A DNA stretch of 41,028 bases from a virus (taxonomy: Duplodnaviria; Caudoviricetes), in the IMG/VR virus record IMGVR_UViG_3300048998_000197, positions 1 to 41,028 of that record; one strand, 5' to 3'. Of this stretch, positions 1-41,028 are shown piece after piece. A program made the position numbers and the translations under genes. The first letter of the stretch is position 1; the number at the start of each line of letters is the position of its first letter. The notes below the pieces were generated by a model. It did not search any database, was not told the origin of the DNA, and saw only the letters and a program-made list of their open reading frames with translations.

Positions 1-632
1 TCGACGTGGGCACCGTGGAGCCCTGCGCGCTGTGTGTGGTGGGCCGGGTCGACGGCAGCCCGGAGCTGTTCGTGATCGAGAGCTACGAGCTGCCCGGCGC
101 CACCCCGTCCGTGCTGGCGGCGCACGTGGAGCGCCTGCGCGACAAGTACCCGCTGAGCTGGATCGTGGTCGACGAGGGTGGAGCGGGCAAAGGCTACGCC
201 GAGGAGATGCGGCGCAGCTACCAGATTCCGTGTAAGCCGGCCCAGAAAACGCTCAAGCAGGCGAACATCGAGTTTATCGCGGGCGACATCGCCAACGGCC
301 GTATCAAGGTAGGGCCGGGGAACAGCCACCTGCTCGAGGACCTGCGCGGGCTGGCCTGGAACGACAGCCGGACCGACGTGGCCCGCGGCATTCCCGACCA
401 CCTGCCCGACGCGTTCCTGTACGCCATGCGTGAGCTGCGGGCGTTCGCGCCCACCGGGATGGAGGGCCGGGACAAGCCCGCCCGCGGCACGCAGGAGTGG
501 TACGTGGCCGAGGAGGCCCGGCTGGAAGCCGTGGCCGTGGAGCTGGCCATCAGGCGGAACGAAGATTATGACGAGCGCGACCTTGACGAGGACATGGACG
601 CGGGCTACGATCAGGACATTTATTTTGACTGA
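1..632 (+). CDS. terL: Terminase large subunit, C-terminal RNase H-like nuclease domain (5' partial; continues the gene at the window end)
   Basis: Frame is open from the window edge: (V/I)DVGTVEPCA..., WIVVDEGGAGK, DHLPDAFLYA, which are acidic nuclease motifs of TerL. It complements the ATPase half at 40251-41028. Confidence 0.85.
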   Translation, partial: DVGTVEPCALCVVGRVDGSPELFVIESYELPGATPSVLAAHVERLRDKYPLSWIVVDEGGAGKGYAEEMRRSYQIPCKPAQKTLKQANIEFIAGDIANGRIKVGPGNSHLLEDLRGLAWNDSRTDVARGIPDHLPDAFLYAMRELRAFAPTGMEGRDKPARGTQEWYVAEEARLEAVAVELAIRRNEDYDERDLDEDMDAGYDQDIYFD

Positions 633-634
633 TC

Positions 635-1024
635 ATGGCAGGTAAATCTAAACACTCGTGGCAAGAGCGTCTGTGGCGGCGCGTCGATCGTCACGGTCCG
701 CCGCATCCTTATGTGCCGGCCCTTGGTCCGTGCTGGGTATGGCTCGGCAGCGGTTCGAACGGCTACGGGCAGCTGAAGGTGCGCGGGAAGATGGTCACAG
801 TTCATCGACTGGCGTATATGGACCTCGTCGGCCCTATCCAGTCTGGACTGGGAGTACTACACAGCTGTGATCGTCGCGGCTGCTGCAACCCGGCGCACTT
901 GCGACTAGGCACAGCAAAGGACAACGCCCAGGATAGAGATGCGCGAGGAAGACGTACGCCGCCACGCGGGGCGCTGAACGGACGATTTATCGACGGCCGG
1001 CATTGCACGCCGCCCAAAGCGTGA
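635..1024 (+). CDS. HNH homing endonuclease (HNH_3 type)
   Basis: CWVWLG..NGYGQL..VHRLAY..VLHSCDRRGCCNPAHLRLGTAKDN; more A/T-ending codons than neighbouring genes. Confidence 0.9.
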   Translation: MAGKSKHSWQERLWRRVDRHGPPHPYVPALGPCWVWLGSGSNGYGQLKVRGKMVTVHRLAYMDLVGPIQSGLGVLHSCDRRGCCNPAHLRLGTAKDNAQDRDARGRRTPPRGALNGRFIDGRHCTPPKA

Positions 1025-1070
1025 TACTGTCTTCTTATCTACTTCGACTGACACGTACCCGGAGGTTCAC

Positions 1071-1301
1071 ATGGGATTCGAGCTGGACATGGCCGACTAC
1101 GACGCACTGCTGCGCACCGAGGACCCGCCCACCGTCGTTGGGCAGTCCGACGTGACCATCTCCCGCAACGAGTACGACGCCCTCAAGCTGGCGGCGGCGA
1201 AGCTCGACGCGCTCCACGCGCATGGGGTTGCGGACTGGGCCGGCTACTGCTACGCTATGAGTGAGATGTACGGGAACGAGGAGTACGGCAGTGGGAGCTG
1301 A
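1071..1301 (+). CDS. Small phage protein with a GVxxWxGY motif
   Basis: RBS ggagg; LDALHAHGVADWAGYCYA resembles the 'LEAxGVDNWxGY' motif common in small phage proteins. Confidence 0.6.
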   Translation: MGFELDMADYDALLRTEDPPTVVGQSDVTISRNEYDALKLAAAKLDALHAHGVADWAGYCYAMSEMYGNEEYGSGS

Positions 1302-1767
1302 CTGGACAGATCGACTATGGCTGCGGGTGGATCGCAATGGTCCTCCGCACCCGTACGACCCGACACAGGGCCGCTGTTGGATCTGGACCGGCAGCACGTC
1401 TCGAGGCTACGGCCAGCTGCGCGTGAACGGGAAGAGCCGAAGCGTGCATCGACTGGCGTTTCGTCTAGCTACCGGGAACGATCCGGTGCACGACGTGCTG
1501 CACAGCTGTGACCGCAGAGCGTGCTGTAACCCGCATCACTTGCGAGCCGGCACGGCCAAAGACAACGTTGCCGATATGTATGACAGAGGACGAGCTGTAG
1601 TAGGCTCGTCACACAAACGGGCCAAGTTGACAGAGGCTGAAGTAGTGGAGATGCGCGCGAGCTACGCCGCTGGATTGACTTCTCAACGCACGTTGGCTAA
1701 AGTGTATTTGGTCTCTCAGCGCGTCGTCGGTTTAGTCGTTCGAAAAGAATCGTGGAGGCACACATGA
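1291..1767 (+). CDS. HNH homing endonuclease with C-terminal HTH-like DNA-binding region
   Basis: CWIWTG..GYGQL..VHRLAF..VLHSCDRRACCNPHHL..DN, then AKLTEAEVVEMR..SQRTLAKVY. GTG start overlaps the upstream gene end. Confidence 0.9.
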   Translation: MGADWTDRLWLRVDRNGPPHPYDPTQGRCWIWTGSTSRGYGQLRVNGKSRSVHRLAFRLATGNDPVHDVLHSCDRRACCNPHHLRAGTAKDNVADMYDRGRAVVGSSHKRAKLTEAEVVEMRASYAAGLTSQRTLAKVYLVSQRVVGLVVRKESWRHT

Positions 1768-1925
1768 CCAAGCGAGGCCAGAAGCGCAGTAAGAATCAGA
1801 AGCGCCGGGACGCACAGTTTCTCCGGTGGCGCAACAAGCGCGACGCGGTCACCGCGACGCTGGTGAGCCAGGGCTGGAGCTTCCGGGCCGTCGCCAGGAT
1901 GGTGCCCCCGCGACCGTCCCTGTAA
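1764..1925 (+). CDS. Small basic hypothetical protein (53 aa)
   Basis: ATGA overlap with the HNH stop, RBS ggagg; MTKRGQKRSKNQKRRDAQFLRWR... Confidence 0.55.
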   Translation: MTKRGQKRSKNQKRRDAQFLRWRNKRDAVTATLVSQGWSFRAVARMVPPRPSL

Positions 1926-1964
1926 GATGTTCGGACCGCGTGTCCGGCGAGGCTCGTTGAGCCA

Positions 1965-2021
1965 GAGGCCCTCAGGGTACCCAACTCGGGCAGGTTGGGA
2001 CTACCCTGGGGGCTTCGTTTT
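1965..2021 (+). terminator. Long hairpin with T-tract, probable intrinsic terminator
   Basis: gaggccctcagggta pairs with taccctgggggcttc, with an inner cccaac/gttggg stem, followed by gtttt. Confidence 0.6.
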
Positions 2022-2036
2022 AGTAGGAGGTACTGT

Positions 2037-2246
2037 ATGCTGACACTCGCATTCGCGGTCGCTCTCGCCGGTCTGGCCATCATCTTCTTCTGCGCCTACC
2101 GCCTGGTGGCGTCGGACGGACTGACGGCCCAGGACCACAAGATCCTCGAGCAGACCATGCTGAACTACCTGCACTCCGAGGCCCGCGCGGACTTGCGTCG
2201 TAGCATGCCCAAGGGCAAGGGCAGCCGAAAGCCGGTGGCCCTATGA
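2037..2246 (+). CDS. Small membrane-anchored protein
   Basis: RBS aggagg; hydrophobic N-terminus MLTLAFAVALAGLAIIFFCAY. Confidence 0.65.
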   Translation: MLTLAFAVALAGLAIIFFCAYRLVASDGLTAQDHKILEQTMLNYLHSEARADLRRSMPKGKGSRKPVAL

Positions 2247-2329
2247 GCGCCCTGGACGCCGTGATCTTCATCCTAATGGTCGCCATCCTTCTCGACATCG
2301 GCGGACCCGATACGCCGTGCGAAGTGTAG
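2243..2329 (+). CDS. Tiny hydrophobic peptide (28 aa)
   Basis: ATGA overlap; MSALDAVIFILMVAILLDIGGPDTPCEV. Confidence 0.45.
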   Translation: MSALDAVIFILMVAILLDIGGPDTPCEV

Positions 2330-2766
2330 CCGCGCTGTGCCTGGTGCTGGGTGGGTGTTGCAACCCGCCCGGCGCCGATGTGAGCTACAAGTTCCTGGCC
2401 GAGCGCCGCGCCGTCGAGGCTGCAATGGTGCTGCGAGGAGCCCCCGTCGAGCTGCCCGACCCCGTTTACGAGTACCGCGCTCCAAGCGCTGTGTGCCCCG
2501 ACGACGCCCGGGGCTGCTGTTCGTGGGGGTGGTGTGCTGGTCTGTTCGTGCCGGACCGCCCAGAGGCGCTGGCGGGCGGCGCGACCCTTCTTCCCGCCGA
2601 GGTGGCGCTGCACGAGTACACACACCAGGCACTCCTCGATCAGGGCTGGCAAACAGCGATCGAGGAGCACCCGCAGATTTTCTGGGATGTGTGGAATGAC
2701 GCGCGCCGTGCGCGCGATTCAGCAGCAGACCACCAACAGTCCGACCAGGACACCGGCGGCGAATAA
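2317..2766 (+). CDS. Putative lipoprotein with HExxH zinc-metallopeptidase motif
   Basis: Signal and lipobox-like MRSVAALCLVLGGC; VALHEYTHQAL zincin motif plus a downstream H. Confidence 0.55.
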   Translation: MRSVAALCLVLGGCCNPPGADVSYKFLAERRAVEAAMVLRGAPVELPDPVYEYRAPSAVCPDDARGCCSWGWCAGLFVPDRPEALAGGATLLPAEVALHEYTHQALLDQGWQTAIEEHPQIFWDVWNDARRARDSAADHQQSDQDTGGE

Positions 2767-2892
2767 GAGCGGGAAGAGGAGCTGGGCCGCTAGGAACCTG
2801 TCGTGGTCCCTCTCGGCCCGCTCGAACTTTTCGAGGTCTGCCAGCCGCAGCCCTGACGGCCGGCAGTGCTTGGAGGAGTAGCGCCAGGTCAC
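2719..2892 (-). CDS. Small protein with C-terminal TM helix
   Basis: GTGA overlap with the upstream gene; ends LLFPLLFAAGVLVGLLVVCC. Confidence 0.5.
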   Translation of the reverse strand: MTWRYSSKHCRPSGLRLADLEKFERAERDHDRFLAAQLLFPLLFAAGVLVGLLVVCC

Positions 2893-3302
2893 TTGGTTGC
2901 CAGGAGGCGCCGCACCTCGGCCTTGAGCTGGTCGCGTTCGGCTTCCACCGTGCGCGCCTGTCTTGTCACCTCGAACCGTTTGGCTGTTTCATCGGCGAGC
3001 TGCTCGCGCAGCTGCGTCACGATACCTCGCAGTTCTGCGTTTCCCGTCTGCAAACGCTCGCGCATTGTTCGGCCCTCCGCCCGCGCGGCGGCGCGTTCGA
3101 ACATCATGCGGTCAACGGCGCTGCGTCCGCTGTCGATCTCCTGGATGAAGTTCACAGCCTGCAGACAGTGCCCCCGCTCCGCCGCCTCATCCTTCGGCTC
3201 AGCCGCGCGCATGAGAGCGATGGCGGTGTCGAACGTCGGCTGGTCGCCCGCCGGGTAGTTGCGCGCAATGGCCTTGAGGTTCTCGATCTCTTTCTCGTAC
3301 AT
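2889..3302 (-). CDS. Hypothetical coiled-coil protein
   Basis: MYEKEIENLKAIARNY...; RBS-like aagggg; heptad-like C-terminus. Confidence 0.65.
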   Translation of the reverse strand: MYEKEIENLKAIARNYPAGDQPTFDTAIALMRAAEPKDEAAERGHCLQAVNFIQEIDSGRSAVDRMMFERAAARAEGRTMRERLQTGNAELRGIVTQLREQLADETAKRFEVTRQARTVEAERDQLKAEVRRLLATK

Positions 3303-3304
3303 GG

Positions 3305-3379
3305 TCACAACCCCTTCAAGGTCCAGACAATAAACGCGAAACAGCACACGATCAGATACACCACGATCGCTTCAAGCAT
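3305..3379 (-). CDS. Tiny TM peptide (24 aa)
   Basis: RBS ggagg; MLEAIVVYLIVCCFAFIVWTLKGL. Confidence 0.45.
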   Translation of the reverse strand: MLEAIVVYLIVCCFAFIVWTLKGL

Positions 3380-3380
3380 G

Positions 3381-3553
3381 TTACGCGCGCCTCCAGGTCT
3401 TGGTCTCGAACTCAGCGTGGTAGAATACATGGCCCTCCCACGGATTGACTGCCCCGTAGCGTGGCCGAGTGCGGTCCTGGCGTAAGCCTCCTGGGTCCAG
3501 CCTTTGGTCTTGAGTAGGTTCAGTGCCGCTCGTAGTGCCTCGCTCGTCTTCAT
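3381..3553 (-). pseudogene. Possible frameshifted or deletion-fused small gene
   Basis: N-terminus MKTSEALRAALNLLKTKGWTQEAYAR. A different frame (YGAVNPWEGHVFYHAEFETKTWRRA*) ends just before the next ATG. Confidence 0.35.
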
Positions 3554-3765
3554 TTCACACCTCCAAAAGTTTTGGGTTCCGTGCCGGCATGTTGCCGGGC
3601 TCGTTGTGACCACCATGCAGCGGTCTCCTGGTACACTACCGCCTTGGCGAGCGAGAAACCAGAAAAAGTGGCACCCGCGTACGTCGCCCGTGCCATAGCG
3701 TACCACGTCTGCGCACACTCCTGGCAGTAGGCCGCGTGGTCCTGGTCGCTCTGAAAGAACGTCAT
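3550..3765 (-). CDS. Hypothetical protein
   Basis: Tightly packed in the leftward operon; ATGA overlap downstream. Confidence 0.6.
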   Translation of the reverse strand: MTFFQSDQDHAAYCQECAQTWYAMARATYAGATFSGFSLAKAVVYQETAAWWSQRARQHAGTEPKTFGGVK

Positions 3766-3766
3766 C

Positions 3767-4102
3767 TCAACCCCCGTTCATGCTGCACCGCAGCTCACGC
3801 GGCAGCCGGATTGCTGCCTTGCCTGCTGCGATGCTCAGCGGACGCGCTGCTGCTCGCAGCGCGCGCCTCAAAAGTTTCTGAGTCAGCGGCCGATCTTGCC
3901 GCGCCGAGTTGCACGGGTGGCACACCGTCACGAGGTTGCTCGCGTCGTTGGTACCGCCTTGTGATCGCGGGACAATGTGGTCCAACGTAAGGTCGGAGCC
4001 GAGCGGGAACACACCGCGGCAATATACGCAGTCGCCCCCGTCACGCAGGTAGATGGCCCAGCGCTTCTCAGGGCGGATCCACTTAGAACCGTTCGCGTTC
4101 AC
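3767..4102 (-). CDS. HNH endonuclease (short Zn-finger/McrA-like type)
   Basis: RDGGDCVYC..LTLDHIVPRSQGGTNDASNLVTVCHPCN. Confidence 0.9.
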   Translation of the reverse strand: MNANGSKWIRPEKRWAIYLRDGGDCVYCRGVFPLGSDLTLDHIVPRSQGGTNDASNLVTVCHPCNSARQDRPLTQKLLRRALRAAARPLSIAAGKAAIRLPRELRCSMNGG

Positions 4103-4373
4103 TCGACCCCTCTTCCCGCGTCTCAGATCTTTCGGAAACAGCGGCTGCAGCTTGCAGCTCAGCAGTGCCTCTCGGGTACAGCCTACCGCCGTGCTTCTCG
4201 ACCCAGCCCCCGCGCACAGCGCGGGAAACAGCGCCGAACGCCCCCCGTGTGGGCGTGCCCCCGCACAGGTTATGTGCGATGCGGTAAGGCGTCAGCCCCG
4301 GGAACTCCTCTACAAGCGCTATCACCTCGCGTGTGCGAGGGCCGCGTGTGGTCGTGGCTGCTTTGCGAGTCAC
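4083..4373 (-). CDS. Hypothetical protein, possibly winged-helix DNA-binding
   Basis: GTGA overlap; EVIALVEEFPGLTPYRIAHNL..AVSRAVRGGWVEK pattern. Confidence 0.5.
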   Translation of the reverse strand: MTRKAATTTRGPRTREVIALVEEFPGLTPYRIAHNLCGGTPTRGAFGAVSRAVRGGWVEKHGGRLYPRGTAELQAAAAVSERSETREEGSSERERF

Positions 4374-4675
4374 TTGAACACCTTGACGCTGAACGGCAGC
4401 ACACTGTCCGCGTTGCCCACGTAGAAAGCGGGCTCCGTTTCGCACGTGTCGGTGCGCTCATCCTCGCAATAGAACTCACGGAAGGTGATACAGCTGGCGT
4501 ACCAGAAACCAGACAGCTCCAAGCGGGAAGCAAGCCGAGCGGCTGCGTGTGCGTGGTTCTGGGCGGGGCTGAAAGCGTGCTCATAGGGCGAGCTGAGCTG
4601 ATTCCGCCCGCACTTGGCGACGAGGCGCCCAGCGCCGGTGCGCGGGTTCGCTGTGTACTTCGTTGTGATCTTCAT
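4370..4675 (-). CDS. Hypothetical early protein
   Basis: RBS aggagg; MKITTKYTANPRTGAGRLVAKC..NHAHAAARL. Confidence 0.7.
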   Translation of the reverse strand: MKITTKYTANPRTGAGRLVAKCGRNQLSSPYEHAFSPAQNHAHAAARLASRLELSGFWYASCITFREFYCEDERTDTCETEPAFYVGNADSVLPFSVKVFK

Positions 4676-4741
4676 GTCATTCCTCCTATCGAACCATGCA
4701 GGCACACGAGACAAGCTCATGTGCGAGCATCGGGCGCTAGG

Positions 4742-4834
4742 TCACAGCCAGACGTGGTGAGCGATCGCGCTGAGTGCGTAGGCGATGTAGACCACCAGGG
4801 CGTACATCACGAGGGCGCCGGTCACAAAGATCAT
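4742..4834 (-). CDS. Tiny TM peptide (30 aa)
   Basis: MIFVTGALVMYALVVYIAYALSAIAHHVWL. Confidence 0.4.
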   Translation of the reverse strand: MIFVTGALVMYALVVYIAYALSAIAHHVWL

Positions 4835-4874
4835 TGATTGGGTTGTCTCGTTGTCGAACATGGAAGCCTCCTAA

Positions 4875-5054
4875 TCAGCGCTTGTTGCAGATCTGCTGGT
4901 GAGCACCCGTGCGCACGCAGCTGAGAAACACGACCTCGTGCGAGGTCTTGACCGCGCATTCCTGCGCGGGACCGTGCCCCACGCACACCGGCTGCCCGGT
5001 CGGAGCCGCCATCAGAAGAGCCATCAGAGTTGCTGCTACCGTTGCCATCTTCAT
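4875..5054 (-). CDS. Small secreted Cys-containing protein (59 aa)
   Basis: RBS gaggtg after a promoter; signal-like MKMATVAATLMALLMAAP, then four Cys. Not in the ORF track. Confidence 0.55.
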   Translation of the reverse strand: MKMATVAATLMALLMAAPTGQPVCVGHGPAQECAVKTSHEVVFLSCVRTGAHQQICNKR

Positions 5055-5069
5055 TCACCTCTCACTATT

Positions 5070-5115
5070 ATATTCGCACGAAGCGGGAAGGGACTCAAGG
5101 GGAAAAGCGACAGTG
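5070..5115 (-). promoter_or_regulatory. Leftward sigma70-like early promoter, copy 1
   Basis: On the minus strand: cactgtcgcttttcccc-TTGAGT-17 nt-GAATAT. Near-identical to 5747-5791. Confidence 0.7.
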
Positions 5116-5128
5116 GTTGCTTTTCTTT

Positions 5129-5569
5129 TCAGTCAACGTTGTAATCTACGTACACGTCGTCGCTGTCTGCCTCTTGGTAGTACAGGCCGATAGGAGACAC
5201 ACTTTCAACATCCCAGTCGGTATTCTGGTACGTCGTCACACACTCGGCGAGTTCGCAGTCGTCGGCGTTCAACAGGCTGCGCAGCTCGCTCGCAATCGAC
5301 TGCACGAGGTAGGCCAGACATTCCGTCGCGGACCACTCATCCACCTCCTCTTCCGACCAGCCGCCACTCGCCACTGCGTCGTCGCGCATCGCCTGGACAG
5401 CCGCCTGTCCGTCGGACTTGAGCCAGCGGTCACATTTCCCAGCGATCGACATGGCGTTACTCCACGTCAGCTCTGCACATCGCGGCCCGAGGTTAGCCAC
5501 GCTGTTGCTCACATCCCAGGGCTCAATGGTGGCGAACATCACGGACACGTTGCAGGTAATCGTTGTCAT
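5129..5569 (-). CDS. Acidic early protein
   Basis: RBS aaggag; strongly D/E-rich (WSEEEVDEW, YQEADSDDVYVDYNVD). Confidence 0.75.
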   Translation of the reverse strand: MTTITCNVSVMFATIEPWDVSNSVANLGPRCAELTWSNAMSIAGKCDRWLKSDGQAAVQAMRDDAVASGGWSEEEVDEWSATECLAYLVQSIASELRSLLNADDCELAECVTTYQNTDWDVESVSPIGLYYQEADSDDVYVDYNVD

Positions 5570-5593
5570 GGTGGTCTCTCCTTGGGTGGTGTA

Positions 5594-5740
5594 TCAGCGG
5601 GCAGCTGCCAGGCGGGCCAGCACAGTCTCAGTGACCGGCTGCGCCTTGCCTTGCATCATGGCGCGGGCTGCAGCGTTGGCGAGCACACGCTCGACTCGGC
5701 TCATTTCCCACCCGCCCTTGATTCGCGTCGCGCTGTTCAT
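5594..5740 (-). CDS. Small hypothetical protein, probably leaderless
   Basis: ATG 6 nt after the predicted -10 box; MNSATRIKGGWEMSRVERVLANAAARAMMQGK... Confidence 0.5.
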   Translation of the reverse strand: MNSATRIKGGWEMSRVERVLANAAARAMMQGKAQPVTETVLARLAAAR

Positions 5741-5746
5741 GTCTAT

Positions 5747-5791
5747 ATACTCGCACGATTCAGCCCGGCCTCAAGGGGAAAAGAGACAGTG
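5747..5791 (-). promoter_or_regulatory. Leftward sigma70-like early promoter, copy 2
   Basis: cactgtctcttttcccc-TTGAGG-16 nt-GAGTAT; shares the upstream block and the cgtgc before -10 with copy 1. Confidence 0.7.
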
Positions 5792-5847
5792 CCCTCTTTT
5801 AGTGCGCCCAATGTGCGTATGGCTTTCAGCGCAGTGCTCATTTTCCC

Positions 5848-5876
5848 TGGCACCGAGTCCTCGCCTGCGCTATTAT
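5848..5876 (+). promoter_or_regulatory. Rightward promoter, divergent from the early leftward promoter
   Basis: TGGCAC-17 nt-TATTAT, with ATG 6 nt downstream. Confidence 0.5.
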
Positions 5877-5882
5877 CTATTC

Positions 5883-6071
5883 ATGGACGAAACGCTTACC
5901 ACCTCGATGCACCCGGAGTTCGACCCCCGCGCCGCCTGGGAAGCTGCCCGAGCCAGCTCAGAGCTGTACTGGCAGGAGCGTCGCCGCATTCAGGAGGCTC
6001 GCCGCCTTGAAGCTCTCGCGAGCTTGTGCGATGATGATCTCCGGCCCACCCTACTTCCCGCCTCTCGCTGA
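5883..6071 (+). CDS. Hypothetical protein
   Basis: MDETLTTSMHPEFDPRAAWEAAR...; directly follows the promoter. Confidence 0.55.
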   Translation: MDETLTTSMHPEFDPRAAWEAARASSELYWQERRRIQEARRLEALASLCDDDLRPTLLPASR

Positions 6072-6086
6072 AAGGACTGCCCCACC

Positions 6087-6317
6087 ATGAGTAAGCCCGC
6101 CCGCAAAGTGAGCGAAACGCCGAAGCGCACGTTCCATGCGCAGATCCTCATGCGATATCCGCAAGCCGCCCACAAGACGATCTACGTCAAAGACGGATGG
6201 CACCTTGAACCGTGCGCCGGAAGCGCGCACGAGAACCCCCACATCGACGGCTGCACGCTGTGCCTGGGCGCCACCTGGGGCTGGATGCTGGTCAAGGATG
6301 GAGCTGAGCAGCCATGA
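6087..6317 (+). CDS. Small Cys/His-containing hypothetical protein
   Basis: RBS aagga; PCAGSAHENPHIDGCTLC may bind Zn. Confidence 0.65.
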   Translation: MSKPARKVSETPKRTFHAQILMRYPQAAHKTIYVKDGWHLEPCAGSAHENPHIDGCTLCLGATWGWMLVKDGAEQP

Positions 6318-6397
6318 ACATCGACCCCGCACTTGAAGCCTACCTGACCCTATCTGCGATCGGGCTCGTCCTGCTCGCGTTCATCTTGAGCTTGTGA
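6314..6397 (+). CDS. Tiny TM peptide (27 aa)
   Basis: ATGA overlap, RBS ggag; MNIDPALEAYLTLSAIGLVLLAFILSL. Confidence 0.5.
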   Translation: MNIDPALEAYLTLSAIGLVLLAFILSL

Positions 6398-6605
6398 GCA
6401 GCAGCGCGCGTGCGGCAGCACGCAAGCGCATTCAAGCGTAGTCTGGTGTGGTACCGGACAGCCGCACACTCGAAGCTGCATCCTGCTGCATCGTGTGCGT
6501 AGTCAGGTACCACTACGCGACTGGGATACCTGCGATCAGGAAGATAGCCTGGCGTCAAGGGGGTTGGAAATGGGTTGTAGGACGCACGTCTCATGCCAAG
6601 TCCAT

Positions 6606-6676
6606 TTCTGCCCCACCCGAACCAACTTCTGCCCCATGATCCCTGTGTCCGGGCCTTTTGCCCCACCATGATCCCT
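6606..6676. repeat. Three direct repeats TT(C/T)TGCCCCA, two followed by CATGATCCCT
   Basis: Copies at 6606, 6627 and 6656. Confidence 0.75.
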
Positions 6677-6767
6677 CTGTCATAGCCCAACCGAGCACCA
6701 CGACAACAGGATCCGGGGGCTGCGACCCCCAATGACAGGGTCTCATCTCGGGAGGAATACCCGGTGA

Positions 6768-6783
6768 CACCCCCCGGGGGGTG
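6768..6783. repeat. Perfect 16-bp palindrome CACCCCCCGGGGGGTG
   Basis: Read directly from the sequence. Confidence 0.85.
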
Positions 6784-6973
6784 AACGAAGTGAATAACAC
6801 CTCTCAAAAGACATACCCTCCGGAATCGCGCCAGAAGCTCCCTAGAAGGCGCGGAACGAACGGTACGGCTAGGGTGGTAGCTCCGATACCCCATGCGAGG
6901 CACCTGGAGGCGCACAGCCGTTCGCAGCGGGTGCGCGAACGGTCAGCGAGCGGGCTGGAAGTAACGAACGGAA

Positions 6974-7453
6974 GGCAGAGCGGGAAGATCGGGGCCGATG
7001 CTATCGACGACCCTCCCCATTCTCAGCCTCTCCAGCCAATCCCGTAGCGTCCTGCCCGCACAGGATCCCCGACGCACCTAGATCGGGGCCGACGTCGCAC
7101 CCGTTGGTGGGCTGCCCCGCTTTCGAGCAACGTATGCTCGATGTAGTCTGGGGCCAGCGCTCCGATCCCGACCCACTGAACGGGCGGTCACGCTTTGGGC
7201 GAATCAGGGGGGCGGCGGTGCAGGATCGGCACCCAACACCGTCTTGAAGTCGGGGCTGCGCCGGTAGGCCCACCTGAGGTGGGGCCGCTCGTTCGCTACT
7301 CCGCCAGATCCCAGGCGTCGAGGAATGCAGCCTCGGTGGTGGCCGTGCCGACGGGCGCAGGCTTGTAGGGCCAGGCTCCGGCCGAGCCCCGGGCCACTCC
7401 TGATCCATAGATGCATATGAATCGGACAGGTACCCACATCTTCCCGCTCTGCC
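6974..7453. repeat. 16-bp perfect inverted repeat bracketing a 480-bp segment
   Basis: GGCAGAGCGGGAAGAT at 6974-6989 and ATCTTCCCGCTCTGCC at 7438-7453. Confidence 0.85.
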
Positions 7454-7555
7454 GCTCCTCGGTGAGTACCGTTACGGATCCGTTGGTGTATTCGTGGTAC
7501 CGGAGCATGCTGCAGCTTAGCACGAAGAATCGTTCGGTGCCATGTCGATTTCTGC

Positions 7556-7584
7556 TTGACGCAGCTTCAAAGTTGTGGTACACT
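7556..7584 (+). promoter_or_regulatory. Sigma70-like promoter upstream of the virion operon
   Basis: TTGACG-17 nt-TACACT with an extended TG; inverted repeat agcttca/tgaagct at 7563-7569 and 7584-7590. Confidence 0.75.
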
Positions 7585-7871
7585 GAAGCTACGTTGATGC
7601 AGCAGAGGATCACTGGTGCAGTGATGATGCTAGCTCCGTAGGCCGCAACGCGCAAGCGCTTGCGGCGGAACACTGCAGCCTTTGCCCGGTGCCCCACGGC
7701 AGGTTGTGGTGATGATACCACAGTTGCGCCAGGGCGGGAAGAAGGGGGGTCGGCCCTTCCCGCGGTGCAGCTCCTGCCCGATCCTAAATCGTCGCGGGCG
7801 CTCACCTTCGGCCCCACCGTCTGCCTTTTCCCGCGTCTCCCCATGCTGTCCCCTGCATGGAGAGCACCAGA

Positions 7872-9797
7872 ATGACCGGGCCCTGGTTCACGCTGAAGCG
7901 GGAAGATGTTGGTAAGTCCGTGTGCGGCATGGGCCTGCAGCTGTGGCTGGAGAGCACTCCGCAACGTCGGGACTACGAAGCGAACCGCAAGCGCTTCCGC
8001 GGCCGCAACGCGGGCCGCATGCGCCGCATGGACGGCGTGGATCGCGACAACGCCCGGCTGAACATCACGAAGAGCACCATCGAGACGCTGGTGTCGCGGA
8101 TCGGCTCAAGCCGACCGCGCCCACGCATCCTGGTGTCGGGCGGGAACTGGAGCCTTCGCGCGAAAGCGAAGAAGATGCAGAAGTTCCTCGACCAGGTGTA
8201 CAAGGCGTCGAAGATGTACGAACTGGCCAAGGGCTGCGTCCGTGACGCGATGCTGGCCGGCACCGGAGTGCTGTACCACTTCCCCGACGTGCCCCGCCGT
8301 AAGGTGGCCACCGAGCGCGTTCTTCCGGGCGAGCTGCTGGTCGACTCGGCAGAGGCGTACACGGGCTGCCCCCAGACGCTGATCCGCGTCAAGCACTTCT
8401 CGCCAGAGGTGCTGCAGGCGATGTTCCCTCGCGTCGACGTGTCGCGCATGGAGACAGTCGACGCCACCGAGCTGGGCCAGGACGCCGTCGTGGACGGCGG
8501 GCAGCTGATCCGCGTGTATGAGGCGTGGCACCTGGCGCGTCCGCTGGACGTGGGAGCGAAGGACGAGGCGGACCGCTACGAGCCGGGCCGTCACGTAATC
8601 GCCGCTGGTGACACCACGTTGGTCGACGAGCCCTGGGGCTACGACTACTTCCCCTTCACCTTCCTGCACTGGTGCCCGCCGACTGACGGCTTCTGGGGCG
8701 ATTCAGCAGCGGGTGAGATCCGTGGTCTCGAGCGCGAAGCCAACATCATGCTGCAGCGCGTGCAGAAGGCGATGAAGCTGACGGGTCAGCCGATGGTGAT
8801 GGCGCCGCGCAGCGCCAAGGTGGGCCGCGCGAAGATGACCGACGAGATCATGGCCCTCGTCGAGTACGACGGCCAGGTGCCGCCCACGATCACGGTGGGC
8901 ACGCCCTCGCACCCCCAGGTCCTTCAGCAGATCTGGGATCTGAAGAAGGCAGCGTTCGAGCAGCTTGGAACCAACGAGTACCAGGCCAGCGCGGTCAAGC
9001 CGCCCGGCATCGAGAGCGGTCGCGCCCTCGAGCAGCTGAGCGAGGAGCACATCGTCCGCTTCAAGGACTTCATGCAGCGCTTCGAAGGCCTCGTAGCCGA
9101 AGACATCGCGCGCCAGGTGCTGCGCTGCGCGCGCGACCTGGACGCGGCGCTTCGCGAGCGCGGCGTCAAGGAAGGCTACGTCGTGCACAGCGCCGACCGC
9201 CGCACCAGCCTGAAGCTGGTGTGGAAGGATGTGGCCATCAGCCCAGACGACATGTTCGTGGAGACCTGGCCCACGTCGATCCTGCCGCTCACGCCCAGCG
9301 CGCGCACCGAGGAGATCCAGCGCTGGCAGGACGCGGGCTGGATCACGCCCCAGCGCGCCATCTCGCTGGCGGAGATCCCGGACCTCGAGTCAGAGGGCGA
9401 CCTGCTCACAGCGGACGGTGAGCTGCTCGACTACCAGCTGGAGCAGATGCTAGACGACGGCAAGCGCGTCTCGCCCATCGTCCGCCAGAACCTCGAGTTC
9501 GCCCTGCTGCGCGGCACGTACGCCCTCGAGTGCGCCATCAAGGAAGGGGTGCCCCTGGCCCATCAGGACCAGCTCTCCGTGTTCCTTGACGAGGTTCAGG
9601 CGCTCCTGGACGCGAAGCAATCGGTCGAGATGGGCGCACAGGGCTTGCCGGGTCCAATGCCGCTACCAGGTCAGCCGGGCTCGCCGATGCCGGGTCTCCC
9701 GCCACCGCCGGGCATGGGTATGCCGGGGATGGCCCCTCCTCTTCCCGCCCCTGCAGGACCGATGCCGAGTCCTGGAGGAGTGATACCCAATGGCTGA
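7872..9797 (+). CDS. Portal protein
   Basis: ~640 aa, first gene of the structural operon, ahead of scaffold and capsid; NITKSTIETLVSRI, RVYEAW, ESGRAL features; Pro/Gly/Met-rich tail. Confidence 0.8.
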   Translation: MTGPWFTLKREDVGKSVCGMGLQLWLESTPQRRDYEANRKRFRGRNAGRMRRMDGVDRDNARLNITKSTIETLVSRIGSSRPRPRILVSGGNWSLRAKAKKMQKFLDQVYKASKMYELAKGCVRDAMLAGTGVLYHFPDVPRRKVATERVLPGELLVDSAEAYTGCPQTLIRVKHFSPEVLQAMFPRVDVSRMETVDATELGQDAVVDGGQLIRVYEAWHLARPLDVGAKDEADRYEPGRHVIAAGDTTLVDEPWGYDYFPFTFLHWCPPTDGFWGDSAAGEIRGLEREANIMLQRVQKAMKLTGQPMVMAPRSAKVGRAKMTDEIMALVEYDGQVPPTITVGTPSHPQVLQQIWDLKKAAFEQLGTNEYQASAVKPPGIESGRALEQLSEEHIVRFKDFMQRFEGLVAEDIARQVLRCARDLDAALRERGVKEGYVVHSADRRTSLKLVWKDVAISPDDMFVETWPTSILPLTPSARTEEIQRWQDAGWITPQRAISLAEIPDLESEGDLLTADGELLDYQLEQMLDDGKRVSPIVRQNLEFALLRGTYALECAIKEGVPLAHQDQLSVFLDEVQALLDAKQSVEMGAQGLPGPMPLPGQPGSPMPGLPPPPGMGMPGMAPPLPAPAGPMPSPGGVIPNG

Positions 9798-10701
9798 GCA
9801 AGCCCTGACTGTTGCACCAGCGAGCGCCACGGAGCCCACGGCTCCGGGCGCCTCATCGTCAAGCCCCGCCGCGATCGACGCGGATAGCGCGGACTTCGCG
9901 CAGGCGATTGCAGCGCTCACCGGCGCCGCAGAGGCGCCGAAGACTGCACCCGCAGTCGAGACCCCCGCCGCACCGCCGCCCGTCGTAGAAGCGCCCAAGC
10001 CGACGCCGGAGCCCGACGCCGACACCAAAGCGATCCTGGCCCGCATGGCCCGACTCGAGTTCGAGGCGGAGCAGGCGCGGGAAGAGGCAGCCAAGCTGCG
10101 CGGAGTCTCCGAGCCCGCCGCGAAGTTCGCCAAGATCCAGGAGCTGAAGGCGGCCAAGAACTTCCAGGCCGTACTGCAGGAGTTGGGCGTCACCTCCGAC
10201 GAACTCCAGAGCATGATCCTGGAAGGCAACAAGCCTCTGGCCCCGGAAGTGGTCGAGCTGAAGCGCCAGCAGGAAGAGCTGAGCCGGTTCAAGCAGGAGC
10301 TTGAGGCGCGGGAGTCCGCGGCTGCCCAAGCCCGCGCACAGGCGGAGTTCAAGGCCAAGGAGCTGGCGCCCAAGCTCAGCCCCGAGGCGTTCCCCCTGGG
10401 CCGTGCAGTATACGGTGAGGCGCTGGTAGAGGAAGTGTTCGCTGTCCTACAGCACATGTACCGCTCCGGCGACAAGAACCCCAGCGTGGCGGCGGCAGGA
10501 AAGGTGGTCGAGGACTACCTGGGCAACATCCGTGCCAAGCTGACCCCGTCCCAAGCAGCGGCGGTGGCGCAAGCCTCTTCCGCCACAGCACCGACGACGA
10601 CACTCACAAACGCTCCGACCACGGCTCCACGCGTGGCGGTCGACATGGACACCGACGAGGGGCGAATGGAAGCTGCCCTCAAACTGTTGAAAGGTAACTG
10701 A
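9790..10701 (+). CDS. Capsid scaffolding protein
   Basis: Between portal and capsid genes; Ala/Pro-rich ends and a coiled-coil core. Confidence 0.7.
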   Translation: MAEQALTVAPASATEPTAPGASSSSPAAIDADSADFAQAIAALTGAAEAPKTAPAVETPAAPPPVVEAPKPTPEPDADTKAILARMARLEFEAEQAREEAAKLRGVSEPAAKFAKIQELKAAKNFQAVLQELGVTSDELQSMILEGNKPLAPEVVELKRQQEELSRFKQELEARESAAAQARAQAEFKAKELAPKLSPEAFPLGRAVYGEALVEEVFAVLQHMYRSGDKNPSVAAAGKVVEDYLGNIRAKLTPSQAAAVAQASSATAPTTTLTNAPTTAPRVAVDMDTDEGRMEAALKLLKGN

Positions 10702-10703
10702 TA

Positions 10704-11906
10704 ATGCCCGCCACGAATCAGACCTTGAGCAACGCCTCCGCCGCGCTCAAGATCCTCTACACCGAGCGCAAGCTCAAGGAGATCGGTTATACCGATCACC
10801 CGTTCTGGGCGATGCTCAAGAAGTCCACGGACTTCACCGGCGTTTCCTACAACATGCCGATCTGGTACGCCGCGAACCAGGGTGGTTCGCGCACGTTCAG
10901 CACCGCGCTGTCGGGCCGCAAGCCGAACAAGTACGCCGCTTTCGCGCTCACGCGTGCGAAGGACTACGTCATCGGCCGCATCGACATCGAGGCGCTCAAG
11001 GCGTCGCGTAACGATCCGGGCGCGTTCCTCAAGCTCGGTCGCGCCAACATCGATGGCTCGATCCGCGCCCTGACGAACAACCTCGCAGTGAGCCTCTTCC
11101 GCAACCAGGGTGGCGCGCGCGGCCAGGTGGCGTCCATCGCCTCCACCGTGCTCACGCTCTCCAACGCGGCGGACGTGGTGAACTTCGAAGTGGGTATGAC
11201 CCTCGTGCAGTCGACCGCTGACGGCACGTCGGGCTCGCTCGGCTCGGGCAACTCCGAGATCACGGCGATCGATCGTCGCGCTGGCACCCTGACGGCTGCC
11301 AACTGGACGAACTTCAGCGCCAACGACTACCTGTTCCGTGCTGGCGACTTCGGTTCCAGCGTGGCGGGCGTCCAGGCGTGGGTTCCTCCCAGCGCGCCCA
11401 CCTCGACGCTGTTCTTCGGCGTCGACCGCACCGTCGACTCGCGCCTCTACGGCCAGGGTCACGACGGCTCGGCTCAGGACATGCTCGATGCGATCCTCGA
11501 CATCGACATGAAGCTGTACCGCGAAGGTGCACGCTGCGACGTGGTGTTCGTCAACCCGGCGGACTTCAACAGTGCACGTAAGCGCCTCGGCGCCGACGTG
11601 ATCTACGACAAAATCTCGCCCAAGGACATGGCCTCCGTGTCGTTCAACGCGATCAACGTCGTGGGTATGACCGGTAACCTGAAGATGGTCGCCGACAACA
11701 GCGTGCCCGTGGGCTACGGCCTCGTGACGCAGATGGACTCATGGGAGTTCTGCTGCCTCGAGCTGCCCGGCCTGCAGAGCAACGAGCTGACCGGCGAAGC
11801 GCTCCGCATCGCGGAAGACGAGGACAGCGTCGAGTACCGCTGCGCCTACTACGGCAACCTCGGCAACCACGCGCCGGCCTTCAGCGGCACGGTCAAGTTC
11901 TACTAA
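10704..11906 (+). CDS. Major capsid protein
   Basis: 400 aa, strongly biased codon usage, follows the scaffold; ALKILY..HPFWAMLKK..YRCAYYGNL. Confidence 0.8.
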   Translation: MPATNQTLSNASAALKILYTERKLKEIGYTDHPFWAMLKKSTDFTGVSYNMPIWYAANQGGSRTFSTALSGRKPNKYAAFALTRAKDYVIGRIDIEALKASRNDPGAFLKLGRANIDGSIRALTNNLAVSLFRNQGGARGQVASIASTVLTLSNAADVVNFEVGMTLVQSTADGTSGSLGSGNSEITAIDRRAGTLTAANWTNFSANDYLFRAGDFGSSVAGVQAWVPPSAPTSTLFFGVDRTVDSRLYGQGHDGSAQDMLDAILDIDMKLYREGARCDVVFVNPADFNSARKRLGADVIYDKISPKDMASVSFNAINVVGMTGNLKMVADNSVPVGYGLVTQMDSWEFCCLELPGLQSNELTGEALRIAEDEDSVEYRCAYYGNLGNHAPAFSGTVKFY

Positions 11907-11927
11907 ACCCAAGGGAACCAACCAGCC

Positions 11928-12302
11928 ATGCTGACTTCTGGTAAATCATCGCTCGCGAACTTCAGCCAGGCTGGCCTGGTTTTTGTCGCGGGCAAAGTAG
12001 CCATCGGCGCCACCGGCGCCGTGGGCACCAAGACGGGTAAGGGCTTCACCGTGACGCGCACGGGTGCGGGCCTCTACACCGTCACCTTCGACGGCTCGGG
12101 CGGGTTCACGGCGATTCTGTTCGCCGACATCCAGATCTCGCCTGCCGCCGCCAACGCAACGCAGGAAGCGTTCGTGCTTACGCACGCTCCCAGCACGCGC
12201 ACACTGACGATCCAAACCAACGCCTCGGGTACCCGCAACGTCGCGGCCGATCCCCCGTCCGGTTCGGTGCTCGCTCTGTTCGCGGTGCTGTCGACCCAGT
12301 GA
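11928..12302 (+). CDS. Putative capsid decoration or minor virion protein
   Basis: Beta-rich 124 aa (VTRTGAGLYTVTF) between the capsid gene and a terminator. Confidence 0.55.
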   Translation: MLTSGKSSLANFSQAGLVFVAGKVAIGATGAVGTKTGKGFTVTRTGAGLYTVTFDGSGGFTAILFADIQISPAAANATQEAFVLTHAPSTRTLTIQTNASGTRNVAADPPSGSVLALFAVLSTQ

Positions 12303-12324
12303 GACCGTTTCGCTCCTGACACCG

Positions 12325-12362
12325 GCCCCCGCCCGTACACCTCCGCGGGCGGGGGCTTTCTT
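12325..12362 (+). terminator. Intrinsic terminator after the capsid genes
   Basis: gcccccgcccg / cgggcgggggc 11-bp stem followed by tttctt. Confidence 0.8.
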
Positions 12363-12396
12363 ATGTGGAGGCATCGACCCTCTTCCCGCTCTGCAG

Positions 12397-13068
12397 GTGC
12401 CCATGGAGTCCACGCCCGTAGCTACCATCATCACGCGTGCCCGGCGCCGCTGCGACGCCGAGACAGCCACGCCGACGGCGGACTTCATCACGGACGCGGA
12501 GCTGCTCGACTTTCTGAACAGCGCCCAGAAGGAGCTGGTCGACCAGATCGCCGACTCCAGCGAGGGCGGCCTCGAGCTGTACGCCACGATGTCGACTCTT
12601 ACATCGCCGTACTCGCTACCTGCCGACTTCTACCGCCCGGTGGCGCTCGATGTGCCAGGCTCGGGTGTGACCTCCTGGATCACGGCCCCACAGTTCAACT
12701 TCCAGCAGCGCAACAACTACACCAGCACCGAGCGCCCCATGTGGCGCATCGTGGGCGGTACGCTCCTGTTCTCGCCCTCGACGGCCACGCCGACGAGCGT
12801 GCGCCTCTGGTACATCCCTGTGCGCACCGCGGCTACCAGCTCCGACAGCATCATCACCTACAACGGCTGGGACGATTACCTGGTCGGGAAGCTCATGTTC
12901 GCCATCCTCGAGAAGGAAGAGCGCGACACAGCCCCCGCCAACCGCATGGTGACCGGCGCAGTGGCGCGCATTGAGCGCGCCCTGATGCGATACACCCAGG
13001 CAGCGACGCAGCGCGCTGAGCGCCTCGAGTTCACCCCTGAGGACCTCTTCGACGTCGACGGCCGATGA
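12397..13068 (+). CDS. Head-tail adaptor (tail tubular protein A-like)
   Basis: IITRARRRCD..FITDAELLDFLN..YSLPADF..VRLWYIP, typical of podovirus adaptors. Confidence 0.75.
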   Translation: MPMESTPVATIITRARRRCDAETATPTADFITDAELLDFLNSAQKELVDQIADSSEGGLELYATMSTLTSPYSLPADFYRPVALDVPGSGVTSWITAPQFNFQQRNNYTSTERPMWRIVGGTLLFSPSTATPTSVRLWYIPVRTAATSSDSIITYNGWDDYLVGKLMFAILEKEERDTAPANRMVTGAVARIERALMRYTQAATQRAERLEFTPEDLFDVDGR

Positions 13069-14183
13069 CCATCCGCAAGCCAGTCCCGCCGGTGAACTTC
13101 CGCAGTCCGGAGCCCCGGACTATGGAGGACCTGCGCAAGCTCTGCGCCTATCTGCGCGAGCACAACACCTGGCTGGAGTACCAGCTGGCCCATCCGGACC
13201 TGAGCGCGTACAGCACCACCGCGCTGGCGGACCAGCGCTACCTGCTGCGCTCCGCGGGCGACTTCAGCACGTTCACGAACAAGGCAACCCCGGTCGCCGC
13301 GGACAAGATCCTGCTCGAGGACAGCGCTGCGTCCAACGTGAAGAAGTACGCCACGCTCTCGTCGCTGGCTACCGCCATCGGCGCCGCCGGGGGATCAACG
13401 TGGACCGACATGGCGGTGCAGCCGGGCACCGCACACGCGGACGACGACGAGTTCACGGGCACGTCCATCAACTCCGCGTGGAAGGCCATGCGCGCGGACA
13501 CGTTCGCAGCGCTCACGCCGTCGGTGGGCGTGGACCCGTTCAGCTACTTCAGTACGACGGGCACCGGGAAATGGCAGCAAGGCTACCGTAGCAGCTGGCT
13601 CGCGTGGCAGTCGCCCGACCGCGTCAACAACGCCAACACGGCGGACTTGGTCGTGTGGAAGCCCCTGAGCACGGTCACGACGAACTGCATGTTCCGTTGC
13701 CGATGGTCCACCATCACGGAAAACCACATCAGCCGTGACGGCGCGTTTTCATTCTCCGTCTGCGCGGACACGGCCGGGCGTCCTGACTTCGCTAACCGAG
13801 TGCAGCTGCAGGGTGCGACCAATCCGGGCGCCGCTGGCAACACGACTATGAGCCTAAACACCATCGTCGGCGGTGCTACCACGAATACGGTCACGTGGAC
13901 CTGGATAGCCGACTCGGCCCAGAAAAGTCCGCTGTGGGCGCCAATGGATGAGCTGCTCATAGTCAAGCGCGGCACGCAGTACCTCGGATTTATGGGCGCA
14001 GCCCAGCGCTGGATCCGCCTCACCGCGACGGGCGGCGCGACGCAGAACTTCACCTTCGCTCCGACCGTCGCACACGTCGCGTTCAACGGTACGTGCGACC
14101 TCGGCGGGTCGCTCAACAACCCGGTACAGAGCGTGTTCCTGCTCGACTACTTCCGCCGCCGCGACGACACGCTGATCCCCTGA
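13065..14183 (+). CDS. Tail fibre or receptor-binding protein
   Basis: KATPVAADKILLEDS fibre-like segment, then a beta-sandwich or lectin-like domain (DDEFTGTSINSAW...DYFR). Confidence 0.55.
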   Translation: MTIRKPVPPVNFRSPEPRTMEDLRKLCAYLREHNTWLEYQLAHPDLSAYSTTALADQRYLLRSAGDFSTFTNKATPVAADKILLEDSAASNVKKYATLSSLATAIGAAGGSTWTDMAVQPGTAHADDDEFTGTSINSAWKAMRADTFAALTPSVGVDPFSYFSTTGTGKWQQGYRSSWLAWQSPDRVNNANTADLVVWKPLSTVTTNCMFRCRWSTITENHISRDGAFSFSVCADTAGRPDFANRVQLQGATNPGAAGNTTMSLNTIVGGATTNTVTWTWIADSAQKSPLWAPMDELLIVKRGTQYLGFMGAAQRWIRLTATGGATQNFTFAPTVAHVAFNGTCDLGGSLNNPVQSVFLLDYFRRRDDTLIP

Positions 14184-14192
14184 GGAGGCACC

Positions 14193-17100
14193 ATGCTTGA
14201 GCCCAAGACACAGACCATTCCGTTCAAGGCGGGAATAGACCGCCGCAGCGACGCCAACGCCACGGAGGCGGCAGGCTTCCTGCAGCTGGATAACTGTGTC
14301 TTCGACCAAGACGGTGCCGTGCTGGGTCGTCCGGTGCTGGCCCCTCAGACCAAGATTGGCAGCACCGCCACCGGGCGCACGTTCCTCCGCAACGCCGACG
14401 CAATCGCCCTGGCCCGCCCGCAGCCCTACGTTACTTCCCGCCTTGCCGAGCTGTTCCCGGGTCAGCGCGTGGTCAGCGTCGAAGCTGCGTTCCACGGCCG
14501 CTACACCGCCGTGATCATGTCCGCCCTGAAAGAGGATGAGACGCACGCCTGGTACCAGACCTTCACGCCGGTCACCTTCATTGCCATCCTGGACTCTGAC
14601 GGGCAGATCCTGACGCTGCAGGAGATCGCGACCCCCGCCGCGGTGTCGTCGCTGGGCACGGTCTACAACCCCAAGGTTGTGGCGCTCCCCAGTGTCTCCA
14701 CGCCCACCTGGCTGATCACGGGCGTGCGCATCACGTCTAACGACCTGTACGGCGCCACGCTCACCTACACCGCCAGCAGCAACTCGCTCTCGTACGCCAC
14801 GCCGTTCCTGATTGGCGCCGCCGCGGGAAGCGGCAAGCGCTCGTCCTACGACGTTGTGAGCGACGGGGCCAGCACCGCCTATGTGGCCTATGCCACCGGA
14901 ACAGGTGTAGTCTGGAAGTCGTTCGTGGGCGCATCTATGACGCTCACCACCACGGCCACCGCCTTTACGACGTTCGGCAACCCGACGGACGTGTGGGTGG
15001 AGCTGCAGGGCTCGAACGTGCACGTGATGACCATCACCGGCACGTCGCCCAACCAGCATATCAGCGCTGTGCTGTGGACCAACACCGGCGGCGCCGCGTC
15101 GAACTCGCAGCGCATCGCCAGCTCCGTAACGCTGCCAGGGCTCGTGACCTACTTCCCGACCACCGGGATCGTCGCCTGGAACAGCTCGCTCACCCAGCTG
15201 AACTGGGCCACCCTGACCTACAGCGGCAACACGACGCCACTGACCGCCGTGGCCTATCCTTCGATGCTCATCGCGTCGCGCGCCGTCGGCTCGCAGATGG
15301 CGGTCTACAATCCGTCGGGCTGGACCAGCGGCTACAACGCGCTGGACCTGATCACGCTCACCGCCACCACGACGGCCCCCCTCGTCACGGCCCGGCTGGC
15401 CTATGACGACTTCGCGCCCTTCCAGCTGTTCACCGCGTCGGGCACCGCTGACGACACGCTGGGCCGCTTCGCGTTCTACCAGCCCCGCTTCGCCTCGAAC
15501 TCCAGCACGCTCCAGACCTACTTCCCGGCCCTGGTACAGGAAGCCAACGGCGCCGCCGAGTCGTCGCCCGTGGACAGCGTCGGCGTGATCCGCCGCGTGC
15601 GCATGGTTGCGTTCGCCACCACTGACTCGCCCATCGTGGCCGCCCTCGGCCGCAACATGCTGGTGGCCGGCAGCATCCCGACCAGCTGGGATGGCGTCAA
15701 GCTAACGCCAGCAGCGGCACTCACAGCCCCGGAGCAGCCGGGCATCGCGCCCGGCGCGGCCGGCGCGCTCACCGGCGTGTACTCGATCCGCACGGTCATC
15801 GAGTTCGTGGACGCCCGCGGCGTGAGTTGGTTCAGCCCGCCCAGCGTCGCCAGCACCGCCGCCACGCTCACCGCCCAGAAGAAGACGTGTACCGCCGTCG
15901 TGAACGCGCGGCTCATGGCGGAGCAGGCCGGGAAGTGGAAACAGTTTAGGGTCCGCTTCTACAGCACCCTCGCTGGTGGATCGACGTACTACCTGATGTC
16001 CATGTTCGTGATGGACGCGGCAGCGTTCTTCGGCGACCTGGACTCGAGCATCAGCTACGACGACAACACCTCCGACGGCACGCTGGCTCTGGCCGAGCAG
16101 CTCTACTCCCAGACGAGCGACGCCTTCGAACTGGCGCCGCCGCTGGCCCACATCTGCGCCCACGGCAACCGCTTCTTCGGCGTGCGCTCGGATGTGCCCG
16201 AGATCGTGATGTTCACGGACGAGGCCCAGGAGGGCTTTTTGCCCCGCTGGAACGGGAACCGTTTCATCCGCGTTGACAACGGCGCCGGCCCTGCGCTCGC
16301 GTGCGGCTCGCTCAATGACTCGCTGGTCATCTTCCAGGCTGAGCAGCTCTGCTTGATCCGAGGCGACGGCCCCACCGCCGCCATCTCCGACACGTCCGCC
16401 TACCCGGTGCCCCAACGGTTCGCATCCGTGGGCGTCCATCCTTCCCGCATCGGCACGATCGTGTCGACCGCCGCGGGCATCTTCTTCGTGGGCCGCCGCA
16501 ACGCCTACCTGCTCCAGCCCGACCTCCAGGTGGTGCCGGTGGGCTCCGCGCTGGGTGGTGCCTCCGCCTGGGTGAACGGCAGCTTCACGCGCGCGCGATA
16601 CGTCGCGTCGCGCAATCAGGTGTGGCTGTTCGGCACGGCCTCGGGCTTCAGCTACGGCAGTCCGACGGTTCAGATCCTGGACCTCAACAGCATGCGTTGG
16701 ACCACGCTCAGCGGCATGTCCACCAGCTCCCCCGCGGGCTGGACTGACGCCTACGACGTGATCGAGGCGGCGGGCACAACCTACGTGGCCGTGGGCGGCA
16801 GCTCGACCCCGGCGGTGTTCGCGCTGAGCGACACGACCCAGCCGCGCTTCGAGCGCCGCAACACCTCCTCGACCGTGGACGTGCCGGTTGTGCAGACCAT
16901 CGACCTTCCCTGGTTCCGACCGAGCGAAGCGACGGACATGCGCCTGCGTAAGGTGCTCATCTCGGGCCGCCAGGTGAACGGCTCCGGTGTGGGCACCATG
17001 CCCAATATCACCGTCAAGGTGTTCGTCCAGAGCGCGCGCTCCGCGCTCGCGTCGGACACGGCGGTCCATACGGACACGTGGACGGGCTCCAGCCTCACGA

Positions 17101-17285
17101 TTGCCGAGTCGTTCCAGCTGGCCTTCCGCAGCATCACCCAGCGCTGCCACGCCTTCCGCGTGCAGATCATCATCACGCCGACCGCGACCAGCCAGCCCAT
17201 CGCGCTGAACGCTGTCACGTACTTGTACGGAATCACAGGGCCGGCGGGCAAAGTGCCCGTGGGCACGCTCCCCAGCGCCACCTGA
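14193..17285 (+). CDS. Tail nozzle/hub (tail tubular protein B-like)
   Basis: 1030 aa, Thr/Ser- and beta-rich; N-terminal PFKAGID..LQLDNCVFD; sits between adaptor and ejection proteins. Confidence 0.65.
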   Translation: MLEPKTQTIPFKAGIDRRSDANATEAAGFLQLDNCVFDQDGAVLGRPVLAPQTKIGSTATGRTFLRNADAIALARPQPYVTSRLAELFPGQRVVSVEAAFHGRYTAVIMSALKEDETHAWYQTFTPVTFIAILDSDGQILTLQEIATPAAVSSLGTVYNPKVVALPSVSTPTWLITGVRITSNDLYGATLTYTASSNSLSYATPFLIGAAAGSGKRSSYDVVSDGASTAYVAYATGTGVVWKSFVGASMTLTTTATAFTTFGNPTDVWVELQGSNVHVMTITGTSPNQHISAVLWTNTGGAASNSQRIASSVTLPGLVTYFPTTGIVAWNSSLTQLNWATLTYSGNTTPLTAVAYPSMLIASRAVGSQMAVYNPSGWTSGYNALDLITLTATTTAPLVTARLAYDDFAPFQLFTASGTADDTLGRFAFYQPRFASNSSTLQTYFPALVQEANGAAESSPVDSVGVIRRVRMVAFATTDSPIVAALGRNMLVAGSIPTSWDGVKLTPAAALTAPEQPGIAPGAAGALTGVYSIRTVIEFVDARGVSWFSPPSVASTAATLTAQKKTCTAVVNARLMAEQAGKWKQFRVRFYSTLAGGSTYYLMSMFVMDAAAFFGDLDSSISYDDNTSDGTLALAEQLYSQTSDAFELAPPLAHICAHGNRFFGVRSDVPEIVMFTDEAQEGFLPRWNGNRFIRVDNGAGPALACGSLNDSLVIFQAEQLCLIRGDGPTAAISDTSAYPVPQRFASVGVHPSRIGTIVSTAAGIFFVGRRNAYLLQPDLQVVPVGSALGGASAWVNGSFTRARYVASRNQVWLFGTASGFSYGSPTVQILDLNSMRWTTLSGMSTSSPAGWTDAYDVIEAAGTTYVAVGGSSTPAVFALSDTTQPRFERRNTSSTVDVPVVQTIDLPWFRPSEATDMRLRKVLISGRQVNGSGVGTMPNITVKVFVQSARSALASDTAVHTDTWTGSSLTIAESFQLAFRSITQRCHAFRVQIIITPTATSQPIALNAVTYLYGITGPAGKVPVGTLPSAT

Positions 17286-17309
17286 TGCTGTCCCACTGAA
17301 AGGTAACGC

Positions 17310-18518
17310 ATGCCCGTCGCATACAACCCCTGGAACCGCGCAGCGGCTGACGTGAACACGGACAGCGGGCCGGTTCGCGCCATCAAGTCGGGCGATGTGG
17401 GCCTCGGCGGACTCGAGGAGTCCCTCAGCTCCGCCCCGCCGCAGGTAGACCCGAACGTTGCCGTTCTCGGGCAGATGGGCGCGCGCAGCGCCGACGCCTC
17501 CAAGTATGCGATGGACTCCGGTCTGATCGCCAATCCGGCGACTGGCGGCTACGCTCGAGGCCTGACGCCTGAGCAGATGCGCGATTACCTGCTCGGTTCG
17601 GCCAGCAACCTTCCCCCGGTCGGGCGGCAGTTCAGCCCGAACGGCGCGATCGGCGCAGGGCGTACCGCCAACGGACTCGCACTCGACGCGTATTCCCGCT
17701 CTTCGAATCCGCTGGAGATGGCCCAGGATCCGACGGCGGACATCTCAGGCATGCAGCAGCAAGCCAGCTACCTCCGCGGTATCGTCGGTGGGGGTCGCAC
17801 CGCAGCTCAGGACCAGCTCGCAGCGGGGCTCAACTCCGCACGCGCCGGACAGGCCTCGATCGCTGCCGGTGTCCGCGGCTCCCAAGCCGCGGCAGCCCGC
17901 CGCAGCGCCCAGGAGGCGCAGCTTGACATCACGAACCAGGGCCGGGGCCAGATGGCCACCCAGCAGGCGGCCGACCGCCTGAGCGCCCAGGGGCAGCTGC
18001 AGGACCTGAACCAGGGGATCTCCACCGGACTCGGCAACCGTCAGGACCTCCTCACGGCCGGGCAGAGCGCGGACATCGCCGCCCAGGCCAAGGCGCAAGC
18101 GGGCCTGCAGGAGTCGCAGCGCGTGTTCCTGGCGAATCTGGCCACACGCAACGATCTGACCGCAGAGCAGAAGCAACAGATGCTGGCAGCCTGGCAGACG
18201 CGAGCGCAGGCGGACCGCATGGCGAGCACCTATGGGCTGCGGGCGCAGCAGATGTACGCCAACCAGCAGCTGGGCATGCTCGGCACGGACATCGGCGGAG
18301 CAGCAGCCGGTGGCCAGGTCACGGACCGGGTCAATATGGCGAAGTTCGACGACCGCACGCAGCGGGGCGCAGCGTCCATCTCCGCGATCGGCGCGGGCGC
18401 CGGTATGGCGATCCGCAGTCTCGGCGGCGGGGGTGGCGGCCAGAGCAGTCAGCCCACGGCGAGCTACGCGGGCGCTGATGTGAACGCAAGCACCAATCCT
18501 TACGCGGGGTACGCATGA
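17310..18518 (+). CDS. Internal virion (ejection) protein
   Basis: Ala/Gln/Gly-rich helical protein with a C-terminal glycine-zipper; follows the tail genes. Confidence 0.6.
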   Translation: MPVAYNPWNRAAADVNTDSGPVRAIKSGDVGLGGLEESLSSAPPQVDPNVAVLGQMGARSADASKYAMDSGLIANPATGGYARGLTPEQMRDYLLGSASNLPPVGRQFSPNGAIGAGRTANGLALDAYSRSSNPLEMAQDPTADISGMQQQASYLRGIVGGGRTAAQDQLAAGLNSARAGQASIAAGVRGSQAAAARRSAQEAQLDITNQGRGQMATQQAADRLSAQGQLQDLNQGISTGLGNRQDLLTAGQSADIAAQAKAQAGLQESQRVFLANLATRNDLTAEQKQQMLAAWQTRAQADRMASTYGLRAQQMYANQQLGMLGTDIGGAAAGGQVTDRVNMAKFDDRTQRGAASISAIGAGAGMAIRSLGGGGGGQSSQPTASYAGADVNASTNPYAGYA

Positions 18519-19630
18519 GCAGCTGGGCCGGAAGATTCGCGGGCAACGCACTTGACCCGCTCCATATCGTCTACAAGCCGGACGCACCGGACGACGCGAA
18601 CCGCGACGCGGCTATCGCAGCGTCCGCCCAGGCGGAGAACACCGCGACAGGTGACGCCGAACAGCGCTACGCCCAGATCTACGGCCACGCGCTCCCCACG
18701 ATCGCCCAGACGACGGGCAACTTCGCAGACGCTTCGCGCCTGCGCCAGGGCCAAGTCGTCGACGCAGCAACCGCGGCGGCAGACTTCCATCCCGGCACGT
18801 TCGACGCGCGGGAAGGACAGCCCCAGGACATCCGAGTCATGCAGGGCCAAGCGAACCTGCAGGACGCGGCAATGGCGGCGCGCGCAGCGCAGCTTGGGCA
18901 GCAACGGGCTGACCTGGGCGGAGTTCTCGCCGGGCAGGCGGGAATGGGGCCGAGCGTAGCAGCGAGCCAGCAAGCGGCGGCGCTCGACGCGGCGCGGCGC
19001 AACGCGGGTATTCACGCGGCGGCGGTGCACGGCGGCAACGCGGCGCTCGCAGCGCGCGGCGCGATGGGCGGGAACATGGCCCAGGGTCTGGCGGTCCAGG
19101 GCGCACAAGCGCGCGGGCAGGAGTTGGCGGGCCTTCGGGCTGCGGCGGGCGCGGGCCAACAGCGGCTGTTCGGCAACCAGCTGGGCATGGACCAGAGCTT
19201 GCAGCAGCAAGAGCAGCTGCGTAACACCCAGGAACTGGCTAACCGGGCGATGATCGCCAAGCAGGCGGGCCTGGCCTCCGACGCGTTCGGGCAGGCCGTG
19301 CGCGACTACAGGGTGGGCGGCGCGCTCACTAAGACGGCGGACTCGGCCAAGCTGAGCGCGTTCGACGACGGCATGTCCGACCAGGAAGGGGCCTTCGGCT
19401 CGTACCAGGACTACCTCCACAACCTGTACGGCACGTCCCTTGACACAGCCGTGAAGGCGGGGCAGCGCGCGTCGGGCAACCTGGACACGATCCTGGGCGC
19501 ACAACGCTCGCGCGACGCGGGTAACGCGGCGCTGGCTAGCACGCTCATCGGCGGTGTGATGGGTGCAGTGGGTGGCGGCGCCAAGGCGGCCACCAGCAAC
19601 AGCACCGACTATACGGGCGGAGGAGGTTGA
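18515..19630 (+). CDS. Internal virion (ejection) protein
   Basis: Ala/Gln/Gly-rich; C-terminal LIGGVMGAVGGG. Confidence 0.6.
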   Translation: MSSWAGRFAGNALDPLHIVYKPDAPDDANRDAAIAASAQAENTATGDAEQRYAQIYGHALPTIAQTTGNFADASRLRQGQVVDAATAAADFHPGTFDAREGQPQDIRVMQGQANLQDAAMAARAAQLGQQRADLGGVLAGQAGMGPSVAASQQAAALDAARRNAGIHAAAVHGGNAALAARGAMGGNMAQGLAVQGAQARGQELAGLRAAAGAGQQRLFGNQLGMDQSLQQQEQLRNTQELANRAMIAKQAGLASDAFGQAVRDYRVGGALTKTADSAKLSAFDDGMSDQEGAFGSYQDYLHNLYGTSLDTAVKAGQRASGNLDTILGAQRSRDAGNAALASTLIGGVMGAVGGGAKAATSNSTDYTGGGG

Positions 19631-19631
19631 C

Positions 19632-21356
19632 ATGCCAGACAACGAGCTGATGAGTGTGGATCCAGGGCAGGGCGTGGCAGCGGCCCCTCTTCCCGCTCCG
19701 GGCGTTCCCAGCAACATGGGCATCGATCTGTTGCCCCCACAGCCGGTGACCCCTGGCGTGGCCCCGGCGGCAGCAATCACCGCTCCCGCCGCGGCACCCG
19801 TGCCGGCGGCGCCGCAAGAGGACCAGCTCCAGCGCGCTCTGCGCCTCCTGGACACGGACAGCTCGCAGCTCAACCAGAGCGACTGGAACCTGATCGCAGC
19901 TGACCAGCTGATGAAGCAGAACCAGCTCGCCGCGGGAAGAGGCGGGCCCACGCACCAGGTGAAGGTGGGCGAGACGAACTCGTTCTCCACGCAGCGCACG
20001 AAGGTCGCCCCCGGCGCCAAGGCGGCGGACGCGGCCGTTGCCAGCTCCCTCGACCTCCAGGCCAAGGCGACGCTGGACCAGGCGCACGCCGCGCAGGCCG
20101 AGCTGGCCGCGAAGGCGGCGATGCAGGACCAGCACGCTCAGCAGCTGGCGCAGGACAACGCACAGCGCGCAGAAGCTGAGGCGGGCCGCCAGGCACGCAT
20201 GCAGCAGCTCGAGGCGGAGCAGACCCGTCTGGCCCAAGACGTGGCCAAGGAAGCCCGCGGCATCGACCCGGACCGCTGGCTGCACCAGTCGGCGGGCCGC
20301 GCCATCGGCGCCTCACTTGCCGCCGCGCTCGGTGCGTACGGTGCCACGCTGGCCAAGACGCCCAACTTCGCGCTGCAGATCATCAACGACGCCATAGACC
20401 GCGACTTCGCGGGGCAGAAGCTCAAGCTGCAGTCCAAGCAGGATCAGCAGTCGATGCAGGCCCGGACCATCGAGCGCACCCGCGCTCTGTTCGGCGACCA
20501 GCGCGCAGGCGACATGGCCGCCCGCGCCAACATCATGGAGCTGCACAAGGCCCAGCTGGAGCAGCTCGGGACCAAGTTCAAGCAAACCGAGGTCGAGGCG
20601 AACGCGGCCCAGTCCGTGGCTCTTCTCACCGAGGAACAGGCCAAGCTGCGCGCGCAAGCGGCGCATCTTGAGGACGTGCACCAGAGCAGCAACACTCAGT
20701 CGCAGGTGGCCACCGTCGACGGCACCGGTAACGCGGTGGGATCGGGCACAAAGGGCCAGGTTCCGCTGACTGCTTATGAGGTGAGCAAGCTTGCCTCGGA
20801 GCTGAAGAAGAAGAACGACGAGGCCAAGTTCACCGGCGGCGCCGACACGGCCAACCAGCAGCGCCGCACGCGTGAGACCCTCGACCGTTTCGCGGCGTTC
20901 AACACGATGCTGAACAGCACGATTCCCGCCTGGGAGAAGGCGACCAAGGACTCGGAGCTGATCGGCGCCGGCCCCTTCACGATCGACAAGGGCGCCCTGA
21001 GCCCCCGCTCGCAGGACAAGGAGCAGATCGGGAACACGGTCCGCATCCAGGCCGTCAAGGCATTCTCGGGTGCGCAGTCGTCCGACCAGGAGCGAGCGCA
21101 GATCGCGTCAACCTGGGTGCCCGACCCCAACGCCTCCGCGGAACGTCAGATCCGCGGCATGAAGCTGCAGATGGGCATCCGCGCCGCCGAGATGCGGGCG
21201 CTATACGACTCGCTCACACCCGACGGCAAGCAAGAGATGTTGCGCGCCGCGGGCGGCGGGCGCAAGCAGCTCGAGATGATGTTGGCCGGGAAGCCGGTCA
21301 ATGACTGGTACGAGATGGGCCGCGAGGCGGGCGGCACGTCCCACACAGGAGAGTGA
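19632..21356 (+). CDS. Internal virion (ejection) protein
   Basis: RBS aggagg; coiled coil; hydrophobic AIGASLAAALGAYGA followed by NFALQIINDAIDRD. Confidence 0.6.
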   Translation: MPDNELMSVDPGQGVAAAPLPAPGVPSNMGIDLLPPQPVTPGVAPAAAITAPAAAPVPAAPQEDQLQRALRLLDTDSSQLNQSDWNLIAADQLMKQNQLAAGRGGPTHQVKVGETNSFSTQRTKVAPGAKAADAAVASSLDLQAKATLDQAHAAQAELAAKAAMQDQHAQQLAQDNAQRAEAEAGRQARMQQLEAEQTRLAQDVAKEARGIDPDRWLHQSAGRAIGASLAAALGAYGATLAKTPNFALQIINDAIDRDFAGQKLKLQSKQDQQSMQARTIERTRALFGDQRAGDMAARANIMELHKAQLEQLGTKFKQTEVEANAAQSVALLTEEQAKLRAQAAHLEDVHQSSNTQSQVATVDGTGNAVGSGTKGQVPLTAYEVSKLASELKKKNDEAKFTGGADTANQQRRTRETLDRFAAFNTMLNSTIPAWEKATKDSELIGAGPFTIDKGALSPRSQDKEQIGNTVRIQAVKAFSGAQSSDQERAQIASTWVPDPNASAERQIRGMKLQMGIRAAEMRALYDSLTPDGKQEMLRAAGGGRKQLEMMLAGKPVNDWYEMGREAGGTSHTGE

Positions 21357-21359
21357 AGC

Positions 21360-24119
21360 ATGGGCGACCGCAACGTCAACCTGGTGAATCTACAGACGGG
21401 TGCGGTCGAAAACGCAGCGCCGGAGCAGGCGCAGGAGCAGTTCCTTCGGGGTGAGCGGGGCCTTGTCCCCGGCCAGACCATCCCGCTGGCTGCTCCTGAC
21501 GGTACGATCATGGACTTCGCCGCGGACAAAGTCCACGGCGCGGTCACCCAGGGTTGGCGCTTCGCGGGTTCGCCCGAGATCAAGCGCGCCGAGGCTGAGG
21601 CCCGGCCGGTCCAGGCTGCGCTCGAGGGCACGGCACACGGCCTGACGGCGGGCGCCAGCTCGCTCATGCTCCAGGCGCTGGGCGACAGCGGGCTCGAGGC
21701 CCGGTCGCAGACCGAGGCGTTCCGCAGTGGCGAAACGGCGGGAATGGTGGGCGGGCTCCTTCTTCCCGGTCTGGGTGAGGCAGCGACCGCAGTACGCGGC
21801 GCGGAAGCGGCGCGAGTCCTGGCCCCGGCGGCGCGGCTCGCAGCGGAGGCCCAGGCCACCAAGGCGGCAGGTGCGGCAGCGCTTGCTGAGGCGGCGGGCG
21901 AATCGGCCACGCGGCAGCTGGTCACGCGCGGCGCCGTCGACGGTGCGGCGTTCGGTGCCGTGGGCTCGATGAGCGAGGAGTCGCTGGGCAACCCGGAAGC
22001 GAACGCGCAGAGCATCCTGGCAGCGGGTGGCATGGGCGCGCTTCTGGGCGCGGGCCTCGGCGGCGGTATGGGCGCGGTCCTGGGCGGATCGGCGGACCTG
22101 GCCAAGGCCGGCTGGCGCAAGGCGCGGGAAGCGTTCCTGGACGCAGACCAAGTCGCGGCCCACCTGACCACGGCGGGCGTCGAGGCTGAGGCAGGAAACC
22201 CCATCGTGCGCAAGTTCACGCAGCTCGTGCGCGAGGACCTACCCGCGATGGCGGGCTACGACAAGCAGGCCATCCGCACGGTCAACAGCGCGCAGGCGCA
22301 GGCGTGGATCCGCGAAGGAGAGCAGACGCTCCAGACCAGCGTCCGCCAGACAGCGGACGCGTTCGACCGCGTGGCCCAGGAGCAGGGCGCGCTGGACCAG
22401 GTGCTGGCCGTCAAGCCCGACCTCGTGCGCGAAGTCAGCAAGACGGGCAACGCTGCGAGCGCGGTCAAGACGTTGGACCAGATCACGTCGGGCATGCGCG
22501 GGCAGCTGGCGGGCATCGAGGCGCTGGAGCGCGCGGGCCGCGGCGTCAAGACCGGCGCGGCAGAGGTCGGTAGGGCGCTCGACGAGGCGGAGAACGCCGT
22601 GTTCAAGAGCGCAGGCGTCAAGCGGGCAGAGTTCCCCGGCATGGAGGACCCCCACTACCTGAGCCGCCTGCACGAGAACTACGAGCTTCCCGGTAAGGTG
22701 GCCGGCGAGACGTTCGCCCAGCTGGGCCGTTTGCACAGCGTGCTCGACAATGCCGCCCGCAAGGCCCCGGACGAGTTCCGCGGCATGTACCGCGAGATGG
22801 CGGACTTCGCATCCAAGAGCCTGGAGGACTCCAGCATCTGGGGCTCAGGCGCAGCCACTGCCCATCGCGAGATGGCCGGCGCGCTCCGCGCGCGCGACGC
22901 TGCCTGGGAAGCGATCCAGAAGCGCCTGCCCGTGGCCGAGGGTCGCGTGGACCGCGGGGCCATCGAAAGCCTGGCGCGGGACTTGCGCTCCGTGAAGGGC
23001 GACGATCGCCTGGCCGCGCTGCAGCAGTGGCACACCGCGTACGCCAACTTGGCGGATGTGGCAGAACGCCACTACGTCGGCGGTAAGAACATGGCCGTTC
23101 GGGCCAACGTCGCGATCCGCGACTTCGACCGCACGGTGGAGCACCTGCAGCAGAAGCAAGCCGTGTTCAACGCCTTGAACTCGCTGGACCGCCAGCACGC
23201 CCAGATGAGCCAGCACACCAGCGGCGCCGCCAGCTGGGCGCTGGGCTCCGTGTTCGGGGTCAAGGGTCTGGCTGCCCAGGCGCTCGTCGGCACCATCAGC
23301 AATCCTTCCCGCATCGCGCGCGTGCGCGCGGCGACGGCGGACATGCGCCAGGCCGTGGCCGAGTCCATCACCGCCAGTGCCAAGAGCATGGTGCACGCGG
23401 TGCCTCTCGAGAAGGCGCCCGACATGCTCATCCGCGGCACGTCGCGTGCGACCCAGGCGATCATCGAGGCCAAGAACATCTCAGAGCGGGAAGAGGCATA
23501 CAAGGACCGCGTGGCCGAGCTGAACCGGCTCACGGACCCGATGGCCATTCAGGACCACCTGAACACGGCGACCCGCGACATGGCGGACTCCATTCCCGCC
23601 CATGCCACCGCAGCCCAAGCCCAGGCCACACAAGCACTGGCCTACCTGCAGGCGCGCGTACCGCAAGCCGCCGCGCCAGCGGCCGGCGGACTCGCAGCGA
23701 TGAACCGTCCGCTCACCCCCGGCGCCAGCGAGATGCTGAAGTTCGGGCGCATCGACCACGCGGTGCAGGCGCCGCTGGCGGTTATCCACGAAGCCGCGCG
23801 TACAGGGCAGGTAGATCACGCACAGGTGCAGGTCATCCGCGACCTGTATCCGGCACTCGCACAGCAGCTGACGTTGCAGCTCCACCATGAGCTGGGCCAG
23901 CTGGGCGCGGGCGCACCGGCGGCGCGGCAGCGTCGGGTCCTGGAAGCCTTCCTGGGCGCCGAGCCTGGGGGTGCCTACCTCAAGCGTGCGCAGAGCGTCC
24001 ACGCGGCGGCAAACGCCGGCAAACCGGGTCCCAAGCCGTCGGCGTCCCGTAGTACAGGGGCCGGCTCCTCCGCTGCCTCGTCTCAGCAGTCCGTAACCCA
24101 GAAGCTGGAGTCCCGCTGA
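21360..24119 (+). CDS. Large internal virion (DNA ejection) protein
   Basis: 919 aa, Ala-rich, several glycine-zipper hydrophobic segments. Confidence 0.65.
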   Translation: MGDRNVNLVNLQTGAVENAAPEQAQEQFLRGERGLVPGQTIPLAAPDGTIMDFAADKVHGAVTQGWRFAGSPEIKRAEAEARPVQAALEGTAHGLTAGASSLMLQALGDSGLEARSQTEAFRSGETAGMVGGLLLPGLGEAATAVRGAEAARVLAPAARLAAEAQATKAAGAAALAEAAGESATRQLVTRGAVDGAAFGAVGSMSEESLGNPEANAQSILAAGGMGALLGAGLGGGMGAVLGGSADLAKAGWRKAREAFLDADQVAAHLTTAGVEAEAGNPIVRKFTQLVREDLPAMAGYDKQAIRTVNSAQAQAWIREGEQTLQTSVRQTADAFDRVAQEQGALDQVLAVKPDLVREVSKTGNAASAVKTLDQITSGMRGQLAGIEALERAGRGVKTGAAEVGRALDEAENAVFKSAGVKRAEFPGMEDPHYLSRLHENYELPGKVAGETFAQLGRLHSVLDNAARKAPDEFRGMYREMADFASKSLEDSSIWGSGAATAHREMAGALRARDAAWEAIQKRLPVAEGRVDRGAIESLARDLRSVKGDDRLAALQQWHTAYANLADVAERHYVGGKNMAVRANVAIRDFDRTVEHLQQKQAVFNALNSLDRQHAQMSQHTSGAASWALGSVFGVKGLAAQALVGTISNPSRIARVRAATADMRQAVAESITASAKSMVHAVPLEKAPDMLIRGTSRATQAIIEAKNISEREEAYKDRVAELNRLTDPMAIQDHLNTATRDMADSIPAHATAAQAQATQALAYLQARVPQAAAPAAGGLAAMNRPLTPGASEMLKFGRIDHAVQAPLAVIHEAARTGQVDHAQVQVIRDLYPALAQQLTLQLHHELGQLGAGAPAARQRRVLEAFLGAEPGGAYLKRAQSVHAAANAGKPGPKPSASRSTGAGSSAASSQQSVTQKLESR

Positions 24120-24120
24120 T

Positions 24121-24537
24121 ATGCGCAACATTGAAGTCCCCGTCTGCAGTAACCACCAAGACAGCGTCACGTTCAAGTCCAAGTGGCTGGACGTACGCTC
24201 CTGCGCGGTGCTGCACCTCCACTTTTCGATTGCCGCCACGGGCACGCCCGTAGGCGCCATCACGATCGAGGAGAGCAACGACCCGCAGATCGCGCGCACC
24301 ATGCTGGGCACCAGCCCCCAGGGCGACTCGACGGCGGACTCGGTGGCGAAGGTCGACATCTCGGCGGACAGCGCCCGCGTGAAGATCAACGGCACCGGGC
24401 TGGCTGTGAACGGCGCCAACAGCACGATCGTGAAGATCAGCGACCCCGCCAGCTACATCCGCTTCGTGTACACCGTGACCAGCGGCGGCAGCGCCTCCAC
24501 GGGCTTCACGTGCTGGGCCCTGGGCAAAGACACATGA
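24121..24537 (+). CDS. Small beta-sandwich protein, probably virion-associated
   Basis: GAITIEESND..YIRFVYTVTSG pattern. Confidence 0.55.
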   Translation: MRNIEVPVCSNHQDSVTFKSKWLDVRSCAVLHLHFSIAATGTPVGAITIEESNDPQIARTMLGTSPQGDSTADSVAKVDISADSARVKINGTGLAVNGANSTIVKISDPASYIRFVYTVTSGGSASTGFTCWALGKDT

Positions 24538-24809
24538 GCGACCAGCTCCCAACCGACCCCGCGCCTGCGCCGGGGTCGTCTTCTCCGCTCGCCGCGGTCC
24601 TGAACGCGGTCGAGCGCTTGGCCGTTGTGGGCGGCATCACGTACGTATGGGGCTCCGGGAAGCTGGACTCAACCCTCGCCGTCGTGGCCCTGCTCGCCGT
24701 AGTCGGCGTGTCGATGGGTGAGCGCAAGTTCGGAGGCGGGAAGGGCGGGGCCAGCGTCGTGCTGGCGTTGACCGGCGTCGCTTCGAGCCTGGGCGCCTAC
24801 GTGATCTGA
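24534..24809 (+). CDS. Membrane protein, holin candidate
   Basis: ATGA overlap; 91 aa with two or three hydrophobic segments. Confidence 0.45.
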   Translation: MSDQLPTDPAPAPGSSSPLAAVLNAVERLAVVGGITYVWGSGKLDSTLAVVALLAVVGVSMGERKFGGGKGGASVVLALTGVASSLGAYVI

Positions 24810-24817
24810 GGAGTTCC

Positions 24818-25831
24818 ATGGCCGACCGCGAAATCACCCTGCCGGTTCAGCGCATCAACGCAGACGATTCCTGGGGCGTGCGCACCAGGGAGAAGCTGCG
24901 CGAGCTGGCCGGGAAGATGGGGCCGTCGCCCGCGGAGCGCGTGGCGCAGGAGGCGGAGGCCAGCAAGTCGTTCGCTGACCTGGGTACGGCCAAGGGCATG
25001 GGCAGCCGTGCGGCGGCCTACCTGCTTGGTCCGATGGCGGGCGCTGTGCCGGAGACCCCGGTGGCCGCGGCGGCGATGGGCGGCGCGATGGGCGCGCTCA
25101 ACGGCTACGCGGACGACACCGAGCACAAGCTCTCCTCGACAGCGCTGGGCGCGGGCGGCGGTGCGCTGCTGTCGGGCACGGCGGCCAAGCTGTTCGGCGC
25201 CCGGCCCGCCAAGATTGCGGCGGAGGTGGCGGCGCCGGAGCGCGACCCGGCCAACATGCTGGAGGTGGCCAAGCGCGGCAAGGCCATGATGAAGGAGCTG
25301 AGCCCGGCAGAGCTGGAGGCGCGGCGCCGCTGGGTGCACACGAACTCGAGCGAGATCCAGAAGGCCGACGCTGCGCGCGAGACGACGGGCGAGTACGGCC
25401 AGCTGGCCCAGCAGCTCAAGCGGATGGCGGAGAAGCACCCCAGCCCGCCCGCGACGCTCTACCGCGGAGCCCATCTTCCCGCTGAGGCGGTCGACGACAT
25501 GGCACGCTCCGGCAGCACGATCACCAAGCGCATGGAGAGCTGGTCCACCAACCCGGAGACGTCGCAGGCGTTCGCCCTGGGCAAGAACATCCCAGGCAAG
25601 GTGCCGGTCATCTTCCGCCAGCAGAAGGCTACGGGCCTGGCCCTGAACCCGCTGGAGTCCGAAGTGCTGGTGCCCACCGCCAAGGACTACCGCGTGCAGT
25701 CCATCGGCACGGCCCCCGACGGCACCAAGATCGTGGACGTGGTCGTGGACACCGGGCGCGCGGCGCGGGAAGCCGCCCGCGGCGTGATGGGCGCGGCCCA
25801 CACGCTGCTCCCCGGTCGGTCGAAGCGCTGA
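24818..25831 (+). CDS. ADP-ribosyltransferase domain protein (R-S-E class) with an ejection-protein-like N-terminus
   Basis: TLYRG (R), ESWSTN (SxS) and LESEVL (ExE) in canonical order, preceded by the helical LSPAELEARRRW..QLKRMAEKHP region. Confidence 0.75.
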   Translation: MADREITLPVQRINADDSWGVRTREKLRELAGKMGPSPAERVAQEAEASKSFADLGTAKGMGSRAAAYLLGPMAGAVPETPVAAAAMGGAMGALNGYADDTEHKLSSTALGAGGGALLSGTAAKLFGARPAKIAAEVAAPERDPANMLEVAKRGKAMMKELSPAELEARRRWVHTNSSEIQKADAARETTGEYGQLAQQLKRMAEKHPSPPATLYRGAHLPAEAVDDMARSGSTITKRMESWSTNPETSQAFALGKNIPGKVPVIFRQQKATGLALNPLESEVLVPTAKDYRVQSIGTAPDGTKIVDVVVDTGRAAREAARGVMGAAHTLLPGRSKR

Positions 25832-25873
25832 CCCCGTCCCGGGCAGCTGTACAAACCTGAACCCGGAGTTACG

Positions 25874-26137
25874 ATGCGTACGATTGCTGCACTGTGCCTG
25901 GCGCTTGCGTTCCCTCTTCCCGCGTGCCTCACCAGCACGGAGACCAAGGCCGTTGTGGAGAACAGCGCTGTGACGCTGGGCCACGCGCTCGAAGCCGTGC
26001 GCGAGGTCTACCTGGCCGCGTGCCCGACGCGCGACGACGATGCGGGCCCCGCCCCGCAGTCACCCCAATGTGCCAAGGCTCGCGACGCGTTCAACGCGGC
26101 GGAGCGTGAGTACATGAAGGTCAACGACTCACTGTAA
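25874..26137 (+). CDS. Lipoprotein, spanin-like candidate
   Basis: MRTIAALCLALAFPLPAC lipobox; helical mature part with a Cys pair. Confidence 0.6.
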   Translation: MRTIAALCLALAFPLPACLTSTETKAVVENSAVTLGHALEAVREVYLAACPTRDDDAGPAPQSPQCAKARDAFNAAEREYMKVNDSL

Positions 26138-26145
26138 AGGACACC

Positions 26146-26238
26146 ATGCCCCAGATCCTACTCCAGATTGCTCTCGCCGCCCTGAAGCTGGTCGGCATCA
26201 AGGTCAAGAAGGGCCCGGACATCAAGCCCCTGCCGTGA
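26146..26238 (+). CDS. 30-aa cationic amphipathic peptide
   Basis: RBS aagga; MPQILLQIALAALKLVGIKVKKGPDIKPLP; high GC3; last ORF before a terminator. Confidence 0.6.
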   Translation: MPQILLQIALAALKLVGIKVKKGPDIKPLP

Positions 26239-26261
26239 CCTCTGCCACGTGAGAACTCGAT

Positions 26262-26301
26262 AGCCCTCGGAGCCAGCCGGTTCCGGGGGCTTTCGTTTGT
26301 T
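26262..26301 (+). terminator. Intrinsic terminator ending the virion/lysis operon
   Basis: agccctcggagcc / ggttccgggggct stem followed by ttcgtttgtt. Confidence 0.75.
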
Positions 26302-26449
26302 CAGTGAGGCGTAGCACCGCGCCACAGTGTGGCAGCCGTGTGTCCGGGGTTCCCCTTATCGGGGGTTTCCATATCTTAGCGATCCCCCTCGCTTAGGGGT
26401 CTTGTCAGCCTGGCACCCGCCGTGCAATACGGTCGGGCAGGAGGACACG

Positions 26450-26887
26450 ATGATTGCCACAGACGTTCAGACCGCCAGCCCCGCAGTGAAACGCCAGGCC
26501 CGCTACGAGTGGGAGCTGGACCACATCATCCTTGATGCGGCGTGGGGCGCGCGCAACACGCAGGACCTGCGCCAGCAGCTCGATAAGAAGGTGTTCAGCG
26601 ACCCGCGGTACGACCGGATCCCCAAGTACCGCCAGATCGCGCTCGAGGCCTACACCCGCGGCGTGCTCGATGCCATGGCCCGGTTCGCCAAGCTGCCCGA
26701 GTCCGCGGTGCCCCACGTCGAACGGCCCAAGGCCCGCCCCAGCGACCGCCCAAAGCGCGGCAGCAAGACGGTGCCACCCTCCCTGCACCCCACCCCACGG
26801 GCGGGCACAGCGGACCTGCCAGGCTGGACGATGCCCCCTCCGCCCCCCTTCCCGCCAGCTGCCGACCTGGGAGGAGCCCATCCGTGA
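26450..26887 (+). CDS. Hypothetical protein with Pro-rich tail
   Basis: RBS aggagg; possible promoter TTGTCA-17 nt-CAATAC at 26402-26430. Confidence 0.65.
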   Translation: MIATDVQTASPAVKRQARYEWELDHIILDAAWGARNTQDLRQQLDKKVFSDPRYDRIPKYRQIALEAYTRGVLDAMARFAKLPESAVPHVERPKARPSDRPKRGSKTVPPSLHPTPRAGTADLPGWTMPPPPPFPPAADLGGAHP

Positions 26888-27069
26888 AACAAGAGCATAA
26901 GGACGAGTTCACCCGCATCATGTGGCGCGTCCGGCTCATCGAGCTGGGCCAGGTCAAGCCTGGCCTTGCTCGGTTGTACAGACGGCAGTGTCGTATCCTG
27001 TGGGACCTGTGGCTGGACCGCTCGAGGCGTCCGCGGATCCCACCCAAGCTCAAGCCGCCGCGCCTTTGA
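26884..27069 (+). CDS. Small basic hypothetical protein
   Basis: GTGA overlap, RBS ggagg. Confidence 0.5.
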   Translation: MKQEHKDEFTRIMWRVRLIELGQVKPGLARLYRRQCRILWDLWLDRSRRPRIPPKLKPPRL

Positions 27070-27556
27070 GGATCTGGGCCGCCGTCCAGGCGTTGCGCTC
27101 CTTGCCCACGTCCGGGCGCCGGGACTCCTTGGCTGCTGTCTTCCAGTCGCGGGCGCGCAGCGCCGCGAACATGTGGGGCCACTCCTTCTCGGTGAGGTTG
27201 CCCGTGTTGTACTTGATGTCGTACATCGCCGCTTGGACCGTCGCAGGCAGCGACAGCATCCAGGTGGGCAGGCCGCCCATGCGGCGAAGGATCTCACCGT
27301 CGAGCGACGCGGGAAGAAGGCGGGCCCGTGTGATGCTGCGGTAGTACTCGGGCAGCTCGCCCGCGCGTGCCGCCTGCACCGCAACCCAGTCCAGGCGAAC
27401 CTGGCCCGGAATGTCCCAGGACAGCCGCTGGGCGTCCGCCAGGGTGTCCAGCTTGAAGCCGACGCCGGCTGTGATGAAGCCCTTGGTGTCCTTGTAGAGG
27501 TGCATCACGCACCCCTCGAAGCGCTTCAGGTCAGCGAACCGATCAGACGTAGACAT
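27050..27556 (-). CDS. Endolysin, T4-like/GH24 lysozyme fold
   Basis: E-x8-D-x5-T catalytic triad in FEGCVMHLYKDTKGFIT; DIKYNTG..MFAALRARDWKTAAKE. Confidence 0.85.
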   Translation of the reverse strand: MSTSDRFADLKRFEGCVMHLYKDTKGFITAGVGFKLDTLADAQRLSWDIPGQVRLDWVAVQAARAGELPEYYRSITRARLLPASLDGEILRRMGGLPTWMLSLPATVQAAMYDIKYNTGNLTEKEWPHMFAALRARDWKTAAKESRRPDVGKERNAWTAAQILKGAAA

Positions 27557-27794
27557 GGATGCATCCTCGTTTGGTTAGGGTGTAGGTGGGACCCAGCTCT
27601 CGACCGAGCATCGAGGTCTCTTCCTTGGTGCAGGTGAACAGGTCGCAGGGGACGTGGCCAAAGCCACGGACCAGGTGCAGGGCTCCGCTCTCGTAGCGCT
27701 CGCCGCGGCCGGCGAGCCGACTGATGCCGGTGCGCTTGCAGCCCAGATCACTCAGGAAGTCCCGCATGCGTTCCGAGTAGACGGCGATGATCAC
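27543..27794 (-). CDS. Hypothetical protein
   Basis: Overlapping chain of genes in the leftward operon. Confidence 0.55.
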   Translation of the reverse strand: MIIAVYSERMRDFLSDLGCKRTGISRLAGRGERYESGALHLVRGFGHVPCDLFTCTKEETSMLGRELGPTYTLTKRGCIHVYV

Positions 27795-27955
27795 GCGACC
27801 GCCAGTCGGCGGAGCAGCCGGTCAATGAGTTTGGAGCGGCGGTCCTCGCGGGCAGACGAGGCTTCCAGCTGCTCCTCCAGTGCGTCGATGCGCTTGAGGG
27901 CTGCCTCGAGCTGCTTGCTTGCTTCCGAGGCCACGGTTTCCCAATCGGTCTTCAT
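27791..27955 (-). CDS. Small coiled-coil protein (54 aa)
   Basis: Stop/start overlaps on both sides; MKTDWETVASEASKQLEAALKRIDALEEQL... Confidence 0.6.
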   Translation of the reverse strand: MKTDWETVASEASKQLEAALKRIDALEEQLEASSAREDRRSKLIDRLLRRLAVA

Positions 27956-28305
27956 TTCACGATCTCCCATTCCATCTGATCAACGTAGTTGCTGTGCGCA
28001 GCGGCTGCTGGGCCGACGGTACCGCCGTCGTGCCACGTGCCCGACGGCAGGTCGGTATAGCGGTAGCGCCACTTGTGCGGACCGGAGCATTGCTCCATCC
28101 AGCGCGCCCATGTCAGGTTGCCGCGTGTGGGGTTGAGCGCTTGCGTCGTCTTCGACGCATTGCTGCAGCTTGGTCCCGCGCAATCGACGTTGGTCAGTCC
28201 TTGATACACTACGGCGGCGCCGCACAGCGGGCAAGTGACCTGGCTCACTTTGGTGGGACGGGGACCCGGATCGGTGTCCCTGTATTCCTTGCTGATAGGC
28301 TTCAT
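27952..28305 (-). CDS. Zn-ribbon hypothetical protein
   Basis: CPLCG..VDCAGPSC. Confidence 0.65.
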   Translation of the reverse strand: MKPISKEYRDTDPGPRPTKVSQVTCPLCGAAVVYQGLTNVDCAGPSCSNASKTTQALNPTRGNLTWARWMEQCSGPHKWRYRYTDLPSGTWHDGGTVGPAAAAHSNYVDQMEWEIVK

Positions 28306-28781
28306 TCAGCGCCCCCCTTCAGCACGCGAAACGCCGAACGGCGGAGCGCGGGAAGAGCTTCAACGTGCGACGGGTGGGGCTCCTGGCGCGGCAGGTCGGC
28401 GGCGATTCCGACCAGGTTGCGAACGCCGGTGTTGTTGAACATGTCGGCCGCGGCGGAGTATTGGGCCGGGGTGTCGAGGGTGACGAGGGTGCGGTTGCGG
28501 CCCCCTTCTTCCCGTGCCTGCATTGCGAAGACGTGGGTCAGTGGCAGCGACACATCACGTTTGGGCACCATCAGGAACGCCGCGTCACGGCGGGTAACGC
28601 GCTTGATGTCCAGCGCGGGCAGGTGCATCACACCCCAGGCCAGGCCCTGGTCGGACCCGACCGGGCTGTCATCGAGGGTGCTCAGGTAGAGCGACACCTC
28701 GAGCCCGTCCTCTTGAGCGTCGGCGATGAATCGCAGCTGCTCCTGGATATTGAACTCTGCCCGATCTTCGATCTCTTTCAT
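28302..28781 (-). CDS. Hypothetical protein
   Basis: RBS ggag, ATGA overlaps. Confidence 0.7.
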   Translation of the reverse strand: MKEIEDRAEFNIQEQLRFIADAQEDGLEVSLYLSTLDDSPVGSDQGLAWGVMHLPALDIKRVTRRDAAFLMVPKRDVSLPLTHVFAMQAREEGGRNRTLVTLDTPAQYSAAADMFNNTGVRNLVGIAADLPRQEPHPSHVEALPALRRSAFRVLKGGAE

Positions 28782-28993
28782 GTGCAGCTCCGTAATCCAA
28801 CTAGTGCCATCGTCGCCAGGGTGAACACTAAGCCCACCAGCCAGGCCACGTCATAAGTTGGCACATCTTGGGCTAGCCAGCCAGCGATTGCTTCTTTGTC
28901 GAACGCGCGCCTTGAGCGCGCGGGTACAGGCACCAGCTCGATCGCTGGAAGCTCGGGCGGCGGTGCGTCTTCGGGGAATCGATCGTAGTGCAT
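28778..28993 (-). CDS. Small protein with C-terminal TM helix
   Basis: RBS aaggag; ends VAWLVGLVFTLATMALVGL. Confidence 0.6.
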   Translation of the reverse strand: MHYDRFPEDAPPPELPAIELVPVPARSRRAFDKEAIAGWLAQDVPTYDVAWLVGLVFTLATMALVGLRSCT

Positions 28994-29123
28994 GGTGGGT
29001 ACTCCTTGGATCCGTGGCATCGTTACCAGATGAGCACTGCTGAGATGACCGCGCGTCGGGCGGGGCCGAGCGCTCACTTCAGTAGCTACGGTGTAGCCTC
29101 GTTGCTGCATCGTGATGGGTTTC

Positions 29124-29152
29124 AGTTTACCACATCAGGGATTCCCAGTCAA
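29124..29152 (-). promoter_or_regulatory. Leftward sigma70-like promoter
   Basis: TTGACT-17 nt-TAAACT with an extended TG. Confidence 0.75.
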
Positions 29153-29188
29153 GGCGAATCCCGACTGTTTCTCTGCTCAGCGTCGGGG

Positions 29189-29217
29189 TTGCACTACAGG
29201 CCGGAGCAGGCTACGCT
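29189..29217 (+). promoter_or_regulatory. Rightward sigma70-like promoter for the replication operon
   Basis: TTGCAC-17 nt-TACGCT, back-to-back with the leftward promoter. Confidence 0.65.
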
Positions 29218-29223
29218 TCTGGC

Positions 29224-29295
29224 ATGAAGACACTGTTAGTTCTAGCGCTGATAGTTCTGCTCTGGCGGCTCGCGCTGACGATGGAGCGTCTATGA
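29224..29295 (+). CDS. Leaderless hydrophobic peptide (23 aa) coupled to the helicase
   Basis: ATG 6 nt after the -10 box; MKTLLVLALIVLLWRLALTMERL; ATGA overlap with the helicase start. Confidence 0.45.
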   Translation: MKTLLVLALIVLLWRLALTMERL

Positions 29296-30095
29296 AAACG
29301 CTGGCCCAGGCACGGGCGGAATACGTCGAGTGGTTGAAGGACCCGAAGGCGCGCGCGCTCGAGTCCGTTCGTTGGGGCACCGGGTTCATGCGCCGCGCCG
29401 CCGGAGATCCGGCGCTGAACGGCTGCAGCGAGATTGGCAGCCTTATAGTGGTGGGCGGCTGGCCCGGCACCGGCAAGTCCATGTTCGGCCTGCGCGAGCT
29501 GGCCTACCTGCCGGGCAAGTCGCTGTACCTCAGCTTTGAGGACTCGGAGCGCGAGGTGTCAAAGCGCGGCGCCATCATCGACACGGACCAGCAAGAGCAG
29601 ATCACGCTTATTACGGATCCGCGACTGGCGACGCTGCCTGCCATCGAGGACGCGGTGCGGGAGTTCCGCACCGACATCGCCGACGACGGACCGTTCGTGG
29701 TGCTGGTCGATTACATCCAGCTGCTGAGCTTGGGCCAGCAGACGCAGATGCAGCGCACGCAGGAGATCGGGCAGATTGTGGGTAGACTCCGCGCGCTCGG
29801 GCGGGAAGAGGCGTGCGTGTTCATCCTCAACGCCCACCTGCAGCGCCCTCAGAAGCCGCAGAAACGCAAGGGCCAGGACGATGACGAGGGCCCGCCCCGC
29901 CCACGCATGAGCGACCTGGGCGACTCCAAGAGCCTGGAGGGCGGCGCGGACGCGGTGCTGCTGCTCTACCCGACGGGCGACAACACGCTCGAGGTCTACA
30001 ACGTGAAGCACAAGCACGGCCCCGCGGGCGCGCGCAAGCTGTTCCGCCGGGACCCCGACAGCGGTTGGCTCGAGGAGGTGCTCGGTGACCACTGA
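29292..30095 (+). CDS. DnaB-like (SF4) helicase, ATPase domain only
   Basis: Walker A GGWPGTGKS, YLSFED, VLVDYIQLL, PRMSDLGDSKSLEGGADAVLLL, KHKHGP. Confidence 0.85.
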   Translation: MKTLAQARAEYVEWLKDPKARALESVRWGTGFMRRAAGDPALNGCSEIGSLIVVGGWPGTGKSMFGLRELAYLPGKSLYLSFEDSEREVSKRGAIIDTDQQEQITLITDPRLATLPAIEDAVREFRTDIADDGPFVVLVDYIQLLSLGQQTQMQRTQEIGQIVGRLRALGREEACVFILNAHLQRPQKPQKRKGQDDDEGPPRPRMSDLGDSKSLEGGADAVLLLYPTGDNTLEVYNVKHKHGPAGARKLFRRDPDSGWLEEVLGDH

Positions 30096-30561
30096 CATCA
30101 AGTCCAAGAGTCTGCGGGCGCGGCTGTTGGCCCACACAGTACGAGGATCGGAGGGCTGTTGGTTGTGGACTAGGGCTAAAGACGCCTCGGGTTATGGACG
30201 CGTGAGCATTGGAGGAGGGAAGTACCTGCGTACACACAAAGCCGCGTTCGTCGTGTTCGTTGGCGACGTTGGCGAATACGACGTGCTTCATCGTTGCGAC
30301 GTGCGGGCGTGCTGCAATCCTGAGCACCTGTATCTGGGCAGCCACTCCGACAACATGATCGATCGTGTGCGCCGAGGGCGACAAACCAACACGCGGATGT
30401 CGAAAGAGCTTGTCAGGGAAATCCTGTCGTGGTACATAATAGGAGGCTGGACACAGCGTGATCTAGCCGAGGCCTTCGGTGTGACAAAGCAGACCCTGAA
30501 CGATGTCGTTCTTGGACGCACCTACAGTTGGCTAACCGGTATACAGAAGAAAGCAGGGTAA
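30085..30561 (+). CDS. HNH homing endonuclease with C-terminal HTH
   Basis: CWLWT..SGYG..VLHRCDVRACCNPEHLYLG..DN; TQRDLAEAFGVTKQT; lower GC3. Confidence 0.9.
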   Translation: MTTDIKSKSLRARLLAHTVRGSEGCWLWTRAKDASGYGRVSIGGGKYLRTHKAAFVVFVGDVGEYDVLHRCDVRACCNPEHLYLGSHSDNMIDRVRRGRQTNTRMSKELVREILSWYIIGGWTQRDLAEAFGVTKQTLNDVVLGRTYSWLTGIQKKAG

Positions 30562-30565
30562 TCCA

Positions 30566-31123
30566 ATCCCTTACACTCCAGACAGATACATACCCTCGTC
30601 GCGCACCTACGCCGCGATCATCGCGCTCGACCCTGCTGGCGTTGCCGACGCTGGTTGTGCCGCGCGCATCACCGCCACGCTGCCGGACGAGCCGGAGCTG
30701 GCCAACCTCCGCGTGCCCGACTTCCAGTATCAGGGCCCGCTGTTCACCACGCAGTTCAGCGACGAGCTGACGCTGTGGCTGGCGCGCAACGTGATGGGCG
30801 GCGGCAAGGCGCTGCTGGCTTACGAGCGCAGCGGCTATCGCTCGATGACCACCGTCCTCAGCATCGGCTCCGGCATCGGCCGCGTGCGCGGGCTGCTCCA
30901 GGACCTGGGTGTCACCGGGCCGGCTGACAGCTGCTGGGTGGCCCCCCGCACCTTCCGTGAGTTCACGCTCGGGAAGCCGCTGCCCAAGGGCCGCGACGAC
31001 TTGAAGAAGGCGGCGATTGCATCGGTGCACGCTCGCTACGGTATCACGGTCAAGGATGACCTGGCAGAGGCAATCAACCTGCTCGACTACGTAACCGTCG
31101 AGTGCCCCGGTGAGTGGCAATGA
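30566..31123 (+). CDS. RuvC-like Holliday junction resolvase (start codon non-canonical or uncertain)
   Basis: IIALDPAG (upstream of the tracked GTG), LAYE, WVAPRTFR, KKAA, DDLAEA match the RuvC acidic motif order. Confidence 0.7.
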   Translation: MPYTPDRYIPSSRTYAAIIALDPAGVADAGCAARITATLPDEPELANLRVPDFQYQGPLFTTQFSDELTLWLARNVMGGGKALLAYERSGYRSMTTVLSIGSGIGRVRGLLQDLGVTGPADSCWVAPRTFREFTLGKPLPKGRDDLKKAAIASVHARYGITVKDDLAEAINLLDYVTVECPGEWQ

Positions 31124-31539
31124 CCTACCACAAGAGCGACGAGTTCCGAGCCCTCCAGCAGGAGTGGTACGGGAAGCTCAAACAGAGCGGCTTCCGCGAC
31201 ATCGAGCAGTGGACGCTGCAGGAGAACGGCGACCTTGAGCCGGCATTCCTGGTCGACCACATCGGGCGCGGCCGGGCCATCAGCGAGCAGGGAGCGGAGA
31301 CCCAGGGTGCCGATCTGTTCGTGGTGCTGGGCCGCCACTTCCACACCGTGAACTTCGAGGACTTCACCCGCCGCACGTGGGCCCTGCTGTATGTGAACGG
31401 CTGGAGGGGTGCGGAGATTGCCCGGCTCTTCCCGCGTCTCTCGGCTAAGACCGTCACCACGTACCTGGCGCGATTCCGGGCCGCGGCGCTCGCCGTCGGC
31501 CTGCACCGGGATGACGACAACGAGGAGGTCACCACGTGA
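31120..31539 (+). CDS. Sigma70 region-4-like HTH regulator
   Basis: WALLYVNGWRGAEIARLFPRLSAKTVTTYLARFR. Confidence 0.6.
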   Translation: MTYHKSDEFRALQQEWYGKLKQSGFRDIEQWTLQENGDLEPAFLVDHIGRGRAISEQGAETQGADLFVVLGRHFHTVNFEDFTRRTWALLYVNGWRGAEIARLFPRLSAKTVTTYLARFRAAALAVGLHRDDDNEEVTT

Positions 31540-31871
31540 CCAAGAAGACGAACACCGAACTAGCCCGCGTGCGCGCCGCTGCCAAGGCGCTGCGCACCGG
31601 GCCGACCACCGAAGCCGTCGCCACCGTGCAGCCCGCTCTCGGCGCTGTGCTCGCCGACGCCAACGAGATCGTGGCCCGTGAGCTGCAGCTGATGAAGCAG
31701 GCGCAGACTCAGGGCCTGCCCATGTCGCTGGGCGAGGCGAAGAAGCTGCAGGCGCTCATCTCCTCGGTGAGCCAGGCCCAGAACATTGCCAAGGCGATGG
31801 TGCCCGACACCGAGAACCTGAGCGACGCGGAGCTGGAGGAAGAGCTGAAGAAGTTGGGAGGCGGATCGTGA
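31536..31871 (+). CDS. Hypothetical helical protein (weak terminase small subunit candidate)
   Basis: RBS gaggagg; C-terminal ENLSDAELEEEL of a type often seen in TerS. Confidence 0.45.
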   Translation: MTKKTNTELARVRAAAKALRTGPTTEAVATVQPALGAVLADANEIVARELQLMKQAQTQGLPMSLGEAKKLQALISSVSQAQNIAKAMVPDTENLSDAELEEELKKLGGGS

Positions 31872-32023
31872 AGTGGGTCAAGGCGGCGATCGTGGGCGTG
31901 GTGATGTACGCGATGTGCCGGATCAAGCCGGAGCCGGTGAGGGTTCCGGTCGACCCGGAAATCCTGGCAGTGGAGCAGTGGAAGGCACGGCTACGGAAGG
32001 CAGGTATTCGATATGACGCGTGA
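31868..32023 (+). CDS. Small membrane-anchored protein (51 aa)
   Basis: GTGA overlap, RBS ggagg; MKWVKAAIVGVVMYAMC... Confidence 0.5.
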   Translation: MKWVKAAIVGVVMYAMCRIKPEPVRVPVDPEILAVEQWKARLRKAGIRYDA

Positions 32024-32615
32024 AGTTATCCTGTGCGACGTGGACGGCGTGATCGCCAACTGCAGCGGTGCGGTGCACCGGGCGGCCCAGGACTTCGTGC
32101 TGGTGCACGGCCTGCTCAACGGCGGGAAGACGCCCGACTTCAACCACGTCGTTCCGCCCGCCGCGGAACAGGCCCAGTTCGAGTTCGAGCCCTGGCTCTT
32201 CCCGCACGTGGAGGATTATGCCCGGTTCGTCGAGTACGAGCTGAGCCGCGATCGCCTGGGCTGGGAGATCGAGCTGTTCCCCGATGCTGAGCGCTTCATT
32301 GCCGAGCTTCAGAAGCTGGGCGAAGTGGTGTTCTGCACCAGCCAGTGGTCGGGCATGGGCTGCTGGGTGCCGGCGCGCGAGCGCCTCCTGCACTCCCACT
32401 TTCCCGGCGTCGACATCGTGTTCACCCACGCCAAGCACCGAGTGCACGGGTCGTACCTCATCGACGACAAGCCGTCGACGATTCGCCACCCCGGGAACAA
32501 GGACCGCGGGTTGCTGTTCGATCAGCCCTGGAACCGCAAGGACACCGACCTGGACGACTGGAGATTCGAGGGTTACGACGCGGTGCTGGACGCGCTGGGC
32601 GGAGGTGGGCTGTGA
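32013..32615 (+). CDS. HAD-family 5'(3')-deoxyribonucleotidase (NT5C-like)
   Basis: ILCDVDGVIAN, FCTS, K..LIDDKP, LFDQPWN. Confidence 0.85.
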   Translation: MTREVILCDVDGVIANCSGAVHRAAQDFVLVHGLLNGGKTPDFNHVVPPAAEQAQFEFEPWLFPHVEDYARFVEYELSRDRLGWEIELFPDAERFIAELQKLGEVVFCTSQWSGMGCWVPARERLLHSHFPGVDIVFTHAKHRVHGSYLIDDKPSTIRHPGNKDRGLLFDQPWNRKDTDLDDWRFEGYDAVLDALGGGGL

Positions 32616-33205
32616 GCGACGCGATGACAGGACTGAACACAGGGAACCGGGCAGACAAGCCGGCGGCACGCGAGCAGGAGATCCTGACGCCGCGTAACAT
32701 CGCGGACTTCTGTCGCGCCGTGTTCGGCGGGACTATCGTGCTGGACCCATGCGCCGCGGTCGACGACTTCGGCGACCAGCGCGGCTTCGTGGAAGCTGGC
32801 ACCTGGGCGGACGGTATAGCCCTCGACGGTCTGGCCATCCAATGGACCAGCGGCACGTTCGTCAACCCGCCATACGCCGACCTGCAGACCTGGTTGCAGA
32901 AGGCGATGAGCGAAGCCTTCGAACCCCATCTTCCCGCGATTGCGGTGCTGTGTCCTGTGCGGAGCAACCGTAAGTGGTGGCGTCTGGCGCGCAACACCGC
33001 GCGGCGTATCGGCGCGTACATAGAGCTGGACCCGTTCCCGTTCGTTGGCTACGAGAAGCACACGATCATCATGAGCGGGAAGCGTGCGGGCCAGTCCCGC
33101 ACCAGCGACGAGTGTGCGCCCATGGCCATGTGCCTGATGCTGTTCAACGTCGACCGCGCCCAGGTGTGCGACAAGTTCAACCTGAAGGGTGAGGTGATGT
33201 TTTGA
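32612..33205 (+). CDS. Phage DNA N6-adenine methyltransferase (Dam-like)
   Basis: LTP..LDPCA..DGLAIQW..FVNPPY..WLQKA. Confidence 0.85.
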   Translation: MSDAMTGLNTGNRADKPAAREQEILTPRNIADFCRAVFGGTIVLDPCAAVDDFGDQRGFVEAGTWADGIALDGLAIQWTSGTFVNPPYADLQTWLQKAMSEAFEPHLPAIAVLCPVRSNRKWWRLARNTARRIGAYIELDPFPFVGYEKHTIIMSGKRAGQSRTSDECAPMAMCLMLFNVDRAQVCDKFNLKGEVMF

Positions 33206-33966
33206 CCTACCGTAAGATCGCGTCCAGCTCTGACCGCAACAAGTGGCTCGAGGCGCGCAAGAGCTTCATCACAGCCAGCGAGGTAGCCTGCATCCTCGAC
33301 GTGGGCTTCCTCTCACCGAAAGAGCTGGCGGCCCAGAAGTCGGCAGCCGTCGTGGTCGACGAGGAGGATCAGATCGGGAAGCTGGCGTTCGTGGCCGCGG
33401 GCCGGCACCTCGAAAAGGGTGTGCTCTCCTGGTTCGCCGAGGAGACGTCGCACCTGGAGTTCGAGTCCAATGACTGGTTGTTGGCGCGCGACGGTGGACC
33501 TGCCATCGCGGCGACCCCGGACGGAATCATCGATGGCCTGCCCGTCGAGTCCAAGAACGTGCGCTTCGAAGCGTTCAGCAACTGGACGCAGTTTGGCAGC
33601 CGCGACGAGTATGCGCAACACGCATGGGCGGCAGATATCCGGATCGTGGATATCGTCAAGCGCTTCCCGCCGGTCACCATGAAAGTAGCGAAGAAGGACT
33701 GGGGCACACCGCGCGGCAACTGGCGCGCGGCCGTGGTGGAGGCGTACACGCAACGCCTGCAGCTCGGACCACTGCAGCCGCCGTTGAAGTACATCGTCCA
33801 GCTGGCCGTGCAGATGTACGTGATGGACGCCCCGCGTGGTTGGATCACGTGCGTGGTTGGCGGGGATACCAGGCTGGACTTTCTTATCGAGCGCAGCTCG
33901 ACGCTGGAGGCCCACTGGCTGGCGGAGACCGCGCAGTTCATCGAGCAGATCGGTGGCCTGGTATGA
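33202..33966 (+). CDS. YqaJ/lambda-type exonuclease
   Basis: WLEARKSFITASE, GRHLE, AATPDG..ESKN, YIVQLAVQMYV. Confidence 0.85.
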   Translation: MTYRKIASSSDRNKWLEARKSFITASEVACILDVGFLSPKELAAQKSAAVVVDEEDQIGKLAFVAAGRHLEKGVLSWFAEETSHLEFESNDWLLARDGGPAIAATPDGIIDGLPVESKNVRFEAFSNWTQFGSRDEYAQHAWAADIRIVDIVKRFPPVTMKVAKKDWGTPRGNWRAAVVEAYTQRLQLGPLQPPLKYIVQLAVQMYVMDAPRGWITCVVGGDTRLDFLIERSSTLEAHWLAETAQFIEQIGGLV

Positions 33967-34295
33967 CACGGCGGGCTGCGAGTGCCTACGCAGAGGTAGC
34001 CAAGCACGTCGCCCGCGAAGGCGAGTGCTGGGTTTGGACGGGGCGCCGCGATCGTAACGGGTACGGGCAGGTGCGCTTTCGTGGGAAGCTTTTGTTTGCT
34101 CATCGGCTTGCGTATCAAACCTTTGTCGGTATAATCCCTGATAGGCTGGTGGTGATGCACAGCTGCGATACGCCGGCTTGCTGCAATCCAGCACACCTAA
34201 GACTGGGAACGCAGGCCGAGAACATTCAAGACAGTGTGTCGAAGGGTCGGCACTCAAGTCAACAACAGAAACGATCCGGAGGTTTACATGAGTGA
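33963..34295 (+). CDS. HNH homing endonuclease
   Basis: CWVWTG..NGYG..AHRLAY..VMHSCDTPACCNPAHLRLGTQAEN. Confidence 0.9.
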   Translation: MTRRAASAYAEVAKHVAREGECWVWTGRRDRNGYGQVRFRGKLLFAHRLAYQTFVGIIPDRLVVMHSCDTPACCNPAHLRLGTQAENIQDSVSKGRHSSQQQKRSGGLHE

Positions 34296-35022
34296 GATAG
34301 GTAGTCAGGTTGGTGCGGTGTACAGTGCGATGGCGAAAGCCACGCGCGCGCTGGCCAAGATGGGCGTGGACAAGAGCAGCGAGAACGCGGCCCAGGGTTT
34401 CAACTTCCGCGGCATTGACGCGGTGCTCGGCGCCATGAGCAAAGTGCTGGTCGAGGCCCAGCTGGTGGTGCTTCCGAGCGTACTGGCTCACAACGTGAGT
34501 AGTCTGGTGGTGAACGGGAAGACCAAGTTCCTGGCGAACGTGCAGGTCCGGTACAACATCATGTCCGTCGTCGACGGCTCGTATCTCAGCACCGTCGTGT
34601 GTGCCGAGGCCATTGACGCCCAGGACAAGAGCACCAGCAAGGCGCTCAGCATGGCGTACAAATACTTCGCCTTCCAGACGTTCTGCATCCCGCTCGAGGG
34701 CGTGCTGGACGACGCGGACTCGGACAGCCCGATGCAGGACCGCGGCGAGCCCGCGGCTGAAGCTGCCCCCGAGAAGCCGGCGCGGAAGTCGCGCAAGACG
34801 GAAGCGGCCAAGGAAGAGGCGGCCCCCAGTCTTCCCGCTCCGGCCGTCGAGGACGCAGACGCAACGGCGCTGGTCGCCAAGCTGAACGAGCTGGCAGCCG
34901 GTGACGCAGCAGGGCTCCAGGCGCTCCGCGGACAGCTCCTGGGCTACCGTGGTCAAGCAGTCTTCGCCGCCCTCAAGGCGGCATACAAGGACGCGCAGGC
35001 GCGCGTCGAAGCCAAGGCGTGA
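34288..35022 (+). CDS. erf: ERF-family single-strand annealing protein
   Basis: QGFNFRGIDAV..DAQDKSTSKALSMAYKYFAFQTFCIP..DAD; next to the exonuclease. Confidence 0.8.
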   Translation: MSEIGSQVGAVYSAMAKATRALAKMGVDKSSENAAQGFNFRGIDAVLGAMSKVLVEAQLVVLPSVLAHNVSSLVVNGKTKFLANVQVRYNIMSVVDGSYLSTVVCAEAIDAQDKSTSKALSMAYKYFAFQTFCIPLEGVLDDADSDSPMQDRGEPAAEAAPEKPARKSRKTEAAKEEAAPSLPAPAVEDADATALVAKLNELAAGDAAGLQALRGQLLGYRGQAVFAALKAAYKDAQARVEAKA

Positions 35023-35038
35023 AACGACTGAGGAGGAA

Positions 35039-35386
35039 ATGAGCATGGGTCCCAAGTACGACATTGTCACGGTTCGCAAAGACGACAACGAGCAGACGTT
35101 CACAGACTACCAGGGCAACGAGCGCACTAGCAAGTTCCGTAAGGTGGGCGCTGTGTGGGAACGCGACGGAAAGCTGAGCCTCAGCTTCGAAGCGCCGCTC
35201 ACACAGGAAGACATCGACGACTGCTGGTTCAACTGCTTTGCCCGCAAAGAGCGCGGCGAAGCTCGGCCCGGGAAGAAGCCGGCAGCCAAGACGACGCCCG
35301 CGAAGAAGCCCACCGCCAAGGTCGGCCCTGCGAAGAAGCCACAAACAGAACCCTTCGACAGCGACGACGACTCCCTCGACGACTGA
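35039..35386 (+). CDS. Putative single-stranded DNA-binding protein
   Basis: RBS gaggagg; KVGAVWE..LSLSF core, Lys/Pro linker, acidic tail DSDDDSLDD; follows ERF. Confidence 0.5.
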   Translation: MSMGPKYDIVTVRKDDNEQTFTDYQGNERTSKFRKVGAVWERDGKLSLSFEAPLTQEDIDDCWFNCFARKERGEARPGKKPAAKTTPAKKPTAKVGPAKKPQTEPFDSDDDSLDD

Positions 35387-35459
35387 GACCAGACCGCACC
35401 CTGACGCACGTAGTCCGTGCCGACTGGCCGCCGTAAGCGGCCGTTTGTGTGGAGGTTGT

Positions 35460-37460
35460 GTGGGCGACGTTGAAACGCTGCTGAAGAAGATCGAGCAGGC
35501 CGCTGTGCTTGGTTTCGACGTGGAGTACACGAGCCCCACCATCAAGCTTCCCGGGCAGAAGGCGAAGCCCGACGCCCTTCGCGCCAAGCTGCACGGCTTT
35601 GCAATCGCCTACCTCTTGCCCGGTGAGCGCAAGCCCGGCAGTACCTACGTGCCCGTGCGGCACGAGGACGCGGACAACGCCGACAGCTTCGACGTGGCGC
35701 GCATTATCGATGCGCTGCTCGAGGCGGCGGACCGCGGGATCCGGGTGTGGGCCCACAACGCCAGCGCGGAGCTGCAGACCTGCATGAACGCGGGCTTCAT
35801 CAACGAGGGCACGCACTGCATGTTCCACGACTCGATGGTAGCCGTCTGGCTGCTGGGCAACCTGGACGAGGACGGCAACGAGAAGCGCAAGGGCGACGAC
35901 AAGCTGGCGCTGAAGTTCCTACGCGTGAAGATGTTGGGCAAGCCGGAGCGCCCGGACTTCCAAGCGATCACCAAGGGTCAGCCGCTCGAGACAGTGGCCC
36001 TGAGCGTGGTGGCCCCCTACTGCCGGCACGACGCCGTGGACTGCCTGGAGCTGGGCGAGTACGCCTGGGCCCGTCTTCCCGCCGAGTTGCAGCGCCACAT
36101 GGTCGAGCTGGATCAGAAGTGCATCGAGCCGATCCGCGCGATGGAAGCCGCGGGTATGGCGGTGGACACAGCCGCCCTGAGCGAAGCCGCCGCCGAGTGG
36201 TCGAAGCGCTGCGATGAGATCCGCGCCGAGTTCGAGCTGATGACCACCACGACCGTGAGCCTGCCCGTCAAGGTGAAGGTGGCCGACGGCCTGTTCAAGA
36301 ACGGGAACGTCAAGTATCGCACCGAGGTCCAGGACCTGGACTGTGAGCGCGGCGCCAACATCAGCAGCTCCGAGCAGATCAGCAAGTGGTGTTACGACGT
36401 GCTCAAGGTGTGGCCCACCGAGGGGCTCAAGCGCAACGCGAAGGGCGCCTTCAGCACCGAGAAGGAAACGCTCCTGCCGTTCTGTAAGCTGCCCGGCCTG
36501 GGCGGAGAGCTGGCGCGCATGCGGCTCGAGTTCAACAAGCTCGACAAGCTGGTGTCCACCTACTGCCGTCCGATGATCGCGGCCCCGTCGCAGTACGCCG
36601 ACGGGCGCCTGCACTGCCGGTTCAAGCTGACGGGCACGGACACGCAGCGCCTGAGTAGCAGCGGCCCCAACCTGCAGAACCTTCCTTCCCGCTCCAAGGA
36701 AGGGAAGGCAATCCGCAAGGCCATCGTGGCGCCCCCCGGTCGCAAGATCGTGGTGGTCGACGCCAACCAGGCCGAGCTGCGGATCGCGGCGCACCTGAGC
36801 CAGGACCCGGAGCTGAGCCTCTGCTACGAGCTGGAGGAAGATGTGCATGCCGGTACGCTGGCGATGCTGCGGGCGATGGACCCCAGCTTCGAGCGCACCG
36901 ACGCCAAGGTGGTCAACTTCAGCTCGCTGTACAACATCACGGCGCGCGCCCTCAGCGCGCCCGGCAAGATGAACTGCAGCGAGGAGCGAGCGCAGCTCGC
37001 CCTCGACACCTTCTACCGCCGCTTCCCCACCATCGAGGCGTTCAAGGAGTGGTGTTACAACTTCATCATTGAGAACGGCTACATGCGCACGGTCGACGGT
37101 TTCCGCCGCCCGATCTCCGGGAAGGTGGTGTTCGACAAGATCCTGCGCAAGCGCGCCCTCCACTGGATGAGCCGCAACCGCGGCCCCAACACCGCCATTC
37201 AGGGCAGCGTGGCGGGCATCATGAAGATCGCCATGGTCCGCCTGTATGACGAGTGGCGGGCAGCGGGCTTCTGGGGTCACGGCCCCAACCAGGTGGTGCT
37301 CATCTGCCAGGAGCACGACAGCTTCGTGGCCGAGGCCGGCGAAGCCGTGGCCGAGCGCGCCAAGGCGGACATGATCCGCCACGTCGAGACCGCAGTGAAG
37401 CTTCGTGTCCCCTTCAAGGCCGACGGCAAAATCGGGAACAGCTGGGCCGACTGTAAGTGA
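35460..37460 (+). CDS. Family A DNA polymerase with 3'-5' exonuclease
   Basis: Exo motifs FDVE, AHN, YCRHD; RLSSSGPNLQN; motif A DANQAELR, motif B RTDAKVVNF..LY, motif C HDS; RBS ggagg before GTG 35460. Confidence 0.92.
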   Translation: MGDVETLLKKIEQAAVLGFDVEYTSPTIKLPGQKAKPDALRAKLHGFAIAYLLPGERKPGSTYVPVRHEDADNADSFDVARIIDALLEAADRGIRVWAHNASAELQTCMNAGFINEGTHCMFHDSMVAVWLLGNLDEDGNEKRKGDDKLALKFLRVKMLGKPERPDFQAITKGQPLETVALSVVAPYCRHDAVDCLELGEYAWARLPAELQRHMVELDQKCIEPIRAMEAAGMAVDTAALSEAAAEWSKRCDEIRAEFELMTTTTVSLPVKVKVADGLFKNGNVKYRTEVQDLDCERGANISSSEQISKWCYDVLKVWPTEGLKRNAKGAFSTEKETLLPFCKLPGLGGELARMRLEFNKLDKLVSTYCRPMIAAPSQYADGRLHCRFKLTGTDTQRLSSSGPNLQNLPSRSKEGKAIRKAIVAPPGRKIVVVDANQAELRIAAHLSQDPELSLCYELEEDVHAGTLAMLRAMDPSFERTDAKVVNFSSLYNITARALSAPGKMNCSEERAQLALDTFYRRFPTIEAFKEWCYNFIIENGYMRTVDGFRRPISGKVVFDKILRKRALHWMSRNRGPNTAIQGSVAGIMKIAMVRLYDEWRAAGFWGHGPNQVVLICQEHDSFVAEAGEAVAERAKADMIRHVETAVKLRVPFKADGKIGNSWADCK

Positions 37461-37467
37461 GGACGCC

Positions 37468-37881
37468 ATGCTCTACACCATTCACCACACAATCCCTGCC
37501 GCCGTACGTCGTGAGCTGCAAGAGCTGCACGAGGATGTCCTGCCGGCCGACGACGTGCCGGGGTTCCGCGGCCACTCCGCCGCGGTCCTGCGCTTCGACG
37601 CTGAGGGCCCTGTCGTCTCTTTTGTGACGTGGCGAACCAGCACCCGTGGGGCATGGCTCGACCGTATCGGAGTCGCCGCTGAGTGGCGCAAGAACGGCTT
37701 TGCGCGGGGCATGCTCGACCTCGCTCTGGCCGAGGGTGACGGGCTCCCCTGGCGCACCTACATCGCCGCTCACAACATCCCATCTCAGCGGCTGTTCATC
37801 TCGCGGGGCTTTGTGCCCTACAAGTTCTTCACGCAACAGTCTACCAGCTTCATTCGATTCCAGAAAGGTCTCAGCAAGTGA
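37468..37881 (+). CDS. GNAT-family acetyltransferase
   Basis: LDRIGVAAEWRKNGFARGM acetyl-CoA motif; NIPSQRLFISRGF. Confidence 0.8.
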   Translation: MLYTIHHTIPAAVRRELQELHEDVLPADDVPGFRGHSAAVLRFDAEGPVVSFVTWRTSTRGAWLDRIGVAAEWRKNGFARGMLDLALAEGDGLPWRTYIAAHNIPSQRLFISRGFVPYKFFTQQSTSFIRFQKGLSK

Positions 37882-38864
37882 AACAAGCGAACACCGACAA
37901 GGCAGTGATCCTCGAGCTGCGCCAGCAGATCGCCCAGCTCGAACAGGGCCAACGCCTTGAGCAGGACATCAAGCGGCTCAGCAACCGTATCGAGCTTCCC
38001 GGGAAGAAGCCGCTCATGCGCTTCGCGCCGCGACACACGCGCCCGGCGGTCGCAACCCTGCTCTGCTCCGACTGGCATGTGGGCGAGACCGTGAACCCGG
38101 CCACGGTCAACGGCCTGAACGAGTTCAACCCCAAGATTGCCGAGGCCCGCATGGAGCGCCTGTTTGCAGGCGCGCGCTATCAGGTCGAGCACAAGCGCTC
38201 GATGTTCGACATCCGCCGCATGCTCGTCGTCCTGAACGGCGACATGATCAGCGGCTACATCCATCCGGAGCTGGTCGAGTCCAACAGCATGAGCCCCGTG
38301 CGGGAAGTCATGTTTGCGGCCAAGCACATCATTCGCGGGCTGCGCTCGCTGCTCGAGGTGGAGGACCTGGACCTGCACGTTGTGTGTCAGTTCGGAAACC
38401 ACGGCCGCACCACGCACAAGACCCATATCGCCACGGCGGCGGACAACAGCTACGAGACTTTGCTCTACCACTTCGTGGCCGCCCACTTCAAGAGCGAGAA
38501 GCGCATCACCTGGCAGCTGCCCACGGGCCACCATGCAGTCACCACCGCGGCGGGCATGCGCGTGCACATCCACCACGGCGACAGCGTGCGCTCACAGGGC
38601 GGCGTCGGCGGAATCCTCGTGCCGCTCAACCGGGCAGCCGGTCGGTGGCGCGAGATGTTCAAGGCGCAGCTCAGCCTGGTGGGCCACTTCCACCAGTACC
38701 ACCCTGGCCAGAAGCTCATCGTGAACGGCTCGCTCGTTGGTCACGGCACGTTCCCGGACTTCCTCGGCTACGAGCCGGAGCCCGCGCAGCAGGCGTTCTT
38801 TCTCATCGACGCCAAGCGCGGAGTCACTGAGCACTGCCCGATCTGGGTACAAGAGCCTGCATGA
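37878..38864 (+). CDS. Calcineurin-like metallophosphoesterase
   Basis: SDWH, GDM, GNHG, HHGD and GHFH motifs. Confidence 0.85.
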   Translation: MKQANTDKAVILELRQQIAQLEQGQRLEQDIKRLSNRIELPGKKPLMRFAPRHTRPAVATLLCSDWHVGETVNPATVNGLNEFNPKIAEARMERLFAGARYQVEHKRSMFDIRRMLVVLNGDMISGYIHPELVESNSMSPVREVMFAAKHIIRGLRSLLEVEDLDLHVVCQFGNHGRTTHKTHIATAADNSYETLLYHFVAAHFKSEKRITWQLPTGHHAVTTAAGMRVHIHHGDSVRSQGGVGGILVPLNRAAGRWREMFKAQLSLVGHFHQYHPGQKLIVNGSLVGHGTFPDFLGYEPEPAQQAFFLIDAKRGVTEHCPIWVQEPA

Positions 38865-39301
38865 GGACGCACTGTAAGCACGGGCATGAGCTGTCGGTCG
38901 TCGGAGTCCGTTCCGACGGCTACTGCCGCGAGTGTTCGCGACGCAGCCGCGCCAAGGCACCGACTAACGAGACGTGTTCACGAGGTCACCGGTTGGCGGA
39001 TGTTGGCTGGACGGCTGTGAACGGGCGCTGCAAGGCGTGCCATTCGGAGAACCAACGAGCGCGCACGTCCGGGTGCTCCCCCGACGCGTATCGTACACTC
39101 TGGGAGCGGCAGCGAGGGTGTTGTGCCATCTGCCAGAAACCGGAGACTGTGTGTCGTAAGGGCAGACCGCTGGCGTTGGCGGCGGACCACAGTCATACTT
39201 CAGGAGAGGTCAGGGGACTGTTATGTTCAAAGTGCAATCGAGGTCTCGGCTTGTTCGCGGACGATCCAGAACTACTCCGCCGCGCAGCAGAGTATGTATA
39301 A
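38861..39301 (+). CDS. Recombination endonuclease VII-like nuclease (probably homing)
   Basis: CAIC..LAADHSHTSGEVRGLLCSKCNRGLG; two N-terminal CxxGH..CxxC repeats. Confidence 0.85.
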   Translation: MRTHCKHGHELSVVGVRSDGYCRECSRRSRAKAPTNETCSRGHRLADVGWTAVNGRCKACHSENQRARTSGCSPDAYRTLWERQRGCCAICQKPETVCRKGRPLALAADHSHTSGEVRGLLCSKCNRGLGLFADDPELLRRAAEYV

Positions 39302-39332
39302 AGGTAGCCCAAGTCTGGGTTCAGGAGGCAGC

Positions 39333-39764
39333 GTGACGCCGGTCTGGTTTCGCTTCGACCGTCAGCGGGATTACGAGGAGGTGATGCTGGCGTGGATCGA
39401 GGAGCTTACAGGCAGCCCAACTTGCTTCCCGCATCCCGGTTACGACCCGAGCGCGTTCGTGCCGGAGCTGATTCCGGTGCTCGACGCCTGGGTGATGACC
39501 AAGGACGCCATGGCGCTGGTGACCACCCACAAAGGTGACTGGCTGGGCACGACACCGGGCGAAGTGCTACTGTGCCACGGAGACAACGCGCTGAAGATGG
39601 TGAACGGGGCCGTGGGGCCACTACACATCTACCACGGTTGCTCGGCATACGGTGTCGGCAGGCCCACACCGTGGCGACTGTTCACCAAGGCACCGGAAGT
39701 TCACACGTCGCCCGTTGCCATCCGGCGGCAGGCAAGAGTCTTGGCAAAATGGAGGGTAGGATGA
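39333..39764 (+). CDS. Hypothetical protein
   Basis: RBS ggagg before GTG; high-GC3 frame; ATGA overlap downstream. Confidence 0.6.
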   Translation: MTPVWFRFDRQRDYEEVMLAWIEELTGSPTCFPHPGYDPSAFVPELIPVLDAWVMTKDAMALVTTHKGDWLGTTPGEVLLCHGDNALKMVNGAVGPLHIYHGCSAYGVGRPTPWRLFTKAPEVHTSPVAIRRQARVLAKWRVG

Positions 39765-40273
39765 CAGCGAAACGGACAGAGCCGGTACTGAGCACCGACA
39801 GCGAGGAGCGCAAGCGGACCCCGATCTATTCGGGTCTCATCGCCTACGCGCCCCTGGCCCTTGCGGCCATGGCGCGGGTGAGCCAGCGCGGGAACGACAA
39901 GCACAACCCCGGGCAGCCGCTGCACCACAACCGCGACAAGTCGGGCGACCACCTGGACTGCGTAGCACGGCACCTGTGCGACGCGGAGACCTACAATGAG
40001 GAGCTGGGCGAGTACGAGGACGCAGCCTGTATGGCGTGGCGGGCTGTGATGTTCCTGCAGGAGCTGGAAGAGGGGCGCCTGGGCAAGGGCCTACCGCCCG
40101 GCGCCCGCAAGTCACCGCAGCCCGCGGAGCCGGCGACCCCCGCACGTGCGTCCTGGATATGCCTCTTCTGTCAGGGCTCCGGGTTCGTCGACGGGCGTAC
40201 GTGCGGGACGTGTAGGGGTTCGGGCTTCCGGCCAGCCGCGTCCCCGAAGGATGGCAACCACCACACTCGATAA
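39761..40273 (+). CDS. dATP/dGTP diphosphohydrolase-domain protein (DUF5664-like) with a C-terminal CxxCxGxG Zn finger
   Basis: YAPLALAAMARVSQRGNDKHNPG..DHLDCVARHL..MAWRA; CLFCQGSG..CGTCRGSG. Confidence 0.7.
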   Translation: MTAKRTEPVLSTDSEERKRTPIYSGLIAYAPLALAAMARVSQRGNDKHNPGQPLHHNRDKSGDHLDCVARHLCDAETYNEELGEYEDAACMAWRAVMFLQELEEGRLGKGLPPGARKSPQPAEPATPARASWICLFCQGSGFVDGRTCGTCRGSGFRPAASPKDGNHHTR

Positions 40274-41028
40274 GGCGCGCGCACGGGCACTGCTGAACGA
40301 GAAGCGGCGGCGGGAGAGATTCCCTGCCGCCGTTTCCGCTTTGGTTGCGGGCCTGTTCCCGGCCCAGCGCCGCATCTTCGACAGCAAGCACCGCCGCCGG
40401 CTGTGCCACGCCGGCCGCCGCGGAGGTAAGACCAGCGTATTGCTGGCGCTGGCCCTGTCCAGCGCCCTCAAGCACCCCGGCGCCATGGTCCCCATCATCG
40501 AGCGGACCCTGAGCTGCGCCGCGGCCGACGCGCTCTGGCAGGAGCTGCAGATGTGGGCCGTCAAGCACGGCGTGGACGTGAAGTTTCAGCACACGTTGAA
40601 GATCGCCACGCTGCCCAACGGCTCATACCTCCAGATGTGGGGCGCCGACACCGCCGAGGCGGCAGACAAGCTACGCGGCGGCAAGTTCCACACCGTCCTG
40701 GTCGATGAGATCGGCGCCTGGCGCAGCAGCATCCTGCGCTTCCTGGTGGTCGATGTTCTCGAGCCCGCCACCTTCGACTTCCGCGGTGAGATCGTGCTCC
40801 TGGGCACGCCCACCGTGCTCAAGGAAGGCTACTTCTGGGATTGCGTCAACAACCCTGGCTGGGAGAAGCACCACTGGACGCTGCTGGACAACCCGTACAT
40901 CGGCGAGTCACGGCAGGCGCGGGAAGAGCAGCTGGCCGAGGTGCGGGCCACCAACTGCTGGACCGAAAAGACCAGCCAGTACATCCGGGAGTACCTGGGC
41001 GAGTTCACCGACACGTTCGACGAGTGCG
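40251..41028 (+). CDS. terL: Terminase large subunit, N-terminal ATPase domain (3' partial)
   Basis: Not in the ORF track because the frame is open to the window end. Walker A AGRRGGKT, Walker B VLVDE, coupling motif LLGTP, DNPY, REYLGEF. Confidence 0.9.
   Translation, partial: MATTTLDKARARALLNEKRRRERFPAAVSALVAGLFPAQRRIFDSKHRRRLCHAGRRGGKTSVLLALALSSALKHPGAMVPIIERTLSCAAADALWQELQMWAVKHGVDVKFQHTLKIATLPNGSYLQMWGADTAEAADKLRGGKFHTVLVDEIGAWRSSILRFLVVDVLEPATFDFRGEIVLLGTPTVLKEGYFWDCVNNPGWEKHHWTLLDNPYIGESRQAREEQLAEVRATNCWTEKTSQYIREYLGEFTDTFDEC

Follow-up and report, generated by a model that had tools for sequence, protein, structure and literature searches.

Short asymmetric template words with a flank preference are used by gp4 of phage T7 and by the PrimPol of NrS-1 (PMC12839067, PMC8718748). 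The active priming sites of T7 lie 1-6 kb apart across the genome (PMC12839067), and the primase site known for NrS-1 PrimPol has 8 bases (PMC8718748). Among viruses with a DNA polymerase, 98% also have a primase (PMC4889955). Priming has also been described for a family A polymerase with a small protein, CCPol-MP of SCCmec, which shows a site preference and mostly uses dGTP first (PMC7581432); a CTT specificity of CCPol-MP is not given in that paper. Other distributed words are the Chi sites. Chi is an asymmetric G-rich octamer and the most over-used one in the Chi-rich phages P1, LLS and Pseudomonas phage MD8, and P1 has 50 copies, on both strands (10.1101/2021.07.08.451572).

Two further systems bear on the present case. 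The IncQ plasmid RSF1010 has the RepA helicase, two hairpin sites, ssiA and ssiB, and the RepB' primase. The DNA uptake sequences of the Neisseriaceae and Pasteurellaceae occur about once per kb on both strands, within coding sequence at a cost to the protein, and are part of the host chromosome.

Here we investigate an octamer, GCGGGAAG, that recurs throughout a phage genome of 41,028 nt (the window). Like the sites of T7 gp4 and NrS-1 PrimPol it is a short asymmetric template word with a flank preference; those phages encode a primase and their sites have been shown biochemically, whereas here the word is another one, a primase was not found and we infer the function. As in CCPol-MP, a family A polymerase is accompanied by a helicase and by a small protein that is mostly beta, the small protein being likened to MP by gene arrangement. 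The phage polymerase differs from CCPol in having a proofreading exonuclease domain, and CCPol-MP prefers an origin site, unlike the genome-wide array seen here. A short DnaB-type helicase without its N-terminal domain and a convergent site pair (at 7734/7756) recall RSF1010 and RepA, but the phage has 44 short sites in place of two hairpins and no match to RepB'. In density, presence on both strands and placement within coding sequence the word resembles DNA uptake sequences, although scans of GTDB and the Myxococcota turned up no bacterial lineage that carries it so densely. Is it a site at which the phage primes its DNA? Or is it one at which degradation of that DNA is halted?

A selected octamer on both strands of the phage genome

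By k-mer count GCGGGAAG is the most over-used octamer of the window. The sequence-only reading had estimated about 43 copies; the exact count is 44, as 22 GCGGGAAG and 22 CTTCCCGC, and the coordinates it listed are all correct, one plus-strand copy at 18808 having been overlooked. The plus-strand copies (span 783..40926) start at 783, 2769, 4523, 5083, 6980, 7734, 7898, 10077, 14823, 18808, 19932, 22124, 23486, 24736, 25765, 27309, 28348, 29801, 32122, 33075, 38300 and 40919. Those on the minus strand, which read CTTCCCGC on the plus strand (span 2590..39432), are at 2590, 4112, 6054, 7440, 7756, 9741, 12382, 14434, 16441, 19689, 23305, 25475, 25916, 26848, 31428, 32198, 32930, 33663, 34831, 36075, 36685 and 39425. 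The low chance expectation of about 3 copies was borne out by dinucleotide shuffles, with a mean of 2.6 and a maximum of 7 (n=100). Twenty further copies of the 7-mer CGGGAAG lack the first G of the word, 12 of them as CCGGGAAG, and there are six copies of GCGGGAAT (both counted over 784..40926); these are probably weaker variants of the word. Two overlapping 7-mers make up the fused palindrome CTTCCCGGGAAG, which is present at 37995..38006 as reported.

The excess persists when the encoded proteins are preserved. In 45 gene models covering 35,520 bases, essential genes among them, there are 35 copies of GCGGGAAG, against 3.2 expected and a maximum of 9 in 400 synonymous codon shuffles. The same shuffles gave 21 observed against 0.9 expected for GCGGGAAGA, 54 against 9.7 for CGGGAAG, 11 against 3.7 for CCGGGAAG and 6 against 0.9 for GCGGGAAT. 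A dicodon-type shuffle within (residue, next residue) classes, made on 44 gene models of which three were out of frame, expects 6.5 in-gene copies (maximum 15, n=1000). The word had been said to occur in several reading frames, and it occupies all six frame and strand classes, with nine copies in the 6,201 bases that are non-coding or unassigned. Selection reaches the flank as well: the base directly 3' of the word is A at 11 of 13 synonymously free positions, where 1.5 would be expected. The base before the word is A at 5 of 15 free positions (1.8 expected).

Copies on the same strand are on average 1.9 kb apart (1.2-1.4 kb for the 7-mer). Compared with random placement the gaps are even, with a coefficient of variation (CV) of 0.68 on the plus strand (P=0.04) and 0.64 on the minus strand (P=0.02), and a range of 0.61-0.68 over the word and the 7-mer; none of 205 control word pairs was equally even on both strands. 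Over-representation beyond codon effects and spacing at the scale of Okazaki fragments both hold in the window. GCGGGAAG is a selected DNA signal distributed evenly over both phage strands. This supports the earlier proposal of a dispersed cis-acting site, selected at the DNA level and present about once per 2 kb per strand: the excess exceeds the shuffle nulls, and the comparison with unrelated genomes did not refute it.

The non-coding stretch before the portal gene had been thought the densest, but when 44 sites are placed at random, a cluster of five within 918 bases appears in 39% of trials, so a greater density there is not established. A copy does lie in a promoter spacer, at 5083 between -35-like and -10-like words, but it is absent in both close relatives. 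Before the portal gene two non-coding copies converge 14 bases apart (7734..7763); the pair is retained in both close relatives, with a spacer of 12 bases, and is a candidate origin pair. An unusually stable hairpin at this pair was rejected, as folding was no better than in shuffles (z 0.0 and 0.7). Strand alternation and close divergent pairs in the window were also rejected (rotation null P=0.14) and were not seen in relatives. The KOPS consensus is GGGNAGGG; a KOPS function was discarded, there being only 6 KOPS-type words in all and a strand split of 22:22 for the word, which is not polar.

The word in related phages and in bacteria

Searches by DNA, capsid protein and portal protein found no cultured relatives, and polymerase matches reach only about 27% identity. 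Two close relatives, A and B, have the word at similar density, with sites both kept and replaced. Ten of 20 alignable sites are kept in A (P=0.002) and 7 of 11 in B (P=0.002), against a background of about 19-21%. The six sites private to A are more distant from kept sites on their own strand than expected at random (P=0.035), which is the pattern of gap-filling gains; gains beside same-strand losses showed no significant association in the close relatives (P=0.89 and 0.15). Spacing is even in both, with a gap CV of 0.53-0.80.

The distant relatives show an excess of only about twofold, with spacing that is not clearly even. For the words tried there, probably of the ACGGGAA and GCGG(G/A)AAT types, the gap CVs are 0.79-1.03 in G457 and 0.62-1.17 in G459, and part of the excess of G457 falls within short GNGK-type repeats. 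The core CGG(G/A)AA has an observed to expected ratio (O/E) of 1.9-3.0 in all five readable loci of the phage's PolA clade (SH-aLRT 100, quick tree), and of 0.96-1.48, not clearly enriched, in all seven outgroup loci. It is also raised in some distant capsid relatives whose replication genes were not seen (L099 2.8, L213 2.9, L094 2.3, L221 2.2 and L030 1.9), and is only 1.45 in the near relative L166. A helicase-profile scan added no further members to the clade. An unrelated actinophage-like contig has 19 word copies in 54 kb against 4 of a control, and a paired-word scan of IMG/VR returned mostly tandem repeats, with one enriched locus among the 80 that had flanks.

The word may be a signal imposed by the host, for which the searches yielded no candidate. 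Matches to the capsid profile, of about 25-31% identity, were confined to 4 of 401 Myxococcota genomes and to contigs without the word, and the G457 integrase had no match in 401 such genomes. No lineage with about one word copy per kb was found among 80 readable of 120 loci, over 52 of 64 parts of GTDB, and the density was at most 0.19 per kb in five bacterial genomes examined. The Gemmatimonadales were rejected as a word-rich lineage, their matches being intergenic tandem runs with no genome-wide excess, and the strand skew that the word seemed to show in G022 proved to be artefactual. In G051, not a likely host, the word has an O/E of 1.29 and a strand split of 15:8 (400-kb sample).

Replication genes and the function of the word

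Profile searches of the window recognised no primase family, in agreement with the sequence-only reading, although a divergent one could be missed. None was found in the 65 ORFs of G457 or the 49 ORFs of G459, nor in frames common to the three complete genomes (the window, G457 and G459), and no fold resembling a primase turned up when two uncharacterised proteins, from the frames at 39123 and at 28302, were searched against a structure atlas. The window has no tRNA or Rfam match. The three complete genomes have in common a truncated DnaB helicase and an unusual PolA. The DnaB-type helicase (29292..30095, plus strand, 267 aa; profile and sequence, AAA_25 match) has its Walker A motif at residue 49, against 203 in DnaB, so that the N-terminal domain is missing, as it is from the helicases of G457 (259 aa) and G459 (254 aa). 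The family A polymerase (35478..37460, plus strand; profile) has a proofreading domain, whose exonuclease motif D-x-E is retained in the clade. Its model (660 residues, pLDDT 92.9) also shows, at residues 258-291, a long beta-hairpin common to that clade. Just upstream, an ORF at 35039..35386 (plus strand) encodes a 115-aa protein with an acidic tail and no Pfam or PHROG match, which may be a single-strand-binding protein or a polymerase partner; it has relatives in G457 and G458, and in G459 by alignment only. The phage has its own recombination module (33202..35022), comprising a YqaJ exonuclease (33202-33966) and an Erf annealing protein (34234-35022), both on the plus strand and found by profile. 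A profile match to the T7 gp5.9 RecBCD inhibitor (1071..1301, plus strand) is retained in two close relatives and was not found in G457 or G459.

The best explanation, to which we give a probability of roughly 45%, is that lagging-strand synthesis is primed at the word, the reader being either a cryptic phage activity or host DnaG. This candidate of the earlier reading falls short of proof, but it gains support from the even spacing on each strand, the lack of a recognised primase in three complete genomes and the truncated helicase. Once the template is unwound, the priming activity would read the pyrimidine strand, (T)CTTCCCGC, and synthesise a purine-rich primer, with one site per Okazaki-sized stretch. 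Sites would be needed on both strands because replication would run both ways, starting at an origin or at the recombination intermediates that YqaJ and Erf produce. The reader would most likely be a phage activity, either the polymerase with its small partner as in CCPol-MP or a highly divergent primase, and host DnaG would be less likely. In bacteria the N-terminal domain of DnaB binds DnaG, and a helicase without that domain counts against the host-primase version. The retention and turnover of sites in the close relatives and the core common to the polymerase clade also speak for priming. Against it count the lack of clear evenness in G457 and G459, the repeats in G457, the raised core in some distant capsid relatives and its low value in L166, and the word copies of the actinophage-like contig.

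The main rival, which we consider rather unlikely, is a Chi-like site at which host RecBCD or AddAB, or the phage YqaJ system, halts degradation and begins recombination. The word is an asymmetric G-rich octamer with 5 of 8 positions the same as in E. coli Chi, it ranks first among the octamers of its genome as Chi does in MD8 (PMC12315714), it is found on both strands as in P1, and its 3' flank is under selection. Even cover fits this model equally well, since a word that stops degradation would, if spread evenly over both strands, limit the loss from any break. Chi is concentrated near the genome ends in MD8, P1 and LLS, however, whereas the word is evenly spaced, and LLS and MD8 are without a recombination module. 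Lambdoid phages with a recombinase and an inhibitor avoid Chi (PMC3784561), and Chi-richness belongs to phages that lack one or the other, a pattern drawn from lambdoid phages in that source and in PMC12315714. The Chi candidate of the earlier reading, which the asymmetric G-rich top octamer fits, sits badly with the phage's own recombinase and gp5.9-like gene. Moreover, the word is sharpest in the inhibitor-bearing genomes and weaker in G457 and G459. No word-rich bacterial lineage surfaced, a triple-site scan of GTDB giving about 150 scattered matches and 151 Myxococcota genomes showing no excess, with at most about 0.15 copies per kb, although a Chi of modest density would escape both.

Could the word instead be bound by a phage protein that organises, coats or regulates the genome? 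The helix-turn-helix protein (31120..31539, plus strand; profile, weakly like sigma region 4) would be one such binder, and its gene is common to the three distant relatives G457, G458 and G459; the nine copies outside assigned genes and the conserved convergent pair would also suit a binding site. Such a role is improbable, as the copies are not tied to the direction of transcription or to the starts of genes (17/35 to 20/34 are antisense), the promoter copy at 5083 has been lost in both close relatives, and a double-strand binder would have no need of even cover on each strand. Evenness per strand, retention above the flanking background and gap-filling gains are not expected of a mutational or repair bias, or of host word usage, with little function. 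This origin appears quite improbable, even though the one-base neighbours GCGGGAGG and GCGGGGAG are depleted (0 vs 3.2), discordant sites show 3.4 differences in 8 bases where the background has 2.4 (P=0.007), as multi-base conversion would give, and the excess in distant relatives is modest and apparently uneven in spacing.

Three other readings fared worse than priming and Chi. If a phage nickase cut at the word, nicks on both strands could start strand-displacement synthesis and Erf could anneal the displaced strands, so that a primase would be unneeded. An asymmetric site on both strands and the lack of a primase are what this calls for, and an HNH gene (3767-4102) is retained in both close relatives, but no match to it was found in the two core-bearing genomes G457 and G459. 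We know of no nick-primed both-strand replication of this type and regard it as highly improbable here. The chance that the word is a self-DNA mark, the target of the phage N6-adenine methylase (PF05869; 32612..33205, plus strand, profile), is remote: its adenines lie on one strand and the methylase is found in G457 and G458 too, but this earlier candidate is weakened because the complete G459 has an enriched core and no methylase match. Methylase targets do not require even spacing on each strand, and methylases of the PF05869 type are mostly GATC-specific. Most remote of all is a primer-binding site with which a host tRNA-Gly would pair through its 3' end. In 109 of 151 Myxococcota genomes the tRNA-Gly genes finish in a stretch that could pair with an A followed by bases 1-7 of the word, and A is favoured before the word. 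Yet pairing with this tRNA would call for A at position 8, where the word has G, and GCGGGAAA shows no enrichment (1 vs 1.4). There is no selection on the two bases opposite the CC of CCA, the complement ends after 8 bases, and none of the 150 matches listed is a tRNA end that matches the full word.

Consequences for phage replication

With priming as the preferred function, we also put forward a fuller proposal that is itself unlikely. An uncultured podophage family would replicate without a DnaG or AEP primase, its proofreading PolA priming itself at a fixed word by way of the beta-hairpin or the small partner; recoding of the genome would have placed that word at intervals of 1-2 kb along both strands, and the word would drift with the polymerase.

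Should the word prove to be Chi-like, it would give an unstudied host group its first Chi and would contradict the rule that phages with a RecBCD inhibitor avoid Chi. As regards priming, this phage family seems to be an exception to the 98% rule for viruses with a DNA polymerase (PMC4889955). Because the probable recognition word can be read from its genomes, a direct search for the missing activity needs only four small proteins and a 30-base template. If the proposal is true, a family A polymerase that proofreads and also primes itself at a specific sequence would represent a new type of primase, and a useful tool for primer-free amplification.

Abundance, shape and spacing of the word

The window of 41,028 bases (CheckV completeness 100%, 65.8% G+C) contains 22 copies of GCGGGAAG per strand, compared with 2.6 in dinucleotide shuffles (maximum 7 in 100), and GCGGGAAG and CGGGAAGA are its two highest-ranked octamers under an order-2 model. 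The coordinates listed in the sequence-only reading were correct on exact recount, although a plus-strand copy at 18808 had been overlooked. The denser cluster of five copies that it described before the portal gene is at chance level, being matched in 39% of random placements. Within 45 gene models with checked frames there are 35 copies; 400 synonymous shuffles give an expectation of 3.2 and never exceed 9. For the 9-mer GCGGGAAGA the count is 21 against 0.9. With 44 gene models, 3 of them out of frame, 34 copies are seen against 2.9 expected, against 3.4 when shuffling is within genes, and against 6.5 when the shuffle additionally keeps the following residue constant; these copies occur in all six frame classes and fill 34 of the 89 places that the proteins permit. 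The 6,201 bases that are non-coding or unassigned contain nine copies.

Compared with synonymous shuffles of the genes, one-base variants of GCGGGAAG are enriched at the ends of the word only. The end variants CCGGGAAG and GCGGGAAT are found 11 and 6 times (3.7 and 0.9 expected), and for GCGGGAGG and GCGGGGAG the count is 0 against 3.2 expected. At flanking positions that are synonymously free, the base directly 3' of the word is A in 11 of 13 (1.5 expected), position +2 is A in 6 of 16 (1.8 expected) and the base directly before the word is A in 5 of 15 (1.8 expected); position +4 is G in 10 of 14 (6.4 expected). The signal is therefore a sharp core with graded purine flanks.

The sites are also more even than random placement would make them, the coefficient of variation (CV) of the gaps being 0.70 for all sites (P = 0.007), 0.68 and 0.64 for the separate strands (P = 0.04 and 0.02), and 0.61 and 0.66 per strand for the 7-mer (P = 0.001 and 0.013). 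The median for 792 control words is 1.0, and none of 205 control word pairs matches the evenness of GCGGGAAG on both strands. Selection acts on the coverage of each strand, not on paired geometry. Strand alternation and close divergent pairs were considered as well; they failed a rotation null and were not seen in the relatives.

The record join at 41028/1 cuts the terminase gene (40146-41028, continuing at 1-632) and the sequence of the relatives is continuous across it, so the assembly is circularly permuted; we infer that the true genome ends may be in the non-coding 6340-7850. Near-identical leftward sigma-70-like promoter blocks at 5070-5125 and 5731-5805 head early genes and are kept in relatives A and B.

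The word in close and distant relatives

Relatives A (L081/L001) and B (L082/L002), two IMG/VR contigs with capsids 88-89% identical to that of the window, have 22 copies in 24.9 kb and 18 copies in 18.0 kb, respectively, on both strands and with gap CVs of 0.53-0.80. In the remaining 78 capsid loci of the same search the density is at most 0.28 per kb. DNA identity to the window is 78-80%; A retains 10 of 20 word sites and B 7 of 11, compared with roughly 19-21% for background octamers (P = 0.002 for each relative). Both also have the convergent pair of 7734/7756. There is also turnover, with ten sites in the window only and six in A only, often involving an amino-acid change. Discordant sites have 3.4 of their 8 bases changed, compared with 2.4 for the background (P = 0.007), and the A-only sites are far from retained sites on the same strand (P = 0.035).

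Capsid relatives at 46-49% identity were investigated by ranking 6-mers after codon shuffling. CGGGAA or CGGAAA ranks first in L164 (20 against 3.0 expected), L165 (18 against 4.1) and L085 (12 against 1.9); the core ranks ninth in L163 (14 against 5.8), and has a smaller excess in L166 (17 against 9.1). After codon shuffling, CGGGAA shows no excess in six capsid loci that are more distant still. Other capsid relatives strongly over-use words of their own on both strands, namely CACCACC in L188 (17/12), CAACCAAC in L174/L175 (8/8) and CGCTCCGC in L167 (9/10), and L099, another capsid relative, strongly over-uses AATCGAAC on one strand.

A polymerase search placed the window's family A polymerase (PolA) in a distinct clade marked by an inserted beta-hairpin, whose IMG/VR members include G457 (41.2 kb) and G459 (42.8 kb), both with terminal repeats, and the fragment G458. 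CGGGAA is the top 6-mer of G457 (125 against 49 expected; for a selection of 24 genes, 73 against 35.5), and GGAAAT (16 against 2.7) and CGGAAA (21 against 6.2) are the top two in the genes of G459. A quick tree of 28 polymerases has a 14-row branch (SH-aLRT 100) that contains the five rows for which DNA could be read and the core observed/expected ratio is 1.9-3.0; its remaining nine rows are proteins without DNA. Seven outgroup loci have ratios of 0.96-1.48. This clean picture is weakened because even spacing is not clear in G457 and G459, part of the G457 copies sit within short peptide repeats, five distant capsid loci likewise have ratios of 1.9-2.9, and GCGGGAAG is present 19 times, on both strands, in an unrelated 54-kb actinophage-like contig (L306, G001), where the reversed control has 4 copies and the first 10 kb are richer in the word than the rest. 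G457 also has genes for a tyrosine integrase and for an Acb2/Tad1-type anti-defence protein directly after its polymerase (L514 1106-2227; L503 11930-12160).

Hosts and the replication module

Could the word belong to the host? Across whole genomes the density is 0.12-0.19 per kb in 5 genomes and does not exceed about 0.15 per kb in any of 151 Myxococcota genomes, compared with 1.07 per kb in the phage, which argues against an uptake-sequence-like host word; a Chi of modest density would escape these scans. A GTDB scan for three words within about 260 bases (52 of 64 parts; 120 loci, 80 with DNA) gave an estimated 150 matches scattered across many phyla. Those with the highest density come from Gemmatimonadales and consist of tandemly repeated GGGAAGC, a 7-base unit, in intergenic DNA, frequently in inverted blocks (L394 5973-6121; L374 6001-7702). 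The tetranucleotide profiles of G457 and G459 differ (r = 0.18), which hints at different hosts with the same core. SU10-like phage contigs are binned in four Myxococcota genomes (G184:C39, G219:C3, G273:C281 and G077:C465), and G184:C39 has ATCACCTGC 9 times against 0.3 expected. AATT, TTAA and GAGCTC are absent from the window (about 10, 7 and 19 expected, order-2), GAGCTC also from A, B and L505, and GACGTC, GGGCCC and CCATGG occur at low counts; the likely cause is that the phage avoids the restriction sites of its host.

Besides an SU10-like podovirus head and tail set, the window encodes a DnaB-type helicase, family A polymerase, YqaJ, Erf, a RuvC-like protein and endonuclease VII, as well as an N6-adenine methylase, a gp5.9-like protein and five HNH proteins. 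Endonuclease genes of the HNH_3 homing type are present at 635, 1261, 30085 and 33963, and the four are related; in relative A such genes are at other places, fitting mobile inserts. A 5'-nucleotidase, a GNAT acetyltransferase and a dATP/dGTP diphosphohydrolase domain near the polymerase (32013-32615, 37405-37881 and 39761-40273) could serve nucleotide pool control or base modification.

In the window helicase the Walker A motif is found at residue 49, compared with 203 in DnaB, and the helicases of G457 and G459 are equally short. Primase families had no match in 64 + 30 window ORFs, 65 G457 ORFs or 49 G459 ORFs, and a six-frame search of the window found no DnaG zinc ribbon. Among the frames common to the three genomes no primase was found either, a motif scan giving stray matches only; their common non-virion genes are helicase, polymerase, YqaJ, Erf, RuvC-like, HTH and terminase and, by alignment, a small protein before the polymerase. 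According to an excerpt of PMC4889955, 98% of viruses with a DNA polymerase also have a primase, and a few exceptions are named there.

Candidate functions

The closest likeness of the word is to a priming-site array, except that no cognate primase was found, and we tentatively favour this function at a probability of about 0.45. Priming would account for the cover of each strand every 1-2 kb, for the purine richness of one strand and its graded flanks, and for the polymerase-clade link together with the missing primase; we infer all steps from the word to an enzyme. Excerpts of three papers offer precedents: active priming sites 1-6 kb apart in T7 (PMC12839067), an 8-base priming site in NrS-1 (PMC8718748), and a family A polymerase that primes together with a small partner (PMC7581432). 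A literature search for the exact word GCGGGAAG or CTTCCCGC matched only papers that, by title and abstract start, are on eukaryotes, and searches for phage genomes with an enrichment or even spacing of primase sites returned nothing on this word, most subscription journals being outside the scope of both.

A Chi-like site would also account for the look of the word and its cover, and excerpts describe P1, LLS and MD8 as Chi-rich phages (PMC12315714; 10.1101/2021.07.08.451572). However, lambdoid phages with a recombinase and an inhibitor avoid Chi, according to part of PMC3784561, and the sharpest word here is in the genome with the inhibitor-like gene; we consider a Chi role rather unlikely. 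Lower probabilities fall, in descending order, to a putative protein-binding site, which is improbable, and to a neutral bias, which is slightly more so. Nicking at the word would involve a conserved HNH protein, not found in all relatives with the core, and is very improbable, while the putative target of a methylase whose gene was not found in every core-bearing relative is more doubtful still. Least credible is a primer-binding site for tRNA-Gly, where the likeness spans eight bases but neither position 8 nor the CCA end fits. Putative as its function is, whether in priming or otherwise, the word is a real, selected and family-wide signal.
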